Of a stretch of 64,000 bases of DNA, positions 1 to 64,000 are shown piece after piece. This stretch comes from Candidatus Hecatella orcuttiae. GTDB lineage: Archaea > Thermoproteota > Bathyarchaeia > Hecatellales > Hecatellaceae. Location: the NCBI GenBank assembly GCA_002011035.2, contig MTLY02000001.1:288001-352000 (forward strand), read 5' to 3'. How positions within the stretch are numbered: position 1 is the stretch's first letter; the number at the start of each line of letters is the position of its first letter. Both the position numbers and the translations under genes were made by a program. The notes under the pieces were generated by a model that did no database searches, had not been told where the DNA came from, and saw nothing but the letters and a program-made list of their open reading frames with translations.

Positions 1-506
1 AGGACAACTTCCCCCTTCCGGACGTCCTCTCCAACCTTGGAAACATTCTGCCCCTGACTCACTGTTCGGTAAACTTCTAGGATGCCGGAATCATGGAGGT
101 TGGTGTACTCTAACATGATAACCGCGTCAGCACCTTCAGGCAGGGGAGCTCCTGTCCAGACTCTCACCGCCTGCCCTTTTTTGACAATGAGCTCTGCCTT
201 CCTTCCCACCTCCACTGTTCCAACCACGTCCAAAAGAACCGGGTTGGTGGCAGAAGCCCCTGAAGTGTCCTCCGCCTTGACGGCGTAGCCGTCCATGGCA
301 GCCCTGTCAAAAGGTGGAATATCCACTTCAGCCGTGAGGTTTTGGGCTAAAACCCGCCCCGCAGCATCGGAAATCGGAACCTCCTCAGCATCGCGGACTT
401 TAATTTGAACCGTCGTGAAGTATCGGTCTAGGGCTTCTGCCGCCTTCAAGGATTCAGCGAATCCTTTCAACTTAACATCTCGCATGTTTTCTGAGATAGG
501 GGACAT
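1..506 (-). CDS. moeA: Molybdopterin molybdotransferase MoeA, N-terminal part (runs off the window start)
   Basis: Manual translation of the minus strand: GRVLAQNLTAEVDIPPFDRAAMDGYAV...WTGAPLPEGADAVIMLE...GEDV. Start is ATG 506 or 485. Confidence 0.9.
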   Translation of the reverse strand, partial: MSPISENMRDVKLKGFAESLKAAEALDRYFTTVQIKVRDAEEVPISDAAGRVLAQNLTAEVDIPPFDRAAMDGYAVKAEDTSGASATNPVLLDVVGTVEVGRKAELIVKKGQAVRVWTGAPLPEGADAVIMLEYTNLHDSGILEVYRTVSQGQNVSKVGEDVRKGEVV

Positions 507-616
507 GACTTTATACATCCCTGTTTAAGATAGACTGAAAAACACAGCCTCATAAGGATATACATTATGCCTAATGCGAAAGACCCGGAGAAAGACTTTG
601 GAGACAACGTCTTAAG

Positions 617-1804
617 TTAAATTTTTCTGGCAAATTCTTCTCCGTACTCCAAGCATTTTCGGGTTTCTTCCTCGTCTGGAACCCATTTGACAGTCAAGCC
701 GGGGGACAGTATCTCTATTCCCGCCTGCCGGAGGGCTTCTTCAATATGCCTCACCGCACCTCCACCCCACCCGTAGGAGCCAAAGGCGGCTGCAACTTTT
801 TTCCTAGGCTTTAACCCCTTTAGGTCTTCGAGGAAGGATGCAAGAGTTGGGAGGATGCCGCTGTTGATGGTAGAGGAGCCTACTAGGAGGCCTTTAGCTT
901 CAAGAAGCTCCCTAATCAGGGCTCCTCGGTCTGAGAGCGGCAGCCTGAACAGCCTTACTTCAACGCCTTCCCTGCGGATGCCTTCGACGATGGCTTTAGC
1001 CATCTTCTCCGTGCTGCCCCACATAGTATCGTAGACGACTAGGATTTTCTTTTCAGCCTCTCCCCGAGCCCAACAGAGGTAGGCTTCAAGGATCTTCGCT
1101 GGGTTGCTCCGCCAAATGACACCATGGCTTGGAGCTATCATGGCGACACTCAGGTTTCGTTGCTGAAGTTCCTCTATTTTCTTTATCACCAAGGAGCTGA
1201 AAGGCCAGAGGATGTTGGCGTAATATTTAGCCGCCTCCTCCATTAGAATGTTCTCATCCACCTCGTCGTCAAACCGCTTTGAGGTTGCCAGATGCTGGCC
1301 GAAGGCGTCGTTGGGCAAAAGCAGACCGTCTTTTCCTACATAGGTGAACATGCTGTCAGGCCAGTGCAACATGGGAGCCTCTATGAAGCTTAGAGTCCTT
1401 TCGCCGAGGTTTATTTCGTCCCCGGTTTTTACCACCTGAAAATTCCAGTCTCTGAAAAAATAGTGTTTAAGTAATCCCTCTTTACATCTGGCCGTGCCTA
1501 CCACCTTTGCCTTCGGAGCGAACTTTAAAACTTCGGCTAGGGCTCCGGAATGGTCCGTCTCCACATGGTTGATGACGATGTAGTCAATTTTTTCGGGTTC
1601 CACTATCTCCCTGATTCTCTCCATCATTTCCCCTCCAAAAGGGGCGTAGACACAGTCCACCAAGACTATTTTTCCGTCCACAATGAGGTAGGCGTTGTAG
1701 GTTGTCCCCCGAGGTGTGGAGTAAGTGAAGCCGTGGAAGTTTCTGACGTTCCAGTCCACCGCACCGACCCAGTAAATGTTTTCTAGAACCTCAACCGGCT
1801 TCAT
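617..1804 (-). CDS. fprA: Flavodiiron protein FprA (MBL + flavodoxin domains)
   Basis: NHVETDH, HWPD, DAFGQH, PSHG, YDTMWGST and GSYGW motifs. ATG at 1804 (MKPVEV) preferred over the ORF-track start. Confidence 0.92.
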   Translation of the reverse strand: MKPVEVLENIYWVGAVDWNVRNFHGFTYSTPRGTTYNAYLIVDGKIVLVDCVYAPFGGEMMERIREIVEPEKIDYIVINHVETDHSGALAEVLKFAPKAKVVGTARCKEGLLKHYFFRDWNFQVVKTGDEINLGERTLSFIEAPMLHWPDSMFTYVGKDGLLLPNDAFGQHLATSKRFDDEVDENILMEEAAKYYANILWPFSSLVIKKIEELQQRNLSVAMIAPSHGVIWRSNPAKILEAYLCWARGEAEKKILVVYDTMWGSTEKMAKAIVEGIRREGVEVRLFRLPLSDRGALIRELLEAKGLLVGSSTINSGILPTLASFLEDLKGLKPRKKVAAAFGSYGWGGGAVRHIEEALRQAGIEILSPGLTVKWVPDEEETRKCLEYGEEFARKI

Positions 1805-1931
1805 AAAGGACCGCCTGATTTCAGAGAATGTTATCTTAGCTCCGATAAGAGTTTTCCTCTCCCCCACCTTTCAGCCTACTGCGGAGTGAAGTGATTAGCT
1901 TAAATAGGCGGCTTCGGAAAACTATAAAATC

Positions 1932-2561
1932 ATGGCCCAGTATGGGTTTACTCCCCCTGCCGCATTCAGGCCTGTGATGGTTTTCATCGACGGAGGCTAT
2001 GTGCGGGAGATTTTCAGGGAAAAATTCGGCCATGATAGCATAGACTTTCATAGATTGGTCACCATCATGAACGAATATCCTTTTCGAGGAAAAAGCATTC
2101 AAGGAGAACTGCTGAGAGCCTACTACTACGACGCCATAGTCGAGCAGACGGAAGACCCCCATCTGTTCAGCAGACAGCAGGCTTACTTTGACAATATTGA
2201 AAAGTCTCCCGACATCCAAGTTAGGCTGGGAAGACTGATTCGAACCCATGCGGGTTACAGGCAGAAAGGCGTGGATGTGCTACTGGCCATTGATATGCTG
2301 AGCATGGCCTTCCAAAACCGCTACGAAATCGCCATTTTTCTGGGCGGAGACGACGACTTTGTAGACCTCATCGACGCCGTTAAAAATTCAGCCGGCAAGA
2401 GAGTTTTCGGCTTCTACTACCCTCACCGAATATCTAGACGGCTCTTCAATTCCTTTGACCAAAGATTCGAATTGGATGAAAACATTTTAAACAGCATTAA
2501 AAAACAGGGAGACCACTCTGCACCAGGAACAGACAAAAAAGGCGGGAACGCTAGGTTTTAG
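1932..2561 (+). CDS. NYN (LabA/DUF88) PIN-like domain protein
   Basis: VFIDGGY, QKGVDVLLAIDM and GDDDF motifs. Confidence 0.88.
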   Translation: MAQYGFTPPAAFRPVMVFIDGGYVREIFREKFGHDSIDFHRLVTIMNEYPFRGKSIQGELLRAYYYDAIVEQTEDPHLFSRQQAYFDNIEKSPDIQVRLGRLIRTHAGYRQKGVDVLLAIDMLSMAFQNRYEIAIFLGGDDDFVDLIDAVKNSAGKRVFGFYYPHRISRRLFNSFDQRFELDENILNSIKKQGDHSAPGTDKKGGNARF

Positions 2562-2569
2562 GGTCGAGT

Positions 2570-3565
2570 TCACCGCAGTTCTTGAAGAGCCTTAAGCCTT
2601 TTCACAATGTTTGGGTGGGTTGAGAAGATCTCCGCAAACCGGTCAGCCCAAGTAAGCCTCCGGGAGAGAATTTCGTTTACAAGCTGCTGATCCGATGCAT
2701 ATCGAGAATAATGGGAAAGTTCGACGACGTCTCTAGAAGCTCTGACAGGGTCGGCTATGAAGAGGGATTTGAAGCTGCTCAGGCTGCCTATTTCCCGCCC
2801 CTGATACCGCCTCATCCTCCCTGAGAAGCGAACGATCTTAGCCAAGCCTTCGGACAGTTTACGGGCGCCGTCCTCCACAATGCTGACACTGGTTCTGTCC
2901 GCGTAATACTCTCGGTATCGGCTTAAACCCAAGACGAAGAGAGAGAGAATCCAGTAGATGGCGAGGCAGGCGATGCCGATGAGGAAGGGCGCCGCTGCAC
3001 CTTGCCCTCTTCTAGCTCCGTAGCCGCCGAACCAAGTGGAGAGCATGAGGGAATAGCCTAGGAAATAGAATATAGCCGGCAGAACGGAGACGAACATCAT
3101 AATCTGCACATCTCGATGTTTGAGATGGCCTAACTCATGCCCTATCACGGCCTCCACCTCTTCCTCTTCCAAGTTCTTGAGCAGCCCCTCCGTTACCGCC
3201 ACCCTGCTCCCTGTCAAGGGGGAACCGTAGGCAAAGGCATTGGGAATTGGAAGGCGGGCAATCATCAGCTTAGGCGTCGCTAGGTTTAGCTTCCGGCTTA
3301 GCCTTTCCACCATTCCATAGAGGCGACCGTGCTCCGACCTTGAAGCTTCCTTAGCCTTGTACATGGCCTCTATGAGTTTAGGGGCGAAAAGCCACTGGAT
3401 GATGTTGAAGATGACCACGATGGGCATCAGAACCAAGAGACTGAGACTGCCGGTAAGAGTCAGAATGGCTGCGAAGAAAAGGGTGGAAGCTCCGATGATG
3501 AAAGCCAGCGTGCCGTACATGGAGAGGCGAAGCTTCAAAAGACTCATAGGGATACCCTCTCTCAT
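2570..3565 (-). CDS. htpX: Zinc metalloprotease HtpX (M48)
   Basis: PNAFA, HELGH, SRYREYYAD and FSTHP motifs; TM segments. Confidence 0.93.
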   Translation of the reverse strand: MREGIPMSLLKLRLSMYGTLAFIIGASTLFFAAILTLTGSLSLLVLMPIVVIFNIIQWLFAPKLIEAMYKAKEASRSEHGRLYGMVERLSRKLNLATPKLMIARLPIPNAFAYGSPLTGSRVAVTEGLLKNLEEEEVEAVIGHELGHLKHRDVQIMMFVSVLPAIFYFLGYSLMLSTWFGGYGARRGQGAAAPFLIGIACLAIYWILSLFVLGLSRYREYYADRTSVSIVEDGARKLSEGLAKIVRFSGRMRRYQGREIGSLSSFKSLFIADPVRASRDVVELSHYSRYASDQQLVNEILSRRLTWADRFAEIFSTHPNIVKRLKALQELR

Positions 3566-3721
3566 TGAGAGAAGAAAAAGAGGTTTATAACTTTAACGTT
3601 GACACATTAAACCGCATTCAGTTAGCTGAATGCTCTTGGGGAAAGCTATTTAAGCAGACTTTGAAAAATACTGCTAACTCTTCCACCTCTAGTAATTGCC
3701 GAGAAGCGGAGAAGACCTCTG

Positions 3722-5317
3722 ATGCAGGGAGAACGGTATTCCCCCCGTATTCAAGAACACCCCATTCTCAGCTTTGAAAGGGGGAGGAAAATAAAGTTCT
3801 TCTTCGACGGCCGGGAGATCGAAGCCTACGAAGGGGAAACCATTACGGCGGCCCTCTACGCGGCGGGGATAAGACAGCTCACCGAGAGCCTGAAATACAG
3901 GCGGCCTCGAGGGTTCTTCTGCGCCATAGGAAAATGCTCCAGCTGCCTAGCTCAAGTTGACGGTGTATCCAACGTCAAAACCTGCGTAACCTTGGTTAAG
4001 GAAGGCATGGATGTCAGATCCCAGAAAAGAAAATTTTCTCTCCTAGGCTCCTTGGTTTCAGCCGCCTTGAAGCGCGGCCTGTTTCCATCCGTCGGAGGCC
4101 ATTACAAGAAGCTTGTGGGCGGCCCGCTTGTCTGGCCTCTGGCCCGGAGAGCCATAAAAGCCATGGCGGGATTCGGGGAATTCCCCGAACCTAACCCGAC
4201 GCTGGGGAAGTTTCTTCCCAGCGAAACATGGGAAGGAGACTTGGTGGTGATAGGCGGCGGCCCCGCGGGTATTTCAGCGGCCCTCTACGGAGCTAAGCTG
4301 GGTTTGAAGGTGGCGTTGGTGGATGAAAACAGCCGCCTAGGGGGGCAACTGGTCAAGCAGACCCATCGCTTTTTCGGCTCTAAGGAATATTATGCTGGAA
4401 CTAGGGGATTTGAGATTGGGAGAATTCTGGAAAAAGAAGCCGCCAGCTACAGTAACATCACCGTCTTGCTAGACACCACCGTCTTCGGCTTTTACCCCGG
4501 CAACATCTTGGGCGCAGTTCAGAAGATAGATTTCTGCAAGGAGAAGATGGTCAAGCTTAGAGCTAAAAGAATGGTCTTCGCCACCGGAGCCTACGAGAGA
4601 ACTTTGATCTTCGAGAACAACGACCTGCCAGGGGTTATGGGAGCCGGAGGCGTTCAAACATTGATGAATGTTCAAGGGATAAGACCTGGGAAAAACGGCC
4701 TCATCATCGGAGCCGGCAATGTGGGCCTTATCCTCGCCTATCAACTGCTCCAAGCAGGGGTGAGGGTGGAGGCTGTTATTGAGGCCATGCCAGGGGTAGG
4801 CGGATATTTCGTCCACGCAGCCAAGATTAGGAGAGCTGGGGTTCCCATTCTCACCTCGCACACGATCCTGAAGGCATTGGGGAAGGGAAGCGTAGAAGGC
4901 GCTGTGGTGGCCAAGCTTGACGACAAGTGGAATCCCCTTCCCGGCAGCGAGAAAGAACTAGAATGCGACTTTATCTGTGTGGCCGTGGGGTTGCATCCCA
5001 GCTTTGAACTCCCCTACCAAGCGGGTTGTCAGCTGAAGTACGTGCCTGAGCTGGGGGGAATGGTTCCCGTCCACGACCAATGGATGGAAACCTCGGTTCC
5101 CGGGATCTACATCGCTGGAGACACTTCAGGCATTGAAGAGGCCAGCACCGCCATTCTAGGGGGGAGAATAGCCGGCCTCTCCGCCGGCTTATCCTTGGTT
5201 AAAGACCGAGAAGCGGAAAAGTTGCGATCGGAATTCGTGAAAGCCCTAGAAGAGTTCAGGGACAATCCTCTAAGCGCAAAAATCAGGGAAGGAAAGAAAA
5301 AGGCTCAACCGAGGTGA
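3722..5317 (+). CDS. Dye-linked L-proline/sarcosine dehydrogenase-like alpha subunit (2Fe-2S + FAD/NAD oxidoreductase)
   Basis: RPRGFFCAIGKCSSC 2Fe-2S motif; GGGPAG, ATGAYER, GAGNVG. Confidence 0.82.
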   Translation: MQGERYSPRIQEHPILSFERGRKIKFFFDGREIEAYEGETITAALYAAGIRQLTESLKYRRPRGFFCAIGKCSSCLAQVDGVSNVKTCVTLVKEGMDVRSQKRKFSLLGSLVSAALKRGLFPSVGGHYKKLVGGPLVWPLARRAIKAMAGFGEFPEPNPTLGKFLPSETWEGDLVVIGGGPAGISAALYGAKLGLKVALVDENSRLGGQLVKQTHRFFGSKEYYAGTRGFEIGRILEKEAASYSNITVLLDTTVFGFYPGNILGAVQKIDFCKEKMVKLRAKRMVFATGAYERTLIFENNDLPGVMGAGGVQTLMNVQGIRPGKNGLIIGAGNVGLILAYQLLQAGVRVEAVIEAMPGVGGYFVHAAKIRRAGVPILTSHTILKALGKGSVEGAVVAKLDDKWNPLPGSEKELECDFICVAVGLHPSFELPYQAGCQLKYVPELGGMVPVHDQWMETSVPGIYIAGDTSGIEEASTAILGGRIAGLSAGLSLVKDREAEKLRSEFVKALEEFRDNPLSAKIREGKKKAQPR

Positions 5318-5323
5318 AGTAGG

Positions 5324-5809
5324 GTGGAGAAGCGTCTGAGGCAGGGCTTCATCACCTCAGAGGACCTGAAAAACCTGCCCGACAAGGAGCGGTTGAAGAA
5401 GGGCTGGGTTGCCGTGATCGAATGTCCTCAAAACATTCCCTGCGACGCCTGTATCTACGCGTGTAAAACCCAAGCTTTGGAGATGAAGACGGTGGCAGAC
5501 CTACCTGTGATAAACTACGATAAATGCATAGGATGCTTCCAGTGCATGCACGCCTGCCCAGGCGTAGCCATCTTCATGGTGCGCCTAACCGATGACGGAA
5601 AAGGCATGGTCAGTCTACCCTACGAGTTCACCGACCTCCCTAAAGCGGGGGAAACCGTGGACCTCCTCAACCGGTTAGGAGAGAAGCTGGGTCCAGCTAG
5701 GGTGATTAGAACCTTCAGCATGGGTAAGGACGCCGCCAAGTCAAGTTACGTCACCGTGGAAACTGCGCCTGAACTGATATGGGATGCAAGGTTCATTCGA
5801 AGAAGGTGA
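5324..5809 (+). CDS. 4Fe-4S ferredoxin-like subunit of the dehydrogenase complex
   Basis: CPQNIPCDAC...C and CIGCFQCMHACP motifs; operonic. Confidence 0.82.
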   Translation: MEKRLRQGFITSEDLKNLPDKERLKKGWVAVIECPQNIPCDACIYACKTQALEMKTVADLPVINYDKCIGCFQCMHACPGVAIFMVRLTDDGKGMVSLPYEFTDLPKAGETVDLLNRLGEKLGPARVIRTFSMGKDAAKSSYVTVETAPELIWDARFIRRR

Positions 5810-5815
5810 AAACAG

Positions 5816-6103
5816 GTGGGAAAAGGAAAGGAGATAGTTTGTTTCTGCGAGGACGTATCCAAGGAAGAAATCGTGAAAGCCATCAAAATGGGCTTCAAGG
5901 ACTTGGAAACCTTGAAAAGGTTCACAGGCATCAGCACTGGGCCCTGCCAAGGGAAATCATGCCTTTTCCAAGTCATGAGAATTCTAGCCCAAATGGAAGG
6001 CAAAAAAATGGAGGAAATGGCGACCACGACCATCAGGCCGCCGGCAAGGCCTATCCTCATAGGCGCGCTGGCCGAGGGGGAAACCCGTGCTGGAGAAGGC
6101 TGA
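5816..6103 (+). CDS. BFD-like [2Fe-2S] small subunit
   Basis: VCFCEDV...GPCQGKSC...RPPARP. Confidence 0.85.
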   Translation: MGKGKEIVCFCEDVSKEEIVKAIKMGFKDLETLKRFTGISTGPCQGKSCLFQVMRILAQMEGKKMEEMATTTIRPPARPILIGALAEGETRAGEG

Positions 6104-7286
6104 GGTTGTCGTAATAGGCGGGGGAGTCGTCGGCTTATCCGTAGCCTACAACCTAGTCAAGCGAGGCGTGGGAAAAGTCTCCGTGCTAGAGAGGAGATAC
6201 CTCGGAAGCGGAGCGTCCACCCGGAACTGCTGCGGAATCCGAAGCCAGTTTGGAGCTGAGGAAAACATCCGACTGGCTAGGGAAAGTAAAAAAATTTTCC
6301 AAGGTCTCACCGCCGAGCTGGGCTTCAACATCCTCCACATTAAAGGAGGCTGTATGATGCTGGCGTCGACGCCGGAGGAGGCTGAGATCCTAGAACGGAA
6401 TGTTCGGCTTCAAAACCGTTTAGGTGTGAACACTAGGCTTCTGAACCCCGGAGAGCTTCGAGCACGGTTTCCCTATCTGAACCCTGATAAGATTAGGGCA
6501 GCCTCTTTCGACCCCACGGACAGTAAGGCTCACCATGACGCGGTGGTCATGGCCTACAGTGAAGCCTGCAGAAGGCTGGGCGTGGAGCTTAACACCTACA
6601 CCGAAGTCAAAGGCTTCAAGGTGGAGGGGAAAGCCATCAGGGCGGTGAAAACTAGCCGGGGGGAGGTAAAATGCTCCCGGGTGGTTAACGCGGCTGGAGT
6701 GTGGTCTCGGCAGGTGGCCAGAATGGCCGGGGTCAACCTTCCTAACAGGCCTCTGAGGGCGGAGGGAATGGTTACAGAGCCTTTCCATTATTTTCTCGAC
6801 CCCACCATCGTTCATCTCAACGGGCCCTTGGAGCTTACTCAAACTTTGAGAGGTGAGCTGGTAGGCGGGCTGGCGGACGGGGAAGATTTTTCCCTAAACC
6901 TTAACTCCAGCCTAAGCTTCGCGGAAAACTTCTGCAAAAGAGCAGTGGAAATCTTCCCCCGGCTGAAGTTCGCCAACCTCATGAGGCAGTGGGCTGGGTA
7001 CTTCGACGTAACCCCCGACGGAAGCCCCGTCCTCGGCCCAGCGGAGGAGGTGGAAAACTTCTTCCAAGCCAATGGTTTCAGCGGCCACGGTTTCACGCTG
7101 GCCCCGGTGGTAGGAAGGCTTTTAGCTGAAGTGATAGCGAAGGGGAAAGCAACCCCATCCCTCGAACCTTTCTATCCCAGCAGATTTAGGGAGGGTAAGC
7201 TCATCGTGGAGAATACCGCCCCCGTCGACCGGCTGAGCTGGGCTTCTACACTTCCAGAAGCCTCTTCTTCAGCGCCGAGTCGTTGA
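6087..7286 (+). CDS. FAD-dependent oxidoreductase (sarcosine oxidase beta/proline dehydrogenase beta-like, DAO family)
   Basis: [33 protein letters not shown]. Confidence 0.85.
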
Positions 7287-7671
7287 GGGCTAGGATTCGG
7301 GCTGCGAGCCAAGCTGCGTTTTCTCCATTGTCGATGCCCACGCAGGCGGTGGGGACTCCCTTGGGCATTTGAACCATAGAGAGCAGAGCGTCGAGGCCTC
7401 CCAGCTTCACGCTTTTGGGCACCCCTATGACGGGTTTGAGGGTTCGGGAGGCGATGAAGCCGGGAAGATGCGCGGAGAGGCCGGCTATGCCTATAAAAAC
7501 TTCTGCCTCTGACTTTTCCAAGTATTTCTCCAGTTCCTTGGGGGTTCGGTGGGCGGAGAGAACTTTGACCTCATAGGGTATGCCCAAGGTTTTTAGGATT
7601 TTTTCTGCCTTGGAAGCTATGTCCCTGTCGTTTTCGCTTCCCATCAGAATAGATACTTTGACTTTCCTCAT
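7246..7671 (-). CDS. purE: N5-CAIR mutase / AIR carboxylase
   Basis: [28 protein letters not shown]. Confidence 0.95.
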
Positions 7672-7688
7672 TTTTATTCAAATCCTCT

Positions 7689-9176
7689 TCAGGCTTTTAG
7701 GACGAGTTTACCTTTTCTGGGAATCCATTCGACGGTTTTCCCCACCAGCCCTTTTTTAGCCCTGTACTTGTAGACAGCCCGCATAAGCTGGGCCTGCTCT
7801 ATTCTGACTTCCAGAAGTTCCCTTGAGCCAATGTCGCTTCGGTGATAAACACCCCAGCCGTCTCCCAGTTTCACGTAGGGCATGCAGGCTTCGGCCTTTT
7901 CCCCAGCCTCCATGATGGTTTCGCCTTTGGCGAAGATTTCCACCAGCCGGGAGCCGCCTGAATAGATGGCGCCGTCAGGTTTCTGGTCGGTGGATGCGAA
8001 GTAAACTCGGCCTCCATGCCTTCTGATGGCTTCGAGGTCTATGGAGAGAGGGTGACCTTTGGCCAGCTCTCTCTGGTCCGGATAGCCTCTTGGAGAGACA
8101 CATTTCACCACGGAGGCAGCATTCTCCAACTCCAGCCTGATTTTGTGGAGTTTCTCATCGAGGATGGCCTCGCATATTTCCACCATGTCGGTTTTCAGAA
8201 GGGGAAGCACGTTGACTGCCTCCGGGTCTCCCAGCCGGGAGTAGAATTCGATGATGGTGGGGCCCCAGCTGGCTGTGAGCATCATCTGCCCTGAAACCAC
8301 TCCCTTGTATTTTTCTCCTGTTTCCGCCTCCACCGCCTTCACGCACTTGTTCACAATGCTGACAGACTGCCGGTATTCCTCCATGGTGATGAAAGGGAGG
8401 AGAGGACCTTTCCCTGCGATGGAACCCATTCCCCCAGTTTCAGGACCTATGTCCATTTCGAAGGCGTTTTTGTTGTCTTGAACTAAGGGCAGAGGTCTGA
8501 CGGTTCTGCCGTCGGTGAAGGCTTGAAGCGTGTACTCAGGCCCGTCTACTTTTTCTTCAATGAGGATGCGGTCTTCGATGTCCGTGTAATCTTTCATGTG
8601 TTCGCTGTAGATGATTTTAGCATGTTCTTCTTTGACGTGGGATTTCTCCGCGCTTAGGTAGGCTTGGAGGTCTGCCACCACTTTGACCCCCTTCCCTCCC
8701 GCCTGTCTCGCAGGCTTTAAAGCTAAGCTTTCCGCGTACTCCCGCAGATAGGCGACGGCTTCGCTTACCTCCTTGAAAACCTTGAACCTCAGCCTTCCGG
8801 GGATCTTATACTTCCACATAAGCCTTCTCATGGAAGCCTTGGACATCTCCAACTCCGCAGGACCCTTCTTCGCCCCCACGCAGGGTATTCCCGCCTTCTC
8901 CAAGGTGTCAGCCACACCGTGGAAAAGAGGCTCCTCAGGCCCTACGAAAACCCAATCCACATGGAATTTTTCAGCCGCCTCCCAGACAGTTTGAGGGTTC
9001 TTGGAATCCCCTAGGAAAACTTCGCCGCCTGTTTTTTGGCAGAGGGACGCTATGCCTGGATTGTTCAGCCTCATAACAGCGTAAAGCCTAGGGTTTTGGG
9101 GGCTGCGGCAGATAGCTTCCGCTATGGCGTGCTCTCTGCCGCCTTCACCGACTAGCAAGACCTTAACGGCCATCAT
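7689..9176 (-). CDS. purD: Phosphoribosylamine-glycine ligase
   Basis: GGREHA, GPEEPL, GGKGV, GPETGGMG, RLGDPE. Confidence 0.95.
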   Translation of the reverse strand: MMAVKVLLVGEGGREHAIAEAICRSPQNPRLYAVMRLNNPGIASLCQKTGGEVFLGDSKNPQTVWEAAEKFHVDWVFVGPEEPLFHGVADTLEKAGIPCVGAKKGPAELEMSKASMRRLMWKYKIPGRLRFKVFKEVSEAVAYLREYAESLALKPARQAGGKGVKVVADLQAYLSAEKSHVKEEHAKIIYSEHMKDYTDIEDRILIEEKVDGPEYTLQAFTDGRTVRPLPLVQDNKNAFEMDIGPETGGMGSIAGKGPLLPFITMEEYRQSVSIVNKCVKAVEAETGEKYKGVVSGQMMLTASWGPTIIEFYSRLGDPEAVNVLPLLKTDMVEICEAILDEKLHKIRLELENAASVVKCVSPRGYPDQRELAKGHPLSIDLEAIRRHGGRVYFASTDQKPDGAIYSGGSRLVEIFAKGETIMEAGEKAEACMPYVKLGDGWGVYHRSDIGSRELLEVRIEQAQLMRAVYKYRAKKGLVGKTVEWIPRKGKLVLKA

Positions 9177-10572
9177 CAGCGCCTCCCTCTTCTGGTGGAA
9201 GAGGATACTTACCTGAAAAACATCCCAAACACAGACGGCTTTTGGGAATGCCTAGGGCGTCGGTTAACCCTCGAAGACTCAGCCAGTGGAAACTGTCCGC
9301 CCCCACCACCTTTCCCACCTCTCCCGGAGTTAGGTTAGCAGCTATGAGTTCGTCTTCCGGAGGAACTTCAGTGCCGTAGGGGCATGAGGCCACCAGTCTA
9401 GGGCTGCCCACCCGGACGTGAATTTCCTTAGCGCCCATTCTATTCCTCATGAGGCTCACCGTGTTTTTGGTGGTTGTCCCTCGGACGACGCTGTCGTCGA
9501 CGAGAACTATTTTTTTCCCCGCCATAGCAGTCTTGATGGGGTTGAGTTTAAGCTGAACTCCCACCAGCCTTTCAAATTGAGTGGGCTTGATGGCGCTTCT
9601 GACCCTTCTCCCTGTCTGCACAAAACCCAGACCTAGGGGAGTTCCTGTTTCGTTGGAGTAGGCAACCGCAAAGGGGATGGCTGTCTCCGGGACACCTAAC
9701 ACCACCTCCGCATCCCTGACAGGGTTTTCTTTCGCCAGTCTTTTCCCGATCTCCATTCTCGCGTTGTAGACGCTGCTTCCGTTGATCCAAGAATCAGGCC
9801 TAGCGAGATAGACGTGTTCAAAGGCGCAATAGCTGGGCTGAGGCTTCACAGCCTGTTTTCTTTTGATGCTTTGGGAGTCGAAATAGTAGATTTCCCCCGG
9901 CTTTAGGTCGCTTTTGAAATCCGCCCCTATGACGTCCACAGCACAGCTTTCGGAGGCTACAACCCCGTAGTCAAAGCCGAAGCTTCCTATGGTTAAAGGC
10001 TTAACCCCTCGGGGATCCCGGGCGGCCACCATTTCACCTTTTCCTGTTAAGATAACAGTCGAGTATACGCCTTTCACCGTCTTCATCAGCTCAGCCATGG
10101 CGTCTAGGGGATGCTTTTCCTCCAATTCTCGGGAGAAAAGAGCTGCGAAAAGTTCAGCTTCGCTTTGGGGAACAAAGGGCTTGACCCTTCCTGTCAATTC
10201 CTTAACATTGAGAATTTTTCCATCGAAACATAAGGCAACTTTTTGAGGCCCCTCTACCAGCGCAGGCTGGATTTTTCCAAGCTCTTTCTCTGGCATAGCT
10301 GTTACGCAGCCTATGCCCATCCATCCTTTCAGGGCCTCTATGATTTTAGGCTCTGAGAACACTTGGTCTACGAGGCCTGGGGCCTTGTGATGGTAGAGGT
10401 TTCCATTCCCTGCGGAGGTGACAATTCCGCAGGTTTCTTGACCCCTGTGCTGGAGAGCCATGAGGCCGTAGTAGAGGAAGCGAGCCATCTTCCAAAGGCG
10501 GCTGAAGCCGTAAATGCCTATTATTCCACTGCCCACGGTAGACGGCCTCCTTCTTTCACCTCTAAACTTCAT
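9163..10572 (-). CDS. purF: Amidophosphoribosyltransferase paralog lacking the N-terminal catalytic Cys
   Basis: LQHRGQE and VDDSVVRGTT retained; SGIIG replaces CGIFG. Confidence 0.85.
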   Translation of the reverse strand: MKFRGERRRPSTVGSGIIGIYGFSRLWKMARFLYYGLMALQHRGQETCGIVTSAGNGNLYHHKAPGLVDQVFSEPKIIEALKGWMGIGCVTAMPEKELGKIQPALVEGPQKVALCFDGKILNVKELTGRVKPFVPQSEAELFAALFSRELEEKHPLDAMAELMKTVKGVYSTVILTGKGEMVAARDPRGVKPLTIGSFGFDYGVVASESCAVDVIGADFKSDLKPGEIYYFDSQSIKRKQAVKPQPSYCAFEHVYLARPDSWINGSSVYNARMEIGKRLAKENPVRDAEVVLGVPETAIPFAVAYSNETGTPLGLGFVQTGRRVRSAIKPTQFERLVGVQLKLNPIKTAMAGKKIVLVDDSVVRGTTTKNTVSLMRNRMGAKEIHVRVGSPRLVASCPYGTEVPPEDELIAANLTPGEVGKVVGADSFHWLSLRGLTDALGIPKSRLCLGCFSGKYPLPPEEGGADDGR

Positions 10573-12005
10573 CCTTCCGCTTCAATGTATCGGACGCCTT
10601 CTGCAGGCATCTTCACCCGCATTCTATCGGCTAGCCTTTGGGCCTTAGGAGTAGGGTAGACGCCTGTTAAACAGGCCAAGCAGAGCTCTTCTTCCCTCAG
10701 GCCTATGGCTTCCACCAGTCCTCGGACAGTTTGATACTCCAAGGAGTCAGCCCCTATAAGGCGGCGTATTTCCTCCACAGTTTTCTGGGATGCGATAAGT
10801 TCTTGGTGGGTCGCTATATCTATGCCGTAAAAACAAGGGGAGATCAGAGGGGGACAGGTTATTCGAACATGGACTTCCCTAGCCCCAGCCCTTCTGACCA
10901 TGTCGACGATCTTCCGGATGGTGGTGCCCCTCACGATGCTGTCGTCCACGAGGATAACACGCTGCCCTCGGAGCACCGATTTTAGGGGGTTGAGCTTCAT
11001 CTTCACCGCATCATCCCTCGCCGCCTGAACAGGCATGATGAAGGTTCTGTGAATGTAGCGGTTTTTAATCAAGCCTTCTGCCACTGGAAGGCTGCTCATC
11101 CTAGACATGCCTTCAGCCGCAGGCCTAGAGGTGTCAGGCACAGGCACTATCACATCGGCGTTGCAGTCGAAGTCCTTAGCTAATCTTTTTCCTAGGCTGA
11201 TTCTCACATCGTAAACGCTTTTCCCCTCCATCACCGAATCAGGCCGGCTGAAGTAGACGTACTCAAACATGCAATGAGCCCTCCGACAGGGAGCAACGAA
11301 CCGCTTCTTCACTAGGTGGGAATCCGTAATCAGCAGAGCTTCCCCCGGTTTAACATCCGACAGAAACTCGCCGCCAACCGAGTCCAAGGCCACACTCTCA
11401 GAGGCGCAGGCGGCAAAGTCTTCTCCCCTGCCATAGCACAGCGGCCTCAGCCCAAGGGGGTCCCGGAAGGCTAACAGTTCACTTTGGTCGGTTAGGCAGA
11501 GGGCGGCGTAGCCTCCCTCCACCACCTCAGCCAAGGCGGAGAGGGCCTCAAAAACGTCCCCTGTTTCCCTCCGCTTCTCCAAGAGAATGTTGAGCAAGAT
11601 TTCAGCATCGGAGGACGACATGAGAGGAATACGTTTCTTCCACATCAGCCCTTTCAGCTCCATGTAGTTGACCAAGTTTCCGTTGTGGCAGAAGGCCATC
11701 TCCCCGATGCAGAAAGGCTGCGCATTGTCCACGGAGGAAAGACCCGTGGTCGAGTAGCGTACATGTCCCAAGCCTATTTTACCTCTGAGACTTAGGGCTT
11801 CCTTCAAAAGGGAGCCGCTTCCCACCAAGCCCATGGTTTTCTTGGCCACCAACCGGCCTTCAGGCTCAGCTAAGGCCATTCCAGCCGATTCTTGCCCCCT
11901 GTGCTGGAGGGCCATCAGGCCGGTGAAGATGCGGCCGGCCGCAGGCTGTGTGGTGCAGCATACTCCGAACACACCGCAGGCTTCCCGAGGATAGTCGTGG
12001 CTCAA
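10569..12005 (-). CDS. purF: Amidophosphoribosyltransferase
   Basis: Propeptide + CGVFG, QHRGQE, GHVRYST, VDDSIVRGTT. Confidence 0.95.
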   Translation of the reverse strand: MSHDYPREACGVFGVCCTTQPAAGRIFTGLMALQHRGQESAGMALAEPEGRLVAKKTMGLVGSGSLLKEALSLRGKIGLGHVRYSTTGLSSVDNAQPFCIGEMAFCHNGNLVNYMELKGLMWKKRIPLMSSSDAEILLNILLEKRRETGDVFEALSALAEVVEGGYAALCLTDQSELLAFRDPLGLRPLCYGRGEDFAACASESVALDSVGGEFLSDVKPGEALLITDSHLVKKRFVAPCRRAHCMFEYVYFSRPDSVMEGKSVYDVRISLGKRLAKDFDCNADVIVPVPDTSRPAAEGMSRMSSLPVAEGLIKNRYIHRTFIMPVQAARDDAVKMKLNPLKSVLRGQRVILVDDSIVRGTTIRKIVDMVRRAGAREVHVRITCPPLISPCFYGIDIATHQELIASQKTVEEIRRLIGADSLEYQTVRGLVEAIGLREEELCLACLTGVYPTPKAQRLADRMRVKMPAEGVRYIEAEG

Positions 12006-14230
12006 TTTTTTCCCTCCATGATCCTAGGAATAGCCTCCCTCCACCTTTCTTCGATCTCAGCCAAGTCAACTTGGATGACAGGGGTTCCGGAGGCTTGTAG
12101 GAGGAAGACGGCGTCATCCACCACTCTGCCTACCTTTCTGGCAGGTGCGCCTTCTCGGCTTGCCAACTTCAAAACCACATCAACATTTTCCTCGTTGACT
12201 GCGAGAATGAACCTTGAATAGGTCTCGGAAAAGAGCAGTTCGTCTTTACGGGTTACCCCTCTGCAAGGAACATGTTCCAACTCAATTTTCAATCCCAGTT
12301 TCCCTTGGACAGCCATCAGTGCCAGCGCCACGGCTAGACCGCCTTTGGAGCAGTCGTGGGCTGCGGAAACATACCCAGCTCGGATGGCCTTCAAAACAGT
12401 TTGAAGGGAGGCTTTCTCCCTAGCCGCCTCAGCTGCAGGAGGCCTGCCTTGGTTTATCCGGTGAATCTCGCAGTAATATTCTGAGCCACCCATCTCCGGG
12501 CGGGTCTCCCCCACCACCAGAACACAGTCTCCGGGGTTTTTGAGGGCTAGGGTTGTTATCCATTGAAGGTCTTCTATCAGTCCCAACATAACCACGACGG
12601 TAGAAGGCTTAACAGCCACCCCTGTCTCGCTGTCCTCGTTGTAGAAGCTGACATTTCCTCCCACGCATGGAATGCCCAAGCCTCTGCCCATGTAAGCTAG
12701 GCCTTCTATTCCTCTCTTAAACTGCCAAAAGATCTCCGGCTTTTCCGGATTGCCGAAGTTACAGCAGTCAGCATAGGCGACGGGTTCAGCTCCTACGCAG
12801 ACCACATTCCTAGCTGCCTCCGCCAAGGCTCCGGCATGGCCGTAGAAGGGATCAAGGTAAGCGTGGCGGCTGTTACAATCAGCCTTGAGGGCTATGGCCT
12901 TGGGGATTTCAAGAAGCCGGAGCACGGCAGCATCACCTTCTCCGGGCTTCACCACCGACCTAACTCCCACCTCATGGTCATATTGCTGGAAGACCCACTC
13001 TTGGCTGGCTATGTTAGGCAAGGCCAGGAGGCTGAGGAAAACCTCGTTCAGATTCTCAGGTTCCTTGGGCGTCGGATAGTTCTGACCATCCGCCGGGAGG
13101 CTTGGCTCTTTGGCTTCTCTCCTGATAACAGGTGCTTGAGCTAAGATTTCGGAGGGAACTTCCGCCACCTTTTCACCTTGGAAGAAGACGGAAACATTGC
13201 CACCTTCCGTAACTTTTCCTACGATGGAGTAAGAGAGTCCGTATTTCTCGAAGACTCGGAGAACTTGGGAAAGCCCCTGAGGGTTGACGGCAAAAAGCAT
13301 GCGTTCCTGAGACTCGGAAAGAACCAGCTCATAGGGAGTCATGCCTTCTTCCCTGACGTGAACACGGTCAAGGTTTAGCTCCACCCCTCTGCCTCCTTTA
13401 AAGGACATTTCTGACGCTGCACAGGTTAGGCCGCCTCCTCCCAGATCCTTCAACCCCCTAACCTGTCCTGTTTTCAAAGCTTCCAGAACAGCTTCTATCA
13501 GAAGCTTTTTGGTGAAGGGGTCGCCAATCTGAACCGCAGGCCTGTCTTCCTCCGACTGCTGTCCGATGGTTTTTGAGGCGAAGGTCACCCCGTGGATGCC
13601 GTCCCTTCCAGTGGGACCTCCCACTAAAACTAAAATGTCTCCAGGTTCCTTGAACTCAGCTAAGATAATGTCCTCTCTCTTCGCAAGCCCAACGCAGGCT
13701 ACGTTGACCAAGCAGTTTGTTTCAAAGCTACTGTCAAACTCAACTTCCCCCGCCACCGTGGGAACCCCGATGCAGTTACCGTAGTCGCCTATCCCTCTCA
13801 CCACATGCTTGAAAAGCCACTGGGTGCGCCCTGACCGGGGGTTCCCGAATCTCAGAGAGTCTAAAAGGGCAATAGGCCTGGCTCCAACGCAGAGGACATC
13901 CCTGACGATTCCTCCAACGCCTGTAGCGGCTCCGTTGTAAGGTTCGATGGCAGAGGGGTGGTTGTGGCTTTCAACCTTGAAGGCTACCACGTAGCCGTCC
14001 CCTATGTCCACGATGCCTGAATCGTAACCCGGCCCTACGACGACCCTTGGGGAACGTGAGGGCAACAAGCTCAGCATGGGTCGGCTGCTCTTGTAGGAGC
14101 AGTGTTCGGAATACATGATGTCGAACATGCCCCACTCTACCGGATTTGGCTCTCTTCCCAGCCGCTTCCTTATCTCCTCCGCTTCTTCCCTAGTTAGGTG
14201 GGTTTTTATGGGCGGTGATAGAGTGGACAT
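12002..14230 (-). CDS. purL: FGAM synthase subunit PurL (small type)
   Basis: SEHCSYKSS, KVESHNHPS, DLGGGG, SESQERM. Confidence 0.96.
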   Translation of the reverse strand: MSTLSPPIKTHLTREEAEEIRKRLGREPNPVEWGMFDIMYSEHCSYKSSRPMLSLLPSRSPRVVVGPGYDSGIVDIGDGYVVAFKVESHNHPSAIEPYNGAATGVGGIVRDVLCVGARPIALLDSLRFGNPRSGRTQWLFKHVVRGIGDYGNCIGVPTVAGEVEFDSSFETNCLVNVACVGLAKREDIILAEFKEPGDILVLVGGPTGRDGIHGVTFASKTIGQQSEEDRPAVQIGDPFTKKLLIEAVLEALKTGQVRGLKDLGGGGLTCAASEMSFKGGRGVELNLDRVHVREEGMTPYELVLSESQERMLFAVNPQGLSQVLRVFEKYGLSYSIVGKVTEGGNVSVFFQGEKVAEVPSEILAQAPVIRREAKEPSLPADGQNYPTPKEPENLNEVFLSLLALPNIASQEWVFQQYDHEVGVRSVVKPGEGDAAVLRLLEIPKAIALKADCNSRHAYLDPFYGHAGALAEAARNVVCVGAEPVAYADCCNFGNPEKPEIFWQFKRGIEGLAYMGRGLGIPCVGGNVSFYNEDSETGVAVKPSTVVVMLGLIEDLQWITTLALKNPGDCVLVVGETRPEMGGSEYYCEIHRINQGRPPAAEAAREKASLQTVLKAIRAGYVSAAHDCSKGGLAVALALMAVQGKLGLKIELEHVPCRGVTRKDELLFSETYSRFILAVNEENVDVVLKLASREGAPARKVGRVVDDAVFLLQASGTPVIQVDLAEIEERWREAIPRIMEGKN

Positions 14231-14240
14231 GGTTTTTCCC

Positions 14241-14942
14241 TCAATGTTTGATATAGTCGACCATGGACTGGAAGATCAGCGCACCGTCTCTCCGCCTGCT
14301 AGGGTTGAGGATAGGCTCTGAAGCCCTCTCTGGATGAGGCATGATACCTAGGACATTTCCCCGCTCGTTAGCAATAGCGGCTATGTTCCCAACTGCCCCG
14401 TTAGGATTAGCCTTAGAGGAGGGCTCACCTTTTTCATCCACGTATCTGAACACGATTCGACGGGAGAAGCTAAGGGCCTTGAGGGCTTCTGCCTCATGAA
14501 AGTATCTTCCCTCATGGTGGGCTATGGGCATGTGAAGCATTTGTCCCTCCGAAATGAGGCTGGTGAAAGCGGTGTGGGCTGTTTCACATCGGAGGATAAT
14601 CCACTTGCAGATGAATTTTAAGCTGTCGTTGGGCAGAAAGGCTCCGGGGAGAATTTCAGCTTCGACCAGTATTTGGAAGCCGTTACATATTCCTAAAACT
14701 GGTTTCCCTTCTTCTGCCATGAGTTTAACTTCCTCCATAGCCGGGCTTCTCGCCGCTATAACTCCGCATCTCAAATGATCTCCGTAAGAAAATCCTCCAG
14801 GTAAAACCACGGCATCATAGCCGCTGTGCTTGAATTCCTTATGCCAAACCAGCTCCGTGGGAACGTTTAGAACGTTTTTTAGAACATGGACCACATCTAG
14901 GTCGCAGTTGGAACCGGGAAACTTAATGACAGCAACCCTCGT
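14241..14942 (-). CDS. purQ: FGAM synthase glutaminase PurQ; inferred non-canonical ACG start
   Basis: GGFSYGD, GICNGFQ, MPHPER. The conserved RVAVIKFPGSNCD lies upstream of the ORF-track GTG (14894). Confidence 0.9.
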   Translation of the reverse strand, partial: TRVAVIKFPGSNCDLDVVHVLKNVLNVPTELVWHKEFKHSGYDAVVLPGGFSYGDHLRCGVIAARSPAMEEVKLMAEEGKPVLGICNGFQILVEAEILPGAFLPNDSLKFICKWIILRCETAHTAFTSLISEGQMLHMPIAHHEGRYFHEAEALKALSFSRRIVFRYVDEKGEPSSKANPNGAVGNIAAIANERGNVLGIMPHPERASEPILNPSRRRDGALIFQSMVDYIKH

Positions 14943-14944
14943 TT

Positions 14945-15205
14945 CTATTTCTCCCTCACTTGGATGCGGCTTGTGTGAACCACAGGATTGTAGAGACGAA
15001 GAGCGTTACACATTTCAAAAACCAGCTTTTCAGCATCTTCAGGACCCTCGGCTTGAACTTCCAACTGAATGTACTTTCCAGCACGAACAGACTTCACATT
15101 TTCATATCCTCCCTTTAATAGGAGGTCACGGTGGATCGTTTCGCCTTCTGGATCCCGAGCGACAGGTTTATTTTGAATCACTACCTCAACCGTGTAATTT
15201 TTCAC
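14945..15205 (-). CDS. purS: FGAM synthase subunit PurS
   Basis: DPEG, VRAGK and NPV motifs; heads purSQL. Confidence 0.93.
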   Translation of the reverse strand: MKNYTVEVVIQNKPVARDPEGETIHRDLLLKGGYENVKSVRAGKYIQLEVQAEGPEDAEKLVFEMCNALRLYNPVVHTSRIQVREK

Positions 15206-15599
15206 TCATATCCCCCACATTCAACTTCGGTTTTGAAGCTACTTCCTTCATCTTTCCCAGCAATGAGTCTCGTCTATAAACATCGCTATCTATGGTTTCC
15301 TAGTTTTGTTCCCCGTGAAGGGGGGAGGTTATTGAACTTCAAATTTACTCCAGCCCGGATGGAAGACTCGTGAACACGGCTTTTCCTCTTCAGCTTATAC
15401 GACGAATCTCGCTCTTCCTCTTGGAGTAAGATTGCAGATGTTTGATATAAAAAATTTTTTGCATAAATGATTAAAAACTTTGAAAAATTTACATTTATAT
15501 GTATATCATTTGAGTTGAAACGGTCAAACCTAAAAGTGAAAAATTTAAAAGAAAAACTTATAATATCTAAAGATCCCGTAAGGATTCAATCCTAGAAGG

Positions 15600-15836
15600 T
15601 TGAACTTCGTGGAAACCGGGAAGAAACCCATAGTGTTCTTGGCTAAAAACTTGAACGCGAACATCAGGGTTAAACTCAAGAACGACCTAGAATACAGAGG
15701 TCGACTGGTTAAATGCGACAACTACATGAATCTCATCCTGGACAACGCCACAGAATATGCCAGCGATGAACCAGTGGTTCAATACGGTAGCATCTTCATC
15801 AGAGGTAACAACATCATCATGATATCCTTCCAGTGA
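15600..15836 (+). CDS. Sm-like (Lsm) protein
   Basis: Sm1/Sm2 motifs GRLVKCDNYMNLIL and FIRGNNI. Confidence 0.92.
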   Translation: MNFVETGKKPIVFLAKNLNANIRVKLKNDLEYRGRLVKCDNYMNLILDNATEYASDEPVVQYGSIFIRGNNIIMISFQ

Positions 15837-15882
15837 AGTAAGAAGCAACTTTATTCAGTAATTCTAAACGCGGGGAAATAGA

Positions 15883-17079
15883 ATGGCCAGAGTGCTTATA
15901 GAAAGCATCGGAAGAAAGCCTACTGTTGACTACGGCATAGAAATAGTAGAAAGAAAAGGTAAAGGGCACCCCGACTACATAGCCGACGCCGTAGCGGAAA
16001 ACCTCAGCCGAGAATTGTGCAAATGCTATTTGGAAAAATTCGGAGCCGTTCTCCACCATAACCTAGATAAAGGTTTGGTTGTAGGTGGAAAGTCAAATCC
16101 AAGATTTGGAGGAGGAGAAGTCCTCGAACCTATTCACATCATTGTCGCCGGGAGAGCCATTACAAAAAGTGGTGGAGAAGTCGTTCCGCTGGGAGAACTG
16201 GTTGAAAACTCCGTGAAGGCTCTCATAAAAAGAAACTTCAGGTTTCTTGACCCTGACAAACATGTGAAGGTGTACCATAAAATTCGAGAGGGTTCAATGG
16301 ATCTTGTTAAAATCTTTCAGGCTGGGAAGACGGTGCCCCTTTCCAACGATACATCTTTCGGTGTGAGTTTCGCTCCATTAACCCCCACGGAGAAACTTGT
16401 TTTGGAGGCTGAAAAATACCTGAACTCAGAAGGCTTCAAGAAGGAACTCCCTGAGGTGGGGGAGGATATTAAAGTCATGGGTTTGAGGAATAGAAACAAA
16501 GTGAAGTTGACGATATCCGCAGCCATGATAAGCCCTCTAATCCCCAACAAAGAGCATTATATAAGTGTGAAGGGGGAGGTCTGTAAGAAGGTTAAGGAAC
16601 TGGCCGCCACACTAACGGATATGGATGTAGACGTGAAGGTGAACGTGGGCGATAGGCCCAGAGTAGGCTGCTTCTATCTCACAGTTACAGGGACCTCAGC
16701 TGAGATGGGAGACGACGGAAACACGGGGAGGGGGAACAGGGTGAACGGGTTGATAACCCCTTGCAGACAGATGAGCCTTGAAGCCACCGCGGGAAAAAAC
16801 CCCGTCAGCCACGTGGGAAAAATCTACAACCTTCTCGCCCGAATTTTGGCCAATAAGATTTATGAGGAAGTTAAGGGCATCCGCGAAGTATACGTAAAAA
16901 TCCTAAGCCAAATAGGAAAACCCATCAACAAACCCCTGATGACCAATGTTCAGACGGTGATGGAGAAAGGGCGAACCTTACAAAGTATAAAAGATGATGT
17001 GAAATCCATCGTCGACGAGGAAGTAGCTGGTGTGACAAGACTGACGGAGGACATCCTCCGTGGAGTTGAACTTTTCTAG
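15883..17079 (+). CDS. mat: Archaeal S-adenosylmethionine synthetase
   Basis: [38 protein letters not shown]. Confidence 0.95.
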
Positions 17080-17090
17080 GGCGGCTGCTT

Positions 17091-17969
17091 CTACTCTTTA
17101 CCGACTATTTTTAATGCTTCTTCCAGAGTCATCCTAATTTTAAATTTTCTCTGAAAAAACGTCCATATGTTTTGAATATCCCTTTTTAGGAGAAAATCCG
17201 CATTGGGGTGGGTTGCGGTGACATATTGAGGCCAATCGATTATTTTCAGAGAGCCGTCCGGGGAGATCATGACGTTGTATTCACTGAGATCGCAGTGAAT
17301 TATTCCAGCTTCCCTCCAAGCCTTGCCGATGTTTTCCAAGATCTCCATCATAGTCTGCTTCGGCCGAGGTAGCTTAGTAACGTGCACAAGCCTTCTTCCT
17401 TCTATTTTATCCATCAAGACAGCGTGGCGGTTCTGGGCTATGGGCCTCACCACTTGGATCCCATGTGCGTGAAGCTTCTCAAGGGCTTCGTACTCTCTTT
17501 CCGCAGCAGCTTTGGAGCGGAAAAGCCATAGGGCCTTCTGTTTTACATAGCCTCTCACACGCCTTGTTTGTCTGAAGCTTATCCTGCCAAGTCTGTGAAA
17601 TTTCAATGCAAGGAGGGCCCCTTGGGGGTTAAAGGCCTCATAGACATCGGCCTCCTTACCGAGGCCTAGGCTTCCGCCTAAAGCCTCTATTAATTCAGCT
17701 TTGACGAAGAAGTTTAAGGCGAGAAAATCATAGCCTAAGTAATTTAGAGAGTACCCCACGTAGGGGCGGGAGGTTCTTCTCAGCACACCCAGTTTCTCAA
17801 CCCGCTCTAACCTGTAGAGGGCTTCCTCTGGGGGGAGGTTTGAGTAGCTTAAAACAAGGTCCCGGGGAACAAACTCGTGACTAGTCATCCCCGTTTCCAC
17901 CCCTAGGAGAATGCGGAAGTCCCGGGGATCCAGTTGCCTGAACCTCTGCATCACAGACTTAAAGGACAT
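17091..17969 (-). CDS. rio2: RIO2-type Ser/Thr kinase
   Basis: N-terminal wHTH, GKEADVY, IHCDLSEYN, IIDWPQ. Confidence 0.92.
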   Translation of the reverse strand: MSFKSVMQRFRQLDPRDFRILLGVETGMTSHEFVPRDLVLSYSNLPPEEALYRLERVEKLGVLRRTSRPYVGYSLNYLGYDFLALNFFVKAELIEALGGSLGLGKEADVYEAFNPQGALLALKFHRLGRISFRQTRRVRGYVKQKALWLFRSKAAAEREYEALEKLHAHGIQVVRPIAQNRHAVLMDKIEGRRLVHVTKLPRPKQTMMEILENIGKAWREAGIIHCDLSEYNVMISPDGSLKIIDWPQYVTATHPNADFLLKRDIQNIWTFFQRKFKIRMTLEEALKIVGKE

Positions 17970-18020
17970 AGTTGTTGAAAAATGCGGAAAAGACGTTTTT
18001 AAATATATAAATGGGAGCGG

Positions 18021-19640
18021 TCACCCGCCGCCCTGTTTTCTCCGGAGGCATGCCTCTATAAAGCCGCGGTAAACCGGCTCCGGCTTCCCGGGTCTGCTTT
18101 CAAATTCCGGATGGAACTGCACTCCCATGTGAAACAGGTTTCTTGGATATTCGCATATTTCCACCCTTTTTCCGTCGGAGCTTTTCCCGGAGAGGAGAAG
18201 TCCGCCCTCCTCTAGGATGGGCCAATATTTGGGGTTTACCTCAAATCGATGCCTGTGCCGTTTCCGCACCAAGCTGCTCTTGTAGAGTTTATGGGCTAGG
18301 GTTTTAGGCTCTATTCGAACCTCTTGGGCGCCAAGCCTCATGGTTCCCCCTTTAAGCTGCACGTTTTTCTGCTCAGGAAGCAAGTCAAGAACTGGGTGGG
18401 GCGTCTGAGGATCGTTTTCGGTGCTGTTAGCTTTCTCCAAGCCGCATACGTTTCTGGCGAACTCCACCACTGCCATCTGAAAGCCGAAACAAATGCCTAG
18501 GAAAGGTATGTTCTGTTCCCTTGCATGTTTAATCGCAGCGATTTTACCTTCAGTCCCCCTCACTCCGAAGCCTGGAGGTGTCAGAATTCCATTGTACCCA
18601 TTCAGAATGCTGAGCTTGGAGAGGTCTTCCTCGAAGATTTCAGTTTCAATCCAATCCATCTTCACCGAGACTCGAAAAGAGCCTCCCGCGTGTTTTAAAG
18701 CCTCGTTGATGCTGATGTAGGAGTCAGCTAGTTTGGCGTATTTTCCACAGAGGGCAATTTTAAGCTCCACGGTGGGCTTGGAGAGGTCTTCGACGACCTT
18801 TAACCAACCGTTCCACGCCGGCTTTTGCTTGGGCAGACCTAGTCTTTCGCAGAGGTATTCGCCCATACCCTGTCGGTCGAAGGTGAGGGGCAGCTCGTAA
18901 ATGTTAGGTATCGTCGGGGAACAGAAAACACTTCGCTCTTCCACGTTTGCAAAGAGGGCTATTTTCCTCTGAGCCTCTGGCTCAACCATCGTGCTACACC
19001 GGGATATAACGATGTCCGGCTGTATTCCTATCCGCCGCAGCTCGTTTACGCTGTGTTGGAGAGGCTTGGTCTTCTGTTCCTTGGTAGTTTCAAGAACTGG
19101 GACCAGTGCCACATGGACAAAGAGAGTGTTGAGGTAGCCTTCTTCAAGGCGCAGCTGCCGGATGGCTTCTAAGAAAGGTAAGCCCTCGATGTCGCCGGTG
19201 GTACCTCCGATCTCTGTCAGCACGATTTCAGCCCGCGTCTTCTCAGCCACGCGACGTATTCGCCTCTTTATTTCATCGGTTATGTGAGGGACTATCTGGA
19301 CGCATTTTCCTAGATAGTCGCCTTGCCTTTCCTTTTGGATAACCTCCCCGTAAATCTGCCCTGTGGTGATGTAGTGGTCTTTGCTCATGTTTAAATCCAA
19401 AAACCGCTCATACCAGCCGAGGTCGAGGTCTGTTTCTCCTCCATCTTCGGTGACAAAAACTTCCCCATGCATGTAGGGGTTCATCGTCCCCGCGTCCACA
19501 TTGAGGTAAGGGTCTATCTTAATGGCGGTGACGTAGAATCCTCTAACTTGGAGCATCTTTGCTATGGAGGCCGCTGCAACCCCTTTCCCAACGCTGGATA
19601 AGACTCCTCCGGTTACGAAGATGTATTTCGTCAACACCAT
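18021..19640 (-). CDS. pyrG: CTP synthase
   Basis: [21 protein letters not shown]. Confidence 0.97.
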
Positions 19641-19777
19641 TCTCTCCTACGCCGGACTCCGTCATAAACTCTTTTCACCTAGCTTAAAAAATAACTTATT
19701 AATTAACTCCCCGCCCTTCAAATCCAAGGCTAAATAGCGCCTAGAAAACGCTCGACGGCCACAATAGCAGAAAGCCG

Positions 19778-20587
19778 CTAGAATTTGGTCATGCTGAGGG
19801 CTGAACTGCAAGGGCAATGTCTATCCTTGGAAATTTTAGGTACGACCTCGTAGATAAGCTTCTTCACATTTTCAATGTTTTGGGTTAGAACCTTTAAGAT
19901 CTCCAAGTGGCTGACAGGTTCAGGCTGCCAGACATCGTAGTCCGTTACCAAGGAAATGTTAACGTAGCAGATCTCCAACTCTCGGGCCAGTGTGACCTCG
20001 GGATACTGAGTCATGTTGATGACCTCCCAGCCGAAGCTCTTGTACCACCGGCTTTCAGCCCTAGTGCTGAACCTAGGCCCCTGCACCACCACCACGGTGC
20101 CGCGGTCGTGAACCCGCAGTTTTAAGCTTCTCCCAGCTTCAATGACCCATTTCCGTAGCTCAGGGCAGTATGGGTCGGCTGCTGACACATGAGCTGTCAC
20201 CGGGCCGTCATAGAAGGTGTCTACTCTCCCCGATGTCCTGTCTACAAACTGGTCACATATTACAATGTCGCCCAATTGAACGTGAGGTTGAAGGCTGCCT
20301 ACTACACAGGGGGCCAGAATTCTCTTCACCCCCAGCTTCCCCATAGCCCAGAGGTTAGCTCGGTAGGGTATGGTGTGCGGGGGATGCTGGTGGTGTCTCC
20401 CATGCCGGGGGAGGAAAGCCACTTTTCTGCCTGCGATTTCCCCTAGGGCCAAGAGGTCGGAGGGGGGTCCGTAGGGGGTGTCTATTTTTATCTCTCTGGG
20501 TTTCTCCAGCAGCGAGTACAGCCCTGTGCCTCCCAGTATGCCTATTTCAGCTTCCTCTCCCAGAGGCTTGTTTTCTCGATCCTTCAA
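19778..20587 (-). CDS. mtnP: S-methyl-5'-thioadenosine phosphorylase
   Basis: GGTG, TPYG, PRHG, GPRFSTRAE, NMT, TDYD. Confidence 0.9.
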   Translation of the reverse strand: MKDRENKPLGEEAEIGILGGTGLYSLLEKPREIKIDTPYGPPSDLLALGEIAGRKVAFLPRHGRHHQHPPHTIPYRANLWAMGKLGVKRILAPCVVGSLQPHVQLGDIVICDQFVDRTSGRVDTFYDGPVTAHVSAADPYCPELRKWVIEAGRSLKLRVHDRGTVVVVQGPRFSTRAESRWYKSFGWEVINMTQYPEVTLARELEICYVNISLVTDYDVWQPEPVSHLEILKVLTQNIENVKKLIYEVVPKISKDRHCPCSSALSMTKF

Positions 20588-21366
20588 GCTATTGCGGCCC
20601 TCCTTTTCCCTGATTTATCTATCAGCTTGGCTTCTTTAACTTTGAGGTATCCCCAGTATCCCCGCCAAACCTTCTCAACGCCGCAGAACTCCACCTTTCT
20701 CGCGAAAAAAGGAGTATCCTTCACGAAAGTTTCCCCTTCTCCCCCTTCCAAAGAGGGGTGGACTCCGAATTTTTTGTTAAGGATCTTAAGGTCTCGAACA
20801 GCCTCCTCATCCAGTCTCCGGTTAAGCCAGCTTTCATCAAAACCTTCAGCTGCCACAGCGGTGAAGACAATTTCGAAACCTAAACTCAGAACTTCCTCTA
20901 GAAGTTTTAAAGGATCCCTGCCCCACAGCGGATTCAGGCTTATTAAGCCGGTTTCTTTGCAGATTTTTTCGATGCGGGATTTCTGGTACTGGCTTTCAAC
21001 AGCACCTGAAGCAACGGCCTCGATCCGATATTTCTTTTTCAAGAACTCCAACGCTCTTCTCAGGTCTTGAAGTTCTTCTTCTTTTCTCCCAGAAGTCGCC
21101 TGGATATGGAGAGGGAGTCCCATGGCTTGGGATTGAAGGGGAGTCAGGTCGATGCAAGGATGATGGAACATCCAAGATTCGGGGTTTGCTGGTTTAACCG
21201 TCAGTAGAGCTGAAACTCTATGTCCGAGGCTGACTGTTTTCAGCACAGCTAAAGTGGAGTCTTTCCCTCCGGAGAAGAGTACCGCCACTTTTAAGGGCTT
21301 CACGGCTACCATTCGCCTGAGTTGATTAATTTTAAGGCTACCTAGTTTGACCGACCTTCCTGCCAT
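20584..21366 (-). CDS. dph6: Diphthine-ammonia ligase (Dph6/DUF71); true start probably ~21311
   Basis: PP-loop SGGKDS; EGGEGET. Confidence 0.88.
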   Translation of the reverse strand: MAGRSVKLGSLKINQLRRMVAVKPLKVAVLFSGGKDSTLAVLKTVSLGHRVSALLTVKPANPESWMFHHPCIDLTPLQSQAMGLPLHIQATSGRKEEELQDLRRALEFLKKKYRIEAVASGAVESQYQKSRIEKICKETGLISLNPLWGRDPLKLLEEVLSLGFEIVFTAVAAEGFDESWLNRRLDEEAVRDLKILNKKFGVHPSLEGGEGETFVKDTPFFARKVEFCGVEKVWRGYWGYLKVKEAKLIDKSGKRRAAIA

Positions 21367-21473
21367 AGATTAAAGGGGATGGTGTATTTTTCGTTTTCAG
21401 CTGAAGAAAACCTTTTTCTTCTAGGGACGCCTACTAGCTCTGAAATCCGCAAACACTCTCTCGGTGTCGAAGA

Positions 21474-22487
21474 ATGCCCTGCACGGTTACCGTCGGAGGC
21501 TTTTGGGGAGACGAAGGCAAAGGCAAAATCCTGTCCTACTTGGCGGTGAAAGACCAAGTCAAATGGGGGGTCAGAGGCGGCGTAGGCCCTAACGCTGGGC
21601 ACACCGTCATTTACAAGGGCAGAACATTGAAGCTTCGGATGCTTCCCAGCGCCGTCGTCAACCCGAACACGCAGCTTGGAATAGGAGCAGGGGTGCTGGT
21701 GAACCCCCGTTTGCTACTGAGCGAAGTGGAAATGACAGGCTGTCACGGACGCCTCCTCCTCGACCGCCAGTGTGCTATCATCGAAGATCGACATGTGGAA
21801 GCTGACAAGGCTTCAGCGCATCTATCCGGGAAGATCGGAACCACGGGAACGGGAACAGGACCTTGTAACGTGGAAAGGGTTCAGAGGACGGTTAAAATCG
21901 CCGAGGAACACTCTGAACTTAAGGCTTACTTGGGTGACGTGGCTGGGGAAGTAAACGAAGCGCTGGATAGGGGAGAAAAAGTCTTGGTGGAAGGAACTCA
22001 GGGGACTTTTCTCTCTCTCTACCATGGAACCTATCCGTATGTCACGTCCAAAGACGTTACAGCCTCCTCCATCTGCGCCGACGTAGGCATCGGACCTACC
22101 CGAGTAGATGAGGTTTTAGTGGTGTTCAAAGCCTACGTCACCCGAGTTGGAGGAGGGTTCTTACCCGGCGAGCTTCCTCCTTCGGAGGCAGAGAAAAGAG
22201 GCTGGAGCGAAACAGCCACGGTAACCGGTCGAACAAGGAGAGTAGCGCCTTTCAACGTTGAACTGGCTAAAAGGTCGGTGAAGCTGAATGGAGCAACTCA
22301 GATCGCCTTGACCAAAATGGACGCCCTTTACCCTGAATGCCGGGGGGCTAAAAAACTGGACCAAGTGCCTCTGGAGGGAAGGAGATTTCTCCAGAAAATC
22401 GAAGACCTACTAGGCGTGCCTGTTACCCTTGTGGGGACAGGCCCTGACCTCGAAGATGTTATCGACCTCAGAAAAGGCCGAATTTAA
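21474..22487 (+). CDS. purA: Adenylosuccinate synthetase (short archaeal type)
   Basis: WGDEGKGK, GPNAGHT, EGTQG, YPYVTS. Confidence 0.96.
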   Translation: MPCTVTVGGFWGDEGKGKILSYLAVKDQVKWGVRGGVGPNAGHTVIYKGRTLKLRMLPSAVVNPNTQLGIGAGVLVNPRLLLSEVEMTGCHGRLLLDRQCAIIEDRHVEADKASAHLSGKIGTTGTGTGPCNVERVQRTVKIAEEHSELKAYLGDVAGEVNEALDRGEKVLVEGTQGTFLSLYHGTYPYVTSKDVTASSICADVGIGPTRVDEVLVVFKAYVTRVGGGFLPGELPPSEAEKRGWSETATVTGRTRRVAPFNVELAKRSVKLNGATQIALTKMDALYPECRGAKKLDQVPLEGRRFLQKIEDLLGVPVTLVGTGPDLEDVIDLRKGRI

Positions 22488-22870
22488 ACAGGAGGGCTTC
22501 TTCCTTCTTCTCTTTTAACCTGCTCTTGCGAAGCAAGAAGGTAGCGCTTAGCAGCCCACAGTTTTTCAGAAACCTGTCCTCGACCTTCAGAGGCATCGCA
22601 GAGTTCCAAAGCTTCTTGGAGGAGGGTCTGCGCTCTAACCACGCACTCCGCAGGGTTCTGTTTTTCATCTTCGCAGTTCAGGTTCTCTGGTTTTAGGTAA
22701 ATTGGTTCTCCGTCGATTTCCAGTAGGAAGAGGGCATATTCGACTTCCGATGACGCCTCCCAGATTTTCAGCTCCGCCTTCGAGGGTGTTCTTTGGATAT
22801 AGTCCTCCAAGGATGACTCCAGTTCCTTCAAGGCTTTTTCGATGGATGTTTTGACTTCTGGGGAAGCCAT
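22484..22870 (-). CDS. Hypothetical helical protein
   Basis: 128-aa ORF filling the gap between purA and the VTT gene; no recognised motif. Confidence 0.55.
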   Translation of the reverse strand: MASPEVKTSIEKALKELESSLEDYIQRTPSKAELKIWEASSEVEYALFLLEIDGEPIYLKPENLNCEDEKQNPAECVVRAQTLLQEALELCDASEGRGQVSEKLWAAKRYLLASQEQVKREEGRSPPV

Positions 22871-22940
22871 GGAAAAGTCGCCGTTTTCCTTTGCCGGCTA
22901 CTCCCATAATGTAATAGGGTCTTTCAGTTAAATTTTTGCC

Positions 22941-23591
22941 TCAGCGGGAAAAATTGGTGTTGAGGGTTGTCCGGATGAGAGTTTCGTATTTTTCCAGAAC
23001 TTTTTCCCAGTCGATTTTCCATATTACGAAAACAGTTACTAGGAGAGCGGCGAAAGTTATGACCGTGAAAACAAGTGTGGTAACTGGGCCGCCTCCTCCC
23101 ACCAGAGAGCTTGCGATTCCGCCTAAATATTTACCTCCAAACACCAGCATGTAGAACATGGCCAGTTTACCTATGATGCAGGGAATGAAGGCTCTGAGGA
23201 AATTGAAGTGAAGAAGACCGAGGGGAACAAAGAGAATATCGTCGGGCAGAGGGGTGAGAGCAAAGAGAAATATCAGAAGAGGCCAGATGTTTTTATGCCT
23301 CATCAGTATTTTCAACATGGCGTCGAACTTTCTCTTCCGCTTTTCACTGACCACATGTTTCGCTGCGTAGCCTAGGATATAGCCGGAGAGCTCCCCCACA
23401 GCGGAACCCAGTCCCGCCACCGCGGCGAGCATGTAGGGGTTGATGGGCATATTGAGGCCTAGCCACAAGATCACCACCGTATAGGGGATGGGGATGATCA
23501 CCGAGGAGGCGCCTATGAAGCTTATCAGAAACACTCCTACGAAGCCCAGCTGCCTAGCGAGATCCCATAGAAGCTGTTCAACGCCGACCAA
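22941..23591 (-). CDS. VTT/DedA (SNARE-associated) membrane protein
   Basis: GSAVGELSGYILG and TPLPDD motifs; TM helices. Confidence 0.82.
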   Translation of the reverse strand: MVGVEQLLWDLARQLGFVGVFLISFIGASSVIIPIPYTVVILWLGLNMPINPYMLAAVAGLGSAVGELSGYILGYAAKHVVSEKRKRKFDAMLKILMRHKNIWPLLIFLFALTPLPDDILFVPLGLLHFNFLRAFIPCIIGKLAMFYMLVFGGKYLGGIASSLVGGGGPVTTLVFTVITFAALLVTVFVIWKIDWEKVLEKYETLIRTTLNTNFSR

Positions 23592-23728
23592 TCAGTTCAC
23601 TTCTATGCTAGTATGAGATTTAACAATATAAATCTAAATCCGCATCACCTCACCCCTTATGCCGGAAAAGATGGTCATCTGTTAGAAAAACACATTTCGA
23701 CCTTTAAACCACAACCATCGACAGCCTT

Positions 23729-24703
23729 TTAGTAAAAGAATTTTGCCAGTTGGAATAGGTAAACGACGTAGAGGCTTAATAGAAGGAGGCCTTTCCACCT
23801 TGTCAGCTCATATCGGTGCCGCATTAACAGCAACATCACCGCAACCACCAGAAGCATCCACGGATAGGCGAACTCGATGGTTTTAGGGTCCACTTTTATC
23901 GGGTTTACCAAGGCTGAGACGCCTATTATCCACAAGATGTTCAAAACATCAGCGCCGAGGATGTTTCCTACGGCTATTTCGCCTTTGCCTTTACGGGCTG
24001 AAACCACGGCGGTGCTTATCTCCGGCAGGGAGGTCCCTAGGGCGATGACCGTTAACCCTATAACCACTTCAGGTATCCCGAAATATTCAGCTATGGAAAG
24101 CCCTGACCACACCACCAGCCTAGCTGAAACTATAACGCCGCCGGCGCCTGTGAGAAACAGGAGTAAAACCCTTCGAAAGGTGACCTTTCGAGCCTCAACG
24201 TAGCCTTCCGTGTTTAGGTGGCTTTTCCTCTGCTGAGCCCCGGTTTTTATGAGGTAAAGATAATATCCAACCAGCAGAGACGCCAACACCAAACCTTCAA
24301 CTCTCGTAACCGAGGCGTCTAGGGCCAAGAGGTAGGATAAAAGAGCTGAGAATATCAGGAAGACTCCGAATCTCTTCAACACTTGCTTGTCGATGGAAAT
24401 GCCGGCTATAATTGCAGCTAAAGCCAATGCGAAGGCGTCGTCGGCAACCACCGATCCTACAGCGTTGCCCAAGGCTACCTCAGGATGCCCTAAGTAGGCT
24501 GCCTGCACGGAGACAGCGAACTCCGGGGAAGTTGTGAGAAATCCCATGAGCACTATGCCAATGAAGATTCGGGGAAGTCCGAGTTTGTCCGCTAACCCCG
24601 CAGCCCCATCGACAAAAAAGTCTGCACTTTTAAGCAAAAAAATAAAAGCTGAGATAAAGACGGTAAAGGAAATGAGGGGTGCTTCCGTCAAATCCGCCGA
24701 CAA
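23729..24703 (-). CDS. Ca2+/Na+ antiporter (CaCA, YrbG-like)
   Basis: Alpha repeats TTSPE...GNAVGS and GTSLPE...GNILG. Confidence 0.9.
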   Translation of the reverse strand: MSADLTEAPLISFTVFISAFIFLLKSADFFVDGAAGLADKLGLPRIFIGIVLMGFLTTSPEFAVSVQAAYLGHPEVALGNAVGSVVADDAFALALAAIIAGISIDKQVLKRFGVFLIFSALLSYLLALDASVTRVEGLVLASLLVGYYLYLIKTGAQQRKSHLNTEGYVEARKVTFRRVLLLFLTGAGGVIVSARLVVWSGLSIAEYFGIPEVVIGLTVIALGTSLPEISTAVVSARKGKGEIAVGNILGADVLNILWIIGVSALVNPIKVDPKTIEFAYPWMLLVVAVMLLLMRHRYELTRWKGLLLLSLYVVYLFQLAKFFY

Positions 24704-24712
24704 CCCAGCTGG

Positions 24713-25960
24713 TTATACGCCGAACTTTTTCAGTCTTCCAACCAGATTCATGAGAATGGGCATAAGGTCTTTACCTCGAATCCTGCCTAGCCCTCCCTTG
24801 GCGCAGGCCTTCTCTGAGAACTGGTTGACATCGTCTGCCAGCACCCCCCAGCCGGCTATGGTTAGGGGAACAGGGTCTCCGGAGTGGTTCCGCATGGATA
24901 GAGGCGTTGTATGGTCAGATGTCAAAGCTATCACAGTCTCTTCCAAGTTTAGGTTGTTTAACAGAAATTTCACCATGGAATCTAGCTTTTTAACCATGGC
25001 CATTTTCCCCTCTAGGTTTCCGTCGTGGCTGGCGTTGTCTGCTCCCTTCACGTGGAGAAAGAAAAAGTCGAAGTTCTGAAAGTTCTCCACCAGCTTCTTA
25101 GCCTTAGCTATTACGTCTGTTTCCAGTGTTCCCGTCGCACCTTCGACGTTGAGAAGCTCCATTCCAGCCGCTGCGCTTACCCCTCTGACTAGGGCGGTGA
25201 CGGCTATGCATGCGGCTTTCACGTTGAAAAGCCGTGTCATGGGAGTTATGGGCGGTAGAATGCCTGCTCCCCTGAAAAGGACGCAGTTGGCAGGTTTTGC
25301 ACCCTTCTCCGCGAGTTCCCTATTCAGCGGATGCTCTCTCAGTATTTGATGAATTTTTTTCGTCAGACGGTTGAGGATGCCGGCTGTTTTCAGTGCTTCA
25401 GGACTCTGGTCTGTTGCTTTCACCTCCAAAACCTTGGAAGAGGTACGCCCCGGGTCAGAGTCGGTTACATTGCGGGAAAGTCCTTCCCCCCTCAGGATTA
25501 GGGCTCCTCGGTGTTCGGTGGTGTGAAGGAAGGAAACCTTCACGTCCGGATATTCAGGTAGGGAAAGATTTTGAAGTTGGGGGGCCAGTTGAGCGGCTAG
25601 TTCGGTTCTTATTCTTCCCGCCCTCCGGTCTAAGACCGTCATGTCCTCGTCGACGGTGGCGAAGTTAACCCTGAAGGCCACATCACCCGGCTTCACCGGG
25701 AAACCTCCACCTAAAGCCTCCAGCGCCCCTCTGCCCCGGTAGACTTGGAAGGGGTCGTAGCCGAAGAGAGCCAAATGAGCGGTGTCACTGCCAGGAGGTA
25801 TCCCAGGGGATATTACATCCATGATCCCGTTGACCCCTAACTTGGCGAGTTCGTCCATGGAGGATTTATCCACAGCCTCCAGCGGGGTTCTTCCCTCCAG
25901 CTCCTTCACAGGCCTGTCGGCTAGGCCGTCGCAGACGATCAGCACTGCTTTGGGTTTCAT
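24713..25960 (-). CDS. apgM: 2,3-BPG-independent phosphoglycerate mutase (archaeal)
   Basis: DGLADRP, PGSDTAHL, DNASHDG, SDHTTP, HSGDPVP. Confidence 0.93.
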   Translation of the reverse strand: MKPKAVLIVCDGLADRPVKELEGRTPLEAVDKSSMDELAKLGVNGIMDVISPGIPPGSDTAHLALFGYDPFQVYRGRGALEALGGGFPVKPGDVAFRVNFATVDEDMTVLDRRAGRIRTELAAQLAPQLQNLSLPEYPDVKVSFLHTTEHRGALILRGEGLSRNVTDSDPGRTSSKVLEVKATDQSPEALKTAGILNRLTKKIHQILREHPLNRELAEKGAKPANCVLFRGAGILPPITPMTRLFNVKAACIAVTALVRGVSAAAGMELLNVEGATGTLETDVIAKAKKLVENFQNFDFFFLHVKGADNASHDGNLEGKMAMVKKLDSMVKFLLNNLNLEETVIALTSDHTTPLSMRNHSGDPVPLTIAGWGVLADDVNQFSEKACAKGGLGRIRGKDLMPILMNLVGRLKKFGV

Positions 25961-26065
25961 GCTAACCCAGCCTCCCCTTCTTTCAGCTTCATCTCTAAAA
26001 CCTCTTAAATACTGTGTTTCTCTCTAATTAAAATTGGTTTTGAAGAGGGCTCGGTGTAGGGGTTT

Positions 26066-27505
26066 ATGGCTGTGGAGAGAAAGCGATGGCAGAGGGAATT
26101 CGGAGACTGGTTTCACCAAGTTATTTGGGAGTCAGGGCTGATGGATTACCGCTACCCTGTGAAGGGTTGCGGGGTATGGCTTCCCTACGGTTTCAAGCTG
26201 AGAAACAACGTGCTAAACCTCATGCGGAGGCTGCTGGATGAGACAGGGCATGAGGAAACCCTCTTCCCCCTCATGATAACCTCCGACATGGTGAAGAAGG
26301 AAGCTATTCATGTGAAAAGCTTCGAAGACCAGCTTTTCTGGGTAACCAAGGCTGGAGACCGAAAGCTGGATGAAGAGCTCGCCCTCAGACCCACCAGTGA
26401 GACAGCCATATACCCTATGATGCAGCTTTGGATACGCTCCCACGCCGACCTCCCCAAGCGGGTCTACCAAGTGGTTAACACATTCCGCTATGAAACCAAG
26501 GCCACTAGGCCGCTGATCAGGGTTAGGGAAATCTCCACCTTCAAGGAGGCTCATACTTTTCACGCCACCTTCGAAGAGGCGGAAAGACAGGTGGAAGAGG
26601 CTGTGAGAATCTACAGCCAATTCTTCGACAGCCTCGCCATCCCCTACGTGGTCTCCAAGAGGCCGGAGTGGGACAAGTTCCCGGGAGCCCTCTATTCCAT
26701 AGCCTACGACACCGTTCTCCCCGACGGGAAGGTCCTGCAAATAGGAACCGTCCACAACCTAGCTCAAAACTTTTCCAAAGCCTTTGATATAACCTTCGAA
26801 AACGCTGAGGGCCTCAGGGAGTATGTCTGGCAGACTTGTTACGGAATCTCAGAAAGAGTCATCGCAGCCCTAATAGCCGTTCACGGAGATGATAAAGGGC
26901 TTATACTTCCCCCGGGGGTCGCTCCCATTCAGGCTGTTGTCATTCCCATACCCTATAAGAGCAAAGAAGCTGCCGTCACTGAAAAAAGCAGAGAAATCAA
27001 AAAAGTCTTGGAAAAAGCGGGCGTGAGAGTTTGGCTGGATGAGAGAGATAAACTGACTCCCGGCTCCAAGTTCTACGAATGGGAATTGAAAGGCGTGCCC
27101 CTTCGGATTGAAATTGGCCCAAGAGATCTAGAGTTCCGCAACCTCACATTGGTGAGAAGGGACACGATGGAAAAGTTTCAGGTACCTGAAGAAGAGGCAG
27201 CATCCAGAGTTTTGGAAACATTTTCCGAAATCCAGTCTTCACTTTCAAGAAAAGCATCCGAATGGTTGAGGCAAAGGATCCATCAGGCTGGGAACCCCGA
27301 GGAAGCCGTTGCTTTATTCCGTGAAAAACAGGGCATTGTTGAAGTGGGATGGTGCAGTAAAGAACGGTGCGGTTTGACTTGGGAGGAGGAAACCGGCCTC
27401 CAAGTGTTGGGAATTGCTTGGGGAGAGACCTCTTTAAATGGGGGCGTCTGCCCTATCTGCGGTGAAAAAGTTGGACGGGTTCTCAGGCTGGGAAAACCCT
27501 ATTAA
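26066..27505 (+). CDS. proS: Proline-tRNA ligase (archaeal/eukaryal type)
   Basis: RPTSET, FRYETK, QTCYGISER; C-terminal Zn module. Confidence 0.96.
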   Translation: MAVERKRWQREFGDWFHQVIWESGLMDYRYPVKGCGVWLPYGFKLRNNVLNLMRRLLDETGHEETLFPLMITSDMVKKEAIHVKSFEDQLFWVTKAGDRKLDEELALRPTSETAIYPMMQLWIRSHADLPKRVYQVVNTFRYETKATRPLIRVREISTFKEAHTFHATFEEAERQVEEAVRIYSQFFDSLAIPYVVSKRPEWDKFPGALYSIAYDTVLPDGKVLQIGTVHNLAQNFSKAFDITFENAEGLREYVWQTCYGISERVIAALIAVHGDDKGLILPPGVAPIQAVVIPIPYKSKEAAVTEKSREIKKVLEKAGVRVWLDERDKLTPGSKFYEWELKGVPLRIEIGPRDLEFRNLTLVRRDTMEKFQVPEEEAASRVLETFSEIQSSLSRKASEWLRQRIHQAGNPEEAVALFREKQGIVEVGWCSKERCGLTWEEETGLQVLGIAWGETSLNGGVCPICGEKVGRVLRLGKPY

Positions 27506-27545
27506 CTTGTCCGTGGCTTAAGCTTAACGGGAAGGTTTATGGCAA

Positions 27546-27821
27546 ATGGGGAAAAAAAGGAAAAGCAGAGGAAGGGGAAAAGGCGGTAAAGGAAGAAGTG
27601 AAATAGTTCAATGCGACAGCTGCGGAGGCATGGTACCTCGGGATAAAGTGAAAAAAGTCACCGCCTGGGTTTCCTTTGTAGACCCAGCTTTGAGTAAGGA
27701 GCTCAGAGCCCAAGGAGCCTTCATCCCCCGAGAAAGGGTGACTAAGTATTATTGCGTATCATGTGCTGTGCACCGGGGAGTAGTGAAGGTTAGGTCAAAG
27801 GCGGAAAGAAGGCAGACTTAG
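27546..27821 (+). CDS. rps26e: 30S ribosomal protein S26e
   Basis: VQCDSC...VPRDK...YCVSCAVH...VKVRS. Confidence 0.93.
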   Translation: MGKKRKSRGRGKGGKGRSEIVQCDSCGGMVPRDKVKKVTAWVSFVDPALSKELRAQGAFIPRERVTKYYCVSCAVHRGVVKVRSKAERRQT

Positions 27822-27848
27822 TATCCCTTAAACTCAGGTAAAGTTTTC

Positions 27849-27884
27849 TTCCGCTGAAATTATCAGCGGAAAACCTTTTTTTTT
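27849..27884 (+). terminator. Inverted repeat plus T-tract after rps26e
   Basis: TTCCGCTGA-AATTA-TCAGCGGAA followed by a run of 9 T; could alternatively be a PadR operator. Confidence 0.5.
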
Positions 27885-28221
27885 GGGGGGGGGTGGGCTG
27901 AAGCTGAGCGTCAAAAGGCTGAACGACAAACTTACTAAGGAAAACCTATGGATTTACATCCTCGCAGAACTGGTGAAACGGCCCATGTACGCCTACGAGG
28001 TTGCCAAAGCCGTCAAGCAGAAATACATGATCCCCGCTGCCACCGTTACAACCTACGTGGTCCTCTATAAGATGAAAAGGGAGGGGTTGATAGAGAAAAA
28101 GGAAAAGTCTTTTCCCCTCTCAAGGCCGGCGAGAAAATATTACGGGATCACCGAGAAAGGCCTTAGAGCCTTAGAGGAGGGAAAAAGGCTTCTGAGACAA
28201 ACCCTCGACGTTTTAGGTTAG
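27883..28221 (+). CDS. PadR-family transcriptional regulator (start uncertain)
   Basis: PMYAYEV, YVVLYKMKREGLI, RKYYGITEKG. Confidence 0.88.
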   Translation: MGGGGLKLSVKRLNDKLTKENLWIYILAELVKRPMYAYEVAKAVKQKYMIPAATVTTYVVLYKMKREGLIEKKEKSFPLSRPARKYYGITEKGLRALEEGKRLLRQTLDVLG

Positions 28222-29036
28222 CCTCTGCCAAGCGAGTAGCGCTGTCCTATTCTGGTGGCGGTGGTTTTGATTTCCACACCATTCTGGAGCGCCACGATCT
28301 CTATGAGCTCCTGAATACCTGAGGTCCTGATCTTCTGCTGCAGAATTTCCTCTATTTGAAACACACCAGCAGGGTTGCTCATCTTCACCAGAATTTTAAG
28401 CGGCCTATTTCCGCCTTTGCAGATCTCAACAGATTTGATGGATAAGGCTGAAAGAGAGTGAATGTCAACTTTTCCAATTTCATAGGGAACCCTCGCCCTC
28501 CCTTCAGCCATGTCAAGCCCATCGGCCACTTTGACTATTCCAGCTTCCACGCTTAGGCATTTCAGGTTTTCTTCACTTGAAAAAATGCAGTGAAGGATTT
28601 CCTGCTTTAACCGAAGCATCCGCTGCCGGTCTTTCTTATAAAGAACTGGAAGAAGCCTCTCCAAAACTCCCTCCGCTAATAGGCATCCGTGGATATGATG
28701 CAGCTCCCGGTGGACAGCGTTCCCTACATCGTGAAGGTAAGCTCCGCAGAGTGTGACCAGCTGGGAGTCCACGAGGTCGCCGTCTCCATCTTTAACAACC
28801 GACATGCTCACTTTCTCCGAGATGATGTCAGCGATTTCCAAGGCTGTTCCAGCCACAATCCTCGAGTGAACAGGCCCGTGGTCGTTGTACATCAGCCTCT
28901 TAACAGCCATGGTATTGGCCATGGAAAGATAGGTTTGAACGTCCGTGTCTTTTTCTAGGAGGTTAAACATCTTTCGCAGCTTGGGATTCTTCAAGTGCGA
29001 ATAGATAAGCTTGGAGGAAACCAGGACCACTCCCAC
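28218..29036 (-). CDS. HD-domain phosphohydrolase
   Basis: NDHGPVH, LHDVGN, VADGLD. Confidence 0.87.
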   Translation of the reverse strand: MGVVLVSSKLIYSHLKNPKLRKMFNLLEKDTDVQTYLSMANTMAVKRLMYNDHGPVHSRIVAGTALEIADIISEKVSMSVVKDGDGDLVDSQLVTLCGAYLHDVGNAVHRELHHIHGCLLAEGVLERLLPVLYKKDRQRMLRLKQEILHCIFSSEENLKCLSVEAGIVKVADGLDMAEGRARVPYEIGKVDIHSLSALSIKSVEICKGGNRPLKILVKMSNPAGVFQIEEILQQKIRTSGIQELIEIVALQNGVEIKTTATRIGQRYSLGRG

Positions 29037-29126
29037 TCACCTAACCTCAAAAAGAGAAAGCACCGTATTAATAGGTTGGGAGGCGGGAGCGACAGCGCTG
29101 GGGGAGCCCTCAAGGGAGGGTTTAGC

Positions 29127-30806
29127 TTAATAACCCCACCCCTTCAATCTTTCTCTGATGAGTTTCTCCTCCTCCGCAGACCAAACTTCCTCGGGTTGAT
29201 GTTCGTAGGCGGATTCCTTCTGAAGACGTACGTCTTCTTCGCTGACACCTTCGAGGATGTTTGTTAAAACTTGCCCATCCACATCATCAGGTATGGGTAA
29301 GCCCATGAGCTGCAGAACTGTAGGGAGCACGTCCACTGTTCTCACATCCACTTCAACCCCTTGTTTGACACCGTTTCCAGCCATCAGGAAAATTCCGTCT
29401 TCTACCGAAAGCGCTTCATGAGCGCCGGAGCGTATGGGGGAGGGCATGATCAGGGCTTCGGGGTTGGAAACGGGGGTCGCTCGGTCTGTGTGCTTCATGG
29501 TGAACACTAGGTCGCTGGCTTGGTCTACGAAGGGACCGGAGTAAATTTCCTCCCTCTTGTAAACTTTGTCCACCAAGTTTTCTCCGGTTTCCGGATCCTT
29601 CAGCTTGTACAGTTCGCTGATGATGTAGTCTCTCACTTTTTCGTATTCTTCCCCCGGATTTACAATGCCCTTCGGCTCTCTCCCCTTGAGGTTGATGTAG
29701 ATGTCAAAATAATTGCCACAGTAAGCCTTGGTTTTACTCCAATCCACATCTTTAATGTTGAAACTGGGGAGAATGGACATCAAAGCCTTCTTGGCAATGA
29801 AGTCCCTGAGGAATTTCATAAGCTTCCGGCTCTTAAGCAGAAAACCGTTTTTTGAAGATTGGAAGTAAAACAGCCGCTCCACATTACCTGGCCCAAGTTT
29901 GCGGGTTAGGGTGTAGGTGGACCGCGGCTTCAACTTAAGCAAGCCAAGGGACATCAGCCACTCGTCTAAGTAGAAAATACGATATTGAGGTTCAAATCCG
30001 TGGTCTGAAAGCGCAACTACAACAGTGTCTTCGTCCAGTTTTGCAACTATCTCGCCGATGATGCTGTCGATTTTCTGGTAGAAGGAGAGGACGGTGTCTC
30101 CGTACTCCTTCGCCTCCTCTGGGTTGTAGGAAGGATGGTTTGGGTCCATGTACTTCCAGAAAAAGTGCTGAATTCTGTCAAGAGCGGTGAAGACGATGAG
30201 GAAGAAATCCCAGTCGTAGCGTTCCATGAGGTATAAAGCTGTTTTCCCCCTGTTCTCCTCTATGGAACGCAGCTCCTCGATGAAGGAATCCCGGGTGGCC
30301 ATGTAGCCGCACAGCATCGGGTCAACTTCTTCCTTGTAGTCGCTGATTTCTTCCATGAGGCTCTTGGGGTACGCGGATGTTTGGCCCGGCGAGGGAATGC
30401 CTGAAATCATAAAGCCGTCGACTTTGTCAGGGGGGTATGTGGCTGGGAGGTTGACGATGCCAACTTTTCTTCCCGCCTCGTTGAGTATATTCCATATGGC
30501 CTTCGTCCTCCTCAGCTTTGAGTTGGCAATCTGCATGTCGTAGCCGCCTTCTCGCCGCTGCGTGAAATTGAAGATTCCGTGTTTCCCAGGGTTTTTTCCG
30601 GTTACGATGGAGGTCCAAGAAGTGGGGCTGCTTGGGGGGATCGTTGAAATAAGCCTACCGCCCACCCCTTTCGCTCTTATGCGGGATAGGTTGGGTAGTT
30701 TGCCTTCCCGCATCCACTGGCTAGTAAGCTTGTAGGAGGCTCCGTCCAAACCGAAAATGAAAACTTTTTTCCTTTTCTCTGAAGCGGCTCCAGCCTCCGA
30801 ACCCAT
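29127..30806 (-). CDS. Type I phosphodiesterase/nucleotide pyrophosphatase (alkaline phosphatase superfamily)
   Basis: GLDGA, TGKNPGKHGI, DRIQH, SDHG. Confidence 0.85.
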   Translation of the reverse strand: MGSEAGAASEKRKKVFIFGLDGASYKLTSQWMREGKLPNLSRIRAKGVGGRLISTIPPSSPTSWTSIVTGKNPGKHGIFNFTQRREGGYDMQIANSKLRRTKAIWNILNEAGRKVGIVNLPATYPPDKVDGFMISGIPSPGQTSAYPKSLMEEISDYKEEVDPMLCGYMATRDSFIEELRSIEENRGKTALYLMERYDWDFFLIVFTALDRIQHFFWKYMDPNHPSYNPEEAKEYGDTVLSFYQKIDSIIGEIVAKLDEDTVVVALSDHGFEPQYRIFYLDEWLMSLGLLKLKPRSTYTLTRKLGPGNVERLFYFQSSKNGFLLKSRKLMKFLRDFIAKKALMSILPSFNIKDVDWSKTKAYCGNYFDIYINLKGREPKGIVNPGEEYEKVRDYIISELYKLKDPETGENLVDKVYKREEIYSGPFVDQASDLVFTMKHTDRATPVSNPEALIMPSPIRSGAHEALSVEDGIFLMAGNGVKQGVEVDVRTVDVLPTVLQLMGLPIPDDVDGQVLTNILEGVSEEDVRLQKESAYEHQPEEVWSAEEEKLIRERLKGWGY

Positions 30807-31149
30807 AAAACATTATCACCCTTTTTCAATTATTAAATCATATCGATGTCCAGAGGAGGACAGCGGAAGAAAGCACAGATTTCCCACCTTCTAATCAAAT
30901 AAGAGGATAATTGGCATGAAAGCATAGACTATTCCCTATTTATCCTGATATTTAAAATTTTATCCGGTCAATATACTTAAAACAGTCGTATGGGCGGATA
31001 TCCCCGAGATAATTCTAAAGCTAGCCCGCCAGCCTATACTTTCGACCGTCTTCAGCCGGTTGCTAGTTTCTTTTAGGGTTTTTCGTCTGCCTTAAATCTT
31101 ATCAGTTCGACATCCTTTTCAGCTATTAAGGGTAAAAGGGGGGAGCTGC

Positions 31150-32514
31150 TTGGCAGGTATTTTCAGAGCCTACGACATCAGGGGAATCTACGGACAAGAC
31201 TTAACCCCTGAACTGGCGTTGAAAATCGGATTAGCCTTCGGGAACTTTTTGGGCGGCCGTGAACAGGTGGTTGTGGGAAGAGACTCCAGACTAAGCGGCC
31301 CTCCCTTGGAGAGAGCTCTTACAGCGGGGCTTATGGCTTCAGGCTGCAGCTGCGTAGGGCTGGGAATAGTCCCCACACCTGTTCTCTACTTCGCTTCTGT
31401 TCACTACGGACAGAGGGGGGGCGTGATGTTGACGGCTTCTCACAATCCGCCTCAATACAACGGATTCAAACTCTGCCGGGGAGGTGTCGCCTACTCCTAC
31501 GAAACCTGTATAGGGAAATTGGAGGAAGCCGTTGAGAAAGCTTCCTTTACTCTTGCAAGCTGGCAAAGAGTGGGAGCCTACGAGAAGCAAGAGGTGCTAG
31601 GCGACTATAGCAGCTGCGTGATCAAAAACCTTCGACTGGAAAAAAAATTGAAGATAGTCTTAGACATAGGCAACGGCGCTTGCGGATATTCGGAGAAAAT
31701 CTTCCGAAACCTAGGCTGTCAAGTTGGCAGAACCCTCTTCCCGGAGCCTGATGGGAGATTTCCTAACCACATCCCTGACCCCCTCAAGGAGGAGACCCTT
31801 ACAGCTTTGAGGCAGGAGGTAGTGGCGTCCAAAGCCGACATGGGTGTGGCCTTCGACGGGGACGGAGACAGGGTGGGGTTTGTGGATGACAGGGGGCGCA
31901 TTGTCCCCGGGGACTCTGCTTTCATTCTCTTCGTGAGAGATGTTCTCAAAAAGCATCCTGCCTCGAAGATTGTTCTCAATGTTTTATGCTCCAAGGCGGT
32001 GGTAGAGGATATCCTAGCCCATGGGGGAGCCCCTGTAACGTCGAGGGTTGGACACTCCTACATTCAAGAAGCTTTTCTTCGGGAGGAGGCCGCTCTGGCC
32101 GGGGAGGTCAGCGGCCATTATTATTTCGGCCGAGAATATTACGGCTACGACGACGGAATCTACGCTGCCCTCCGGATGGCTGAAATTCTCTCCAAGTCTC
32201 CTGTGAAGTTCTCCCAGCTGGTGGATGGGCTACCTCGTTACGTTTCCTCCTCAGAGATACGTATCCCCTGCTCTGACTCCATAAAGTTTAAAGTCGTCAA
32301 CAGACTTCGGGAAAAGTTTCAAGGGGAAGGTTACCGAACGGTGACCATCGACGGGGTGAAGGTGGAGCTGGAAGACGGCTGGGGAGCTGTGAGAGCCTCT
32401 AACACCGAGCCGGTTCTGGTCTTCCGGTTTGAAGCCTCAACCTCAGAGAAGCTGGAGGAAATCCGCCGGTGGATGGTGGAGGAAGCAAAGAAGATGGCGA
32501 CGTCTCTAACCTAG
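31150..32514 (+). CDS. Phosphomannomutase/phosphoglucomutase
   Basis: FRAYDIRG, TASHNP, DGDGDR, GEVSGH, RASNTEP. Confidence 0.94.
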   Translation: MAGIFRAYDIRGIYGQDLTPELALKIGLAFGNFLGGREQVVVGRDSRLSGPPLERALTAGLMASGCSCVGLGIVPTPVLYFASVHYGQRGGVMLTASHNPPQYNGFKLCRGGVAYSYETCIGKLEEAVEKASFTLASWQRVGAYEKQEVLGDYSSCVIKNLRLEKKLKIVLDIGNGACGYSEKIFRNLGCQVGRTLFPEPDGRFPNHIPDPLKEETLTALRQEVVASKADMGVAFDGDGDRVGFVDDRGRIVPGDSAFILFVRDVLKKHPASKIVLNVLCSKAVVEDILAHGGAPVTSRVGHSYIQEAFLREEAALAGEVSGHYYFGREYYGYDDGIYAALRMAEILSKSPVKFSQLVDGLPRYVSSSEIRIPCSDSIKFKVVNRLREKFQGEGYRTVTIDGVKVELEDGWGAVRASNTEPVLVFRFEASTSEKLEEIRRWMVEEAKKMATSLT

Positions 32515-32611
32515 CCGGAGGCAATGCCCTCCTCCAGCAACCTGATGCCGGGAACTGGAGCTTTCGCCTCAAGCGACTTCCACTTAAATATCTCCGTAGT
32601 GTAAAAGAGGG

Positions 32612-33193
32612 TTGGGAAGGGTCTTGGGTGAAAATGAAGAGGTGGAGAAGCTTCGGCGGAGCCGAAGCAGAGTGGAGAAACGTATCACCCGCCTAAAAGC
32701 TGAACTGGACCATCTGACTCATATTCTCTCCGTCATCGACAAGCATCTTGCCGAAAGAGAGAAAGCGGAGGCTAAGCCGCCTGAAGCCAAGCCTGCGGCT
32801 CCGGAGGAGAAGGTTACTCCGAAGCCTCCACCGGTTTCAGTCCAAGCGATTCCCTTGGTGGCTGCCTCAGGGGTTACTCTTGGAACCCTATACTTAGGTG
32901 AAAACGAGATTAGGGTGATTCCTTCTAGGGACTTAGAATTTAACGTCAATACTCCCCCTTTCAACCAGTTTCTCATAACCAAAGTGCTGGCGGGGATGGT
33001 GACTAAGGATAGGGAAGAAGCCGTGGCAGGAGCCATAACCCCGGATGAAATCTTAACCTACCGGGTGATGCGGGAGGGGGACATTCTGAAGGAGCTGGTA
33101 ATCAGAAACTACAGGGAAGAGAAGAGAGCCGTCACCCTCAAAAACTCCATCCGATGGACCTTAGAGAAAATGTACGAGAAGATGAAAACCTAG
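32612..33193 (+). CDS. Hypothetical protein (N-terminal coiled coil, Pro-rich linker)
   Basis: 193-aa ORF with plausible composition, co-directional with neighbours. Confidence 0.65.
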   Translation: MGRVLGENEEVEKLRRSRSRVEKRITRLKAELDHLTHILSVIDKHLAEREKAEAKPPEAKPAAPEEKVTPKPPPVSVQAIPLVAASGVTLGTLYLGENEIRVIPSRDLEFNVNTPPFNQFLITKVLAGMVTKDREEAVAGAITPDEILTYRVMREGDILKELVIRNYREEKRAVTLKNSIRWTLEKMYEKMKT

Positions 33194-33232
33194 CGGAAGG
33201 CTAAAATATTCTAGGCTGCAATAAAACCTTCG

Positions 33233-33892
33233 GTGCTGAAAATGCTGGAATATAAAGGCTTGAAGATAAGCTGGCTGGGCCACGCAGGCTTCAAGATAAC
33301 CGACGGTAAAACCATCTACATCGACCCCTACCAGATTAAAGGCGAAGGGGAAGCTGACTTGCTTCTGATCACCCATGAACACTTTGACCACCTGAGCCTC
33401 GAGGACATCAAAAAAATTGCTTCAGAAAAAACCGTGGTGATCACCACGCCTATGGCTGAACCTCAACTGGCTAAGCTGAAGGTTAAAGAGGTGAAAACTG
33501 TAAAGCCGGGGGATAGAGTTGACGTGGAAGGCGTCACCGTCGAGGCTGTACCCGCCTACAACTTGGACAAGTTTCGCTCACCAGGCCGAGTTTTCCACCC
33601 CAAAGAAGATGGGAAAGTAGGCTTTGTGCTCACCTTCCAAGGGGCGAAAATCTACCACGCAGGAGACACGGACGCTGTGCCGGAAATGAAAGACATCCAG
33701 CCCGATATCGCCTTGCTCCCCGTAAGCGGAACCTATGTCATGACGGCTGTAGAGGCCGCTGAGGCTGTGAAGCTCCTGAAGCCTAAGCTGGCTGTGCCCA
33801 TGCACTACGGAAGCATCGTCGGAGACGAGGAAGACGCTAAAAAGTTTAAAGAAACAGCCTCCTGCGACGTGCAGATCCTGAGTAAGGAGTAG
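33233..33892 (+). CDS. MBL-fold metallo-hydrolase
   Basis: THEHFDH, YHAGDT, PMHYG. Confidence 0.9.
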   Translation: MLKMLEYKGLKISWLGHAGFKITDGKTIYIDPYQIKGEGEADLLLITHEHFDHLSLEDIKKIASEKTVVITTPMAEPQLAKLKVKEVKTVKPGDRVDVEGVTVEAVPAYNLDKFRSPGRVFHPKEDGKVGFVLTFQGAKIYHAGDTDAVPEMKDIQPDIALLPVSGTYVMTAVEAAEAVKLLKPKLAVPMHYGSIVGDEEDAKKFKETASCDVQILSKE

Positions 33893-33968
33893 GCTTCCCT
33901 CCCTTTTTACTCCCTGAGGAAACAGCAGCCTCGTCCACCACCCCATTCAGCCTCATGGAGGCGACAGA

Positions 33969-34085
33969 GTGGAGGAAGAAAACCGCCTGATGAAAGAACA
34001 TGAGAAAAGGAGAAAGTCGAAAAGGAAAAGAAGAGGACCCTACCGGAAAGCTTTCTTGGGCGGGAAACAGCGGAAAATCGAATAA
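33969..34085 (+). CDS. Small basic protein (38 aa) missed by the ORF track
   Basis: GGAGG RBS then GTG; MEEENRLMKEHEKRRKSKRKRRGPYRKAFLGGKQRKIE*. Confidence 0.55.
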   Translation: MEEENRLMKEHEKRRKSKRKRRGPYRKAFLGGKQRKIE

Positions 34086-34142
34086 GCATACACATGAATA
34101 TGGAGGAGAGAACACTAGACCCCGGGCCAGATTACGTCTTTT

Positions 34143-34835
34143 TTAAACGGACTCTTCAAGGTCGAAAAGCCCCTTAAACAGGGGTTCCGCCTTCGTTTCC
34201 GCGGAGGTGCTTCCCTCACCTTCCTGTTTTTCTTTCCACGGCTCCTTCACGTAAAGGTACATGAAGACCGTTCCGAAGACTATGAGCAAAGCTCCTACTA
34301 GGAAGGTGATCCTGAAACCTGCCTGCTGAGCTAGGAAACCTCCGAAGGCCGGCCCTACAATCCAGCCCATATACCACACTCGCTCATAGATGCCCATGGC
34401 CCAGCCACGCTGCCTCGCGGGGGCTATGTCGGCGATGTAGGCGGGCACGGTGACGCCTAAGGCCGCCCAAGTGGCGCCTTCGAGGGCTTGGATGGGGAAC
34501 ACGGCTATGAAACTCCCCGCCGTAGCGTAGAGGGAGAAGGCGGCCATGAAGCCGACCATGGACAAAAGCATAATCGGCCTTCTCCCCACCCGGTCTGAAA
34601 GCCTGCCGAGCATAGGGGCGGCTAGTGCTCCTGCAAGGGCGCCGGTCATGAATATGAGGCCTATGTGAAATCTTGAAGCCCCCAAGTCGTCTACAATGTA
34701 GAGGGCGAGGATGGAGTAAACCATCCCTGAGCAGATCATGAGAGGCAGGATGGAGATGCACAGTAGGTACAGTTTTCTTTTTCTCCAACCCGTTGAGGCG
34801 GAGTCTTCTGAAAAACCGAAGATCTTCCCAGCCAT
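34143..34835 (-). CDS. Half-size (6-TM) MFS transporter
   Basis: MFS motif A GRLSDRVGRR; GWIVGPAFGG; only 230 aa. Confidence 0.75.
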   Translation of the reverse strand: MAGKIFGFSEDSASTGWRKRKLYLLCISILPLMICSGMVYSILALYIVDDLGASRFHIGLIFMTGALAGALAAPMLGRLSDRVGRRPIMLLSMVGFMAAFSLYATAGSFIAVFPIQALEGATWAALGVTVPAYIADIAPARQRGWAMGIYERVWYMGWIVGPAFGGFLAQQAGFRITFLVGALLIVFGTVFMYLYVKEPWKEKQEGEGSTSAETKAEPLFKGLFDLEESV

Positions 34836-35003
34836 AAGAAACCCTCCTATAAAGGAAAGCGAACTACCTATTTATGCTGTGCAACACCGATTTCAACGTA
34901 TGGATTTATCTGAAAGCTTAGGCGGAGGAAGACCGCAGCAGATGTAGTAGTTTATATATTTTTTTGCCATTGGTTTTATCCATCGGAATAAGGGGGAGAT
35001 GCT

Positions 35004-36074
35004 GTGAAACTTTTCACCGTGGGACCCGTAGCCTGCTATCCTGAGGTTCTGGAAGAAATGAAACGCCAAATGTTCAGTCATAGAAGTAAAGAGTATAGGG
35101 AGCTTCACAGGGATACAGTGGAAAAAATGCAGCGTTTCCTTGAAACGAAAAACCAAGTATTCCTAGTGCCCAGTTCAGGGACGGGGATCATGGAGGGTTC
35201 GGTGCGAAACTGCGTGGAAAAAAAGATGCTGTGCTGTGTCAATGGCTCCTTCGGCGAACGCTACGTGGAGGTCGGGGAATCTAACGGAAAAATCGTCGAA
35301 AAACTTGAGCCTAAGCTTGGAAGCCCTATTACCCCTGAGCTTTTAGAGGAAAAGCTTTCTTCATGCCCGGATGTGGAAGCCGTCACCATCACCCACAACG
35401 AAACTAGTGTGGGGCTGATAAACCCGTTGAAAGACCTAGCCCGGGTGGTTAAGAAACATGGAAAACTCCTGTTCGTCGACGCGGTGAGCGCCATGGGTGG
35501 AACGGAGATCAGAGTGGACGAGTGGAAAATCGACGTTTGCTTTGCAAGCTCCCAGAAATGCTTCGGCCTCCCCCCAGGGTTGGCGGTGGGAAGCGTAAGC
35601 GAAGAAGCCTTAGAGAGGTCTGAGAAAGCCAAGAATAAGGGATGGTACTTTGACTTCAAACTCCTAGAGAAATATCAGAAAACCCAGTGGAGCACACCTA
35701 TGACTCCGGCGATCCCCCAAATATTTGCCCTGAAAAAGATGTTAGAGATGATCGAGGAGAGGGGAGGCAAGCAAGCGCATTTTCAGCTCTACAGGAAGAG
35801 AAGTGAAAAAATAATGAAGGGCGTGAAAGAGCTGAACTTGACCCTATTTCCGGAGAGGGGATATGAGAGCCCCACGGTTACATGTGTAAACGCTCCTCCA
35901 GGAGTCAGCGGTTTAGAGATCTACGAGAAGATGAGGGGGAAAGGTTTCGAGTTGGCTAAAGGTTATGGAGACATCAAGGAGAAAACCTTCCGAATCGGGA
36001 ACATGGGCTACATCTCCTTTGAAGACATAGACTCCATGCTTCAAGCACTGGAAGAGGTTTTGAAAAAACCCTGA
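35004..36074 (+). CDS. Class V PLP aminotransferase (Ser-pyruvate/Ala-glyoxylate type)
   Basis: HNETSVG, VDAVS, SQKCFGLPPG, FRIGNMG. Confidence 0.9.
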   Translation: MKLFTVGPVACYPEVLEEMKRQMFSHRSKEYRELHRDTVEKMQRFLETKNQVFLVPSSGTGIMEGSVRNCVEKKMLCCVNGSFGERYVEVGESNGKIVEKLEPKLGSPITPELLEEKLSSCPDVEAVTITHNETSVGLINPLKDLARVVKKHGKLLFVDAVSAMGGTEIRVDEWKIDVCFASSQKCFGLPPGLAVGSVSEEALERSEKAKNKGWYFDFKLLEKYQKTQWSTPMTPAIPQIFALKKMLEMIEERGGKQAHFQLYRKRSEKIMKGVKELNLTLFPERGYESPTVTCVNAPPGVSGLEIYEKMRGKGFELAKGYGDIKEKTFRIGNMGYISFEDIDSMLQALEEVLKKP

Positions 36075-36129
36075 AAAGGGGAAAGCTTTCTTTAAATATG
36101 AGGATCCGTCTATCTAGGTGTGAGCGGTC

Positions 36130-36681
36130 ATGAGCGAAGTTTTAAACACCATCAAAAATAGGAGAAGCGTCAGGAAATTTCTGACCACCCCCATAGAAGA
36201 AGATAAAGTTGAAGCCATCCTTACAGCTGGCCAGTGGGCGCCTTCCTTCGTAAATCTCCAACCTTGGAAATTCATCGTCGTCCGAGACCCTGAGACAAAG
36301 AAGAAGCTGGCTGAGATTTTGAAGATGCCCATGGTGGGGATTATCTATCGGGGGGAGATAGCCTACGATCAGCTTCCCCACGTTCCAGTTATCATCGTTG
36401 TTGTCGTCGACCCGAACAAAGACAAGCTTCACTATGTAGAGGATGGCGCTGTGGCTACTCAGAACATGGCCTTAGCCGCCCACAGCCTTGGACTTGGCAC
36501 CTATTGGATAGGCGTTTACAACCACACCTACATTGAAGATGAAATAAAGAAGGCTTTGGAAATTCCTGTCGACTGTAGGGTTATCTCGCTGATGCCCGTG
36601 GGAGTAGCTGCGGAGACTCCCCAAAAGGATAGGGAAAGCCTCGGAAACATTGTCTACTATGATAAATTCGGAAAACGCTGA
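36130..36681 (+). CDS. Nitroreductase family protein
   Basis: RRSVRKF, APSFVNLQPW, LGLGTYWIG. Confidence 0.9.
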   Translation: MSEVLNTIKNRRSVRKFLTTPIEEDKVEAILTAGQWAPSFVNLQPWKFIVVRDPETKKKLAEILKMPMVGIIYRGEIAYDQLPHVPVIIVVVVDPNKDKLHYVEDGAVATQNMALAAHSLGLGTYWIGVYNHTYIEDEIKKALEIPVDCRVISLMPVGVAAETPQKDRESLGNIVYYDKFGKR

Positions 36682-36820
36682 ATTCAATTCAGAACTCTAA
36701 CTCATCTCTTTTTTAATTAATTCTTTAAAATGAGCTCTTCGCTTATTGGCAGGGTTCTGACATTAGTCCTAGGTTTTGGAGGGGGAAACTCTCCCCTTCC
36801 CCGGTTTCAAAGGGATGGCT

Positions 36821-36895
36821 TGTGGCCCGAATAACTAACACTCAGCATCACCGTTGAGCAGACGCTCATCTCAGCTGAGCTCTCTCGTATCGGGC
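36821..36895 (-). ncRNA. Box H/ACA guide RNA hairpin
   Basis: GCCCGA/UCGGGC lower stem, internal loop, GCUCAGC/GCUGAGU upper stem, UGA...UGAU K-turn, apical UGAGC/GCUCA hairpin, ACA 16 nt below the upper stem. Confidence 0.72.
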
Positions 36896-37061
36896 TTTTC
36901 CGCCAAACCCTTTGCCGCCACCGCCCTGTCCCGCCGCTGGGTTTTCTCCGTCTTCATTGTAAGCGCCCGGCTGGACGCTTCCTAGGTTGGATCCGTGTCA
37001 GCGGTTTTTCGGACGGTGGTTTCGGTTTCCTTGAGGCTAATGAAACTCTCGCGTTGGCGGC

Positions 37062-38735
37062 TTATATTTTTCCCTCTGGAAACAGTTGGGATAGGTTGAT
37101 CTCCAAAGCGACCACAGGGTTTGGTAAGCTGAAGTTTTCCAGTACTTGAGGGTGGATCTCGCCTAAGACGGCAAAGTCTTCTTTTCCATCGAGCCTTAAG
37201 CCCGCGGCTCTACCGGGGATAAAGCTGGGATGATTTAGTCTTCTTATCTCCCAGTTTTCCACTTTTACCAGCCTCAGGAATTCGAAGGCTAAGGCTTGGA
37301 TCTCCTCATAGCTGACTTTGTAGTTGCAAACAGCTGCAGCCAGTTTCCACTCTTCTTTGACGCTGTTATCGGTTTGGGGGTCAGGTTTTACGGTAGTCCC
37401 CAGCTCAAAGACCCTTTGAGGATAGTCCACATGGGTGTTGTGGGAAAGAAACTCCATCAAGCTTGGCAGCAGCCATAAGCGGAGTTGGGAAAATTCCGCG
37501 GTCATGGGGTTGGCCAACTCCACCAGTTCCCCCTCTTCAAGCCCCATCTTGGTAAGCTGGTTTTCTCTGCTTGTCAGAAGATAGCTGGCGACCTCTTGGA
37601 AGCCGAAGCCCACCATGAGGTCCCGGAGCTTTCTGGCTGCCACCGACCGGGGAAGCTCCCTGCCTAGAGTGGATGTGGGGGGAAGCTGAGGCCCCACCCG
37701 GTGGTAGCCGTAGCCTATGATAATGTCCTCAACGATGTCGATGGGGTGGAGAACGTCGCAGCGGTAAGGTGGGATAAGAACTTCCATTTCCCCTTTTCCC
37801 GTCGCCTTGGCTCCCAGCCTCATCCTCTCCGCCAGCCTACAAGCTTCCCGAAGGCTCAGGTTTAATCCTGAAACCTCGTTTACATAGGCTAGACTCAGCC
37901 GGAGCTTCGCAGCCTCAAGGCGGGGAGTCCTAATTCTCCGCCTCGGATAGTTCACCTGAACTCTCTCAATCCGGCCGCCTCTCTCCCAAAGGCTGGCGGC
38001 CAGAATGTTTACAGCCTTCTCAGCCACCTGCGGGCTTGTGCTTGTGGTGTCGATGAAGAGGTTTCGGGTCGAGGGCGTAACCTTAGTCTCTTCGCTGTTA
38101 ACGATAGGAGGCATGGAAAGCACTTGGCCTTCCGAGTCCACCAGCAGGGGGAAACGGGTTAAACCCTCCAAGAGGTGAGCGTACTCTAAACCTTGAGGAG
38201 TTTGGCTTAGAATCTCGCGGGCTGTGAGTGGCTGAGCGCCTTCTAAGGGGGTAAACTTTATCTTCTGAGGCTCAAGAGCCGTGTAGGTTATGGGCGGTTT
38301 CACCTTGTCTAGATCGTAGACTCCGATGGAGGCTTTTCTCCTTCGACGGCAGAGGTTTTCGTCGAGTTTATCCTGCAGTCTCATCAGCTGAGCTATGGTA
38401 CTGTCAGTCATCCGGAGGCCCCGCACCACAGCGCAGGCTATGTAGGGGCGAATCTTTTTAACAGAGTCTGAAACCTTCACCGAAACCCCGCTGGGCTTGG
38501 CGGAGTAGGGCCTGTAGCCTGTTTGAATTCCTAGGAAACCCTTGAGGGCGCGGGCGATGCCTTCGGCGGAAAGCATGTCCGGCCTGTCGGCGTTAACCTC
38601 CACCGTGAATTCCTCGCCTTCCATGTTCTTGACTTCGCATTTGATCCGAGGCAACCACTCTTCCAGTTCGGAGCGGGAGAGTTTTCTTCCCAGAAGCCGG
38701 TAGAAGTCCTTTTTTTCCAAAGTAACCGTGGGCAT
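37062..38735 (-). CDS. pheT: Phenylalanine-tRNA ligase beta subunit
   Basis: NADRPDMLS, SMPPIVNS, YRCDVLHPIDIVEDI. Confidence 0.95.
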   Translation of the reverse strand: MPTVTLEKKDFYRLLGRKLSRSELEEWLPRIKCEVKNMEGEEFTVEVNADRPDMLSAEGIARALKGFLGIQTGYRPYSAKPSGVSVKVSDSVKKIRPYIACAVVRGLRMTDSTIAQLMRLQDKLDENLCRRRRKASIGVYDLDKVKPPITYTALEPQKIKFTPLEGAQPLTAREILSQTPQGLEYAHLLEGLTRFPLLVDSEGQVLSMPPIVNSEETKVTPSTRNLFIDTTSTSPQVAEKAVNILAASLWERGGRIERVQVNYPRRRIRTPRLEAAKLRLSLAYVNEVSGLNLSLREACRLAERMRLGAKATGKGEMEVLIPPYRCDVLHPIDIVEDIIIGYGYHRVGPQLPPTSTLGRELPRSVAARKLRDLMVGFGFQEVASYLLTSRENQLTKMGLEEGELVELANPMTAEFSQLRLWLLPSLMEFLSHNTHVDYPQRVFELGTTVKPDPQTDNSVKEEWKLAAAVCNYKVSYEEIQALAFEFLRLVKVENWEIRRLNHPSFIPGRAAGLRLDGKEDFAVLGEIHPQVLENFSLPNPVVALEINLSQLFPEGKI

Positions 38736-40244
38736 TTAGAGGGTCCTCTCCCGGAGGAACTCTAACCTTCTAGAGTGAAGCTCTCGGATGTCGTCGATGC
38801 CCAGTTTAGCCATGGCCAGTCTGCCGATGCCTATCCCCCAAGCCAGCACAGGGTATTTGGCTCCCAAAGGCTTAGCCACCTCAGGCCTGAACAGCCCAGC
38901 TCCCGCTGCTTCCACCCAGCCTAGCTTGGGGTGGTAGACGAAAGCCTCCACGCTGGGCTCGGTGAAGGGAAAGTAGCCGGGTTTGAAGCTGAGTTTTCCC
39001 AGCCCTAGGGCTTTTCCGATCTCCTCTAAGAATCCGAGGAGATGGCGGAAGGTAAGCCCGCGGTCCATGACGATGCCGTCGCATTGGTGGAACTCCATGG
39101 CATGCCGGGCGTCGAGGACGTCGGGTCTGAAGACTTGGGAAAGACAGAACATCTTCACAGGCGGCTTGGTGTGCTGGGCGAGAAACCTGACTGAAACTGC
39201 TGTGGTCTGAGTTCGGAGGATCAGCCTCTTAGCCACCTCTGGATTCCACTTGTACCGCCATCCTGTAGACCCTGTGACCCAGCCATTCTCATGAACCTTC
39301 TTAATCCTTCGGACAAGCTTTTCATTTCCTAGACTGCCACGGCTGGGCTTCTTCAACTGGTAGCTGTCGTGGATCTCCCGAGCTGGGTGGTCTTGAGGCT
39401 GAAAGAGAACGTCGAAATTCCAGAACTCCGTCTCCACACAGGGGCCCTCCGCCTCCTCAAAGCCCATGGAAAGCAGGATTCTTTTCACTTCTTCAAGAAA
39501 TTCCATGTAGAAATGCTTCCGGCCGGGGTAGACCTTGGGCGGGGAGGCTGCGATGTCGTATTCCCGAAACTTAACCTCCCTCCACCGGCCTGAGGTTATC
39601 AGCTCCCCGGTGAGGAGGGTTGTTTCCTCCGCCGCCGGCTTAGGCTCGAGGCTAAGCTGCCTTATGCCCTCCTCTGTCAGTTGGATTTCCCTCAGAACAG
39701 AGGTACGTTCCTCCACAAGCTTTCTCCTTTTCAGCTCCGCCGCCGCCTTCAGCTGCCTTGGGTCCAGCCGTTCTGACCGTAGCTCACCTTCCAGTTTCAG
39801 CTGCCTAAGAAAACGTTCGTCTTCTCCTTCTGGGGGAGGGACGGGGACGTGAAGCTCGATTTCCTCGTCTTTTCGGCTTATATGGCCCCAGCCTTTTCGA
39901 ACCAGCCATCCTGAGGCTATGCTGACGGCTGAACTGGGGACTCCTGCCTTTTCCATGGCTTCCTCCAAAAGAGCCCGGCCGCCGAGGGAGACCACGGTTT
40001 CCGCCAGCCTTCTTTCTGGCAGCCTGTTTTCCGCGTAGAGGCTTCCTTCCGGTGTGAGGGTGAAAACTTGCTGCTTTCTTTCGAAGGTTTGAGCCCATCC
40101 CTTTTCTACCAGCGTCAGGACGGCTCTCATGACGGAGGAATGGCTTAGGCCAGTGGCTTTGACGAGGGCTTCAACAGAGGCTTTACCCTCCTCCCTTCTC
40201 AACGCCTTCAGGACTTCGTAGACTGTTTCCTCCATCGACGGCAA
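38736..40244 (-). CDS. pheS: Phenylalanine-tRNA ligase alpha subunit
   Basis: FWNFD, QDHPARE, LRTQTT, YFPFTEPS. Confidence 0.96.
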   Translation of the reverse strand: MPSMEETVYEVLKALRREEGKASVEALVKATGLSHSSVMRAVLTLVEKGWAQTFERKQQVFTLTPEGSLYAENRLPERRLAETVVSLGGRALLEEAMEKAGVPSSAVSIASGWLVRKGWGHISRKDEEIELHVPVPPPEGEDERFLRQLKLEGELRSERLDPRQLKAAAELKRRKLVEERTSVLREIQLTEEGIRQLSLEPKPAAEETTLLTGELITSGRWREVKFREYDIAASPPKVYPGRKHFYMEFLEEVKRILLSMGFEEAEGPCVETEFWNFDVLFQPQDHPAREIHDSYQLKKPSRGSLGNEKLVRRIKKVHENGWVTGSTGWRYKWNPEVAKRLILRTQTTAVSVRFLAQHTKPPVKMFCLSQVFRPDVLDARHAMEFHQCDGIVMDRGLTFRHLLGFLEEIGKALGLGKLSFKPGYFPFTEPSVEAFVYHPKLGWVEAAGAGLFRPEVAKPLGAKYPVLAWGIGIGRLAMAKLGIDDIRELHSRRLEFLRERTL

Positions 40245-40308
40245 GGGCTTCCCCCAGAAGCTTCGGACAATTCTTTACCTCGCAGGTTTCAAAAAGATTT
40301 CCTCTGGC

Positions 40309-40758
40309 TTAAGGCTGGGAGACTGGCTTCCTCACCCTGCTTCGAGGCTTTTGGAAGGCGGGCTCGCTGATTACCTTGGCTTCCACCATCTTGAGGACGG
40401 AACGGACACTGGCCTCTCCCTTAAGTTTGCCTAAGCCTCCAACGGAACGAGTCCACCTTAGCTTGGTGGAGCTGCTTTTGGAGTTGTAAACCACGCCCAC
40501 CACGTTTTCAGCCTTCGTAAACTGGATTTCCCCTATTTTTTTGAGGCTAACTTTGTCCTCCGCCTCCACGTAGATCAGGCCTTTTTCAGCCAGCCGCTCG
40601 GGGTAAACGGTTTCATCCCTCAGATACTCTGGAGGGATGAAAGAATAGCAACAGCTTAGGATTACAAACTTCCTGAAAGCCTCCAGCGGGCATGAGGTTT
40701 CAATGGATACCGACCTCTCCTACCTCCTAACTGAACTCGCCTGAAACCCGGAAGCCAA
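40309..40758 (-). CDS. Hypothetical protein; N-terminus requires an ATT start (40704) or TTG (40758) plus TAG readthrough
   Basis: Frame stays open ~50 codons upstream of the ORF-track GTG (IETSCPLEAFRKF...YPERL...IYVEAEDKV) up to a TAG at 40720-40722. Confidence 0.55.
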
Positions 40759-40787
40759 TCTATCATCTTTTTCAAAAGATTAAAACG

Positions 40788-41804
40788 TTATTCTTTGGGA
40801 AGGGAAGCAGCCTTCAAAGCCCGGGAAACAGCCTCATCCAGTTCCCTCTCGGAAGCCACCCCGACCATGCAGGCGGCCACCTTCGGGATGCTGTAAACGT
40901 AGCGGAAGGCGGTTTCAGGCGGTATCCTCCCTCCTCCCAGAGGTTTGATGGCGATAACCGGTCTGCTCGCCGCCTTCAGGGCCTCCACGGCCGCTTCCTG
41001 GGTGGGGAACATCATGATCCCCCGCCTGTTCACGGGAGTGACGTAGCCCTCAAAACGGATTCCCGCCTTTTCTAAAACAGGCACCGTCAAGCCTGCGTGA
41101 TGGATTCCTAAGAGCGTTGCGCAGCCAAGTCTATCCTGTAGCCGGCTGACGACTTCCCCCAGCAGGTCCAGCCTATCTGTGAGGGTGAGGAAATCGGTTT
41201 CAGAACCGGGTTCAGTGAACAGAAGCCTAAAGCCTTGAAGGCTTGAGGCAGCCTCGTCCAGTTTTTTAAAGTCGATTTTCATGTTTTCAATTTCTCTTCT
41301 TTCATAAGGCCTGCCGTGGAGGAGGGTGTAGCGGAATTTTTCTTCCCAGTTTTCCCTGCAGAGCAGCACCGGGTCTTCCATGTATTTCTTTAAAACTTCA
41401 CCGCTCACCTTCTTTTCAGCTTGGTAGTAGGTGAGCCATCTTCTGTAGTCGTCCACGGGTTTCCCTCCCACCACCAAGGGTATTCTGAAGCAGGCTATCA
41501 GGGCCAGTTCCACTGAGGTTCGCTGCTCGGTTTTCCTCACAGCCTCCAGAAACAGGGAAGCCAGCCGGCCTTCGCTTGGCTGAGCTCCGATGACGGCGAC
41601 CCCATAGTGGGCAACCGCTCTACTTAGAATTTTCACGGTGTTTTCCACGTTGGAGAAGCGGGAAGCCAACTCGCGGTTCTTTTCAGGGCCTTGGTAGGAT
41701 TCTCCGACGAAAGGGAGATGACCGAGGATCAGCCGGGGGACGGGGATTCCGCCTATCTTCACCAGGGGCAGGGAGGCGGCTTCCAGATAGTCTCTCATGC
41801 TCAC
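40788..41804 (-). CDS. Aldo/keto-reductase-like TIM-barrel protein
   Basis: PRLILG N-terminus; VIAIKPLGGGR; MVGVAS. Confidence 0.6.
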   Translation of the reverse strand: MSMRDYLEAASLPLVKIGGIPVPRLILGHLPFVGESYQGPEKNRELASRFSNVENTVKILSRAVAHYGVAVIGAQPSEGRLASLFLEAVRKTEQRTSVELALIACFRIPLVVGGKPVDDYRRWLTYYQAEKKVSGEVLKKYMEDPVLLCRENWEEKFRYTLLHGRPYERREIENMKIDFKKLDEAASSLQGFRLLFTEPGSETDFLTLTDRLDLLGEVVSRLQDRLGCATLLGIHHAGLTVPVLEKAGIRFEGYVTPVNRRGIMMFPTQEAAVEALKAASRPVIAIKPLGGGRIPPETAFRYVYSIPKVAACMVGVASERELDEAVSRALKAASLPKE

Positions 41805-41940
41805 CGCCTGAATAATGAGGGGTTGTTAACTAGTTTTTCTCCTCTCACCCAAAAAGCTTGCTCGGCCTCTAGGCTGCGAAAAGGTTTATTTCTGCTCAAG
41901 GCTTCAAATTTCAGTATTTGGCGGTTTCGAGGGTAGGCTT

Positions 41941-43089
41941 ATGGCGGATTTCGAAGAGGAGATGGTGGTCACCCCTTGGAAAGTAGCCGGGAAGATAGAC
42001 TACGAAAAGTTGATCAAACAGTTCGGCGTGGAGCCTCTCACCGACGAGCTTTTGAGGCGTCTGGAGAAGTTTACAGGCCGCCTTCACCTCCAATTGAGGA
42101 GGAAGATATTTTTTTCCCATAGGGATCTAGACTGGATTCTAACCCTCTACGAACGAGGTGAAAAATTCGTCCTCTACACGGGAAGAGGCCCCTCGGGGCC
42201 TGTTCACATAGGCCACATCGTGCCTTGGATCTTCACCAAACATCTTCAGGAGGCCTTCGACGCTAAGCTTTACTTCCAGATGACCGACGATGAGAAATTC
42301 CTCATCCACGACGACTTCACCCTTCAAAAGGCGGTAAGCCTTACCTACGACAACGCCCTCGACGTGGTGGCAGTGGGCTTCAACCCTGAGAAGACGAGGA
42401 TCATTTCCGACGTGAGGCACATCGAGTCCCTCTACCATCTGGCTCTGAGAGTAAGCCGGCATATCACCTACTCCACCATCAAGGCGGTCTTCGGCATCGG
42501 AGAAAGCGACAACATAGGATTGTCCTTCTTCCCCGCCGTTCAGGCTGCCCCCGCCTTCCTCGAGTCCGTGCTGGCTGGGAAGCCTGTTCCCTGCCTGATC
42601 CCCGCGGCCATCGACCAAGACCCCTACTGGAGGGTCACCCGGGATGTGGCTCCGAAAATAGGCTTCTATAAGCCGGCTCAAATCCACAGCCGCTTCCTCC
42701 CAGGGCTTGGGAAAGGAGGCAAAATGTCGGCTTCCCAGCCTGAAACCTGCATCTTTCTCACCGACCCTCCGGAGGTGGCTGAGAAGAAAGTCATGAACGC
42801 CTTCACAGGCGGCAGGCCCACTGCGGAGGAGCAGAGGAAGCTGGGGGGGTTACCTGAAATCTGCCCCGTCCACCAGTACCTTTTTTTCCTTTTCGAGGAA
42901 GACGACGAGAAAATGCGGCGGCTTTGGGAAGACTGCAAGGGAGGCCGAATCCTCTGCTGGGAGTGCAAGGAAATCCTAGCGGCCAAGGTTAAAAAATTCT
43001 TGGCTGAACATCAGAGGAAACGGAGTAAAGCGGAGAAGACGGTGAAAAAATACTTCTTATCCAAGGCCATCACCCCCTTCAAGGCCTAA
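41941..43089 (+). CDS. trpS: Tryptophan-tRNA ligase
   Basis: TGRGPS-HIGH, IDQDPY, KMSAS. Confidence 0.96.
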   Translation: MADFEEEMVVTPWKVAGKIDYEKLIKQFGVEPLTDELLRRLEKFTGRLHLQLRRKIFFSHRDLDWILTLYERGEKFVLYTGRGPSGPVHIGHIVPWIFTKHLQEAFDAKLYFQMTDDEKFLIHDDFTLQKAVSLTYDNALDVVAVGFNPEKTRIISDVRHIESLYHLALRVSRHITYSTIKAVFGIGESDNIGLSFFPAVQAAPAFLESVLAGKPVPCLIPAAIDQDPYWRVTRDVAPKIGFYKPAQIHSRFLPGLGKGGKMSASQPETCIFLTDPPEVAEKKVMNAFTGGRPTAEEQRKLGGLPEICPVHQYLFFLFEEDDEKMRRLWEDCKGGRILCWECKEILAAKVKKFLAEHQRKRSKAEKTVKKYFLSKAITPFKA

Positions 43090-43567
43090 GCCTCCGGCCT
43101 GCCCTGTCTATTTCTCCAGCCCGAATCCTCGTCGCTGAGATGGGTTTGCCGTCTTCAGCCAGCTGTTTTTCGAAGACCACGACCTCCACCTCCCTCAAGC
43201 CTCTTTCTCTTCGAGCCCTGTTTATTTCTCGGGCTACGGGATAGGTTTCCCGGCTTACCATGAGAGCATCCAGGTCTTCGAGGAAAGGAGCTGACCCCCA
43301 TCGGCTGTCGATGGGGACGACACTACTTCTTTCAAGGAAGTCCTCCGCTCGGAGAAAATCTTCCAACGCCTTTTTCCTCTCCGAGTAAGGTCTAACTGGA
43401 TGGCCTTTCGCCAACTCTTCAGCCAGCCGGTCGGTGCTCAGCCCGATGATGACGTATTCGCTCAGGCTGAAGGCTTCCCGCAGGATTTTTTCATGGCCTT
43501 GGTGGAGGATGTCGAAGGTTCCGCCTAAGGCCAGTTTCCTAAACTTTTTGACGGATTCCCTCGCCAA
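43079..43567 (-). CDS. coaD: Phosphopantetheine adenylyltransferase (archaeal)
   Basis: GGTFDILHQGH, VSRET, ISATRIR. Confidence 0.9.
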   Translation of the reverse strand: MARESVKKFRKLALGGTFDILHQGHEKILREAFSLSEYVIIGLSTDRLAEELAKGHPVRPYSERKKALEDFLRAEDFLERSSVVPIDSRWGSAPFLEDLDALMVSRETYPVAREINRARRERGLREVEVVVFEKQLAEDGKPISATRIRAGEIDRAGRRLRP

Positions 43568-43607
43568 GGCTGAACCCTACTTTTATGTGCCACCTAACTC
43601 ATTTAAA

Positions 43608-44522
43608 ATGGAGGCGTTCCGGTTGCTGGAGGAGGAGGAATTAGCTAAGCTCAGAAAGGCTGGAAAGATCGCGGGGGAAGTCAGGAGGTGGGTTGAAGGC
43701 TACGTGAAAGAGGGTATGAAGGTCATCGACCTATGCGAAGGGGTTGAAAGAGAGATCCGCCGACGGGGAGGCAGTCCAGCCTTCCCTTGCAATGTGGACA
43801 TCAACGAGGTAGGCGCCCACTATACTTCGCCTCCCAGCGACCCCAGCCTCATTCCCCCGGGTTCCATAGTGAAGGTGGACATTGGAGTTCACATCGACGG
43901 CTACATAGCCGACACAGCGGTTTCCATCTGCTTCAACCCAGAGCTCTACGTCCTCAAACAGGCTACGGACGAAGCCTTGGAGGCTGCCTTGGAGGCCTTG
44001 GCTCCGGGGGTTAAGGTTTCAGCCATAGGAGCCGTCATCCAGAAGATCATTGAAAAGTACGGGTTGAAGCCTGTGAAAAACCTGACAGGCCACGGGTTAG
44101 GCCGATACAAACTTCACACCGGAAAACCCATCCCCAACGTAGCCGGCTTAGACAGCCTAAAAATCGAGGAAGGGGAAGCCTACGCTGTAGAGCCTTTCTC
44201 CACCACTCAACAAGGAGCAGGGGAAGTGGGTGAGGCGGGATTCGGCCACATCTTCAGAATTCTGAAGATGAAGCCTCCGAAAGAAGAAAAAGCTCGAAGC
44301 CTCTTTGAAGGTATCAAGAACCGCTTCCACACCCTCCCCTTCGCCTTCCGCTGGGTTGAAGAAATATGGGGAAAGGAAAACTTAGCGGCCTTCAGCAGCC
44401 TCCTCAAAGAAAGACACGTGACCGAATACCCTTTACTAGCGGAGAAGAACAGGCAGCCGGTAGCACAATCAGAGCACACCGTCATAGTATTGAAAGACGA
44501 GGTTCAAGTTTTAACTCTCTAA
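43608..44522 (+). CDS. map: Methionine aminopeptidase type II
   Basis: AFPCN, DIGVHIDGYIADTA, LTGH, EPF, QSEHT; start at ATG 43608 or nearby TTG. Confidence 0.94.
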   Translation: MEAFRLLEEEELAKLRKAGKIAGEVRRWVEGYVKEGMKVIDLCEGVEREIRRRGGSPAFPCNVDINEVGAHYTSPPSDPSLIPPGSIVKVDIGVHIDGYIADTAVSICFNPELYVLKQATDEALEAALEALAPGVKVSAIGAVIQKIIEKYGLKPVKNLTGHGLGRYKLHTGKPIPNVAGLDSLKIEEGEAYAVEPFSTTQQGAGEVGEAGFGHIFRILKMKPPKEEKARSLFEGIKNRFHTLPFAFRWVEEIWGKENLAAFSSLLKERHVTEYPLLAEKNRQPVAQSEHTVIVLKDEVQVLTL

Positions 44523-44923
44523 AACTTTGGCTCCCGCCGCTTGGGCCGCTTCTCCTCCTCGGGATAGATGGCTTCAACCATCATAGTCCCCCCGCAACTG
44601 GGACAGCTGCCCATGGGCTTGGGGATGAAATCGCCCAGCTGAAAGTTGCGGAGACTTTTGAAGGCGCATTGGCTGCACTGGAGCAAGGTTAAGGTGACCT
44701 TGGGCGGAGGCAAAGACATTTGGCCGAGGATTCGGCTTACCATGAGGACGAGGAAGAGAATTCCGAGAAGACCTAAGAGGAGGGAGCCCGTGGATTCCCG
44801 GGGGCCCACTTCCATGTACTGGGCTATGCCTGAGAAGAGAAAGAACACGGCTAGGAACGCTATTAGAAGGAGAAGAAGCAAGCCGACGGGGGACTTTGGC
44901 GCAGGTTTTCCGGACACCTTCAA
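44519..44923 (-). CDS. Membrane protein with C-terminal Zn ribbon
   Basis: 2 TM; CSQC...CPSC. Confidence 0.7.
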   Translation of the reverse strand: MKVSGKPAPKSPVGLLLLLLIAFLAVFFLFSGIAQYMEVGPRESTGSLLLGLLGILFLVLMVSRILGQMSLPPPKVTLTLLQCSQCAFKSLRNFQLGDFIPKPMGSCPSCGGTMMVEAIYPEEEKRPKRREPKF

Positions 44924-44934
44924 ACCTCCCAGGG

Positions 44935-46101
44935 TTACTGGCCTATCCCTATGGTGTTGCCTATTCCCGCTAGGATGAGGGTTTCCCCTTCCTGGGTGTT
45001 CTCCCTCACCAGCCGCTTAATCCGCTCCAAAGCTTTTTCCACGCCTTCGTAGATTTCCTTTTTCATGGGGGCTATGGCTTCCCGGAGGGATTCTTTGATG
45101 ATAACAGCGTACACCGGTATCTTATTCTTGTGGGCGATTTCCTCGATCTTAAACCTTTCAGTGCCTATGCCTCCGATGGCCGCTCCTACACCCTCAGCCA
45201 CATCCCCCGTGTTTTCACCCTCAAACTTGAGGGCTGCGTCCACCATGATGATGAGCGAGGGCTTAACGAAGCCCGAAGCCAGCAGGTTTTGAAGGGCGTC
45301 GCCCGGCTTGCCTACGTTGCCTCCTGGGCCTTCTGCTTTGAGGACGAGGGTTTTACGGCCTTCGATCTCCGTTTCGGCCATCACCATGTCTTTCTCTATC
45401 TTCTTTACCTCCTTCCCTCTCATGAGCTTGTTGACGAGGAGAGGCCCGGCGCCGTCTCCGATGGGCTGACCTTGGGCGAAGGCTTGCACGGCTCCGTCGT
45501 AGGCTGCGGCTATGTCCATGATCATGGGGAGGATCATGTGAAGCTGAGCGGTGATGATGTAGGCGTTGGTTCGTTTCCCCATCAGATAATAATGCTTCAC
45601 AATCCGGTAGATGAGGTTCAGGTCGAGGGAGGCTTCCAGAAGGTTTTCGAGGTTGTGAAGCGTGGGGTCGTCGGCTTTTGGGGCAATTCGCTTAACCTCC
45701 TCCTTCATGCTCATGTCCCTCACATCCAATAGATGGTCCAGCTTCCAAACGATACCCGCCGGGTCCATGTCCACCGGCTGGATGAAGAAGCGCTCCAGAA
45801 ACTGGTCTACCCGAGGCGTGGGGTCCTCGTTGGGTTTTCCCAGCTCTTGGACGGTGTTGAGGGAAATCTCCCTAGCCCTGTCCCTCATATACCGCAGTTT
45901 CCTCAACTGCCTTTCGATGTCGCGGTTCCACATGAACATCTGAATCTTCTGCCCGTAGAAGAAGTAGAGGAGGATGATAAACATGAAAGCGATTTGGAGA
46001 ATGTAAGCGAAGATTCCCGGCTGCTCTCCGCCTCCTAAAAGCGGTGAAAGTAAAGCCATGAACCGTTCTCCTTCATACCTAACAGGGTTAAGATACTTCA
46101 A
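44935..46101 (-). CDS. DUF1512-family protein
   Basis: PVDMDPAGI, PIGDGAGP, VDAALKFEGE, GIGNTIG. Confidence 0.8.
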   Translation of the reverse strand: MKYLNPVRYEGERFMALLSPLLGGGEQPGIFAYILQIAFMFIILLYFFYGQKIQMFMWNRDIERQLRKLRYMRDRAREISLNTVQELGKPNEDPTPRVDQFLERFFIQPVDMDPAGIVWKLDHLLDVRDMSMKEEVKRIAPKADDPTLHNLENLLEASLDLNLIYRIVKHYYLMGKRTNAYIITAQLHMILPMIMDIAAAYDGAVQAFAQGQPIGDGAGPLLVNKLMRGKEVKKIEKDMVMAETEIEGRKTLVLKAEGPGGNVGKPGDALQNLLASGFVKPSLIIMVDAALKFEGENTGDVAEGVGAAIGGIGTERFKIEEIAHKNKIPVYAVIIKESLREAIAPMKKEIYEGVEKALERIKRLVRENTQEGETLILAGIGNTIGIGQ

Positions 46102-46239
46102 AAAAGAGGGAAGATTCCCTGTTATAAAGCTTTACTCTGCAAAAAAGATAGATTACTGGAGACTTTCACCATTAGCAAACAATAAATCCCATGCCTAAGA
46201 AAAGATATATAATGTACTTTTTCAGGTAGGGGAAAACCT

Positions 46240-47610
46240 GTGATCGATCTTCTAGAACTTTGGAAACGCTCAGAATCAGGGCCAGAGATAGGGGAGAGAG
46301 AATTCGACATGAAGATTCTCCCCAAAAAGCTGGAGGAGCTTCGGAAGGAATATGGCATCCGCTACAACCCAGAAGAAGTAGTGTCCACCGACGCCTCCCT
46401 CGCCAAGGCTGTCTATGAAGCCGCCCTCAAGCTCCTCTGCGACGTCGGAGTTTACTGTACCGACAGCGGACGAGTCATACAGGTGTCGGAGGAAGAGGTC
46501 GAGGAAGCCCTCCGCTCAGCCTCAACCCGGCTCTTTCTGGGCGGAGGAAAGGAAAGAATCGAACTCGCAGCCCGCCGGACGGGAGACGGCCGGAGGCCGC
46601 TCATAGCCGGAGGGCCTTGCGGCTGCCCTCTTTCCGAGAAATTCTACAGAAGAATCCTGTACAGCTACGCCAAGGAAACCTCAGCGGACATCATGGTGAT
46701 GGGGCCCTTGGAAAGCTTCAAGGGAATGACCATCAAACCCCGGTCGCCCATCGAAATGGCTGCTGCGAGGACTGAGGCTGTGGAGGCTAGAGAAGCCGCC
46801 AAGGCAGCGGGCAAGCCGGGCCTGTGCATCTTCGGAGGCATCTCCGTGGTCACGGCGGCAGCCTCCAACTTCGCCGACTCCCCCGACGGGCTCAGGCCCA
46901 CAGACCTGCATGAGGTGGCGCAGTTGAACGAGTTAAAGATGAGCTGGGAAGTCTTCAACAGGATGACCCACTGCCAATACCAAGGGAACCTTGTGGCCGC
47001 GGCTCAATGCCCTGTTCTCGGCCAAGCAGGCGGACCGGAGGCGACGGCCATCCTCTGCGCAGCTGAAGCCCTGCAGGCTTTCACCCTGACACGCGGCCAC
47101 CTTTTCTGCATGGCGCCCTCCCACATGTGGACTTCGACCACCACCGACAGGGAGGACCTCTGGGTGAGCTGCTTGGTCATGCAGGCGGTTAAAGGCGTTC
47201 ACCCAGTTCCCATGGGAAGCTACATCTACTCGGCAGCCGGGCCTTGCACCGAAATCCAGTGCTACGAACTGGCAGCCCAGACGGCAACTCACACCGCCTC
47301 CGGGGCAGACCTAATCTGCTCTGCAGGAGGCACGCGGGGGACCTATGTGAACCATTACACGGGAATGGAAGCTAGGATAGCGGGGGAAATCTGCCAAGCC
47401 TCAGCCTCCCTCAGAGCAGTGGAAGTCAACGAGCTTGTGAAGGAGCTGCTGAGCCGGTATGAGGAGCCGTTGCGGATGAGGAAGGCTCCTCCGGGGAAGA
47501 GGTTTGAAGAATGCTACGACATTGAGAAGATTTCACCTTCCGAGGAATATGTAAGGCTTTGGGAAACCGTTAAGCGAGAGTTGGAAAACTTAGGTATGAA
47601 TTTTCCCTGA
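46240..47610 (+). CDS. mtmB: Monomethylamine methyltransferase MtmB homolog without pyrrolysine
   Basis: MtmB-like throughout; AGKPGLCIFG aligns with Methanosarcina AGRPGMGVOG, with TTC (Phe) at the Pyl site. Confidence 0.85.
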   Translation: MIDLLELWKRSESGPEIGEREFDMKILPKKLEELRKEYGIRYNPEEVVSTDASLAKAVYEAALKLLCDVGVYCTDSGRVIQVSEEEVEEALRSASTRLFLGGGKERIELAARRTGDGRRPLIAGGPCGCPLSEKFYRRILYSYAKETSADIMVMGPLESFKGMTIKPRSPIEMAAARTEAVEAREAAKAAGKPGLCIFGGISVVTAAASNFADSPDGLRPTDLHEVAQLNELKMSWEVFNRMTHCQYQGNLVAAAQCPVLGQAGGPEATAILCAAEALQAFTLTRGHLFCMAPSHMWTSTTTDREDLWVSCLVMQAVKGVHPVPMGSYIYSAAGPCTEIQCYELAAQTATHTASGADLICSAGGTRGTYVNHYTGMEARIAGEICQASASLRAVEVNELVKELLSRYEEPLRMRKAPPGKRFEECYDIEKISPSEEYVRLWETVKRELENLGMNFP

Positions 47611-47745
47611 ACCAGATAAGATCGCGCTTTATTCTACTGTTCCAACACAGCCAGAGGAATGTGCTTTGTCTGCTGAAAATCTGAAGCTGCCTACAAAACC
47701 AGTGTAGTCGGAGAGAACGCAGATTTATTTAATCGTTTACCGCCT

Positions 47746-48066
47746 TCAAGGTGAAAGCATGGTCAGGATTTCTTTCCGCTGCCTGGAGAGCTCTAGGAAA
47801 AGTCTTCCCCTTTCCGTGGTCATTATGCCCCCTCTTTCGGTGAGAGTTACTAGGCCCTTCTCCAACAAAAGTGAAACGTAGTTCTTGTAACGGTTAAAGT
47901 TGAGGTTAGCCCTGTAGACCACCTCGGTCTTTGATGCCCCGTTGAAGGCGACGGAAAGGATGTCCTCCACGATTTTTAGTCCATCCCGTCGTTTAAAGGA
48001 AATATTTTCCGGGAAACCGGAGGCCGCTGGAGGGGACTTCTGCTTGGTATCGAGGCGGCTATTCAA
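47746..48066 (-). CDS. Winged-helix regulator (HTH_45-like)
   Basis: RRDGLKIVEDIL...KTEVVYRANLN...TTERG. Confidence 0.8.
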   Translation of the reverse strand: MNSRLDTKQKSPPAASGFPENISFKRRDGLKIVEDILSVAFNGASKTEVVYRANLNFNRYKNYVSLLLEKGLVTLTERGGIMTTERGRLFLELSRQRKEILTMLSP

Positions 48067-48321
48067 GGGGTTTTCCCCTCCTATATAAATAATATATGGT
48101 ATTATAAGCTGTTATTTATATGTTTTTAGAATTTTTGGTTCGAACTTTAAAATCTAGGGTAAACCGCCATGTTTAGCACATGTTCCTGTTAAAATTTGCA
48201 ACATTTGGGAAGAGGCTGGGCAGTTGTATGGTTGCAGTGAGCTGATAATTGATGTTTAAGCTTGATTGTATAAAGATTTTTAAAGGGGAACGCTAAAATT
48301 TAGGAGAGGTGTCTGTTTCCG

Positions 48322-48891
48322 ATGAAACTCTCCATTGCTTTAACAGCAGCTGCTTTCATGTTTGTGCTGTTGTTTTCGCCTCTCCCTGCCGCGGAGGGGG
48401 CTGAAGAGAGCCTCGGCGCCCTAGGTTTTGATTCCGCCGAAACCAAGACGGCGATCACGATCAACGTGGAGAGAATTCCGAAGAGAAGCTATCTGGGTGA
48501 AAGCATTTTGATCAGAGGAAACGTATACCCCGCCATGGAGGGACTTGAACTTAAAATATTCTATGGCTACGCCAAGGCCGGCGAGGAAACGGTGGAGTCG
48601 GTCATCGTCTTCACCGACGAAAACGGAGCCTTCCAATTTAGTATGATCCCGGAGGAGATTGGAAGCTTAGCCTTCGTAGTGACGCATGAAGGCTCTGACA
48701 GTACGTTGCCGGCTAGAGCCGAGCCTGTAGCCACTCTTGTTACTCAGAAGGTGCCCATCAAGCCAGAGCAGACTTTTCTACCTTTAATATTGGTGGCGAT
48801 CCTGCTTGCCCTCTGGTCTAGGTGGGACGACATTAAAGAGTTGAGGGGGAAAGGGAAGGCGACTAAAAAATTTGAGAAGTGGAGAAAATAG
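48322..48891 (+). CDS. Secreted, C-terminally anchored beta-rich (Ig-like) protein
   Basis: Signal peptide, TDENGAF, C-terminal TM plus basic tail. Confidence 0.65.
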   Translation: MKLSIALTAAAFMFVLLFSPLPAAEGAEESLGALGFDSAETKTAITINVERIPKRSYLGESILIRGNVYPAMEGLELKIFYGYAKAGEETVESVIVFTDENGAFQFSMIPEEIGSLAFVVTHEGSDSTLPARAEPVATLVTQKVPIKPEQTFLPLILVAILLALWSRWDDIKELRGKGKATKKFEKWRK

Positions 48892-49032
48892 TTAGGAAAA
48901 TATTTTTAGCCAGTTAAATAATGTGTTCCAAGGTGAGATTTAAACTAGGATGTCCGCCCCTTATCTTTGGTTGGTTGTTTTCTTGATCGGCTATATGTGT
49001 TCGGCTTTAAGCTCGGGGAGTGAATTCAGTTT

Positions 49033-49257
49033 TTATCTGTATTTACGGATGCCGATGAAGCGTGCGGATGGGCCTCTGAAGTTCTCTTCAACCTCTCCCC
49101 AGTAAGTTCCGCAGACACGGCACCAAGGGACGTTGGTGACTTGCACTCCCCACCATCCTTGGTAGCCGCATTTGGGACAGTTGGGGCTGTTCTTCTCTGC
49201 TTTTGGTTTTACTATTTCAGGGACTACAACCTTCGGTTCTTCTAGGACGGTTTCCAT
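49033..49257 (-). CDS. Small Zn-finger protein
   Basis: CPKC...CRVC; strong RBS GGAGGAGGTGA. Confidence 0.75.
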   Translation of the reverse strand: METVLEEPKVVVPEIVKPKAEKNSPNCPKCGYQGWWGVQVTNVPWCRVCGTYWGEVEENFRGPSARFIGIRKYR

Positions 49258-49277
49258 TTTTCACCTCCTCCTTTTTT

Positions 49278-49330
49278 ACCCGACCCGGGAAAGTTGGGTT
49301 TCGCTTGGTTTTCCCAAGCTCGTCAGGGGT
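49278..49330 (-). ncRNA. Type I hammerhead ribozyme
   Basis: ACCC-CUGACGA-GCUUGG(GAAAA)CCAAGC-GAAA-CCC(loop)GGG-UC-GGGU; complete conserved core with a GUC cleavage triplet. Confidence 0.85.
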
Positions 49331-49433
49331 TTATTGTGAAATTTTTTATCCGTAATAAAGAAAGTGTTGGCGGCATATAATTATTTAGCGAAAACTATAA
49401 ATTCTAGTATATACTAAAGATAGTGGGGATTTT

Positions 49434-50522
49434 ATGGAGGGAAGAAAGCTTCAAAAGGTCGGCTACTCAACCCTCAGCGTTTCTCTCCCCAGCCGATGGA
49501 TCAAGCGGTTTAGGTTGAAGAAGGGGGACACCGTCGTCTGCAGCTATGAGAAAGACGGCTCCCTCAGATTGATGCCTTCGGAAATGGCTGAGTCTAAGGG
49601 CAGCTTGGATGTGGCAGTGAACTTAGACCTCTGCGACAGTCCCACGCTGCTGGAGAGGCTTGTCGTGGGCTGCTACATCGTAGGCTACGACACCATAACG
49701 GTGTTTTCGCGAAACAAGATTCACGGGGATTGGCTTACCGTCTTGAGGAACGTTTCCCAGAGGCTGATAGGGCTGAGCATCATGGATGAAAGGCCTGACG
49801 CTGTCGTCCTTCAATGCACCTTAGACCCTTCCAGCATCCCTCTGACGACGATGATGAGGAGGCTTTACGCTTTGACGGCGACCATGTACACTGAGGTTTT
49901 GGAGGCACTCATGGGATTTGATCCCACCCCCGCTAAGGAGGTGGTGAACAGGGAGTCTGAAGCCAACATGCTGTATTGGCTGATTTTACGCGTCATAGAG
50001 CTGGCTCTGACCGATGTGAGGATTGCGGAGAAAGTCGGCGTGCAGAACCAGCATTATCTGCCCACCTACCGGGTTGTCATTAAGTATTTGGAGGCCATAG
50101 CGGATTATCTGGAGGAGGCAGCAAGCAACATTCTCCAGCTTATCGAATTGAACAAGAAGCCGAACGAAGCCATGGTGAAGGAACTGCAGCGAATAGGAAA
50201 AATCGAGTTGGAGGTTTTCAGCGGCGCCTTCGAAAGCCTCATCACCGGCGACTTGCATAGGGCGAACAAGTCTGTTGAAGATAGGATGAGGTTAAAGGAC
50301 GATGCGGAGGAGATTGTCACCAGAATTCTGAGGGAAACCGAGGACCCGGAGATAGCGGTTCACATAAAGATTGTGAGTAGGGCTTTTAATAGGATCGCGG
50401 AGATAGGGGCCTCCATGGCCCATCTGGCCATCAACATGTATGTCAGCAAACCCAGTAAGATGGTGATGCCGACGGATTCCGGGAGGCTTCCGAAGGAGAA
50501 GACAGCTGAGTCTCAGGTCTGA
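49434..50522 (+). CDS. AbrB-PhoU-type archaeal transcriptional regulator
   Basis: RKLQKVGYSTLSVSLPSRW AbrB domain plus PhoU repeats. Confidence 0.85.
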   Translation: MEGRKLQKVGYSTLSVSLPSRWIKRFRLKKGDTVVCSYEKDGSLRLMPSEMAESKGSLDVAVNLDLCDSPTLLERLVVGCYIVGYDTITVFSRNKIHGDWLTVLRNVSQRLIGLSIMDERPDAVVLQCTLDPSSIPLTTMMRRLYALTATMYTEVLEALMGFDPTPAKEVVNRESEANMLYWLILRVIELALTDVRIAEKVGVQNQHYLPTYRVVIKYLEAIADYLEEAASNILQLIELNKKPNEAMVKELQRIGKIELEVFSGAFESLITGDLHRANKSVEDRMRLKDDAEEIVTRILRETEDPEIAVHIKIVSRAFNRIAEIGASMAHLAINMYVSKPSKMVMPTDSGRLPKEKTAESQV

Positions 50523-50780
50523 GAGGAAATGCCGAACGGTCCGTCGAATGTTGTGCCCTGAATGTTCCCAGAAATCTGTCATAGGTTTTTCCGGTTTTCA
50601 CTTTACATCCTTAAATTACTGGTAGCTTCCGAGAAACTCCCTCCCCCGTGCCCTAAGAGGCGGGGTAGAGTCTAAGATTCTTGGTTCTTACTTTAAGTTC
50701 GTCAAGTATAATAGCTCTCCTTCTCCAGTATCTCTGAAAATTGCTACGGTATCAAAAACCATGAGAGGAGACTCTGGAAA

Positions 50781-52370
50781 ATGGCAGGAGAAGAAATGAC
50801 TGTACAACAATTGGCTGAAATGCTACAGTATGCGCATGGTGTATGGGTGGAGTGGTTCTACTGGGTTACGGTCATCGTCATGTTCTTCATCCACATCGGC
50901 TTCGGCATGTACGAGGTAGGTGTTGCTAGGAGAAAGAACGTCGGCCACACGCTGATGAAGAACAACATGCTTTTCGCCCTCATCCTCTTCACCTTCTACC
51001 TCTTCGGGTGGTGGGTTTACGGCAGCTTCATGGGCCCCAACCCCATCAACGCCTTCATACCCAACTACGAGGGCAACCCCTATGTGGGAGGAGACTTCGG
51101 ACCTCTAAGCCCATTCATGACTGGCAATCTACAGGAGTTACCGCCGGGCTTCATGTTGGCTTTCTGGGCTGCCTTCCTCCTCTTCGCCCAAACCGAGGGC
51201 TCCATCATCTCCGGAGGCATGATCGAAAGATGCCGCATCAGCTCATGCGTCGTCCTCGCCGTGATTGTGGGTTCGTTCGTGTGGATATGGCTGGCCGCCC
51301 AAGGGTGGAGCAACGGCGGATGGATGCTGAAATGGTTTGGCATCCACGACGCCTACGCCAGCGGCATCATCCACACCATCGCCGGCTTCTTCCTCTTAGG
51401 CTGCCTCATCAACCTAGGCCCCAGAATAGGCAAATTCGACCCGCAGGGAAGACCGAGAGACATTCCCCTCCACAACCAGTGGATGACGGCTGTGGGGTTG
51501 TTCATCATTGTCACCGGTTTCTGGGGTTTCTACTTCGCCTGCAACGTCCCCCTGATAATAGCCTGGGACTTAACGCTGCCCTACTGGGGAACGGTCAACA
51601 TCTTCGGGAACCCCACCACGCTGTCGCTGGTCGGCACCAACTTCCTCATGTCTCTGGCAGGAGGGATGATGGGTGGATTCACCGTGGGCCGAGGCAATCC
51701 CTTCTGGACTTGGAGCGGAGTCTTAATGGGTATCATCGGCGCCTCGTCGGGGAACGACCTCTACCATCCCTTCCAAGCCTTCATCATAGGGTTCATCACG
51801 CCTTTCATCGGTTACAAGCTTCACTACTGGGTTGAGCGGAGGTTCAAGATCGACGACGCCGTGGGAGCCTGCGCGGTGCACGGATACTGCGGCTTCATAG
51901 GCCTAGGCATCTTCCCAGGCTTTCTGCTCTGGGGCTACCCGACCGGGGGGGCCTACTACTTTGGCTTTGACTACATCGCAGGGGTCACCACGCCTTGGGG
52001 TCAGTTTGCCTCCGCTCTCTGGGAGGCCGGATGGGCCTTTGCCATTGGCTTCGTCTGCAGCTGGGTTCTTAAAAAAGCAAAGCTTCTCAGAGTAGAACCT
52101 CTGGTAGAGTTGGTAGGCTTAGACATGTCTTCGCCGGCCTTTGGAGACATGTACCCATACTTCCCGCAGCTTCCAACCGATAAGCTTCCGGAAATCGACA
52201 GGGTGCAGTACACGGAGATCGCTAAATACCTCGGCAAGACACGTTCCAGTCGAGGACGGTTCGCAAGCAAGGACGCGGGTAGGAAGGACTACCTGCCGCC
52301 GGCATCGCCCAAGGAAATGCTGGAGGATGCCATAAGGCTTCAAAGAAAGCTGATGGGGGGAATTAAATGA
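50781..52370 (+). CDS. Amt/Mep-family transporter, probably for methylamines
   Basis: SIISGGMIERC, HDAYASGIIH, GPRIGKF, IDDAVGACAVHG; precedes mtbC-mtbB. Confidence 0.85.
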   Translation: MAGEEMTVQQLAEMLQYAHGVWVEWFYWVTVIVMFFIHIGFGMYEVGVARRKNVGHTLMKNNMLFALILFTFYLFGWWVYGSFMGPNPINAFIPNYEGNPYVGGDFGPLSPFMTGNLQELPPGFMLAFWAAFLLFAQTEGSIISGGMIERCRISSCVVLAVIVGSFVWIWLAAQGWSNGGWMLKWFGIHDAYASGIIHTIAGFFLLGCLINLGPRIGKFDPQGRPRDIPLHNQWMTAVGLFIIVTGFWGFYFACNVPLIIAWDLTLPYWGTVNIFGNPTTLSLVGTNFLMSLAGGMMGGFTVGRGNPFWTWSGVLMGIIGASSGNDLYHPFQAFIIGFITPFIGYKLHYWVERRFKIDDAVGACAVHGYCGFIGLGIFPGFLLWGYPTGGAYYFGFDYIAGVTTPWGQFASALWEAGWAFAIGFVCSWVLKKAKLLRVEPLVELVGLDMSSPAFGDMYPYFPQLPTDKLPEIDRVQYTEIAKYLGKTRSSRGRFASKDAGRKDYLPPASPKEMLEDAIRLQRKLMGGIK

Positions 52371-52675
52371 GCATCGTTTCAGCCCTTCTATTCGCTCAGC
52401 TGCTGGCCTTCGGTACGGGAGTCACCGACTGGGAGGGCGCCTACTGGGGCGGACCGATAGAGGTCATCAGTCCTCTGTGGGGGATAGGCACCGTCATCAG
52501 CGCCCTCGTCGCCGTGGCCATATGGGCCTTCTATCACATCCTTGACGCGGTTCGAGAGGACAGGACGGAGAAAGCCGCTGTGAGGGAGTGGCTGGAGAAA
52601 GGCCTCCCAGAACCCTATACCACCTACGTCCAAGAACTGACTGCCGCAGCGAAACCTGAAGAAGCCGAAAAATAA
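52367..52675 (+). CDS. Small membrane protein translationally coupled to Amt
   Basis: ATGA overlap with the amt stop; hydrophobic segments. Confidence 0.7.
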   Translation: MSIVSALLFAQLLAFGTGVTDWEGAYWGGPIEVISPLWGIGTVISALVAVAIWAFYHILDAVREDRTEKAAVREWLEKGLPEPYTTYVQELTAAAKPEEAEK

Positions 52676-52698
52676 GCCGACTGTAAACCCTAAAACTC

Positions 52699-52717
52699 TT
52701 TTTTTTTTAAAAAAAAA
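52699..52717 (+). terminator. T10/A9 tract terminator
   Basis: Oligo-T followed by oligo-A just after the amt operon. Confidence 0.55.
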
Positions 52718-52795
52718 TCAGAAAATTCTACCGGTAAACCTTTTATATTCAAAAAAGGAGAGAATACCCTCGGAGAAAAAGAGGAGGGATAGATA

Positions 52796-53440
52796 ATGTC
52801 TTCTGAAGAAGCCTTGAAAAAGCTCTACGACGCCATCTTCGCCCAAGATGTGGAAGCCGCCTCCAAAGCCGCCAACGACTGTGTGGCCGCAGGCCTCGAC
52901 CCTCTGAAGGCCTTGGAAGCCGCCTCCAAAGCCATGACAGACCTAGGAAACCTCTTCGAGAGAGGCGAAGTCTTCCTCCCCCAAGTCGTCGTGGCAGCCG
53001 ACGCCATGAAAGCCGCTGCCCAAGTTCTTCTCTCCAAGCTGCCCACCAAACCGTCTAAAGCAGGCAGAGTCCTCATAGGCACGGTGGAGGGCGATGTCCA
53101 CGATGTCGGCAAGGGAATAGTCTCTGTTCTCCTCGACGCCGCCGGCTTCGAAGTCATCGACATAGGTCGGGATGTCCCCACCAAGGTCTTCGTCGAGAAA
53201 GTCAAAGAGCTCAAACCCAACATCGTAGGCTGCTCAGCCCTCATGACCGTCACCCGCGTAGGGCAGAAAGCCGTCATCGACGCCCTAGCGAAGGAAGGCA
53301 TAAGAGACCAGGTGAAGGTCATGGTAGGCGGAGGAGCTACCACAGGCGTTTGGGCTGAGGAAATAGGCGCCGACGCATGGGGTGAAGACGGACCGGACAG
53401 CGTGAGGAAAGCCAAAAAATTACTCGGCATAACCGAGTAG
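52796..53440 (+). CDS. mtbC: Dimethylamine corrinoid protein
   Basis: DVHDVG cobalamin motif, SALMT, MVGG; directly upstream of mtbB. Confidence 0.88.
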   Translation: MSSEEALKKLYDAIFAQDVEAASKAANDCVAAGLDPLKALEAASKAMTDLGNLFERGEVFLPQVVVAADAMKAAAQVLLSKLPTKPSKAGRVLIGTVEGDVHDVGKGIVSVLLDAAGFEVIDIGRDVPTKVFVEKVKELKPNIVGCSALMTVTRVGQKAVIDALAKEGIRDQVKVMVGGGATTGVWAEEIGADAWGEDGPDSVRKAKKLLGITE

Positions 53441-53457
53441 GAAGGTGAAAAAGAAAA

Positions 53458-54855
53458 ATGGACTACCTAACCAGAATGGGAGACGGCCGACCGGTAAGAA
53501 TGAGCAAAGAGCAGATAAAAGCCGACATCGAAGCCGGAACCAAGGACGCGGCGGAAAAAGCCCACGTCCCCGAGCTTTCAGGAGCCGAACAAGAGCATCT
53601 GCTGGAGATCATCACCGACCCCAACCGGCTGGTAGCCGTGGAGCCGGGGAGAGAAGTCGTCCTCACCCACGACGTAGGGCCTTTGAAGGTGATGGCCGAC
53701 CAGTCCAACAGCGGAGTGAGCATCCCATGCTCCCGGGAGCAAGCCATGTGCATCTACGAGAAAGCCTTCAGCGCCGACACCGCCGAGCTGGGGCACATCG
53801 ACTACAGCTTCAAACCCGTTAAACCCATCATCACCCAGGAGCAATCGGTCCTGCAGAACGTCCTGCACATGACCATCCTCCCCATCTTCTACGGAGCCAT
53901 GCCTAACCTAGGCCTATACTACGCCCCAGACGGACCCTTCCCCGAACCCATCGGGCTCATCAAGGACCGCAAGATAGGGGAAGCAAAAGAATCCATGGAA
54001 AACGCCGCCCACAGGTTTGTGGAAGACCTAGAATACATCACCGTGAGACTCTACGAGGTAGGCTTGGACGCCTTGAACATCGACACCACCGGCGCCGGAG
54101 GCGACGCAGACTTCTACGCCTCCCTTACCGCCACGGAAAAGATAAAGAAGGAATGCCCCTACCTCTGCGTGGAAATGGGCATGGCGGGAGAATTCATCCT
54201 AGGATTCCACACCGAGCTGAAATATCAAGGCGTCAAACTGGCGGGACTCTGGCCTCACCAGCAAGCCAGCCTCGCTGAAAAGGCAGGAGTGGACATCTTC
54301 GGCCCGGTGGTCAACACCAAGCCTTCTCTGTCCTTCCCCCTCAACATCGCCAGAGCAGTCACCTTGGTCAAGCACTGCGTCAAAGAATCCAAAATCCCCA
54401 TCCACGTCAACATGGGCATGGGCGTTGGGGGAATCCCCATGTACGAAACTCCGCCGGTGGACGCTGTGACCCGGGCCAGCAAGGCAATGGTTGAAATCGC
54501 CGAGGTAGACGGCTTATAGGTGGGAGTGGGCGATCCCTTTGGGATGCCCATAGCTCACTGCGCCGCCAGCGGCATGGGAGGCATCAGGACGGCGGGAGAC
54601 ATGGTGGCTAGGATGCAGATGCTGAGATATAGGTTGAAGGACGCGAAGGACTACGTGGCCAAGAAGCTGGAAACCGACACCATGGCTCTGCGGGACGAAT
54701 TTGAGATGAGAAGGCTGAGGGAGAGGCTCAACATCGGCACTATCACAGGCGTCCCAGGGGTCGCCAGGGGCCTCGAAGCCAAAGCCCGAATCGCCGAGAT
54801 CCTCGGCATCCGCATCAACGCTGTCGAACGCCTTAAGGAACTGGTGAAACTCTAA
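53458..54855 (+). CDS. mtbB: Dimethylamine methyltransferase MtbB, Pyl at codon 354 (TAG 54517-54519)
   Basis: TRMGDG N-terminus; VDGL-O-VGVGDP matches the MtbB Pyl motif; ORF continues in frame for 111 aa. Confidence 0.95.
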
Positions 54856-54863
54856 AGAGCCAA

Positions 54864-54936
54864 GCCCAGAGCCACCGCCCACCGACCCACGCGTGAAGCG
54901 AGGGGGATGAGGGAACGGCTAAGCCTCTGGGCCACA
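54864..54936 (+). ncRNA. Box H/ACA-like guide RNA complementary to the mtbB UAG context
   Basis: GCCCAGA/UCUGGGC stem, pocket CCACC + UAAGCC, CCGA/GAUGAGG K-turn, ACA at 54934-54936. Confidence 0.82.
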
Positions 54937-55198
54937 AACCCCATCTTCCTTTTTTTGAGCCGGAAGTATTGTGAAGGCTGATCTTAGAAAAAGTTAAATT
55001 CAGTGCACCGCTAGCCTTTTTAGAGGTAAAAATTGAAAAAGGACGGCAGCCGCCGAGCCTGCGTATTTCAGGTGGAAGCCAAGGAAACGGCACCTGATGT
55101 AACGGTGTCTCATCTGGGAGGCAGCCTTGGAAAAACCATGCCAAATATGTTATATTTGACATAGCCTTTTTTGGGGAAGCCTTCTTTTAGGTGATTTA

Positions 55199-55429
55199 AT
55201 GGAGGAAGCTCACGAAGTATTGGACGTTCGAAAAAAAGCCTGCCCCATGCCCGTTTTGTTGACGAAGAGAAAACTTGCGGAGTTGGAGGTGGGGAAAATT
55301 CTCAAGGTCATCGGAGACTATCCGTCGGCTAAAGAAAATATTCAAAGATTCGTCCTCAGAGAGGGACATGAGATCCTAAACATCAAAGAGAACCGAGCTA
55401 AGTTTGAAATCGTCATAAAAAAAGCTTAA
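55199..55429 (+). CDS. tusA: TusA/SirA-family sulfur carrier
   Basis: LDVRKKACPMP motif. Confidence 0.82.
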   Translation: MEEAHEVLDVRKKACPMPVLLTKRKLAELEVGKILKVIGDYPSAKENIQRFVLREGHEILNIKENRAKFEIVIKKA

Positions 55430-55496
55430 ATCACATATTTCCCATATTCTATTTAGAGGCAGGCTAAACCCTTAGCCACCTTTTAGGAGGAATTTT

Positions 55497-55841
55497 TTGA
55501 AAAAAATTGAAGCCTACATTAGGGCTGAAAGATTGAAGGAAACTATACAGAAATTGAAGGAAATAGGCGCACCCGGGTTCACCTACTATGATGTGAGAGG
55601 CCATGGCAGAGAATACAAGTCTGGGTTCACCCCCACGCCCTTCACGCCGCCCATCGTAGAAGATATTCTTCCTAGGTCGAAGATTGAAGTCTTCTGCGAG
55701 GATGGAGATGTAGAAAAGATCGTCGACGCCATCCGAGGAGGATGCTGCACGGCAAAGCCAGGGGATGGCATGGTTTTCATAAGCACCATCGACGAAGCCC
55801 AACGCTTAAAAACCAAAGAAAAAGTGCAAAAACTCGAATAG
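55497..55841 (+). CDS. PII-family signal transducer
   Basis: MKKIEAYIR, GHGR, KIEV, PGDGMVFIS. Confidence 0.9.
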   Translation: MKKIEAYIRAERLKETIQKLKEIGAPGFTYYDVRGHGREYKSGFTPTPFTPPIVEDILPRSKIEVFCEDGDVEKIVDAIRGGCCTAKPGDGMVFISTIDEAQRLKTKEKVQKLE

Positions 55842-56026
55842 CCGAAAACTGAAACAAACACCTCCTCCTTTTTATGGAGAAGGCGCTGTTTTTGGTGGAA
55901 ATTTTGTGAGAGTAGAAACAGCCTCTCTCAAAATCTACGCTGGGAGAGGGGCAAAGTTTTAAAGAATATACCGGTAAACCATAGAATACACGGGGACGGA
56001 ATCATCTCAGCGTTGTTGATGCCAGA

Positions 56027-56242
56027 ATGGATGTTGAAATCGAGGAACACAGACATTGTAGCGTTTGCGGCAGCGTGGTGCGGGGAAAGGGAAGAGCTAG
56101 GTCTGGCGTGGTGCTTTGCGGGCCCAGATGCGCTAAGATGTACGAGGATGAGATGGCGAAAGCTCGAAGGCTGAAGGTGATGTGGTTTTTCCCCATCATA
56201 TTTTTCCTCATAATCTTCATAATACTAGTTTTGAGAGGCTGA
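56027..56242 (+). CDS. DUF2116-like Zn-ribbon membrane protein
   Basis: EEHRHCSVCG...LCGPRC plus C-terminal TM. Confidence 0.75.
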   Translation: MDVEIEEHRHCSVCGSVVRGKGRARSGVVLCGPRCAKMYEDEMAKARRLKVMWFFPIIFFLIIFIILVLRG

Positions 56243-56354
56243 AAAACCCATAGCATATGGCCACATGTGGCTCTTGTTTTCAGGCTGATCTTCCCCGACG
56301 CGAATAACCGCGTCCAGCCAGCTCCATCAAACCGAGGAATGGCTCGCCGAAGCT

Positions 56355-56466
56355 GTCTTCAAAGGCAACTACTCTTTGAAGACTTTTACAGATACCTGCC
56401 TTAAGGCATGAAACAAAAATTTTAGACTTCAATTTGGGTTGTTTTTTTTAAAAAAAAAAAAAAAAA
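56355..56466. terminator. Hairpin plus T8/A17 tract between convergent genes
   Basis: GTCTTCAAAG/CTTTGAAGAC 10-bp stem followed by TTTT; T/A tract at 56442-56466. Confidence 0.55.
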
Positions 56467-56481
56467 GTTGTGGGAGGGTTT

Positions 56482-57903
56482 TCACTCGACCACACGTAGT
56501 CTTTTCACTTCTTGCGGGTATATCAGATGCATGAGGAGCCAGTACAAGGCGATGGCATAGCCGAACACTAGGAGAAGCCCTGAAACCCATGGGAAGCCGA
56601 CGCCGAAGTAGCCTACGTAGCCTGTCAGAGGGTTGTAGACTCCCAGGTAGATTATGACACTGGAGAGATAGGTGATCCAAGCTGCCAGGTTGAAGCCTTT
56701 GTGGTATCGGAATATCTTCCCCATCATGTACATGTCTCTTATCTCGTCCACCGTCCAGTAGCCTTTCTTCTTCCTGAAGGCGAAGAAGTCGGTGAAGATT
56801 ATAGCCCCGTACACCGTCCACAGACAGCCGATGAGCGTCAGGAAGACAGCGTAGTTGTTGAACACCACTTCCTGAAACAGCACTACGGCCGGTACTGCCG
56901 CTATCGTGACGCTGGCATGCACCCACCTTATCCTAGGTATGGCCACCTTGATGGGTATAGCCGCCGTGTAGATAAGCAGCACAATCGACCCTATGTTGGC
57001 AATGGCGAAGAGGAAGAGCCCTATACCGCCGAAAGTTGCTCCACCGATAGCCATGAACCAGTCGGTTGGATCGAAGGTTCCAACGATCAAAGCCGTGAGA
57101 ATGGAGAAGACCACAGCAATGCACAGGACAGGCCCCCAGCCCCACCATGGACCGTGAAGGGCCGCTGACTCGGTCTTTGCCAGACGGGACCATTGCCCCC
57201 AATAGTAGCACCAAGCAAAACCTAAGCCTAGGTTCCACTCAAAGGCATTCATCCAAGATAGATGACGAGTCTCGTATGCTGCTACCGGTTGACGGGCGAA
57301 AACAGCGCCAATTCCTTCCACGGCGAAGATGTAGTAGATCAGGCCGCCTAGCACTATCAGCATCAATGGGGACGTAACCCTCGTAAACCACTTGCATGCA
57401 ATGGGACCCTTCCAAGCTACGTAGGAGGCAATGGCCGTTGCTATAACTGCCCAGAGGGTGGCGCCCGGCCATACGGTTGCGAGAACGGAGGGCACCTGAG
57501 GCCAGATCAGCGGGGTTAATTTTATCGCAGACATGCCGAAGAGAAACGCTGAATACGCTATCCACCCGTAGTTGATAGGTATCCATATGGCCAGCTGAAG
57601 GTTGCCTCCTCTGTTTCCAAAGGCAGCTCTCGTCAATAGGAACTGGTCGGCTCCATATCTGCCAAATATCACAGCATAAAAGGCGGATGCGAAGAGGCCT
57701 AATCCCTCACCGGCTATGGCGGCTGTTATGGCTTCAGTGGCAGGCAGTACTATTCCAGTCAAGCCGCCTACTAGGAAAGCCCAAGAGGCTATACCGTAGG
57801 CCATCTGCAGCCAGACATAGTCCACGAAACCGTAGACCCGGTCTTCCGCCAGCACCGGCAAAGCGCCGAACAGTACTTCCTTTTCAATCGCTTCTTTGGC
57901 CAT
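56482..57903 (-). CDS. NCS1 (cytosine/purine permease-like) transporter
   Basis: ~12 TM; RAAFG and WSRLAK motifs. Confidence 0.8.
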   Translation of the reverse strand: MAKEAIEKEVLFGALPVLAEDRVYGFVDYVWLQMAYGIASWAFLVGGLTGIVLPATEAITAAIAGEGLGLFASAFYAVIFGRYGADQFLLTRAAFGNRGGNLQLAIWIPINYGWIAYSAFLFGMSAIKLTPLIWPQVPSVLATVWPGATLWAVIATAIASYVAWKGPIACKWFTRVTSPLMLIVLGGLIYYIFAVEGIGAVFARQPVAAYETRHLSWMNAFEWNLGLGFAWCYYWGQWSRLAKTESAALHGPWWGWGPVLCIAVVFSILTALIVGTFDPTDWFMAIGGATFGGIGLFLFAIANIGSIVLLIYTAAIPIKVAIPRIRWVHASVTIAAVPAVVLFQEVVFNNYAVFLTLIGCLWTVYGAIIFTDFFAFRKKKGYWTVDEIRDMYMMGKIFRYHKGFNLAAWITYLSSVIIYLGVYNPLTGYVGYFGVGFPWVSGLLLVFGYAIALYWLLMHLIYPQEVKRLRVVE

Positions 57904-57906
57904 TTT

Positions 57907-58218
57907 TTATCGCCCCTTCCTCACCCGGTCAATTCCTATGAGTACCACTAGGATCAGTAGAGACCCGTAGAAGGACATGTGCGCCCAGAGGGGTATAGGG
58001 TTCACATAACCCAGCACTGCGAAAACAATAGCCCACAGCATGGCGAACGCCAAGGCCGCATAAGACCACATGGGGCATTTGGTAACCAAGGAGCCTTCGG
58101 TTCGAAGTTTTTCATCTAGGATCTTCAGTCTCCTCTCAAGCTCAGCGTGGAAGGCAGGGTAGAATGTTTCCGCGTCCATTCCAAACCAGAAACCTGCTCC
58201 TTTTTTCTTCTCACTCAC
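57907..58218 (-). CDS. Small 2-TM protein coupled to the NCS1 permease
   Basis: 3-nt gap to the permease start; two hydrophobic helices. Confidence 0.65.
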   Translation of the reverse strand: MSEKKKGAGFWFGMDAETFYPAFHAELERRLKILDEKLRTEGSLVTKCPMWSYAALAFAMLWAIVFAVLGYVNPIPLWAHMSFYGSLLILVVLIGIDRVRKGR

Positions 58219-58377
58219 AGTTCTTCACCGGTTTATCTTTTGGAGAATTTTCAGCTACATTCAAGTTAGTATTAACTATTCTTTTAGTATTTAAATTTTT
58301 GCGGCGATCAGCTTATAAAAAACAATTAATAATTTATTTAACAAAAAATAGATTTTTCGTAAGCCTGTTAAAATCAT

Positions 58378-58596
58378 TTAACCGAAAAGAAGCGCCAAAA
58401 TTGCCAGAGGAACGAGCACGATGAACGTGGAGAGGTACCAGAGAAGTTTTATTCTCTTAACTTTTTTAACCCGCTTATCATATGTTTTTGAACACTGCTC
58501 ACTGCATACGTAGGCTTTCCCAGGTTTGCCCTTGTCCTTGTGAGATATGACTGCTCCGCAAACCGCGCAGTGCTTGTGCTCCTCAAGGCCTTCCAC
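58378..58596 (-). CDS. DUF2116-like Zn-ribbon membrane protein (paralog of 56027-56242)
   Basis: EEHKHCAVCG...VCSEQC plus C-terminal TM; start GTG 58596 or ATG 58614. Confidence 0.72.
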   Translation of the reverse strand: MEGLEEHKHCAVCGAVISHKDKGKPGKAYVCSEQCSKTYDKRVKKVKRIKLLWYLSTFIVLVPLAILALLFG

Positions 58597-58734
58597 GCTC
58601 AAAACTCCCACCATGAGAGGGGTTATCGAAAAGAAACTAGGGCTCAACCATGTTATTAAATTATTTGAAGACGGTTGTCTGACCTTTAACCAAAGCTTAT
58701 TTTTCAGGAGATGGTTATTTTTGAAAGATAAACA

Positions 58735-59322
58735 GTGCTCAAAATACTTGAAACCTCTCCGGGCGAGAAAAGGGAATCCTTCAAAAATCTCATAATCAAA
58801 CTTTTGAAGAAAACAGGGATAACCATCCACCAAGAAAAAATCCAAACCAAACCCCCTATAATCGATATGACCGGGCGGAAGTTCATAGGCGGAGATAAAA
58901 CCGTTGTGAGAATCGACTTCAGCAGGGAAGCCGTCTCCAAGCAGCTTAAAAATTTTTCCTCCTACATCAAATCCATGAAACTCAACCAGGGCGTATACAT
59001 TCCTTTTTATAAAAAAATCTGCAAGCCGAGTTTTCTGGTTCCCCCTAACGTCTACATGATCGACGGCGAAAGGCTGAGGCAGCTTATGGACAGGTTTCTG
59101 ATAAAAATCTCCTCCCGCGAAGCTGAACGCATGGTTCAAAACCTAAGTCGTGGAAAACAGCCTACTAGAAAACCGAAACTGGTATGCTGCAGAGGGCAGC
59201 TTAACTGGCTGGTCATGGCTGTGAAAAACAGGAGAAATAAGCGAATGTACTTAGTGGACGTGGAAACTGGAAACATCACTGTTAAGCCAGCCTCACCTAA
59301 AAAAAGAGATAGACTTGTATAA
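58735..59322 (+). CDS. Degenerate Mrr-like restriction-endonuclease fold plus PepSY-like tail
   Basis: FKNLIIKLLKKTG...IIDMTG...MIDGERLRQLM; WLV...VDVETGNI. Confidence 0.5.
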   Translation: MLKILETSPGEKRESFKNLIIKLLKKTGITIHQEKIQTKPPIIDMTGRKFIGGDKTVVRIDFSREAVSKQLKNFSSYIKSMKLNQGVYIPFYKKICKPSFLVPPNVYMIDGERLRQLMDRFLIKISSREAERMVQNLSRGKQPTRKPKLVCCRGQLNWLVMAVKNRRNKRMYLVDVETGNITVKPASPKKRDRLV

Positions 59323-59362
59323 AAAAATAGAGGGGAAATTTAGGCTGATTTAATCAGCCAAG

Positions 59363-60847
59363 CTACCCGCGCGCAGCCCTGTCCGCTTCTTTGACGATAG
59401 CCTCCATGGAGGCCAACAGGTCTTTGTCGATGGGTGGAACCTGGTGAGTCTTCAAGATTTCCTTCGACTTTTGGTAGGCCAAGTAGGCTAGGTCCTTCTT
59501 GTCTGTTTTTTTCTCCCAAGTTCCTCGCATGTCCCTGTTCAGCAGCGTGGGGAAGGATTCCTCCGCGTCCATCCATTGGAGGGTGTGCTTCTTGGAGAGG
59601 AAGTTCCCCCCAACCCCCACCTCTTTTATGAGGTCTGTCGCCAAGGTGTCATCGTTCACAGAGATGCCCTTGGTAGCCCTCCGGCACATGGCTATGATAT
59701 CGTGGTCGATGATCAGCTGCTCCAAGCTGAACGTTTGACCCAGCTCCAGCATCCCAGCGCCGTAGATGGCATTGGCCCCCGCCAGCATGGGCAGGAGGGT
59801 GGTTATGGTCTTCTCGTGGGCAGCCTGCGCGTCGGGGAGCTTGGCATCAGCCTAGGTGCCTGCCACATAGCTGGGCAGCCCATAATACTGCGCAAGTTGC
59901 GAAACAGCGGCGCTTATCAGCCCCAGCTCCGGCGCTCCCACGGGTGCTGTGGCCGTCCTGAGGTCGAACATGGTGGTGGAGCTGCCGTAGATGACAGGTG
60001 CACCGGGCTCTGTCAGCTGGGCGAGGACGATGCCTGAGAGCACTTCTGCGTTATGGGTCACCAAAGTGCCGGCCAACGTCACGGGGCCTGTAGCTCCAGA
60101 CATGGCCATGCTTAGCACGTTCACCGGGATGTCGTAGCGGGCTCCTTGGATGATGACTCCGCAGGCGTTGGCGTGCAGCTGGAGGGGACTGGTGGGACAC
60201 AGCAACACGGATATGATGGGCCTCTTCCTGAAGGCTTCTTCGTCGCCTCCATAGTAGGCGACACCCATCTTGAAGTAGTACTCCATGTGCTCAGCCACCG
60301 GGTCGACGTGGTGGAAGTGTTTTCTCGTCCCCACCCAGGAAGTGAAGGTTTCGTGGACGTCCGAAGCCAAGCCTTCCATCAGAAGCTCTCTGGCTGCACA
60401 GGGCAGGGAGAAGAAGTCGATGGTGGAGCACCAATCTGCAAGGACAGCGGCTTCATAGACGTCTTGATTGTTCGACTCTCGAATGGAATTGGTTTCATAT
60501 TCGTAGGTGTACAGCCCCGTGCCGAAGGTAGTGTTACCCACTTTTCTTCCAGCCTCTAGAAGCACGTCGCTTCCCTTTTCACGGCCGGCTAAAAGGACTC
60601 GGCCGGGACACTTGTGGAGGGCGTCCTTAACGATGTGCTCAGGAATCCTCACCATGCGTTTCACCGGGTCAACGTCACATCCTCCCTTTTTGAAGATTTC
60701 CAAAGCCTCTTCATGGTAGACTCCAACTCCGCTGGTCTTCAATACGTCCATCGTCTCCGAGTTGATGCGGTCTAGGGCGTCTCTGGAAAGTAGCTCCAAC
60801 CTAGCTCCTTGAACCATGTCAAGTCCGGCGAAGAGTTTCACTGGCAT
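59363..60847 (-). CDS. mttB: Trimethylamine methyltransferase MttB, Pyl at TAG 59852-59854
   Basis: [25 protein letters not shown] matches the MttB Pyl motif; ATG 60847 follows the GGAGGTGA RBS. Confidence 0.95.
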
Positions 60848-60913
60848 TGCATTTTTCACCTCCCTTTTTTCTGGGTATTTGTTTCATCACGCCCCTCCTC
60901 GGCGCTCGATGAG

Positions 60914-60977
60914 TGTACCCTTCAAGCATCTCCGCCCCTCATCAACATGGTTCAGGGCAGCGGCTTGGCTGAAGGGT
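60914..60977 (-). ncRNA. Box H/ACA-like guide RNA complementary to the mttB UAG context
   Basis: ACCCUUC/GAAGGGU stem, pocket AGCC + GAUGCUU, CUGA...AUGAG K-loop, ACA 14 nt below the pocket. Confidence 0.72.
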
Positions 60978-60993
60978 TAAACCGGATGATGGG

Positions 60994-61644
60994 TCATTTC
61001 TTTTCCAGAAGTTCTTTAGCCTTGTTCACAGCGTCGACAGCATCTTCTCCTCGAGCGTCAGCACCGATGACTTTAACCCAGTCAGCGGTAACCGGCGCGC
61101 CTCCGACCATGTAGACTACTTTGTCCCTGATGCCTGCCTTCTTCAACTCTTCAGCCAAAGTCTTCTGCTCAGGCATGGTGGTAGTCATGAGGGCAGAAGC
61201 GCCGACGATATCAGCGTTGACCTCTTTGGCCTTGTCTACGATGGTTTTAGCCGGTATGTCGCGGCCTAGGTTGAACACTTGGAATCCGGCGGCCTCCATC
61301 ATCACGGCGACGATGTCTTTTCCTAGGTCGTGAACGTCTCCGAGGACTGTGGCTATCACTACTTTGCCTAGGTATTTTCTTTCCTTTCCCGCCTGAAGCT
61401 TAGGCGTCAGCATGACTATCGCTTCCCTCAGAGCATCAGCCGCCATCATGACGTGAGGGAGGTAGAGTTCACCTTTCTGGAAGGCTTCCCCTATCTTCCG
61501 CATTTCTTCGGTGCTGGCGTCGATGGCCGCTAAAGCGTCTATGTCAGACTCGAGGATCTTGTTCACGACAGCCTTCGTGGCTTCCACGTCACCTTCGCGG
61601 ATCGCTGCGCACAATTTACGCAATATTTCTTCTTTTTCAGCCAT
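60994..61644 (-). CDS. mttC: Trimethylamine corrinoid protein
   Basis: DVHDLG, SALMTTT, MVGGAPVT; upstream of mttB. Confidence 0.88.
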   Translation of the reverse strand: MAEKEEILRKLCAAIREGDVEATKAVVNKILESDIDALAAIDASTEEMRKIGEAFQKGELYLPHVMMAADALREAIVMLTPKLQAGKERKYLGKVVIATVLGDVHDLGKDIVAVMMEAAGFQVFNLGRDIPAKTIVDKAKEVNADIVGASALMTTTMPEQKTLAEELKKAGIRDKVVYMVGGAPVTADWVKVIGADARGEDAVDAVNKAKELLEKK

Positions 61645-61800
61645 AGGAGAACAACCCCTGTCGTTTCACCCCCAACTAGTAAACATTGTTTGCATTAAAA
61701 AATTTTTCCAGCTACTACTTTTCTGGTAGCGGGGAAGCGGCAGAAAAATTGAGCGGTTTAAATAATTAATGTAAGCAGATTCAAAAAAATCTCTGATTTA

Positions 61801-61818
61801 GATAAACCAATTTATAGG
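61801..61818 (+). promoter_or_regulatory. BRE/TATA promoter for the pyl operon
   Basis: GATAAACCAA-TTTATA about 45 nt upstream of the tRNA. Confidence 0.5.
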
Positions 61819-61861
61819 GGAAAGATAAAAGTACAAATTGGTGAACTGCGAAAAAATTGAT

Positions 61862-61929
61862 GGGGGATCGGCCGGGGGGCCACAAGAGTTCTAACCTCTT
61901 GGAGCCGGGTTCGACTCCCGGATCCCTCG
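61862..61929 (+). tRNA. pylT: tRNA-Pyl (CUA)
   Basis: 7-bp acceptor, 1-nt linker, GGCC/GGCC D stem with 4-nt loop, 6-bp anticodon stem CAAGAG/CTCTTG, loop TT-CTA-AC, 3-nt variable loop, CCGGG/CCCGG T stem, G73; CCA not encoded. Confidence 0.96.
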
Positions 61930-61969
61930 GCACAGGAAAAGGGCTTATTTAAAATCTATGTGAGCTTCC

Positions 61970-62812
61970 ATGGGCGATTCCTCCATCACCTTTACCCCCA
62001 GCCAAAAGCAGCGTTTGATAGAGCTTGGTGCTGAGCTCAGCAAACTGGAAGCTTCTTTTACCTCCCCCAGAGAGCGGGAAAAGGTTTTCAACAGCCTAGC
62101 TGAGAAGCTTACGAGAAAAAACCGGGAAACGATAAAGAAGCTGAAGGACAGCGGAAAAAGGCCTCCCCTTAAAACCGTTGAAAGTAAGCTGGTGAACGTT
62201 TTAACCTCTCTGGGGTTCGTTGAGGTTGTCACTCCCACGATAATTCCGAAGACCTTCATCAGCCGAATGGGGATCGAAAAGGAAAGCAACCTCTGGCAGC
62301 AGATACTCTGGCTGGACGGCCGGCGATGCCTCCGCCCCATGCTGGCACCTAACCTATACTTCGTAATGGGGAAGCTTAGAAGATTCTGGAAGCCTGTGAG
62401 GATATTCGAGGTTGGATCCTGTTTTCGAAAAGACACTCGGGGGTCCTTCCACACCGAAGAGTTCACCATGCTCAATTTCGTGGAGTTAGCTCCTGATGCA
62501 AACCCTCGGGAACGTTTGGCGGAGCTGATAGCCAAGACTATGGGAGGCCTCGGCATCGGATCCTACGAGGTTCGATCTGAAAGCTCAGAAGTCTACGGGG
62601 AAACCTTAGATGTCTTGGTCAAAGATGTGGAGATAGGCTCCGCTGCCATAGGGCCTAAGCCCATGGATGTCAACTGGGGCATCGTTGACCCTTGGGTAGG
62701 GTTGGGCCTCGGCATTGAAAGAGTAGCCATGGTGACAGGGAACCATCACCCCATAGCGAGGGTGAGTAGAAGCCTCATATACCTCAACGGCGCTAGGTTG
62801 GATATCAAATAG
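61970..62812 (+). CDS. pylSc: Pyrrolysyl-tRNA synthetase catalytic domain (no fused N-domain)
   Basis: QKQRLIELG, CLRPMLAPNLY, FEVGSCFRK, EFTMLNFVE, VYGETLD, PWVGLGLGIER. Confidence 0.96.
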   Translation: MGDSSITFTPSQKQRLIELGAELSKLEASFTSPREREKVFNSLAEKLTRKNRETIKKLKDSGKRPPLKTVESKLVNVLTSLGFVEVVTPTIIPKTFISRMGIEKESNLWQQILWLDGRRCLRPMLAPNLYFVMGKLRRFWKPVRIFEVGSCFRKDTRGSFHTEEFTMLNFVELAPDANPRERLAELIAKTMGGLGIGSYEVRSESSEVYGETLDVLVKDVEIGSAAIGPKPMDVNWGIVDPWVGLGLGIERVAMVTGNHHPIARVSRSLIYLNGARLDIK

Positions 62813-62816
62813 GGCT

Positions 62817-63926
62817 GTGGAATTGATGCCCCTGACGAGCACCGCCTTGAAGGGCGAGGCTTCCCGCGAGGTTCAGGAAATTCTGGCAAAAGCCGCTGAG
62901 GGAAACTTAGAGGAGAAGGACGCCCTACGCTTGATGAAAGCCGAAGGCATAGACGACTTGTTCGCCCTGTTCAACACCGCCCATGAGATAAGAAAACGAC
63001 AGTTCGGCGACAAGGTTTTCGCCTACGGCTTCGTCTATTTTTCCACCTACTGCCGGAACAATTGCTCCTTCTGCCTTTACCGGCGTGCAAACCGGTGTGC
63101 TCCCCGCTATAGGAAAAAAGCAGACGAAATAATGGAGATAGCGGAGATGTTGAAGAAGTCGGGAGTGCACCTCATCGACTTAACCTCGGGGGAAGACCCT
63201 CAAATCCATTCGGAGAAAGGGTACCGCAGACTGTTGAGCTACGTGGAGAGGCTGAAGAAGGAATTGGACATGCCTCTCATGGTTTCACCGGGGGTTTTAC
63301 CGAAAACCGTTCTCAGGGAGTTGGGAAGAAAAGGTTTGGACTGGTATGCCCTCTACCAGGAAACCCACAACCGCCTTCTTTTCTCCAAGCTCCGCTGCCG
63401 CCAAGACTATGATGAAAGGATGAAAGCCAAGACCTACGCCAGAGAAGAGGGAATGCTTATTGAGGAGGGAATTCTCATCGGTGTAGGCGAAAGCAGGGAA
63501 GACGTGGTCGATTCCGTCTACCAGATGAAAAAGATGAAAGCCCACCAGGTTAGAGCCATGGGCTTCATACCTCAGAGAGGAACTCCTATGGAAAGCCGCC
63601 CCTCGCCGCCGATTCTCGAAGAAATGAAGGCCATATCTTTGATGCGCCTTGTCCACCCAGATAGGCTGATCCCAGCTTCCTACGACATCGACGGTCTTAA
63701 AGGCCTAGGCCTACGCCTGATGGCTGGGGCCAACGTGGTGACCTCCCTGATACCTCCAAGGTTTCACCTCCGGGGAGTAGCCCAGGCGGAGTTGGATGTG
63801 GAAAGCAGCCTGCGAACGCTTTCTGGCGTAAAACCCTACCTCCAAAAGCTGGGATTGGAGGTAGCTTCCCTGAAGAGTTACAGGAAATGGATTGAAGAAG
63901 AGAAAGCTCGCCTCCCGGGGAAATAG
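62817..63926 (+). CDS. pylB: Methylornithine synthase (radical SAM)
   Basis: YGFVYFSTYCRNNCSFC, DLTSGED, LIPASYDIDG, GANVVTSLIP. Confidence 0.95.
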   Translation: MELMPLTSTALKGEASREVQEILAKAAEGNLEEKDALRLMKAEGIDDLFALFNTAHEIRKRQFGDKVFAYGFVYFSTYCRNNCSFCLYRRANRCAPRYRKKADEIMEIAEMLKKSGVHLIDLTSGEDPQIHSEKGYRRLLSYVERLKKELDMPLMVSPGVLPKTVLRELGRKGLDWYALYQETHNRLLFSKLRCRQDYDERMKAKTYAREEGMLIEEGILIGVGESREDVVDSVYQMKKMKAHQVRAMGFIPQRGTPMESRPSPPILEEMKAISLMRLVHPDRLIPASYDIDGLKGLGLRLMAGANVVTSLIPPRFHLRGVAQAELDVESSLRTLSGVKPYLQKLGLEVASLKSYRKWIEEEKARLPGK

Positions 63927-63932
63927 GCTTCC

Positions 63933-64000
63933 ATGCCCGTCAAAACCTTATGCATCGCAGGCGGACGGCTTCAGGGAATTGAGGCTGCCTACCTTGCCAG
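63933..64000 (+). CDS. pylC: 3-methylornithine-L-lysine ligase, N-terminus (truncated by the window end)
   Basis: MPVKTLCIAGGRLQGIEAAYLA matches the PylC N-terminal GGxLQGxEAAYL motif. Confidence 0.88.
   Translation, partial: MPVKTLCIAGGRLQGIEAAYLA

Follow-up and report, generated by a model that had tools for sequence, protein, structure and literature searches.

A candidate box H/ACA-type guide hairpin downstream of mtbB that fits the pyrrolysine UAG of its own mRNA in Candidatus Hecatella orcuttiae

Introduction

Archaeal single-hairpin box H/ACA sRNAs, which form sRNPs with Cbf5, Nop10, Gar1 and L7Ae, carry an ACA after the lower stem and, approximately 14–16 nt from it, a pocket of two strands in which the target U and the nucleotide 3' of it remain unpaired; a K-turn lies a few base pairs higher up. 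The hairpin described here, located downstream of a mtbB gene, shares these features. It differs in that its predicted target is an mRNA codon rather than rRNA or tRNA, that it is encoded in the 3' flank of its own target mRNA, that it matches no Rfam family, and that two members of its clade lack the ACA. As summarized in PMC7991803, such guides normally have their ACA at a distance of 14–16 nt, their K-turn or K-loop 5–6 nt above the pocket, an unpaired U and 3' neighbor, and at least 8 base pairs with the target, at least 3 of them on each side. Atypical H/ACA-like RNAs without canonical features have been reported for Pyrobaculum (Bernick 2012, cited in PMC7991803).

H/ACA guides have also been engineered to convert the U of premature stop codons to pseudouridine (Karijolich and Yu 2011; Adachi and Yu 2020; as described in PMC7430670 and PMC7991803). 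According to these accounts, the same type of pocket places the U of UAG, UAA or UGA in a pseudouridine synthase, and readthrough follows. Such guides are artificial, act in trans in yeast, and lead to insertion by near-cognate tRNAs, whereas the mtbB guide would be natural, archaeal and in cis, and would favor a cognate suppressor tRNA carrying pyrrolysine.

PYLIS_1, PYLIS_2, PYLIS_3 and the archaeal SECIS are likewise cis-acting RNA elements tied to stop codons that are decoded as the 22nd or 21st amino acid, and the archaeal SECIS is located in the 3' UTR. The SECIS recruits a special elongation factor, and PYLIS, a local stem-loop directly after the UAG, has no guide pocket; the mtbB hairpin would instead recognize its codon by pairing on both sides of it. 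Long-distance RNA-RNA interactions are needed for stop-codon readthrough in plant tombusviruses and luteoviruses. There, a far-downstream sequence pairs 3' of the leaky stop, an arrangement resembling the mttB flank (9 + 8 nt) and the 13-nt anchor of a second mtbB gene described below, but these systems are viral and eukaryotic, with near-cognate decoding and no protein-guided modification. We found no published description in the literature of a guide of the present kind for the mtbB UAG.

Results

TAG is a common stop codon alongside a complete pyrrolysine system

The window, meaning the whole stretch of 64,000 nt that was analyzed, comprises positions 288,001 to 352,000 of the forward strand of contig MTLY02000001.1 (assembly GCA_002011035.2, here G000) from Candidatus Hecatella orcuttiae. 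Genome-wide, among non-overlapping ORF proxies of at least 100 amino acids, TAG terminated 454 of 1630 (27.9%), TAA 603 and TGA 573; for ORFs of at least 300 amino acids TAG was the stop in 191 of 739. In the window TAG terminated 18 of 57 ORF proxies, two of these 18 TAGs being Pyl codons. Pfam matches extended full-length up to the TAG for purE, MAT, Rio2, an MtnP-like phosphorylase and PMM, all in the window, and a family could be assigned to 8 of the 10 TAG-ending ORFs tested; TAG is also the stop of mtbC, PII, pylSc, pylB and mttB. For Pyl-positive archaea, PMC12626013 gives a range of 1–27% (median 5.0%), and the usage of approximately 27% found here falls at its upper end. No enrichment of backup stops was found after TAG stops, a result uninformative as to how ordinary TAGs remain stops.

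The following Pyl-related genes were identified in the window.

61861–61931, plus strand: tRNA-Pyl, anticodon CTA (ARAGORN)
61970–62812, plus strand: pylS (pylSc), catalytic domain only, TAG stop (TIGR02367 PylS_Cterm, 279 bits, cut-off 178)
62817–63926, plus strand: pylB, TAG stop (TIGR03910, 436.2 bits)
46240–47610, plus strand: mtmB-family gene without in-frame TAG, TGA stop (Pfam MtmB, 404.7 bits)
52796–53440, plus strand: corrinoid protein gene (mtbC-like), TAG stop (Pfam B12-binding, B12-binding_2)
53458–54855, plus strand: mtbB, dimethylamine methyltransferase, Pyl TAG at 54517–54519, TAA stop at 54853–54855 (Pfam Dimeth_Pyl, 687.3 bits on readthrough; reading frame)
59363–60859, minus strand: mttB, trimethylamine methyltransferase, Pyl TAG at 59852–59854, TAG stop at 59363–59365 (Pfam MTTB, 296.9 bits; sequence)
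60994–61644, minus strand: corrinoid protein gene (mttC-like; Pfam B12-binding, B12-binding_2)

The pylC and pylD genes follow pylB directly beyond the window, and the terminal TAG of pylB is in frame with the pylC ATG 6 nt downstream. No PylS_Nterm was found in the genome (97% complete). An initial annotation, made from the letters of the window, had proposed a complete set of tRNA-Pyl, PylRS and PylBC, TAG as a common stop that ends many ordinary genes, and hence an organism not globally recoded. All of these components were found, together with PylD; the TAG-ended genes it had listed that are named above do end in TAG, and the frequency of TAG stops despite a complete pyl system supports the absence of global recoding.

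The genome contains four Pyl genes: mtbB, mttB, a second mtbB (mtbB2, contig C3) and a Pyl-containing mtmB located 2.1 kb past the end of the window. The last two do not appear in the initial annotation. In mttB, a TGA lies two codons beyond the real stop TAG. The mtmB homologue at 46240–47610 has F aligned with the Pyl position (TAG) of its Pyl-containing paralogue; this one included, 11 MtmB homologues in the genome are TAG-free.

A hairpin with H/ACA-type architecture follows mtbB

The initial annotation had placed cognate H/ACA hairpins at both mtbB and mttB. For mtbB such a hairpin is present, with a pocket that fits the UAG; the mttB element is treated separately below.

54864–54936, plus strand: H/ACA-type guide hairpin (predicted), mtbB 3' flank, 73 nt (sequence, folds, R1 model 77.8 bits, target specificity)
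54864–54871 with 54925–54932, plus strand: lower stem, 8 bp
54872–54876, plus strand: 5' pocket strand, CCACC
54920–54924, plus strand: 3' pocket strand, TAAGC
54884–54885 (GA) and 54906–54910 (GATGA), plus strand: K-turn-like motif
54934–54936, plus strand: ACA, one nucleotide after the lower stem
54950–54956, plus strand: T7 run, likely archaeal terminator, 14 nt past the ACA (sequence)
54512–54523, plus strand: predicted target site, GCTTA (54512–54516), unpaired T54517 and A54518, GGTGG (54519–54523) (sequence)

The hairpin begins 8 nt past the mtbB stop. The top of the pocket is 14 nt from the ACA, a distance made up of the 3' pocket strand (5), the stem (8) and the spacer (1). In the K-turn-like motif, GA lies immediately 5' of CCC on the 5' strand and GAUGA follows GGG on the 3' strand; the apical stem-loop is CGC/GTGAA/GCG. 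The upper stem is irregular and the pocket is partly closed in the free minimum-energy fold (−31.8 kcal/mol, against −30.8 kcal/mol for the open-pocket fold). Rfam H/ACA families gave no match to the hairpin at E values up to 10. Oligo-T tracts end transcription in archaea, and the T7 run beyond the hairpin, as a likely terminator, would place the hairpin on the mtbCB transcript; T8 runs follow the homologous hairpins of genomes G322 and G127. Downstream of the TAG-free mtmB at 46240–47610 there was no structured element (fold z −0.13) and no match to model R1, in agreement with the earlier remark that this gene has no such hairpin.

Pocket and target covary among six mtbB loci

Homologous hairpins were found behind five more mtbB genes, starting 1–21 nt past the stop: the second copy in this genome (L002), genes from two other genomes (L012/L027 in G322, L013 in G127) and two metagenome contigs (L024 and L025). 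L024 and L025 scored 102.6 and 100 bits with model R1. The unconstrained minimum-energy fold consisted of stem, open pocket, upper stem and apical stem in four of these five. In L024, L025 and L013 the K-turn is of textbook form, with CC or CCUC and GG or GGGG, a bulge of 3 nt, and GA opposite GA; L002 and L027 showed no evident K-turn. The G322 and G127 hairpins have no ACA/ANA box, the stem being followed by GAAC and CCUG. The pocket varies in step with its target over four sequence classes, including the following.

Window mtbB: target GCUUA[UA]GGUGG, pocket UAAGC / CCACC
mtbB2: target GCAUU[UA]GGUG, pocket AAUGC / CACC
G322 and G127: target UGUA[UA]GGUUG, pocket UACA / CAACC

Both partners change at −1, −3, −4 and +5. 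Pairing in L024 and L025 is merely 5 + 3, with an A-A mismatch at +5. The lower stem of the three closest sequences has 8 pairs, 100% paired, 2 of them compensatory. In a quick tree, one mtbB clade (SH-aLRT 100) has seven rows, six of which are the hairpin-bearing genes. In L026, a member of this clade, no hairpin was found within 3.4 kb of locus sequence, and none with this architecture was found at loci outside the clade (85 loci with enough flank). At the level of sequence, these data support a cognate H/ACA-type hairpin of mtbB that is conserved over six loci with compensatory pocket changes.

The UAG is the best predicted target within the mRNA

T54517 is the sole U among the 330 of the mtbC-mtbB mRNA that can pair at least 3 + 3 with the pocket (score 10). 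With pockets taken from the folds, the two of G000 having been delimited after the target was seen, the U of the UAG was the top-scoring U of its own mRNA at six of six loci (330–492 U sites each) and alone passed 3 + 3 at five of the six. Equal-scoring sites in the G000 ORF-proxy transcriptome numbered 3, 4, 39, 36, 0 and 9 of 328,944 U sites for the six hairpins, and the chance per site of the UAG fit is approximately 1e-5 to 1e-4.

The hairpin could instead be an ordinary rRNA-modifying H/ACA guide that merely adjoins mtbB, the mRNA match being secondary. By loose scoring, a 23S P-loop site, GUUUGGC[UG]GGGCGG, reaches 12 for the window hairpin, and rRNA sites of 10–12 exist for the other hairpins, but these sites vary by hairpin and require upper-stem nucleotides. 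With structural pockets the best rRNA site scores only 6.5–8, below the UAG site for all six hairpins, and the rRNA site is invariant whereas the pockets follow the mRNA. We regard this origin as extremely improbable.

A downstream pocket match was found for 9 of 454 TAG-ending ORF proxies, compared to 5 of 603 TAA controls. Only the two mtbB genes among these nine have a hairpin right after the real stop with an ACA 1 nt past the stem; with them excluded, the remaining TAG-ended genes are at background (7 of 452).

PYLIS matches are separate from the 3' hairpins

54517–54616, plus strand: Rfam PYLIS_2 match, local hairpin region right after the mtbB UAG (71.3 bits, gathering score 36)
59755–59854, minus strand: Rfam PYLIS_3 match, after the mttB UAG (79.2 bits, gathering score 38)

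The fold z was −1.0 for the PYLIS_2 region and +0.87 for the PYLIS_3 region, and the PYLIS_2 score is due largely to coding-sequence conservation. PYLIS is described as not essential in PMC12626013. The matches at both UAGs could suggest that the hairpins are simply known PYLIS regions or ordinary terminators that complement the UAG by chance. The unremarkable thermodynamic z of the 3' hairpins (−1.1 and −1.9) would agree with this, as would the lack of specificity of a naive genome-wide pocket search, which gave a hit for 365 of 400 decoy sites. The PYLIS match and the 3' hairpin are, however, separate and about 250 nt apart, and the variation of the pocket in step with its target over four sequence classes, the singling out of the UAG in all six mRNAs and the low per-site chance all speak against coincidence. 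For mtbB this explanation is already contradicted, and we give it almost no credence.

mttB has an antisense element and no credible guide was found for the Pyl-containing mtmB

59341–59365, minus strand: mttB 3' element, plain hairpin plus antisense (sequence, fold)

Within the mttB element, AGCTTGGC (59364–59357) is complementary to GCCAAGCT (59845–59838) and ATCAGCCTA (59349–59341) to TAGGCTGAT (59854–59846), so that 9 + 8 nt are antisense to the UAG and the following 14 nt. The element also folds on itself into a 7-bp hairpin (GGCTGAT/ATCAGCC) followed by T-runs. We rejected it as an H/ACA guide; it has neither pocket nor K-turn nor upper stem, and its pairing would include the UA.

For mttB, the flank may form a long-range duplex that acts as a distal readthrough stimulator or a structural switch. 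The complementarity is perfect and includes the AG of the stop codon, 1 of 1630 gene flanks, apparently that of mttB itself, attains the chained 17-nt match, and among 480 CDS windows the one at the UAG ranks first in duplex energy with this flank. In G127, mttB keeps the same stop, TAGCTTGGC, complementary at 9 of 9 positions to GCCAAGCTA at +9 (rank 1 of 487). Against this, only two genes are available, the local 7-bp hairpin would compete, and the duplex energy is unremarkable compared with other gene flanks, 762 of 1630 (16 of 263 when GC-matched) binding equally well. The same statistic applied to 88 mtbB loci gave 7 rows with p<0.05 against approximately 4 expected, two being G000's own and another two (L090, L093) apparently the same sequence, and is thus null apart from G000. 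We regard such a role for the mttB flank as doubtful.

A strict genome-wide scan gave 0 hits for an mttB guide. For the Pyl-containing mtmB, the 2.5 kb flanking each side contained no guide, and the genome-wide search gave no credible one. The sole candidate with more than 8 pairs was rejected, being antisense inside a 438-aa ORF and not folding; three other hits were rejected because they are at the 8-pair level, as are those of 89 of 150 decoy sites. Searches of the G127 mttB and G322 mtmB loci (4.3–4.4 kb) each gave one weak, background-level hit and no credible guide.

These searches bear on the proposal of the initial annotation that every Pyl UAG comes with a dedicated H/ACA guide, which ordinary UAG stops lack. 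Guides at both mtbB genes, the background level at TAG-ended genes and the antisense element for the mttB UAG fit the proposal. The mttB element, with its paired UA, the empty strict scan, the decoy-level or non-folding mtmB candidates, the hits in G127 and G322 and the absence of any in L026 do not. Pyl genes of this lineage that lack guides, which the annotation itself had named as evidence against its proposal, are present, and the system-wide version fails: the searches above contradict it for both mtmB and mttB, and overall we consider it very improbable. For mtbB, the gene-by-gene version stands. No guide of this kind accompanies mttB or the Pyl-containing mtmB in this genome, so the hairpin cannot be a general discriminator.

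Discussion

We propose that the 73-nt hairpin, transcribed with mtbC and mtbB as the last part of their mRNA, serves as an archaeal box H/ACA-type guide whose pseudouridylation pocket targets the U of the UAG in mtbB, and assign this reading a probability of roughly 0.5. L7Ae, Cbf5, Nop10 and Gar1 would assemble on the hairpin, a step we consider likely; a search of G000 covering three of these four proteins identified genes for Nop10 (78.2 bits), Gar1 (32.9) and a TruB_N/Cbf5-type synthase (43.6). The pocket would then pair with GCUUA upstream and GGUGG downstream, leaving U54517 and A54518 unpaired in the Cbf5 active site. Conversion of UAG to PsiAG, on the same transcript or, once the guide is processed, on other copies, is somewhat probable. 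Finally, PsiAG might be terminated less by aRF1 and/or decoded better by Pyl-tRNA(CUA), an effect for which we put the prospects slightly short of even. Pseudouridylated stop codons are read through in yeast, as reported in PMC7430670; the size of the effect in archaea, and in the case of a cognate suppressor tRNA, may differ from this precedent.

Alternatively, the hairpin, by itself or within an RNP, might bind the UAG region for a purpose other than recoding, with pseudouridine incidental or absent. It might stall or block ribosomes at the UAG, stabilize the untranslated end of the mRNA under pyrrolysine shortage, or control how much MtbB is made. Complementarity and covariation show pairing, not catalysis, and the ACA box is missing in two of the six hairpins. 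In addition, 13 of 13 nt directly past the mtbB2 stop are complementary to +8 to +20, and GCCNAC faces GUNGGC at +9 to +14 in four loci; these extra complementarities lie outside the pocket and suggest stable docking over quick turnover. On the other hand, the pocket spares exactly the U and its 3' neighbor, and the 14–16-nt ruler is kept in all four ACA-bearing hairpins. Both are constraints of catalytic geometry, as outlined in PMC7991803, and point beyond mere binding. We therefore judge binding without recoding, in any of these roles, to be unlikely.

The proposed guide mechanism is limited to the two mtbB genes, with mttB and mtmB outside it. Its outcome would be pyrrolysine insertion at the mtbB UAG, with termination retained at the many ordinary UAG stops. 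In an organism where UAG usually means stop, the hairpin may thus mark the mtbB UAG as sense.

Pyrrolysine genes and decoding system

The genome of Candidatus Hecatella orcuttiae (G000) is archaeal, 1.75 Mb in size, 97% complete and assembled into three contigs (C1 to C3). The genes considered here, including those decoded with pyrrolysine (Pyl), are arranged as follows.

46240-47610: MtmB-family gene with no in-frame TAG, F at the Pyl position
within 46240-64000: regulators, ammonium transporter and PII genes
52796-54855: mtbC-mtbB, in-frame TAG at 54517-19
between mtbC-mtbB and mttC-mttB: permease gene
59363-61644, minus strand: mttC-mttB, in-frame TAG at 59852-54
61861-61931: tRNA-Pyl, anticodon CTA (ARAGORN)
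downstream of tRNA-Pyl, inside the window: pylS (catalytic domain only) and pylB
just beyond the window: pylC and pylD
C1:354094-355452, 2.1 kb past the window end: Pyl-containing mtmB

The initial annotation had proposed a complete pyrrolysine system, and its components were all detected: tRNA-Pyl (CUA) by ARAGORN, and PylS, PylB, PylC and PylD by NCBIfam equivalog profiles that scored above their cut-offs (PylS_Cterm, 279; PylB, 436.2; PylC, 354.8; PylD, 217.1). No PylS_Nterm gene was found in this 97% complete genome. TAG is present at the pyrrolysine position of four genes, these being two mtbB genes, one mttB and one mtmB. The second mtbB (mtbB2, on C3) is 57% identical to the window gene (mtbB1).

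The Pyl TAG is found in only one of the 12 MtmB-family genes of the 1.75-Mb genome and in one of its four MttB-family genes, the other 11 MtmB and 3 MttB homologues being TAG-free. These TAG-free methyltransferases represent a large expansion. There are 14 corrinoid-protein matches (13 besides mtbC), several of which adjoin MtmB/MttB-family genes. The TAG stop of pylB lies in the pylC frame, with the pylC ATG 6 nt downstream (window 63924-63935), so that readthrough by Pyl-tRNA would yield a PylB-PylC fusion; such a fusion might serve feedback or might be accidental. A 189-aa ORF with a TAG stop (48322-48891) matches no Pfam or NCBIfam family, and a weak CRISPR-DR10-like match within it (48515-48550; 22.6 bits, E 0.42) is probably due to chance. 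The two rRNA operons (C2:464353-470232 and C3:4-4683) contain oversized genes: the 16S spans 2169 nt against 1478 model positions, and the 23S copies, which score unequally (2925 and 2710 bits), span 3190 and 3857 nt against 2987 model positions. Their size suggests introns or insertions.

TAG is an ordinary stop codon

We performed the genome-wide stop-codon count that the initial annotation had called for, using ORF proxies rather than a gene caller. Among 1630 non-overlapping ORF proxies with a minimum length of 100 aa, TAG is the stop in 454 (27.9%), TAA in 603 and TGA in 573; for proxies of at least 300 aa, TAG accounts for 191 of 739. Within the window TAG ends 18 of 57 proxies, two of these 18 being Pyl codons. 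Pfam profiles end just before the TAG of purE, AdoMet synthetase, Rio2, an MtnP-like phosphorylase, PMM and others, with a family match in eight of the ten TAG-ending ORFs tested, and TAG also terminates mtbC, PII, pylS, pylB and mttB itself. These data bear out the earlier claim that TAG is a common stop and that the organism is not globally recoded. Nor do backup stops follow sooner after TAG than after the other stops, a TAA or TGA being found within three codons in 7.2% of 362 TAG genes, 9.7% of 514 TAA genes and 9.5% of 486 TGA genes. In a 2025 archaeal survey (PMC12626013), median TAG use is 5.0% in Pyl-positive and 22.0% in Pyl-negative archaea, with a range of 1-27%; the approximately 27% found here therefore places this genome at the extreme. 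TAG is as common a stop in this genome as in archaea without pyrrolysine.

A conserved hairpin behind mtbB

Searches with Rfam PYLIS families (RF02509, RF02510 tested) placed PYLIS_2 at 54517-54616 (71.3 bits), starting at the Pyl UAG of mtbB, and PYLIS_3 at 59755-59854 (79.2 bits), at the Pyl UAG of mttB, both above gathering; PYLIS_1 scored 18.4 bits in a TAG-free mtmB homologue against a gathering threshold of 70. We rejected the possibility that the hairpins of the initial annotation correspond to these PYLIS regions, as they are different elements.

Side-by-side comparison of the flanks of the closest mtbB relatives revealed a conserved hairpin, beginning 1-21 nt past the mtbB stop. It is found at six loci: mtbB1, mtbB2, the mtbB loci of genomes G322 (L027) and G127 (L013), and two metagenome loci (L024 and L025). 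The window hairpin has the following parts.

54864-71 with 54925-32: lower stem, GCCCAGAG with CUCUGGGC
54872-76: 5' pocket strand, CCACC
54920-24: 3' pocket strand, UAAGC
upper stem: GCC/GGC, then CC/GG
K-turn-like motif: GA directly 5' of CCC, opposite GGG-GGAU-GA
apical stem-loop: CGC-GUGAA-GCG
54934-36: ACA box, after a spacer C
14 nt downstream of the ACA: T7 run

According to PMC7991803, an archaeal H/ACA guide comprises one hairpin and an ACA box. Its target lies 14-16 nt from the ACA, its pocket has a K-turn or K-loop 5-6 nt above it, and pairing of at least 8 bp, with three or more on each side, leaves unpaired both the target U and the nucleotide 3' of it. The hairpins behind mtbB were compared with this architecture. 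Lower stems of 8, 8, 8, 7, 7 and 7 bp lie inside the norm of approximately 7-10 bp, and in the three alignable sequences the lower stem is 100% paired with two compensatory pairs. The free minimum-energy folds of L024, L025, L027 and L013 already have an open pocket, an internal loop of 4-7 nt per side between the lower stem and an upper stem of 6-7 bp, beyond which come a second internal loop and the apical stem. The unconstrained fold of the window hairpin (-31.8 kcal/mol) has its pocket partly closed, and opening it costs 1 kcal/mol. An ACA box follows the stem after a 1- or 2-nt spacer in four of the six hairpins (window, mtbB2, L024 and L025); in G322 and G127 no ACA or ANA box is present, the stem being followed by GAAC and CCUG, respectively. 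Counted from the top of the pocket, the ACA lies 14 nt away in the window hairpin and mtbB2 (5+8+1 in each) and 15 nt away in L024 and L025 (6+8+1), within the 14-16 nt norm in all four ACA-bearing hairpins. Note that the count for L025 takes the U after its 7-bp stem as an eighth pair, following the alignment of R1, our covariance model of the hairpin. By eye on the folds, L024, L025 and L013 have a clear K-turn, which combines a 3-nt bulge with two G-C pairs and GA opposite GA and is located 6-7 bp above their pockets; a K-turn with a 4-nt bulge is probably present in the window hairpin, and none was evident in mtbB2 or L027.

In 46000-64000, Rfam gave 11 matches with E values of 10 or less, none of them to an H/ACA family, a result that bears on sequence families and not on the class. 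Active guides of this class are bound by Cbf5, Nop10, Gar1 and L7Ae, and genes for Nop10, Gar1 and a TruB/Cbf5-type (TruB_N) synthase are present in the genome.

The pocket matches the flanks of the Pyl codon

In the window hairpin, target block GCUUA pairs with the 3' pocket strand and block GGUGG with the 5' strand, leaving the U and A of the Pyl UAG unpaired between them, in keeping with H/ACA geometry. The corresponding strands of the six loci are listed below.

Pocket strands and the Pyl-codon flanks that they face (unpaired U and A in brackets)
Window mtbB: target GCUUA[UA]GGUGG; 3' pocket UAAGC; 5' pocket CCACC
mtbB2 (C3): target GCAUU[UA]GGUG; 3' pocket AAUGC; 5' pocket CACC
G322 and G127: target UGUA[UA]GGUUG; 3' pocket UACA; 5' pocket CAACC
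L024 and L025: target GCUUA[UA]GGUAG; 3' pocket UAAGC; 5' pocket AACC, A-A mismatch at +5

With the 5' pocket strand given first, pocket and target form 5+5, 4+5, 3+5, 3+5, 5+4 and 5+4 bp, so that the pairing norm of H/ACA guides is seen at all six loci, both sides being paired around an unpaired U-A of the Pyl UAG. Target positions -1, -3 (in three states), -4 and +5 covary with the guide nucleotides that face them. Pockets were taken from the folds and every U of each mtbC-mtbB mRNA was scored. The U of the UAG was the top site in its own mRNA at six of six loci (330-492 U sites each), and the sole site pairing at least 3+3 at five of six. Sites with an equal score numbered 3, 4, 39, 36, 0 and 9 among the 328,944 U sites of the G000 ORF-proxy transcriptome. 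The pockets of both G000 hairpins were delimited after the target had been seen; in the other four hairpins, the internal loop of the unconstrained fold served as the pocket.

An H/ACA-like hairpin might instead direct modification of rRNA. When scored more loosely, with strands extended into the upper stem, the hairpins do find rRNA sites at 10-12, one of them a 23S P-loop site for the window hairpin, but such sites vary by hairpin and disappear with structural pockets, for which the best sites in both rRNA operons fall below the UAG site. The case for an rRNA target is thus weak. The hairpin is a conserved structured element on the predicted mtbCB transcript, with two pocket strands that track the flanks of the Pyl UAG.

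Additional complementarity is found in the mtbB1 subclade, GCCNAC against GUNGGC. At mtbB2, the stop is immediately followed by 13 nt (GCAGTCTCCGACA; G000:C3:408014-408036, minus strand) that complement +8..+20 after the Pyl UAG without a mismatch; the guide hairpin lies 7 nt downstream of them. These additional complementarities may aid docking. A relative of approximately 90% identity (hydrothermal-vent metagenome run X9) has G>A at 54522, target position +5, and, among the differences listed, three 1-nt deletions in the upper part of the hairpin (54888, 54900 and 54903).

We also considered a long-range helix between the stop-codon region and the Pyl codon. DNA at or just after the true stop complements the stretch after the Pyl UAG in mtbB2 (13/13), mttB (9+8) and mtbB1 (5+7 nt), and for three of the four Pyl genes of the genome the UAG window was the top duplex partner of the flank among approximately 450 CDS windows. 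A fixed flank-duplex statistic was applied to 92 mtbB loci (2 from G000, 2 from G127/G322, 8 bacterial and 80 metagenomic). Over the 88 scored, seven rows reached p<0.05 against approximately four expected, and of these seven, two were G000's own genes and two were apparently one sequence; the result is null family-wide. RNAduplex energy compared with 1630 other gene flanks was a poor statistic. The long-range helix was dropped for mtbB when the hairpin alignment showed the pocket geometry, and is retained as a rival reading for mttB alone. Exact 14-mers of the mtbB1 target at C3:172774 and C1:12440 were rejected as trans guides, since they lie inside coding or low-complexity sequence and are attributed to chance.

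Distribution of the hairpin

When 76 distinct MtbB sequences were placed in a quick maximum-likelihood tree, six of the seven rows of one clade (SH-aLRT 100) proved to be the hairpin-bearing genes; this clade splits deeply into G127 with mtbB2 and the rest. In L026, the seventh row, neither strand of the 3.4 kb searched carries such a hairpin. The mtbB gene itself was not found in any of 40 relatives of G000 in the same family or class, and is found in 3 of 401 genomes of a phylum sample and in 2 of 32 genomes of the family of G127. Among genome contigs from outside this lineage, the best mtbB matches come from bacteria (47-56% identity). The methylamine/pyl cluster may be of lateral origin.

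A search with R1 over 25 sources plus G000, G127 and G322 recovered only its three training members, the model being too sequence-specific. We also scanned downstream of stop codons for a hairpin with a matching pocket, requiring a Watson-Crick match of 9 or more and a stem of 6 or more. Such matches followed 9 of 454 TAG-ending ORF proxies and 5 of 603 TAA controls. Of these nine hairpins, the only ones that closely follow the real stop and have an ACA 1 nt past the stem are those of the two mtbB genes. A naive genome-wide pocket scan was unspecific, matching 365 of 400 decoys, and a strict K-turn descriptor recovered neither mtbB hairpin, giving three in-ORF matches only. A loose test of own against cross loci at a threshold of at least 9 (own, 21/85; cross, 4.8% of 1220 pairs) is confounded by GC-rich bacterial flanks.

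mttB and Pyl-containing mtmB lack a credible guide

The initial annotation had assigned a cognate H/ACA hairpin to both mtbB and mttB. For mtbB this is upheld, the pocket fitting the UAG; it does not extend to mttB. The mttB flank (59341-65, minus strand) consists of a 7-bp hairpin and T-runs; it lacks a pocket and an upper stem, and has no K-turn. Antisense complementarity to UAGGCUGAU and GCCAAGCU is found in the 3' arm of this hairpin and in the region of the stop codon, an arrangement in which the UA itself would pair. The mttB of G127 ends with the same TAGCTTGGC, complementary 9/9 to +9..+17. The mttB flank may be a real long-range element of another kind, but two genes are a small basis for judging this. 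The end of mttB (59354-59365, minus strand) reads TAG CTT GGC TGA, with an in-frame TGA two codons after the TAG.

Local scans of 2.5 kb on either side of mttB and of the Pyl-containing mtmB gave nothing convincing. A strict genome-wide guide scan found no match for mttB and four for mtmB, three of these at an 8-pair level that was also reached by 89 of 150 decoy sites. The other mtmB candidate (C1:287932, 11 bp) was rejected, being antisense within a 438-aa ORF and having a fold z of +0.55. No credible guide was found in the loci examined for the mtmB of G322 and the mttB of G127, a G127 mttB candidate (6+3 bp, 135 nt past the stop, no ACA) being at background level. The expectation of a guide for every Pyl gene thus fails for mttB and for Pyl-containing mtmB, in local and genome-wide scans alike, and it is highly improbable that the hairpin guide serves G000 as its general discriminator of sense from stop UAGs.

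Proposed role

We propose that a cis H/ACA guide in the 3' end of the mtbB mRNA converts the U of its own UAG to pseudouridine (PsiAG), a natural site-specific recoding that would direct Pyl insertion there alone; we assign this reading a probability of roughly 0.4. An H/ACA RNP of the Nop10/Gar1/Cbf5 type would assemble on the hairpin and isomerise U54517, and by analogy with yeast the PsiAG would favour Pyl-tRNA over aRF1. Pseudouridylated stop codons in yeast are read through regardless of context, as stated in PMC7430670 and, with citation of Karijolich and Yu (2011), in PMC7991803. Confidence differs among the parts of this proposal. That the conserved hairpin and the fit of guide to target are real we regard as close to certain. 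We lean towards the view that the predicted hairpin is a working H/ACA guide that makes PsiAG, and the further step, by which PsiAG from the guide would promote pyrrolysine insertion, we place a little short of even odds.

The predicted RNA is of a known class. What is new is the target, the cis position and the proposed role. A full-text literature search found, among the matches listed, no link of pyrrolysine decoding to pseudouridylation or H/ACA guides, and the abstract of a 2025 PNAS paper states that such mechanisms for the pyrrolysine UAG "have not been identified". The question addressed is how users of pyrrolysine tell a sense UAG from a stop UAG, and G000 sharpens it, with TAG at approximately 27% of stops and backup stops that come no earlier after it than after TAA or TGA. 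A pocket that tracks the Pyl codon through evolution offers a concrete and testable mechanism. If correct, this would be the first natural modified stop codon to define a sense codon. The hairpin would likewise be without precedent as an H/ACA guide encoded in cis for an mRNA and as a codon-specific determinant of pyrrolysine insertion. It would also provide a compact cis element for site-selective amber suppression and genetic-code engineering. Even if its function were regulatory rather than recoding, a conserved guide inside its target mRNA would be unusual. Under the recoding mechanism, mRNA pseudouridylation would have a natural recoding role and archaeal H/ACA RNPs would gain an mRNA client.

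Follow-up and report, generated by a model that had tools for sequence, protein, structure and literature searches.

How is a UAG that is to be read as pyrrolysine (Pyl) told apart from one that ends a protein? The common answer is that UAG stops are few and tolerated. It does not fit the genome of the uncultured archaeon Candidatus Hecatella orcuttiae, since TAG terminates 239 of its 945 ORFs of at least 250 aa, about a quarter, and the question arises there at mtbB, a dimethylamine methyltransferase gene with an in-frame Pyl codon, which lies on the forward strand of the window (the whole 64,000-nucleotide stretch of DNA analysed here) at 53458-54855. The first-pass annotation had proposed that an H/ACA guide RNA behind mtbB targets the U of the gene's own UAG. 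Direct reading finds mtbB, its UAG, the parts of the hairpin, the K-turn, the ACA and both pocket strands where that annotation had placed them.

The mtbB gene and the machinery of its host

The ORFs at 53458-54519 and 54520-54855 share one frame, and with the TAG at 54517-54519 read through, Pfam Dimeth_Pyl covers residues 2-461 of the mtbB product (E 1e-206); the stop of the gene is the TAA at 54853-54855. The window matches both PYLIS_2 and PYLIS_3 of Rfam, each within coding sequence. The PYLIS covariance model (Rfam RF02509) matches directly after the UAG, with the PYLIS_2 match covering 54517-54616 on the forward strand (71.3 bits, gathering score 36); this coding-region element is separate from the hairpin, which the match excludes. 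Contigs from four DNA runs carry no differing letters where they overlap the stretch, and the single diverged relative among them (X9) spans 54300-54652 only, with the hairpin lying outside.

The genes pylT, pylS and pylB are found at 61861-63926. All four H/ACA proteins are also encoded: Cbf5 (with TruB_N, TruB_C_2 and PUA domains), Nop10, Gar1 and L7Ae, with two proteins of the L7Ae family in all. The earlier proposal had been made to hang on the presence of cbf5, and the gene is there, PUA domain included, alongside those of its partners.

The hairpin and its relatives

The hairpin, also on the forward strand, occupies 54864-54932 and begins 9 nt past the mtbB stop. The sequences GCCCAGA (54864-70), UCUGGGC (54926-32), CCGA (54882-85) and GAUGAGG (54906-12) read as annotated, but the lower stem, which had been given as 7 bp, gains an eighth pair, G54871-C54925, so that 54864-54871 pairs with 54925-54932; because this pair extends the stem, 5+5 nt remain for the pocket (5+6 when the pair opens). 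The 5' pocket (guide) strand is CCACC (54872-54876) and the 3' strand UAAGC (54920-54924), with an optional sixth pair from C54925. The upper (GA) stem, with its strands at 54877-54885 and 54911-54919, was assigned from the sequence and by homology with the fold of the relatives L127 and L128: G77-C19 (that is, G54877-C54919), C78-G18 and C79-G17 pair, C80/A81 form an internal loop, C82 and C83 are paired, and G84 and A85 belong to the putative K-turn. The latter reads CC-GA-CCC / GGG-GAU-GA-GG, with its C-stem (CCC/GGG) and the apical hairpin CGC-GUGAA-GCG at 54886-54905 and the 3-nt bulge GAU and the sheared G09 A10 at 54906-54910. An ACA box stands at 54934-54936, exactly 14 nt (54920-54933) from the pocket-closing pair G54877-C54919, and a run of seven T (54950-54956) is the likely archaeal transcription stop for mtbB and hairpin together. 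No conserved TATA-like or promoter-like element was found in front of the hairpin, and no H/ACA or other Rfam family matches it or its relatives.

Archaeal H/ACA RNAs, as described in PMC2377435 and PMC4652768, have a lower stem of at least 7 bp, a pocket, a GA stem with K-turn and an ACA 14-15 nt away; the ranges applied here were 7-9 bp for the lower stem, 5-8 nt (5') and 5-6 nt (3') for the internal loop, and about 10 layers for the GA stem. By these published criteria the assignment of the predicted hairpin to the H/ACA type is supported. The K-turn and the ACA at 14 nt stand as the first-pass annotation had them. The upper stem is irregular (a 2x3-4 internal loop, 9 vs 11 nt); the upper helix of the archaeal H/ACA RNAs described in PMC2377435 never has more than one bulged nucleotide. 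The minimum-free-energy fold (z -2.2) recovers the lower stem and differs in the upper one, and the K-turn fold proposed here is predicted from the motif and from the relatives, not from that fold. In minimum-free-energy folds the internal loops are 5/5(6) in this hairpin, 6/6 in L127 and L128, 5/4 in L029 and 7/6 in L114.

Among the matches listed, two metagenome mtbB loci, L127 and L128 (protein 76-77% identical), carry the hairpin with compensatory stem changes. Both fold unaided: the lower stem has 8 bp, the pocket is 6/6 with ACA at 15 nt, and the upper stem consists of 6 bp, a C.A, a bulged A and tandem G.A/A.G, an anatomy that corresponds to what PMC4652768 describes as the '10/6/9' type. 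None of 200 shuffles equals their stability (z-scores -4.8 and -4.3). Over the three sequences none of the eight lower-stem pairs is broken and three are changed on both sides, and one upper-stem pair is swapped from C-G to U-A, while GGCUAAGCC in the 3' pocket strand, the GA/GAUGA bases of the K-turn and the ACA are invariant. A diverged version stands at two Methanomethylicia mtbB loci, L029 and L114, where each hairpin is followed by a T8 run. Neither has an ANA at the right distance, and both keep a 7-bp lower stem. The upper stem and K-turn of L114 are of the H/ACA kind, and it shares the (G/A)AUGA that is invariant in the other three; in L029 the K-turn is degenerate, with G.A + C.U in place of the tandem G.A, and the pairing with the UAG flanks is still kept. 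The hairpin is, by comparison of these sequences, a real, conserved RNA element, presumably transcribed as RNA.

This hairpin accompanies mtbB across two classes. BLAST over the 14 genomes of the family gives only short chance matches and finds it in none of the 13 others, and a covariance model (R1) run over the 151 genomes of the class finds it in none of the 150 others; these genomes share the rRNA and tRNA but lack this mtbB. R1 is blind to diverged copies, since it misses L029 and L114. Four weak R1 matches (E 0.015-0.24 per genome) were rejected, since each falls within an ORF of 207-351 aa and none of them folds. There is no such hairpin at the mtmB, mttB and mtbB2 of the Hecatella genome, nor an H/ACA-like one at the mtmB of genome G301 or the mttB of genome G328. 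Simple hairpins, or none at all, are seen at the mtbB loci of Hydrothermarchaeum type (L046, L131), of Methanomethylophilaceae, Methanohalarchaeum and Hadarchaeota, and at L129.

Pairing between the pocket and the UAG flanks

Both pocket strands are fully complementary to the sequence around the UAG, with 6+5 bp about U54517 and A54518, which stay unpaired in the pocket. GGCUUA (54511-54516) forms six Watson-Crick pairs with 54920-54925 (-6.4 kcal/mol), and GGUGG (54519-54523), opened by the G54519 of the UAG itself, forms five with 54872-54876 (-6.8 kcal/mol). The pseudo-guide duplex has an energy of -22.3 kcal/mol; the threshold of -16 kcal/mol given in PMC4652768 was computed with another program. 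The target pattern GGCTTATNGGTGG occurs twice in all over the two strands of the 1,747,726-bp genome, the second time inside an unrelated ORF (C3:26986/26992), and with G-U allowed five genomic sites pair 10/10 with the pocket, two of the five wholly by Watson-Crick pairs (5+5). A loose H/ACA descriptor parses 19 places of the genome in 28 ways, against 10 parses in a reversed-sequence control. When the 1.5 kb upstream is searched for the best guide-type site, the other 26 parses (18 places) score 10-22, and this hairpin with the mtbB UAG scores 29 (26 in the 5+5 parse). Because the pattern is rare in the genome and the score lies above those of the control hairpins, the match exceeds chance. 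When the uridines of each whole locus are ranked with pockets taken from independent minimum-free-energy folds of each hairpin, the U of the UAG comes first in every one of the five: of 233 here, 384 in L127, 423 in L128, 1222 in L029 and 869 in L114. A free bipartite scan without structural constraint, which has low power, puts the UAG first in 2 of 152 loci (this one and L080) and, among the five hairpin loci, in this one only. Genome-wide guide searches for other Pyl codons gave thousands and hundreds of matches, their criteria being far too permissive.

These figures bear on one rival account of the hairpin, that it is a stable 3' end or terminator with no guide role, its K-turn-like motif, ACA and complementarity having come together by chance. 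It does directly precede the oligo-T run, simple hairpins end other archaeal mtbB genes (L070, L081, L046), and the descriptor's matches to the reversed sequence speak for the same account. We nevertheless think it quite improbable, given the invariance of GGCUAAGCC, GA/GAUGA and ACA beside covarying stems, a complementarity that is an outlier among the controls with only two genomic sites, and the recurrence of that complementarity in other letters in Methanomethylicia.

It is in L029 and L114 that this recurrence is seen. All nine pocket bases of L029 (CAACC/UACA) pair with GGUUG/UGUA, and the pairing amounts to 4+6 bp in L029 and to 5+5 with one G.G in L114. Relative to the present locus, three pairs are changed on both sides, U-A to G-C at -3, C-G to U-A at -4 and G-C to U-A at +5, and position -5 is G.G in Methanomethylicia. 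The covariation of pocket and UAG flanks that the annotation had looked to is therefore found in part, in these three pairs between this locus and Methanomethylicia. L127 and L128, the most canonical of the hairpins, fit their own UAG poorly, by 5+3-4 bp and one step out of register (GCUUA:UAAGC 5, GGU:ACC 3), with one pocket base unpaired on each side; their position +5 is A.A, both sides having changed without compensation, and in the canonical register their pseudo-guide duplex reaches only -6.5 kcal/mol. Since there are five loci in three lineages among the matches listed, the covariation is thin (by our own estimate, p about 0.01). Our leading reading, put forward tentatively as possible and short of probable, makes the hairpin a box H/ACA-type RNA of one hairpin, carried in the mtbB 3'UTR and directing pseudouridylation at the gene's own UAG.

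The hairpin might also be an ordinary H/ACA guide whose target is a different RNA, whether rRNA, tRNA or sRNA, and which happens to lie behind mtbB, its fit to the UAG being a coincidence helped by the G+C-rich, repetitive Val-Gly codons. The canonical register of L127 and L128 does predict GCUUAG-UN-UGGUU(A/G), a target other than the mtbB site, and a tRNA-Glu site pairs 10/12 with the L127 guide; the known archaeal guides described in PMC7991803 and PMC11077068 act on rRNA, tRNA and Sulfolobus crRNA. Neither rRNA operon, however, holds a site of at least 10/11 with the present guide in any register tried (best 9/11) or one reaching 10/12 with those of L127 and L128, the tRNA-Glu site does not fit the present guide, and the best of 24 tRNAs (found without an intron search) gives 8/10. 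No site of the usual class, in the rRNA or in these tRNAs, thus fits the guide as well as the mtbB UAG does, and the equal or better match there that would have told against the first-pass annotation is absent; over the whole genome there is the second perfect site at C3:26986/26992, which favours another target. The 13 family and 150 class genomes, which share the rRNA and tRNA and lack this mtbB, yielded no copy of the guide, and in two classes the hairpin stays with mtbB, its pocket changing along with the UAG flanks, all of which makes another target improbable. Elsewhere in G301 and G328 the Methanomethylicia pocket has further exact matches, but these stand in unrelated, non-homologous coding contexts and were taken as chance.

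A third account keeps the pairing and drops the modification: the 3'UTR would join the surroundings of the UAG, through the pocket, a second helix or both, as a structural recoding or regulatory element. L7Ae on the K-turn would possibly hold the pairing, Pyl insertion might be raised or mtbB translation tuned, and ribosomes at the true stop would melt the structure; binding of L7Ae to K-turns in mRNA is described in PMC5539422. Plain long-range helices are indeed found in paralogous genes. The mtbB2 of this genome forms 13 Watson-Crick pairs between +8..+20 and the first 13 nt of its 3'UTR; among its relatives L082/L110 and L109 have 13-14 bp at +6, and L193 and L204 10-11 bp at +9, and between L028 and L082 four helix pairs are changed on both sides with none broken over 11 shared positions. 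In mttB, GCCAAGCU(A), 9 nt past the Pyl UAG, is complementary to sequence across the terminal stop, both in this genome and in G328. In 13 of 153 mtbB loci the strongest complementarity between gene and 3' flank lies from -20 to +30 of the UAG, with about 5.5 expected. Since paralogous Pyl genes thus pair their 3'UTR with the UAG region without H/ACA geometry, the pairing at mtbB may act structurally as well, and L029, without ACA and poor in K-turn, retains it.

The second helix, which we call helix B, pairs GUGGGCG at 54526-54532 on the forward strand (target +9..+15) with 54876-82 in the 5' half of the hairpin, a 7-bp alternative that excludes the upper stem. The hairpins here and in L127, L128 and L029 each contain a 6-mer complementary to the target at offset +9, the varying position being G-C, C-G, C-G and U-A, respectively. 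At 6-8 bp, helix B is not significant at any single locus; the 7 bp here score 20 by our own count, against a 95th percentile of 22 for shuffled pairs.

The pocket pairs also straddle the codon, and 3' arm pairing starts at the G of the UAG, so that they would form no downstream roadblock, being already melted with the UAG in the A site. This argument draws on ribosome footprint sizes. Further, the ACA at 14-15 nt, the 10-layer GA stem and the K-turn would be superfluous for a plain helix, yet they are invariant here and in L127 and L128, and part of the double complementarity follows automatically from the Val-Gly-Val-Gly codon repeat. Pairing without modification seems to us, on balance, somewhat unlikely, yet it is a serious rival to the guide reading.

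How the UAG might be marked, and known systems

The observed structure, conservation, complementarity, partial covariation, link to mtbB, H/ACA proteins and Pyl system can be joined into a mechanism of guided pseudouridylation. The hairpin would be transcribed as the 3' untranslated end of the mtbB mRNA, with the oligo-T run after it; L7Ae would bind the K-turn, and Cbf5-Nop10-Gar1 the lower stem and ACA. The pocket would then dock on GGCUUA-UA-GGUGG, either in its own mRNA or in a sister copy, placing U54517 in the active site of Cbf5 for isomerisation to pseudouridine (Psi). PsiAG should keep its pairing with the CUA anticodon of tRNA-Pyl and be read less well by the release factor, so that the UAG at 54517-54519 would be biased to pyrrolysine in a genome where UAG is otherwise an ordinary stop. 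For typical unpaired UN targets the ACA is dispensable according to PMC7075261, and the Sulfolobus ACA-less guides described in PMC11077068 function with 8-11 bp and mismatches; Pyrococcus proteins take foreign guides according to the same paper.

That a natural, cis-encoded H/ACA guide makes Psi of the U of one UAG, and so marks it for Pyl over termination where UAG is a common stop, is open to real doubt. The hairpin is probably a new use of a known RNA class. It shares its anatomy and the unpaired UN with the archaeal single-hairpin H/ACA sRNAs (Pyrococcus Pab/Pf, Haloferax sR-h45, Sulfolobus sR115/sR435), for which PMC2377435, PMC4652768 and PMC11077068 describe lower stems of 7-9 bp, ACA at 14-15 nt, a K-turn with tandem G.A and 8-11 bp of target pairing. 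It differs from them in lying in a 3'UTR, in belonging to no Rfam family, in its irregular upper stem and in its proposed target, a codon in the mRNA of the preceding gene instead of rRNA, tRNA or crRNA. The Methanomethylicia copies resemble the ACA-less H/ACA RNAs of Pyrobaculum and Sulfolobus islandicus, which are active in vivo and in vitro (PMC11077068; PMC7075261): they have no ACA and keep the pocket, and L114 keeps the K-turn, but L029 and L114 retain a 7-bp lower stem where those RNAs, as described, have none.

If true, the marking would give a codon-specific answer to how Pyl UAG and stop UAG are discriminated. A stop codon would for the first time be modified naturally under the direction of a guide, and an archaeal H/ACA RNP would have its first mRNA target, archaeal H/ACA targets beyond rRNA being called unknown in the account of PMC7991803. 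Chemical marking of one UAG by a guide RNA would also be a new recoding principle, and nature would be using the same trick as engineered nonsense suppression. Karijolich and Yu reportedly showed in 2011 that an engineered H/ACA snoRNA, with its pocket around the U of the stop, pseudouridylates nonsense codons, and that PsiAG is read through; their system is said to be an artificial one in yeast, in which near-cognate tRNAs insert Ser or Thr. Here, by contrast, a natural guide would favour a cognate suppressor, tRNA-Pyl.

Even without Psi, 3'UTR pairing near Pyl codons in several genes, backed by covariation, would be a new class of Pyl recoding signal. A bolder extension is that there is a family of such 3'UTR signals in Bathyarchaeia and Methanomethylicia, whose members would be of H/ACA type in one clade of mtbB and simple long-range helices in mtbB2 and mttB.

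Like PYLIS_2 and PYLIS_3, the hairpin is an RNA feature tied to a Pyl UAG, but PYLIS is a local structure of the coding sequence after the UAG, and the hairpin lies about 345 nt off in the 3'UTR with pairing that straddles the codon. We know of no dedicated elongation factor or binding protein for Pyl. There is a resemblance, and a resemblance only, to the SECIS elements of archaea and eukaryotes, as a 3'UTR hairpin downstream of a recoded in-frame stop with a core of K-turn type; the eukaryotic SECIS described in PMC1874613 has a K-turn-like G.A core and is bound by an L7Ae-family protein. Unlike the mtbB hairpin, SECIS elements work with a dedicated elongation factor and do not pair with the flanks of the codon.

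The mtbB gene and the hairpin behind its stop codon

Read through its in-frame TAG (54517-19, forward strand, taken directly from the sequence), mtbB occupies 53458-54855 on the forward strand and ends in TAA; Pfam Dimeth_Pyl covers residues 2-461 of the read-through product (E 1e-206). Nine bases 3' of that stop, on the same strand, begins a hairpin for which no matching Rfam family was found. It has a lower stem of eight pairs (GCCCAGA(G), 54864-71, with (C)UCUGGGC, 54925-32), an internal loop or pocket with facing strands CCACC (54872-76) and UAAGC(C) (54920-24/25), a standard K-turn with C-stem, three-base bulge and tandem G.A (CC-GA-CCC, 54882-88, with GGG-GAU-GA-GG, 54903-12), and an ACA (54934-36) set 14 nt from G54877-C54919, the pair that closes the pocket; 3' of it come seven consecutive Ts (54950-56). 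Both pocket strands are exact complements of the GGCUUA and GGUGG that flank the U and A of the mtbB UAG. On direct reading, the first-pass annotation had placed the gene, the UAG and all the hairpin parts correctly, including the K-turn, the ACA 14 nt from the pocket and the perfect pairing of both pocket strands; the lower stem was rightly located but is one pair longer than was counted there.

The closest metagenome mtbB genes among the matches listed, L127 and L128 (proteins 76-77% identical to that of Ca. Hecatella), carry the same hairpin directly 3' of the stop, on contigs that end some 80 nt past it. Folded alone, each forms a lower stem of 8 bp and a 6/6 internal loop, with the ACA at a distance of 15 nt from this loop. 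The upper stem has 6 bp, then C.A, one bulged A and tandem G.A, with GAU or AAU as the bulge. The fold energies are 4.3-4.8 sd under those of shuffles, none of 200 being equally stable. They match known archaeal H/ACA guides as described in two papers: the '10/6/9' architecture derived from crystal structures and validated guides (PMC4652768), and the rules that helix 1 has 7 bp or more and that an ANA lies 14-15 nt from the target (PMC2377435). The Ca. Hecatella hairpin differs by an A-to-G change that gives an extra pair (G77-C19), a 5/5 pocket ('10/5/9') and ACA at 14 nt; its upper stem, with an internal loop (C80, A81 against G13-C16), is less regular than those of known guides. In the three-way comparison every lower-stem pair is kept, three of them with changes on both sides; one upper-stem pair goes from C-G to U-A, and GGCUAAGCC, the G-A bases of the K-turn and the ACA are invariant. 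By these comparative sequence criteria, the hairpin is a genuine and conserved RNA of the H/ACA type.

Its distribution follows that of mtbB, which is found in this genome alone of the 14 in the order, in 4 of 301 sampled genomes of the class and in 2 of 62 Methanomethylicia. BLAST did not find the hairpin in the 13 other genomes of the order, and a covariance model, blind to copies of the diverged Methanomethylicia type, did not find it in 150 further genomes of the class. Since no conserved promoter-like element was found upstream of the hairpin and it starts 0-10 nt past the mtbB stop, it is most simply taken as part of the mtbB mRNA.

Fit of the pocket to the pyrrolysine codon

Scanned with a loose H/ACA descriptor, the genome yielded 28 parses, spread over 19 places, and a reversed-sequence control 10, so the shape by itself is not rare. 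The best guide-type site within 1.5 kb upstream scored 10-22 for 26 parses at 18 other places and 29 for the mtbB hairpin; that the hairpin has no guide role at all seems very improbable. The pattern GGCTTATNGGTGG occurs twice on the two strands of the 1.75-Mb genome, and with G-U permitted there are five sites at 10/10 pairs, two of them purely Watson-Crick. Besides the mtbB site, the sole other perfect match (GGCUUA-UC-GGUGG, G000:C3:26986-26998) lies on the sense strand inside an unrelated ORF of contig 3; an active guide might hit it as an off-target. An equal or better target among stable RNAs, for which the first-pass annotation had proposed a search, did not turn up: the best site in either rRNA operon, in any register tried, makes 9/11 pairs, and the best among 24 tRNAs, from a search without introns, 8/10. 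A guide for some other target is therefore improbable as well; an rRNA guide would be expected in relatives, whereas the hairpin goes with mtbB and was not found in their genomes.

When pockets were taken from independent MFE folds and each uridine of a locus was scored as an H/ACA target, for five loci from three lineages, the U of UAG ranked first of 233 uridines in Ca. Hecatella, 384 in L127, 423 in L128, 1222 in L029 and 869 in L114. L029 is the mtbB locus of Ca. Methanomethylicus mesodigestus (protein 71% identical; the locus is identical in L130), and L114 that of another Methanomethylicia genome. Both show a lower stem of 7 bp, a pocket, an upper stem and a T8 run, and neither has an ANA; the K-turn is good in L114 and degenerate in L029. 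The L029 pocket is fully paired, CAACC with GGUUG and UACA with UGUA, a nine-base fit in the right register that is improbable by itself. The covariation of pocket and UAG flanks that the first-pass annotation had proposed to test is partly borne out: relative to Ca. Hecatella, three pairs are changed on both sides in L029 and still paired (-3, U-A to G-C; -4, C-G to U-A; +5, G-C to U-A), but -5 is lost there (G.G), the single loss, and +5 is A.A in L127 and L128. By a rough estimate, the compensation between these two loci alone would have p of about 0.01. Other exact matches to the Methanomethylicia pockets in genomes G301 and G328 were rejected as alternative targets, being sited in unrelated coding sequence.

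The weakest link of the case is the fit of L127 and L128 to their own UAG. There GUA follows UAG, with an A opposite in the guide, and because either side of the pocket has one base more, only 5+3(4) pairs surround the unpaired UA; no rRNA site was found for the canonical-register target GCUUAG-UN-UGGUU(A/G). Known guides accept weak 5'-guide pairing and three unpaired target bases (PMC2377435) and work with 8-11 bp including mismatches (PMC11077068), so the poor fit is not disqualifying.

Pairing of 3'UTRs with UAG regions, and what it may do

The second mtbB copy (L028, G000:C3:408040-408372 and 3' flank, reverse strand) has no such hairpin. Instead, nt 1-13 of its 3'UTR form 13 Watson-Crick pairs with positions +8..+20 past the Pyl UAG. 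At +6/+9, its relatives (L082/L110, L109, L193 and L204) have helices of 10-14 bp; L028 and L082 differ on both sides of four pairs, with no pair broken. This helix looks like a long-range, PYLIS-like element. In mttB (reverse strand; Pyl UAG at 59852-54), GCCAAGCU(A), 9 nt past the Pyl UAG (59838-59845), is complementary to AGCUUGGC (59357-59364) across the terminal UAG stop (59363-59365), beyond which a UGA lies two codons on; the mttB locus of the Methanomethylicia genome G328 has the same pairing as GCCAAGCUA/UAGCUUGGC. Also, the mttB 3'UTR contains AUCAGCCUA, a match to UAGGCUGAU at the Pyl codon. Even at the hairpin-bearing loci of Ca. Hecatella, L127, L128 and L029, the hairpin holds, in its 5' half, a sequence complementary to target positions +9..+14; this pairing is incompatible with the upper stem of the hairpin and has one varying pair (G-C, C-G, C-G and U-A, respectively). 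Pairing of the 3'UTR to the UAG region is thus a theme that does not always take H/ACA geometry, and both the plain helices and the recurring +9..+14 pairing favour a structural, Psi-free role, which for the hairpin is rated only somewhat less likely than the H/ACA reading. Plain pairing has no need of the conserved features, namely the K-turn, the 10-layer GA stem and an ACA at 14-15 nt, and pairs straddling the codon must already be melted when it is in the A site, so that an effect on decoding needs a lasting mark.

For these reasons the reading chosen, tentatively and at less than even odds, is the full H/ACA chain: a guide-made Psi at the mtbB UAG and an effect on its decoding. Karijolich and Yu reportedly found in 2011 that PsiAG made by an engineered guide is read through (cited in PMC7991803), and PsiAG would presumably still pair with a CUA anticodon. 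One speculation is that the hairpin, lying within reach of the terminating ribosome, would fold best on mRNAs whose ribosomes dropped off at UAG; folding mostly on terminated mRNAs might then make a self-correcting loop. At the level of titles and opening lines of abstracts, the papers listed mention neither a natural guide RNA that acts on a stop codon nor an H/ACA link to pyrrolysine; archaeal H/ACA RNP targets other than rRNA are stated as unknown (PMC7991803), and crRNAs are added as targets (PMC11077068).

The mtbB 3' flanks of L082 and L109-L112, from a Bathyarchaeia genus, hold a conserved K-turn-bearing three-way-junction RNA (GCGCUAG - UGAC - stem - GGAUGA - small hairpin - CUAGCGC) followed by an oligo-T run, with no Rfam family match; the flank of L082 is the same as that of L110 (genome G199, which belongs to the class of Ca. 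Hecatella).

H/ACA proteins, the pyrrolysine system and UAG use

Genes for Cbf5, Nop10, Gar1 and L7Ae are all in the genome; cbf5, whose possible absence the first-pass annotation had raised, is present with TruB_N, TruB_C_2 and PUA domains. The Cbf5 ORF (G000:C3:211101-211860; L005:1516-2259) begins at TruB_N profile position 22, its N-terminal part lying outside the frame, and may reflect a split gene or an intron, as known for cbf5 of Crenarchaeota. The genome assembly is a MAG whose contamination is 4%, and its two rRNA operons (G000:C2:464353-470232 and C3:1-4683) are unlike each other. The 16S match of 2169 nt against a 1478-position model and the 23S spans of 3190 and 3857 nt suggest insertions or introns, and the two 23S copies, which differ in sequence, would be due either to operon heterogeneity or to the contamination.

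Some 7 kb downstream of mtbB and its hairpin lie tRNA-Pyl (pylT, 61861-61931), then a C-terminal-type PylS ligase (61970-62812) and PylB (62817-63926). In this genome with a full pylT-pylS-pylB cluster, TAG is the stop of 25% of the ORFs with 250 aa or more (239 of 945), a setting in which it would help to have a means of picking out the few Pyl codons; a second in-frame stop lies within 10 codons in 78 of the 208 TAG-ending ORFs examined. Contigs C1 and C3 carry twelve MtmB-family and four MttB-family genes, with an in-frame TAG in one of each only, so that non-Pyl paralogs are many. The mtmB UAG context, GGGCUUA-UAG-GGAC, has the same GGCUUA arm as mtbB, and the 3' guide strand of the hairpin would thus fit mtmB too, with 6 bp.

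Follow-up and report, generated by a model that had tools for sequence, protein, structure and literature searches.

How translation tells a UAG codon that encodes pyrrolysine (Pyl) from one that ends a protein has been an open question since the discovery of pyrrolysine. The usual answers are either that UAG stops are rare in organisms using pyrrolysine, or that expression of the Pyl genes is limited to times of need. Neither answer fits the genome of Candidatus Hecatella orcuttiae, because it belongs to a non-methanogen (no mcrA gene was found in the genome), its Pyl island appears to have been transferred, and TAG ends 293 of its 1,126 crude long open reading frames (26%). MttB was found in none of 13 genomes of the same order and in none of 300 genomes of the same class, and the island is foreign to the lineage. 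The spacer between mttC and mttB in this island contains a hairpin that may bear on the question.

An H/ACA-type hairpin in the mttC-mttB spacer

The hairpin, mttB_up, begins 16 nt downstream of the mttC stop codon in the window, i.e., the whole 64,000-nucleotide stretch analyzed here (Table 1). Its lower stem P1 lies on the minus strand exactly as the initial annotation had described it, and the 7 bp can be extended to 9 bp by an A-U and a G.U pair on top, which shortens the pocket strands from 10 and 8 nt to 8 and 6 nt. The upper stem with its K-loop had also been recognized, but it is made of 6 pairs followed by a U.G pair and two sheared (tandem) G.A pairs instead of seven Watson-Crick pairs, giving a GA stem of 9, or of 10 if the G and A at the pocket top stack. 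Likewise, the ACA box is present, but it is located 15 nt from P2, and the 14 nt originally claimed are obtained only if this pocket-top G/A is taken as a pair. The NGA...GAN arrangement of the K-loop is shared with a hairpin in the mtmC-mtmB spacer (mtmB_up, next section), and the MFE fold of mttB_up reproduces the H/ACA shape. According to the excerpted text of PMC2377435 and PMC4652768, H1 of an archaeal H/ACA RNA measures 7 bp or more, each strand of the pocket has 5-11 nt, H2 has 5-6 bp or forms a "GA stem" of 8-11, and an ANA lies 14-15 nt from the stem; mttB_up agrees with the H1, pocket, upper-stem/K-loop and ANA-spacing rules for archaeal single-hairpin H/ACA RNAs. We conclude that it is a complete archaeal H/ACA architecture, more than a chance hairpin. 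The genes for all four partner proteins, Cbf5 (326 bits, read in two frames), Nop10, Gar1 and L7Ae, are encoded in the genome.

The gene for tRNA-Pyl and pylS-B-C-D, where Pfam matches to PylS-core, radical SAM, ATP-grasp and PylD_N were found, stand between the mttCB and mtmCB operons. The hairpin is not the PYLIS element of mttB, as the Rfam PYLIS_3 match is located at 59755-59854 instead, and an Rfam search of the mttC-mttB spacer at a permissive threshold returned chance-level matches only, none better than E = 1.5 in the hairpin region. The idea that mttB_up is an inverted copy of the 5' coding region of mttB was dropped, because the similarity is limited to 17 nt (p = 0.014 against shuffles). 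Six nucleotides downstream of mttB_up and separate from it, the spacer contains a second module, HP2, with the sequence GA-GCGCC-GAGGAGG-GGCGU-GAU-GA...AAAUACCCA. HP2 is single-copy in this genome. Versions of it with 2-5 differences are present on other contigs from three of four metagenome runs (X6, X7 and X9), and of 400 further genomes of the class, three have it as well, ahead of unrelated genes.

Table 1. Positions of the hairpins, their parts and the neighboring genes (numbering of the window, except for mtmB_up)
Feature	Position	Strand	Remarks
mtbB Pyl codon UAG	54517..54519	plus	context GACGGCUUA-UAG-GUGGGAG; PYLIS_2 match begins there
mtbB1_down, ACA-anchored hairpin	54864..54936	plus	8 nt past mtbB stop, before T7 run
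mttB, trimethylamine methyltransferase gene	59363..60847	minus	Pfam MTTB, E 3e-51; start ATG at 60847
mttB own stop UAG	59365-59363	minus	followed by CUU GGC UGA
Proposed target, mttB UAG with flanks	59843..59864	minus	GGCAGGCACC-UA-GGCUGAUGCC
mttB Pyl codon UAG	59854-59852	minus	Rfam PYLIS_3 match begins there
HP2, second spacer module	60872..60907	minus	36-nt K-turn-like leader just upstream of mttB ribosome-binding site
mttB_up, H/ACA-type hairpin	60977-60914	minus	mttC-mttB spacer
mttB_up P1	60977-60971 / 60923-60917	minus	ACCCUUC / GAAGGGU
mttB_up 5' pocket strand	60970-60961	minus	AGCCAAGCCG; would pair 3' of target U-N
mttB_up P2	60960-60955 / 60937-60932	minus	CUGCCC / GGGCGG
mttB_up K-loop	60954-60938	minus	UGA-ACCAUGUUGAU-GAG (11 nt between); caps P2; predicted L7Ae site
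mttB_up 3' pocket strand	60931-60924	minus	AGAUGCUU; would pair 5' of target U
mttB_up ACA box	60916-60914	minus	directly after P1, zero gap
mttC, corrinoid protein gene	60994..61644	minus	Pfam B12-binding, B12-binding_2
pylT, tRNA-Pyl	61861..61931	plus	anticodon CUA; heads pylS-B-C-D
mtmB_up, second clean hairpin	L008 5508-5569	minus	mtmC-mtmB spacer; found by strict descriptor

Rarity of the hairpin and its association with the Pyl operons

The folding energy of mttB_up is unremarkable (z -1.63; 15 of 200 shuffles equal it). A strict H/ACA descriptor, whose loop range of 3-16 nt was fixed after mttB_up had been inspected, matches 13 sites in the 1.75-Mb genome, and P1 reaches at least 9 bp in two of them, namely mttB_up and mtmB_up, which lie 6.5 kb apart in the same pyrrolysine island. 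When the same descriptor was applied to 20 first-order Markov genomes, it gave a mean of 6.45 matches per genome, with a P1 of at least 8 bp averaging 0.15 per genome and a P1 of at least 9 bp in none of the 20; for the architecture, this bears out the initial judgment that chance is unlikely. If the ACA requirement is dropped, about eight loci combine a P1 of at least 9 bp with a spacing of 14-16 nt, and an ACA follows only the two clean hairpins.

We also searched, blind to complementarity, for an ACA following a stem of at least 6 bp that encloses 40-95 nt in the 1,546 nt of non-coding sequence flanking the four Pyl operons. This gave five hairpins, one at each Pyl operon and an additional one, and every stem has at least 8 bp; 0.53 are expected from the genome-wide density (1,208 per 3.50 Mb). 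Those next to the two mtbB genes, mtbB1_down and mtbB2_down, have irregular upper stems and both fail the strict K-loop descriptor. In mtbB1_down, P1 has 8 bp, the ACA is 15 nt from the irregular P2, GA/GA motifs are present and the 3' pocket reads CUAAGC; the MFE fold of mtbB2_down is unlike the proposed fold. The sequence of mttB_up had been called unrelated to that of the mtbB guide, but the two share the 9-mer AGCCAAGCC. These results support the assignment of mttB_up to a set of hairpins tied to the Pyl genes, and the two clean hairpins are restricted to Pyl operons.

The comparison with other organisms was made from a genus that has no other genome. A DNA search with the mttC-mttB spacer hit 0 of 40 relatives, and the descriptor found no hairpin in 13 genome, 36 metagenome and 2 phylum Pyl loci. 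The C-B spacers of the related Pyl loci are 15-40 nt long, and a search for MtmB in 400 other genomes of the phylum found it in two (MtmB with TAG), both with short spacers. In a scan for ACA hairpins, eight Pyl loci of other organisms scored at most 21, against 32, 25, 23 and 18 here. No variant of mttB_up was seen in the DNA contigs of four runs, in which the hairpin is partly covered. Between mttB_up and mtmB_up, five of the nine P1 pairs differ on both sides in a hand alignment, which counts as covariation only if the two are homologous; as a MAFFT alignment of the pair was inconsistent with the structure, no covariance model was built.

Fit of the pockets to the Pyl UAG codons and alternative readings

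Both pocket strands can be paired with the context of the mttB Pyl codon as the initial annotation had written. On the 5' side of the target, CAGGCACC pairs with GAUGCUUG, with one C.A mismatch, one G.U pair and one base borrowed from P1, and on the 3' side the GGCU after the UA of the codon pairs with AGCC of the 5' pocket. The C.A mismatch is at -2, adjoining the target, the weak top pairs of P1 are used, and RNAduplex gives -6.5 kcal/mol for the 3' pocket with CAGGCACC. This is the arm that matters more in proven guides according to the excerpted text of PMC2377435. The claim that the pocket matches the mttB amber codon is partly supported, as this site beats 99.7% of the genomic U sites and none of the other three Pyl UAGs suits the pocket as well, but the match is weak compared with those of proven guides, since there is no flush pairing at the pocket top and the fit requires one unpaired guide base on each side, besides the mismatch. 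At 1,294 of the 841,530 genomic U sites the pairing with mttB_up is as good or better, so the pocket gives no specificity in trans. The existence of a better non-amber target, which had been named beforehand as an argument against the match, thus formally holds for these sites, none of which is in an rRNA or tRNA and none of which looks meaningful.

The UAG signal is stronger over the four elements together (Table 2) than for mttB_up alone, the own-gene UAG being the best of the four Pyl UAGs for every element. Taking the pockets as fixed, the gene-specific complementarity to the own UAG is better than chance. The offset option, which allows an unpaired guide base, was added to the scoring after an alignment in the initial annotation had been viewed, and mtbB1_down had originally been picked for its complementarity; because the scoring is partly post hoc in this way, and because by our estimate chance alone would give a 9-nt bipartite antisense within 500 nt of an operon about 1 time in 7, the p-values are valid only for pockets fixed beforehand. 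The fit of mtmB_up to the mtmB UAG amounts to 3+3 bp only, its 5' duplex of -1.4 kcal/mol compares with a published cut-off near -6 in the excerpted text of PMC4652768, and against shuffled pockets p = 0.04. When 1,114 ACA-anchored hairpins were ranked blindly against the four UAG contexts, the four elements ranked 1, 28, 62 and 262, and the own gene was the best target for three of them, including mtbB1_down (1st) and mttB_up (28th); for mtmB_up (262nd) the best target was another gene. In the two mtbB elements, the 3' guides C-UAAGC (mtbB1_down) and C-AAUGC (mtbB2_down) face GCUUA and GCAUU, respectively, so that the two guide-target pairs differ by two compensating changes, a putative covariation between paralogues.

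Table 2. Fit of each element to the UAG of its own gene, with pockets fixed by geometry; operon rank is the rank among the U's of the own operon RNA
Element and gene	Share of the 841,530 genomic U sites scoring equally well or higher	Operon rank
mttB_up to mttB	0.31%	4/420 (P1=9), 1st (P1=7)
mtmB_up to mtmB	0.37% (0.16% flush)	1/389
mtbB1_down to mtbB1	0.046%	1/328
mtbB2_down to mtbB2	0.022% (188 sites)	1/510

On the basis of these sequence features, we tentatively suggest that operon-borne H/ACA modules address the Pyl UAG codons, a reading that we regard as the most plausible one although less likely than not, and we infer the formation of pseudouridine. One module would sit inside the mttC-mttB operon transcript, and one such module beside each of the four Pyl operons. 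Its K-loop would bind L7Ae, and the ACA box together with the lower stem would bind Cbf5-Nop10-Gar1. Most likely, the job of the resulting RNP would be to pair both pocket strands with the flanks of the in-frame UAG in its own mRNA, leaving the U and A unpaired in the active site of Cbf5, where the UAG would be converted to pseudouridine-A-G, or at least marked and held. Such a mark, made in cis on the same transcript, could let tRNA-Pyl read the Pyl UAGs while ordinary UAG stops keep terminating. The full form of this proposal, in which natural operon-encoded H/ACA guides turn the UAG of each Pyl mRNA into pseudouridine-A-G, so that the release factor ignores these four codons and tRNA-Pyl reads them, seems to us possible but rather doubtful.

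Given that the UAG pairing is weak by guide standards, the H/ACA-type RNP module might instead have no UAG target and, assembled on the polycistronic mRNA, serve RNA metabolism. For example, it could set or shield a 3' end once the transcript has been processed, and this would determine how stable the C and B messages are relative to each other. In eukaryotes, H/ACA domains stabilize snoRNA-ended and telomerase RNAs. All elements lie 5-30 nt past a stop codon (those of mttC, mtmC, mtbB1 and mtbB2) and T-runs follow two of them, as such a role in RNA metabolism would suggest, and the architecture and the protein genes agree with it as well as with the marking of UAGs. However, it leaves unexplained both the best fit of each pocket to its own UAG and the covariation between the two mtbB pairs, and we consider it unlikely.

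The complementarity of mttB_up (HP1) is not confined to the Pyl codon. HP1 has four complements of at least 9 nt in its own operon RNA (P = 0.008 for four or more, compared with random windows), and part of the UAG fit could therefore reflect word repetition or another RNA-RNA contact. Among these features, the 10-mer UCAGCCAAGC (60972-60963) is perfectly complementary to GCUUGGCUGA, directly after the UA of the mttB stop UAG, and the 5' half of HP1 is complementary to the word (GC)UUGGCUGA, which occurs five times in the operon. One could argue that there is no H/ACA RNP site at all, the intercistronic stem-loop resembling H/ACA by coincidence and the UAG complementarity being due to chance plus repeated words; possibly, the K-loop would then be an operator for L7Ae only, acting with HP2 on mttB translation. 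The modest energy z-scores (-1.63 and -2.36), the second L7Ae-type motif of HP2, conserved on its own in other genomes, the lack of conservation of the hairpin among the relatives searched, and the tuning of descriptor and scoring after the fact all speak for such a coincidence. What makes it improbable is that the ACA stands at exactly 15 nt in both clean hairpins and at this spacing in 0 of about 6 other K-loop hairpins, that none of the 20 simulated genomes contains an equally good match, and that ACA-anchored hairpins are enriched next to all four operons, with five where 0.53 would be expected.

If mttB_up were an H/ACA guide of the usual kind, an rRNA or tRNA target would be expected, and no convincing one was found. 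For mttB_up and mtmB_up nothing above background was seen in the rRNAs, where the best sites of mttB_up score 18-22 with mismatches, against 23 for the UAG site, nor was there a convincing target for mttB_up among the 24 tRNAs detected, tRNA-Pyl included; the scan covered rRNAs and tRNAs, with 5S, RNase P and SRP RNAs outside it. When pairing had to be flush, the best sites in the genome were a UAC codon of a class-II aaRS-like open reading frame and a site in a junk frame, and both look like chance. As a positive control, meant to recover canonical guides, a broader descriptor that admitted a K-turn, an ANA box and loops of up to 45-50 nt was combined with rRNA matching; it returned only noise (322 and 602 candidates), and as a result there is no proven rRNA guide of this organism for comparison. 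The rRNA set itself is odd, as it includes long insertions and two 23S genes that differ from each other, and a target may therefore have escaped notice. In archaea, sRNA genes are often found in short spacers. A guide sRNA of the ordinary (orphan) H/ACA type, cut out of the operon transcript and modifying rRNA, tRNA or another mRNA in trans, would suit this setting, the canonical motif, the odd rRNA set and the small number of tRNAs detected, but the noise-like rRNA scores, the chance-like flush sites, and the fact that the 1.75-Mb genome has just two clean motifs, both in C-B spacers of one 16-kb island (about 1e-5 for sRNA genes unrelated to each other, by a rough estimate), make it distinctly unlikely.

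Relation to known guide RNAs and recoding elements

Taken with their pocket fit, the hairpins hint at a possible marking of stop codons for pyrrolysine. If this is true, it would be the first natural guide-RNA-directed editing of stop codons and would explain mechanistically how UAG-Pyl is distinguished from UAG-stop; the known work of archaeal H/ACA RNPs would then reach beyond the maintenance of rRNA to the programmed recoding of mRNAs, and synthetic biology would gain a natural template for suppressing stop codons at chosen sites. If the UAGs are unmodified, these would still be the first H/ACA-type modules seen within protein-coding operons, and would suggest that the RNP takes part in mRNA processing.

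As far as the excerpts of PMC2377435 and PMC4652768 describe them, the K-loop H/ACA sRNAs of the Pyrococcus Pab/Pf type resemble mttB_up in their lower stem, two-stranded pocket, 6-bp upper stem with tandem G.A pairs and ACA at 15 nt, and the four partner-protein genes are present here as they are there. In contrast to these sRNAs, as presented in the same excerpts, mttB_up is part of a protein-coding operon transcript instead of a free-standing sRNA gene, it is conserved in no other genome searched, and its best candidate target is not an rRNA or tRNA site, none having been found, but a codon in the mRNA of its own operon, about 1,060 nt downstream of the hairpin. Its complementarity is also far weaker than that of proven guide-target pairs.

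PYLIS and SECIS elements are likewise RNA structures that accompany genes in which an in-frame stop codon is translated as the 21st or 22nd amino acid. The eukaryotic SECIS contains a K-turn bound by a protein of the L7Ae fold. However, PYLIS is located directly 3' of the UAG (such matches exist here too), whereas the hairpins described here are about 340-1,060 nt from the codon; SECIS acts via a dedicated elongation factor, and both PYLIS and SECIS lack a guide pocket and an ACA box. Also related are the published computational predictions of mRNA targets for archaeal H/ACA RNPs, which likewise involve possible pairing with mRNAs and explicitly mention the regulation of translation termination; the guides there are trans-acting sRNAs, with no link to the guide's own gene or to pyrrolysine.

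The excerpted text of PMC4652768 cites an engineered system in yeast, in which H/ACA-guided pseudouridylation of a stop codon leads to read-through. It shares with our proposal the placing of the stop-codon U in the catalytic site by an H/ACA pocket, with loss of termination as the expected outcome. The yeast system is artificial and trans-acting and is said to rely on full complementarity, with the codon reportedly read by near-cognate tRNAs. The case described here, in contrast, would be natural and probably act in cis, and it would favor a cognate suppressor, tRNA-Pyl.

H/ACA-like hairpins beside the pyrrolysine operons

The mttC-mttB spacer contains a 64-nt hairpin (mttB_up), which begins 16 nt after the mttC stop codon and ends 66 nt ahead of the mttB start codon. 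Its 5' half consists of the lower-stem (P1) strand ACCCUUC, the pocket strand AGCCAAGCCG, the upper-stem (P2) strand CUGCCC and the K-loop UGA-ACCAUGUUGAU-GAG, and its 3' half of the P2 strand GGGCGG, the pocket strand AGAUGCUU and the P1 strand GAAGGGU, followed by ACA. Two sources state the archaeal H/ACA rules. Muller et al. 2008 (PMC2377435) give an H1 of 7 bp or more, 5-11 nt in each loop strand, an H2 of 5-6 bp and an ANA box placed 14-15 nt from the target position; of the two guide arms, the 3' one matters more. Toffano-Nioche et al. 2015 (PMC4652768) add that the GA stem measures 8-11, in most cases 10, and that 14-15 nt lead up to ACA. mttB_up agrees with all these structural rules and its MFE fold has the same shape, which bears out the H/ACA architecture proposed in the initial annotation; the folding energy is ordinary (z -1.63).

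We scanned both genome strands with a strict descriptor, whose loop range was chosen after the hairpin had been seen and whose remaining limits came from the literature. It required a perfect P1 with 5 bp or more, a P2 of 5-7 bp closed by NGA-loop-GAN, 4-12 nt in each pocket strand, and ACA at a distance of 14-16 nt from P2. Thirteen matches were obtained, 11 with a P1 of 5-6 bp and two with 9 and 10 bp, while 20 first-order Markov genomes gave a mean of 6.45 matches, 0.15 per genome with a P1 of at least 8 bp and none with at least 9 bp. When the ACA and distance rules were dropped, about 8 loci had a P1 of at least 9 bp and the right spacing, and ACA follows only mttB_up and mtmB_up. The latter, the other clean match, lies outside the window in the mtmC-mtmB spacer, separated by 5 nt from the mtmC stop and by 31 nt from the mtmB start codon, with a 10-bp P1, pocket strands AAACCC / UAAAG, P2 GCAUGCC/GGUGUGC, the K-loop CGA-CUGAGCAU-GAG and ACA at 15 nt; its H/ACA fold is also the MFE fold (z -2.36).

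A cruder search, blind to the K-loop and to complementarity, took any stem of 6 bp or more that closes 40-95 nt and has ACA within 0-2 nt. In the non-coding sequence around the four Pyl operons (1,546 nt) it found five hairpins, every stem being at least 8 bp, against 0.53 expected from the genome-wide density of such stems (1,208 per 3.50 Mb). They are the two clean matches, mtbB1_down, mtbB2_down and a fifth one after mtmB. The two mtbB elements retain P1 together with ACA at the 15-nt spacing and have irregular upper stems; that of mtbB2_down has only 3 pairs, and its MFE fold is unlike the proposed one. The 9-mer AGCCAAGCC is common to the mttB_up pocket (window 60962-60970) and the start of mtbB1_down (54856-54872), with ACCAAACCC at the corresponding place in mtmB_up. 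We found no relative with such hairpins. Spacers are short at the MttB loci most similar to this one (62-84% identity) and likewise in the two genomes of the phylum that carry MtmB(TAG). The structure and its link to the Pyl operons are solid, and mttB_up is probably a real H/ACA-type RNP site.

Features of the pyrrolysine island and associated hairpins (G000, source genome; C1 and C3, its contigs; L008, a stretch of C1)
Feature	Position	Strand	Remark
mtbC-mtbB	window about 52.8-54.9 kb	plus	
mtbB1_down	window 54864-54936		8 nt after mtbB1 stop; 'first guide' of the initial annotation
mttC-mttB	window 61644-59363	minus	
mttB_up	window 60977-60914	minus	
HP2	window 60872-60907	minus	36 nt; begins six nt past the ACA box, just upstream of the ribosome-binding site
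pylT	window 61861-61931	plus	
pylS core, pylB, pylC, pylD			extend beyond window end
mtmC-mtmB	L008 6234-4085	minus	
mtmB_up	G000:C1:355508-355569 = L008 5508-5569	minus	
Fifth ACA-anchored hairpin	G000:C1 about 353960	minus	downstream of mtmB; P1 9 bp, without K-loop
mtbB2_down	G000:C3:407952-408012	minus	ACA-anchored; after second mtbB stop

Host genome, partner proteins and a second spacer module

The archaeal assembly comprises 1.75 Mb in three contigs, of which the window covers G000:C1:288001-352000, and the window region carries its pyrrolysine island. Four genes of the genome have TAG in frame at the Pyl position (mttB, mtmB, mtbB1 and the second mtbB, on C3); about a dozen MtmB-like paralogues are without TAG, and TAG terminates 293 of 1,126 crude long ORFs, though UAG is decoded as Pyl in four genes. 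mcrA is absent from the genome, and the island looks acquired because MttB was found in none of 13 order-mates and none of 300 sampled class-mates. The archaeon is a non-methanogen that uses Pyl, and its island was apparently transferred. pylB ends in a TAG (window 63924-63940, plus strand), and its frame continues into pylC, which starts at an ATG 3 codons further along; were this TAG read as a residue, the two would form one 774-aa frame, which may be coincidence. There are also two unlike rRNA operons (G000:C2:464353-466521 and 467043-470232; G000:C3:4-640 and 827-4683), with a 16S gene of 2,169 nt, where the model has 1,478 positions, and one 23S gene of 3,857 nt against 2,987 positions; long insertions are likely, probably introns.

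Cbf5, Nop10, Gar1 and L7Ae are all encoded. The Cbf5 match (G000:C3:210886-211856, plus strand) is split across two reading frames overlapping at about 211100, which could reflect a frameshift, a misassembly or an intron in the mRNA; cbf5 mRNA introns occur in some archaea.

The mttC-mttB spacer holds a second module, HP2, with the signature GA-[GCGCC-GAGGAGG-GGCGY]-RRU-GA and the leader consensus GAGCGCCGAGGAGGGGCG-YRRUGA-N-A-N-AAAUACCCA. It is single-copy in the source genome. Copies with 2-5 differences occur on further contigs from three metagenome runs. The element is also present in 3 of 400 other class genomes, independently of the H/ACA hairpin and at a fixed 24-28 nt ahead of the start codons of unrelated genes (coding for a secreted protein of 182 aa, a protein of 81 aa and an ABC substrate-binding protein). 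The GA pairs around the 5-bp stem are invariant and the 3-nt bulge separating stem from GA is variable, which is the pattern of a K-turn; with its SD-like loop GAGGAGG, HP2 looks like a K-turn leader, possibly an L7Ae operator or a ribosome standby site.

Proposed pairing of the pockets with amber codons

We scored the four UAG contexts with the pockets fixed by geometry and 0 or 1 unpaired guide base allowed at the top, an option introduced after the alignment of the initial annotation had been seen, against all 841,530 genomic U sites as the null.

Fit of each element to the UAG of its own gene
Element and target	Sites at least as good	Operon rank	Shuffled-pocket p
mttB_up, mttB UAG	0.31%	4/420 (1st with P1=7)	0.003
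mtmB_up, mtmB UAG	0.37% (0.16% flush)	1/389	0.041
mtbB1_down, mtbB1 UAG	0.046%	1/328	0.0014
mtbB2_down, mtbB2 UAG	0.022% (188/841,530)	1/510	

Each element fits the UAG of its own gene better than it fits the other three. When 1,114 ACA-anchored hairpins were ranked automatically against the four contexts, the elements came 1st, 28th, 62nd and 262nd, the first three with their own gene as best target; the fifth hairpin, with no fit to any context, ranked 1,061st. The same procedure gave scores of at most 21 at eight Pyl loci of other organisms, against 32, 25, 23 and 18 here. The mtbB2_down pocket CAACACC / CAAUGC pairs by 5+4 bp with its own context GCAUU-UA-GGUG, and the 3' guides C-UAAGC (mtbB1_down) and C-AAUGC (mtbB2_down) differ at two positions, exactly where the targets GCUUA and GCAUU differ.

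The proposed match of mttB_up to its own amber codon holds in part: the fit is rare and the best of four, but flush pairing fails, and the alignment involves one unpaired base per side, a C.A mismatch beside the target and 2-3 bases from the weak top of P1. The unpaired bases could be read as a G.A pair, giving a GA stem of 10 and ACA at 14 nt. A better non-amber target, raised in the initial annotation, was also sought; none was convincing in rRNA or tRNA, yet 1,294 genomic sites match the pocket as well as the mttB UAG does, and it could therefore discriminate only in cis. mtmB_up pairs by only 3+3 bp with its UAG, and its 5' duplex (-1.4 kcal/mol) falls short of the published threshold.

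Candidate functions

Among the functions considered for mttB_up, addressing the Pyl UAG is the likeliest, although we hold it tentatively. An RNP module serving mRNA processing or stability is an unlikely alternative. A reason for caution over the UAG fit is that the 5' half of mttB_up is complementary to a word recurring in its own operon, with four complements of at least 9 nt in the operon RNA (P = 0.008 against random windows). mttB itself stops at UAG, followed by CUU GGC UGA (window 59353-59365, minus strand), and the 10 nt after the UA of this stop (GCUUGGCUGA) are one of the four, a perfect complement of mttB_up nt 6-15, and also begin a terminator-like stem GGCUGAU/AUCAGCC. If this UAG were read through, the next stop would be two codons away.

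We regard it as similarly improbable that mttB_up is a non-H/ACA hairpin with chance complementarity. With pockets not fixed, a 9-nt bipartite antisense near an operon is not rare (our own estimate, about 0.14). Least probable is an orphan guide acting in trans. In rRNA the top sites reach scores of 18-22, compared with 23 for the mttB UAG, a wide screen of candidate hairpins against rRNA gave only noise, and 24 tRNAs scanned with the pockets held no target.

For the preferred reading, addressing of the Pyl UAG, no publication connecting pyrrolysine with H/ACA guides came to light, subscription journals aside, and the papers listed for pyrrolysine, pseudouridine and the amber codon concern tRNA engineering. 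PMC4652768 mentions the possibility of archaeal H/ACA guides pairing with coding sequences and thereby influencing termination.
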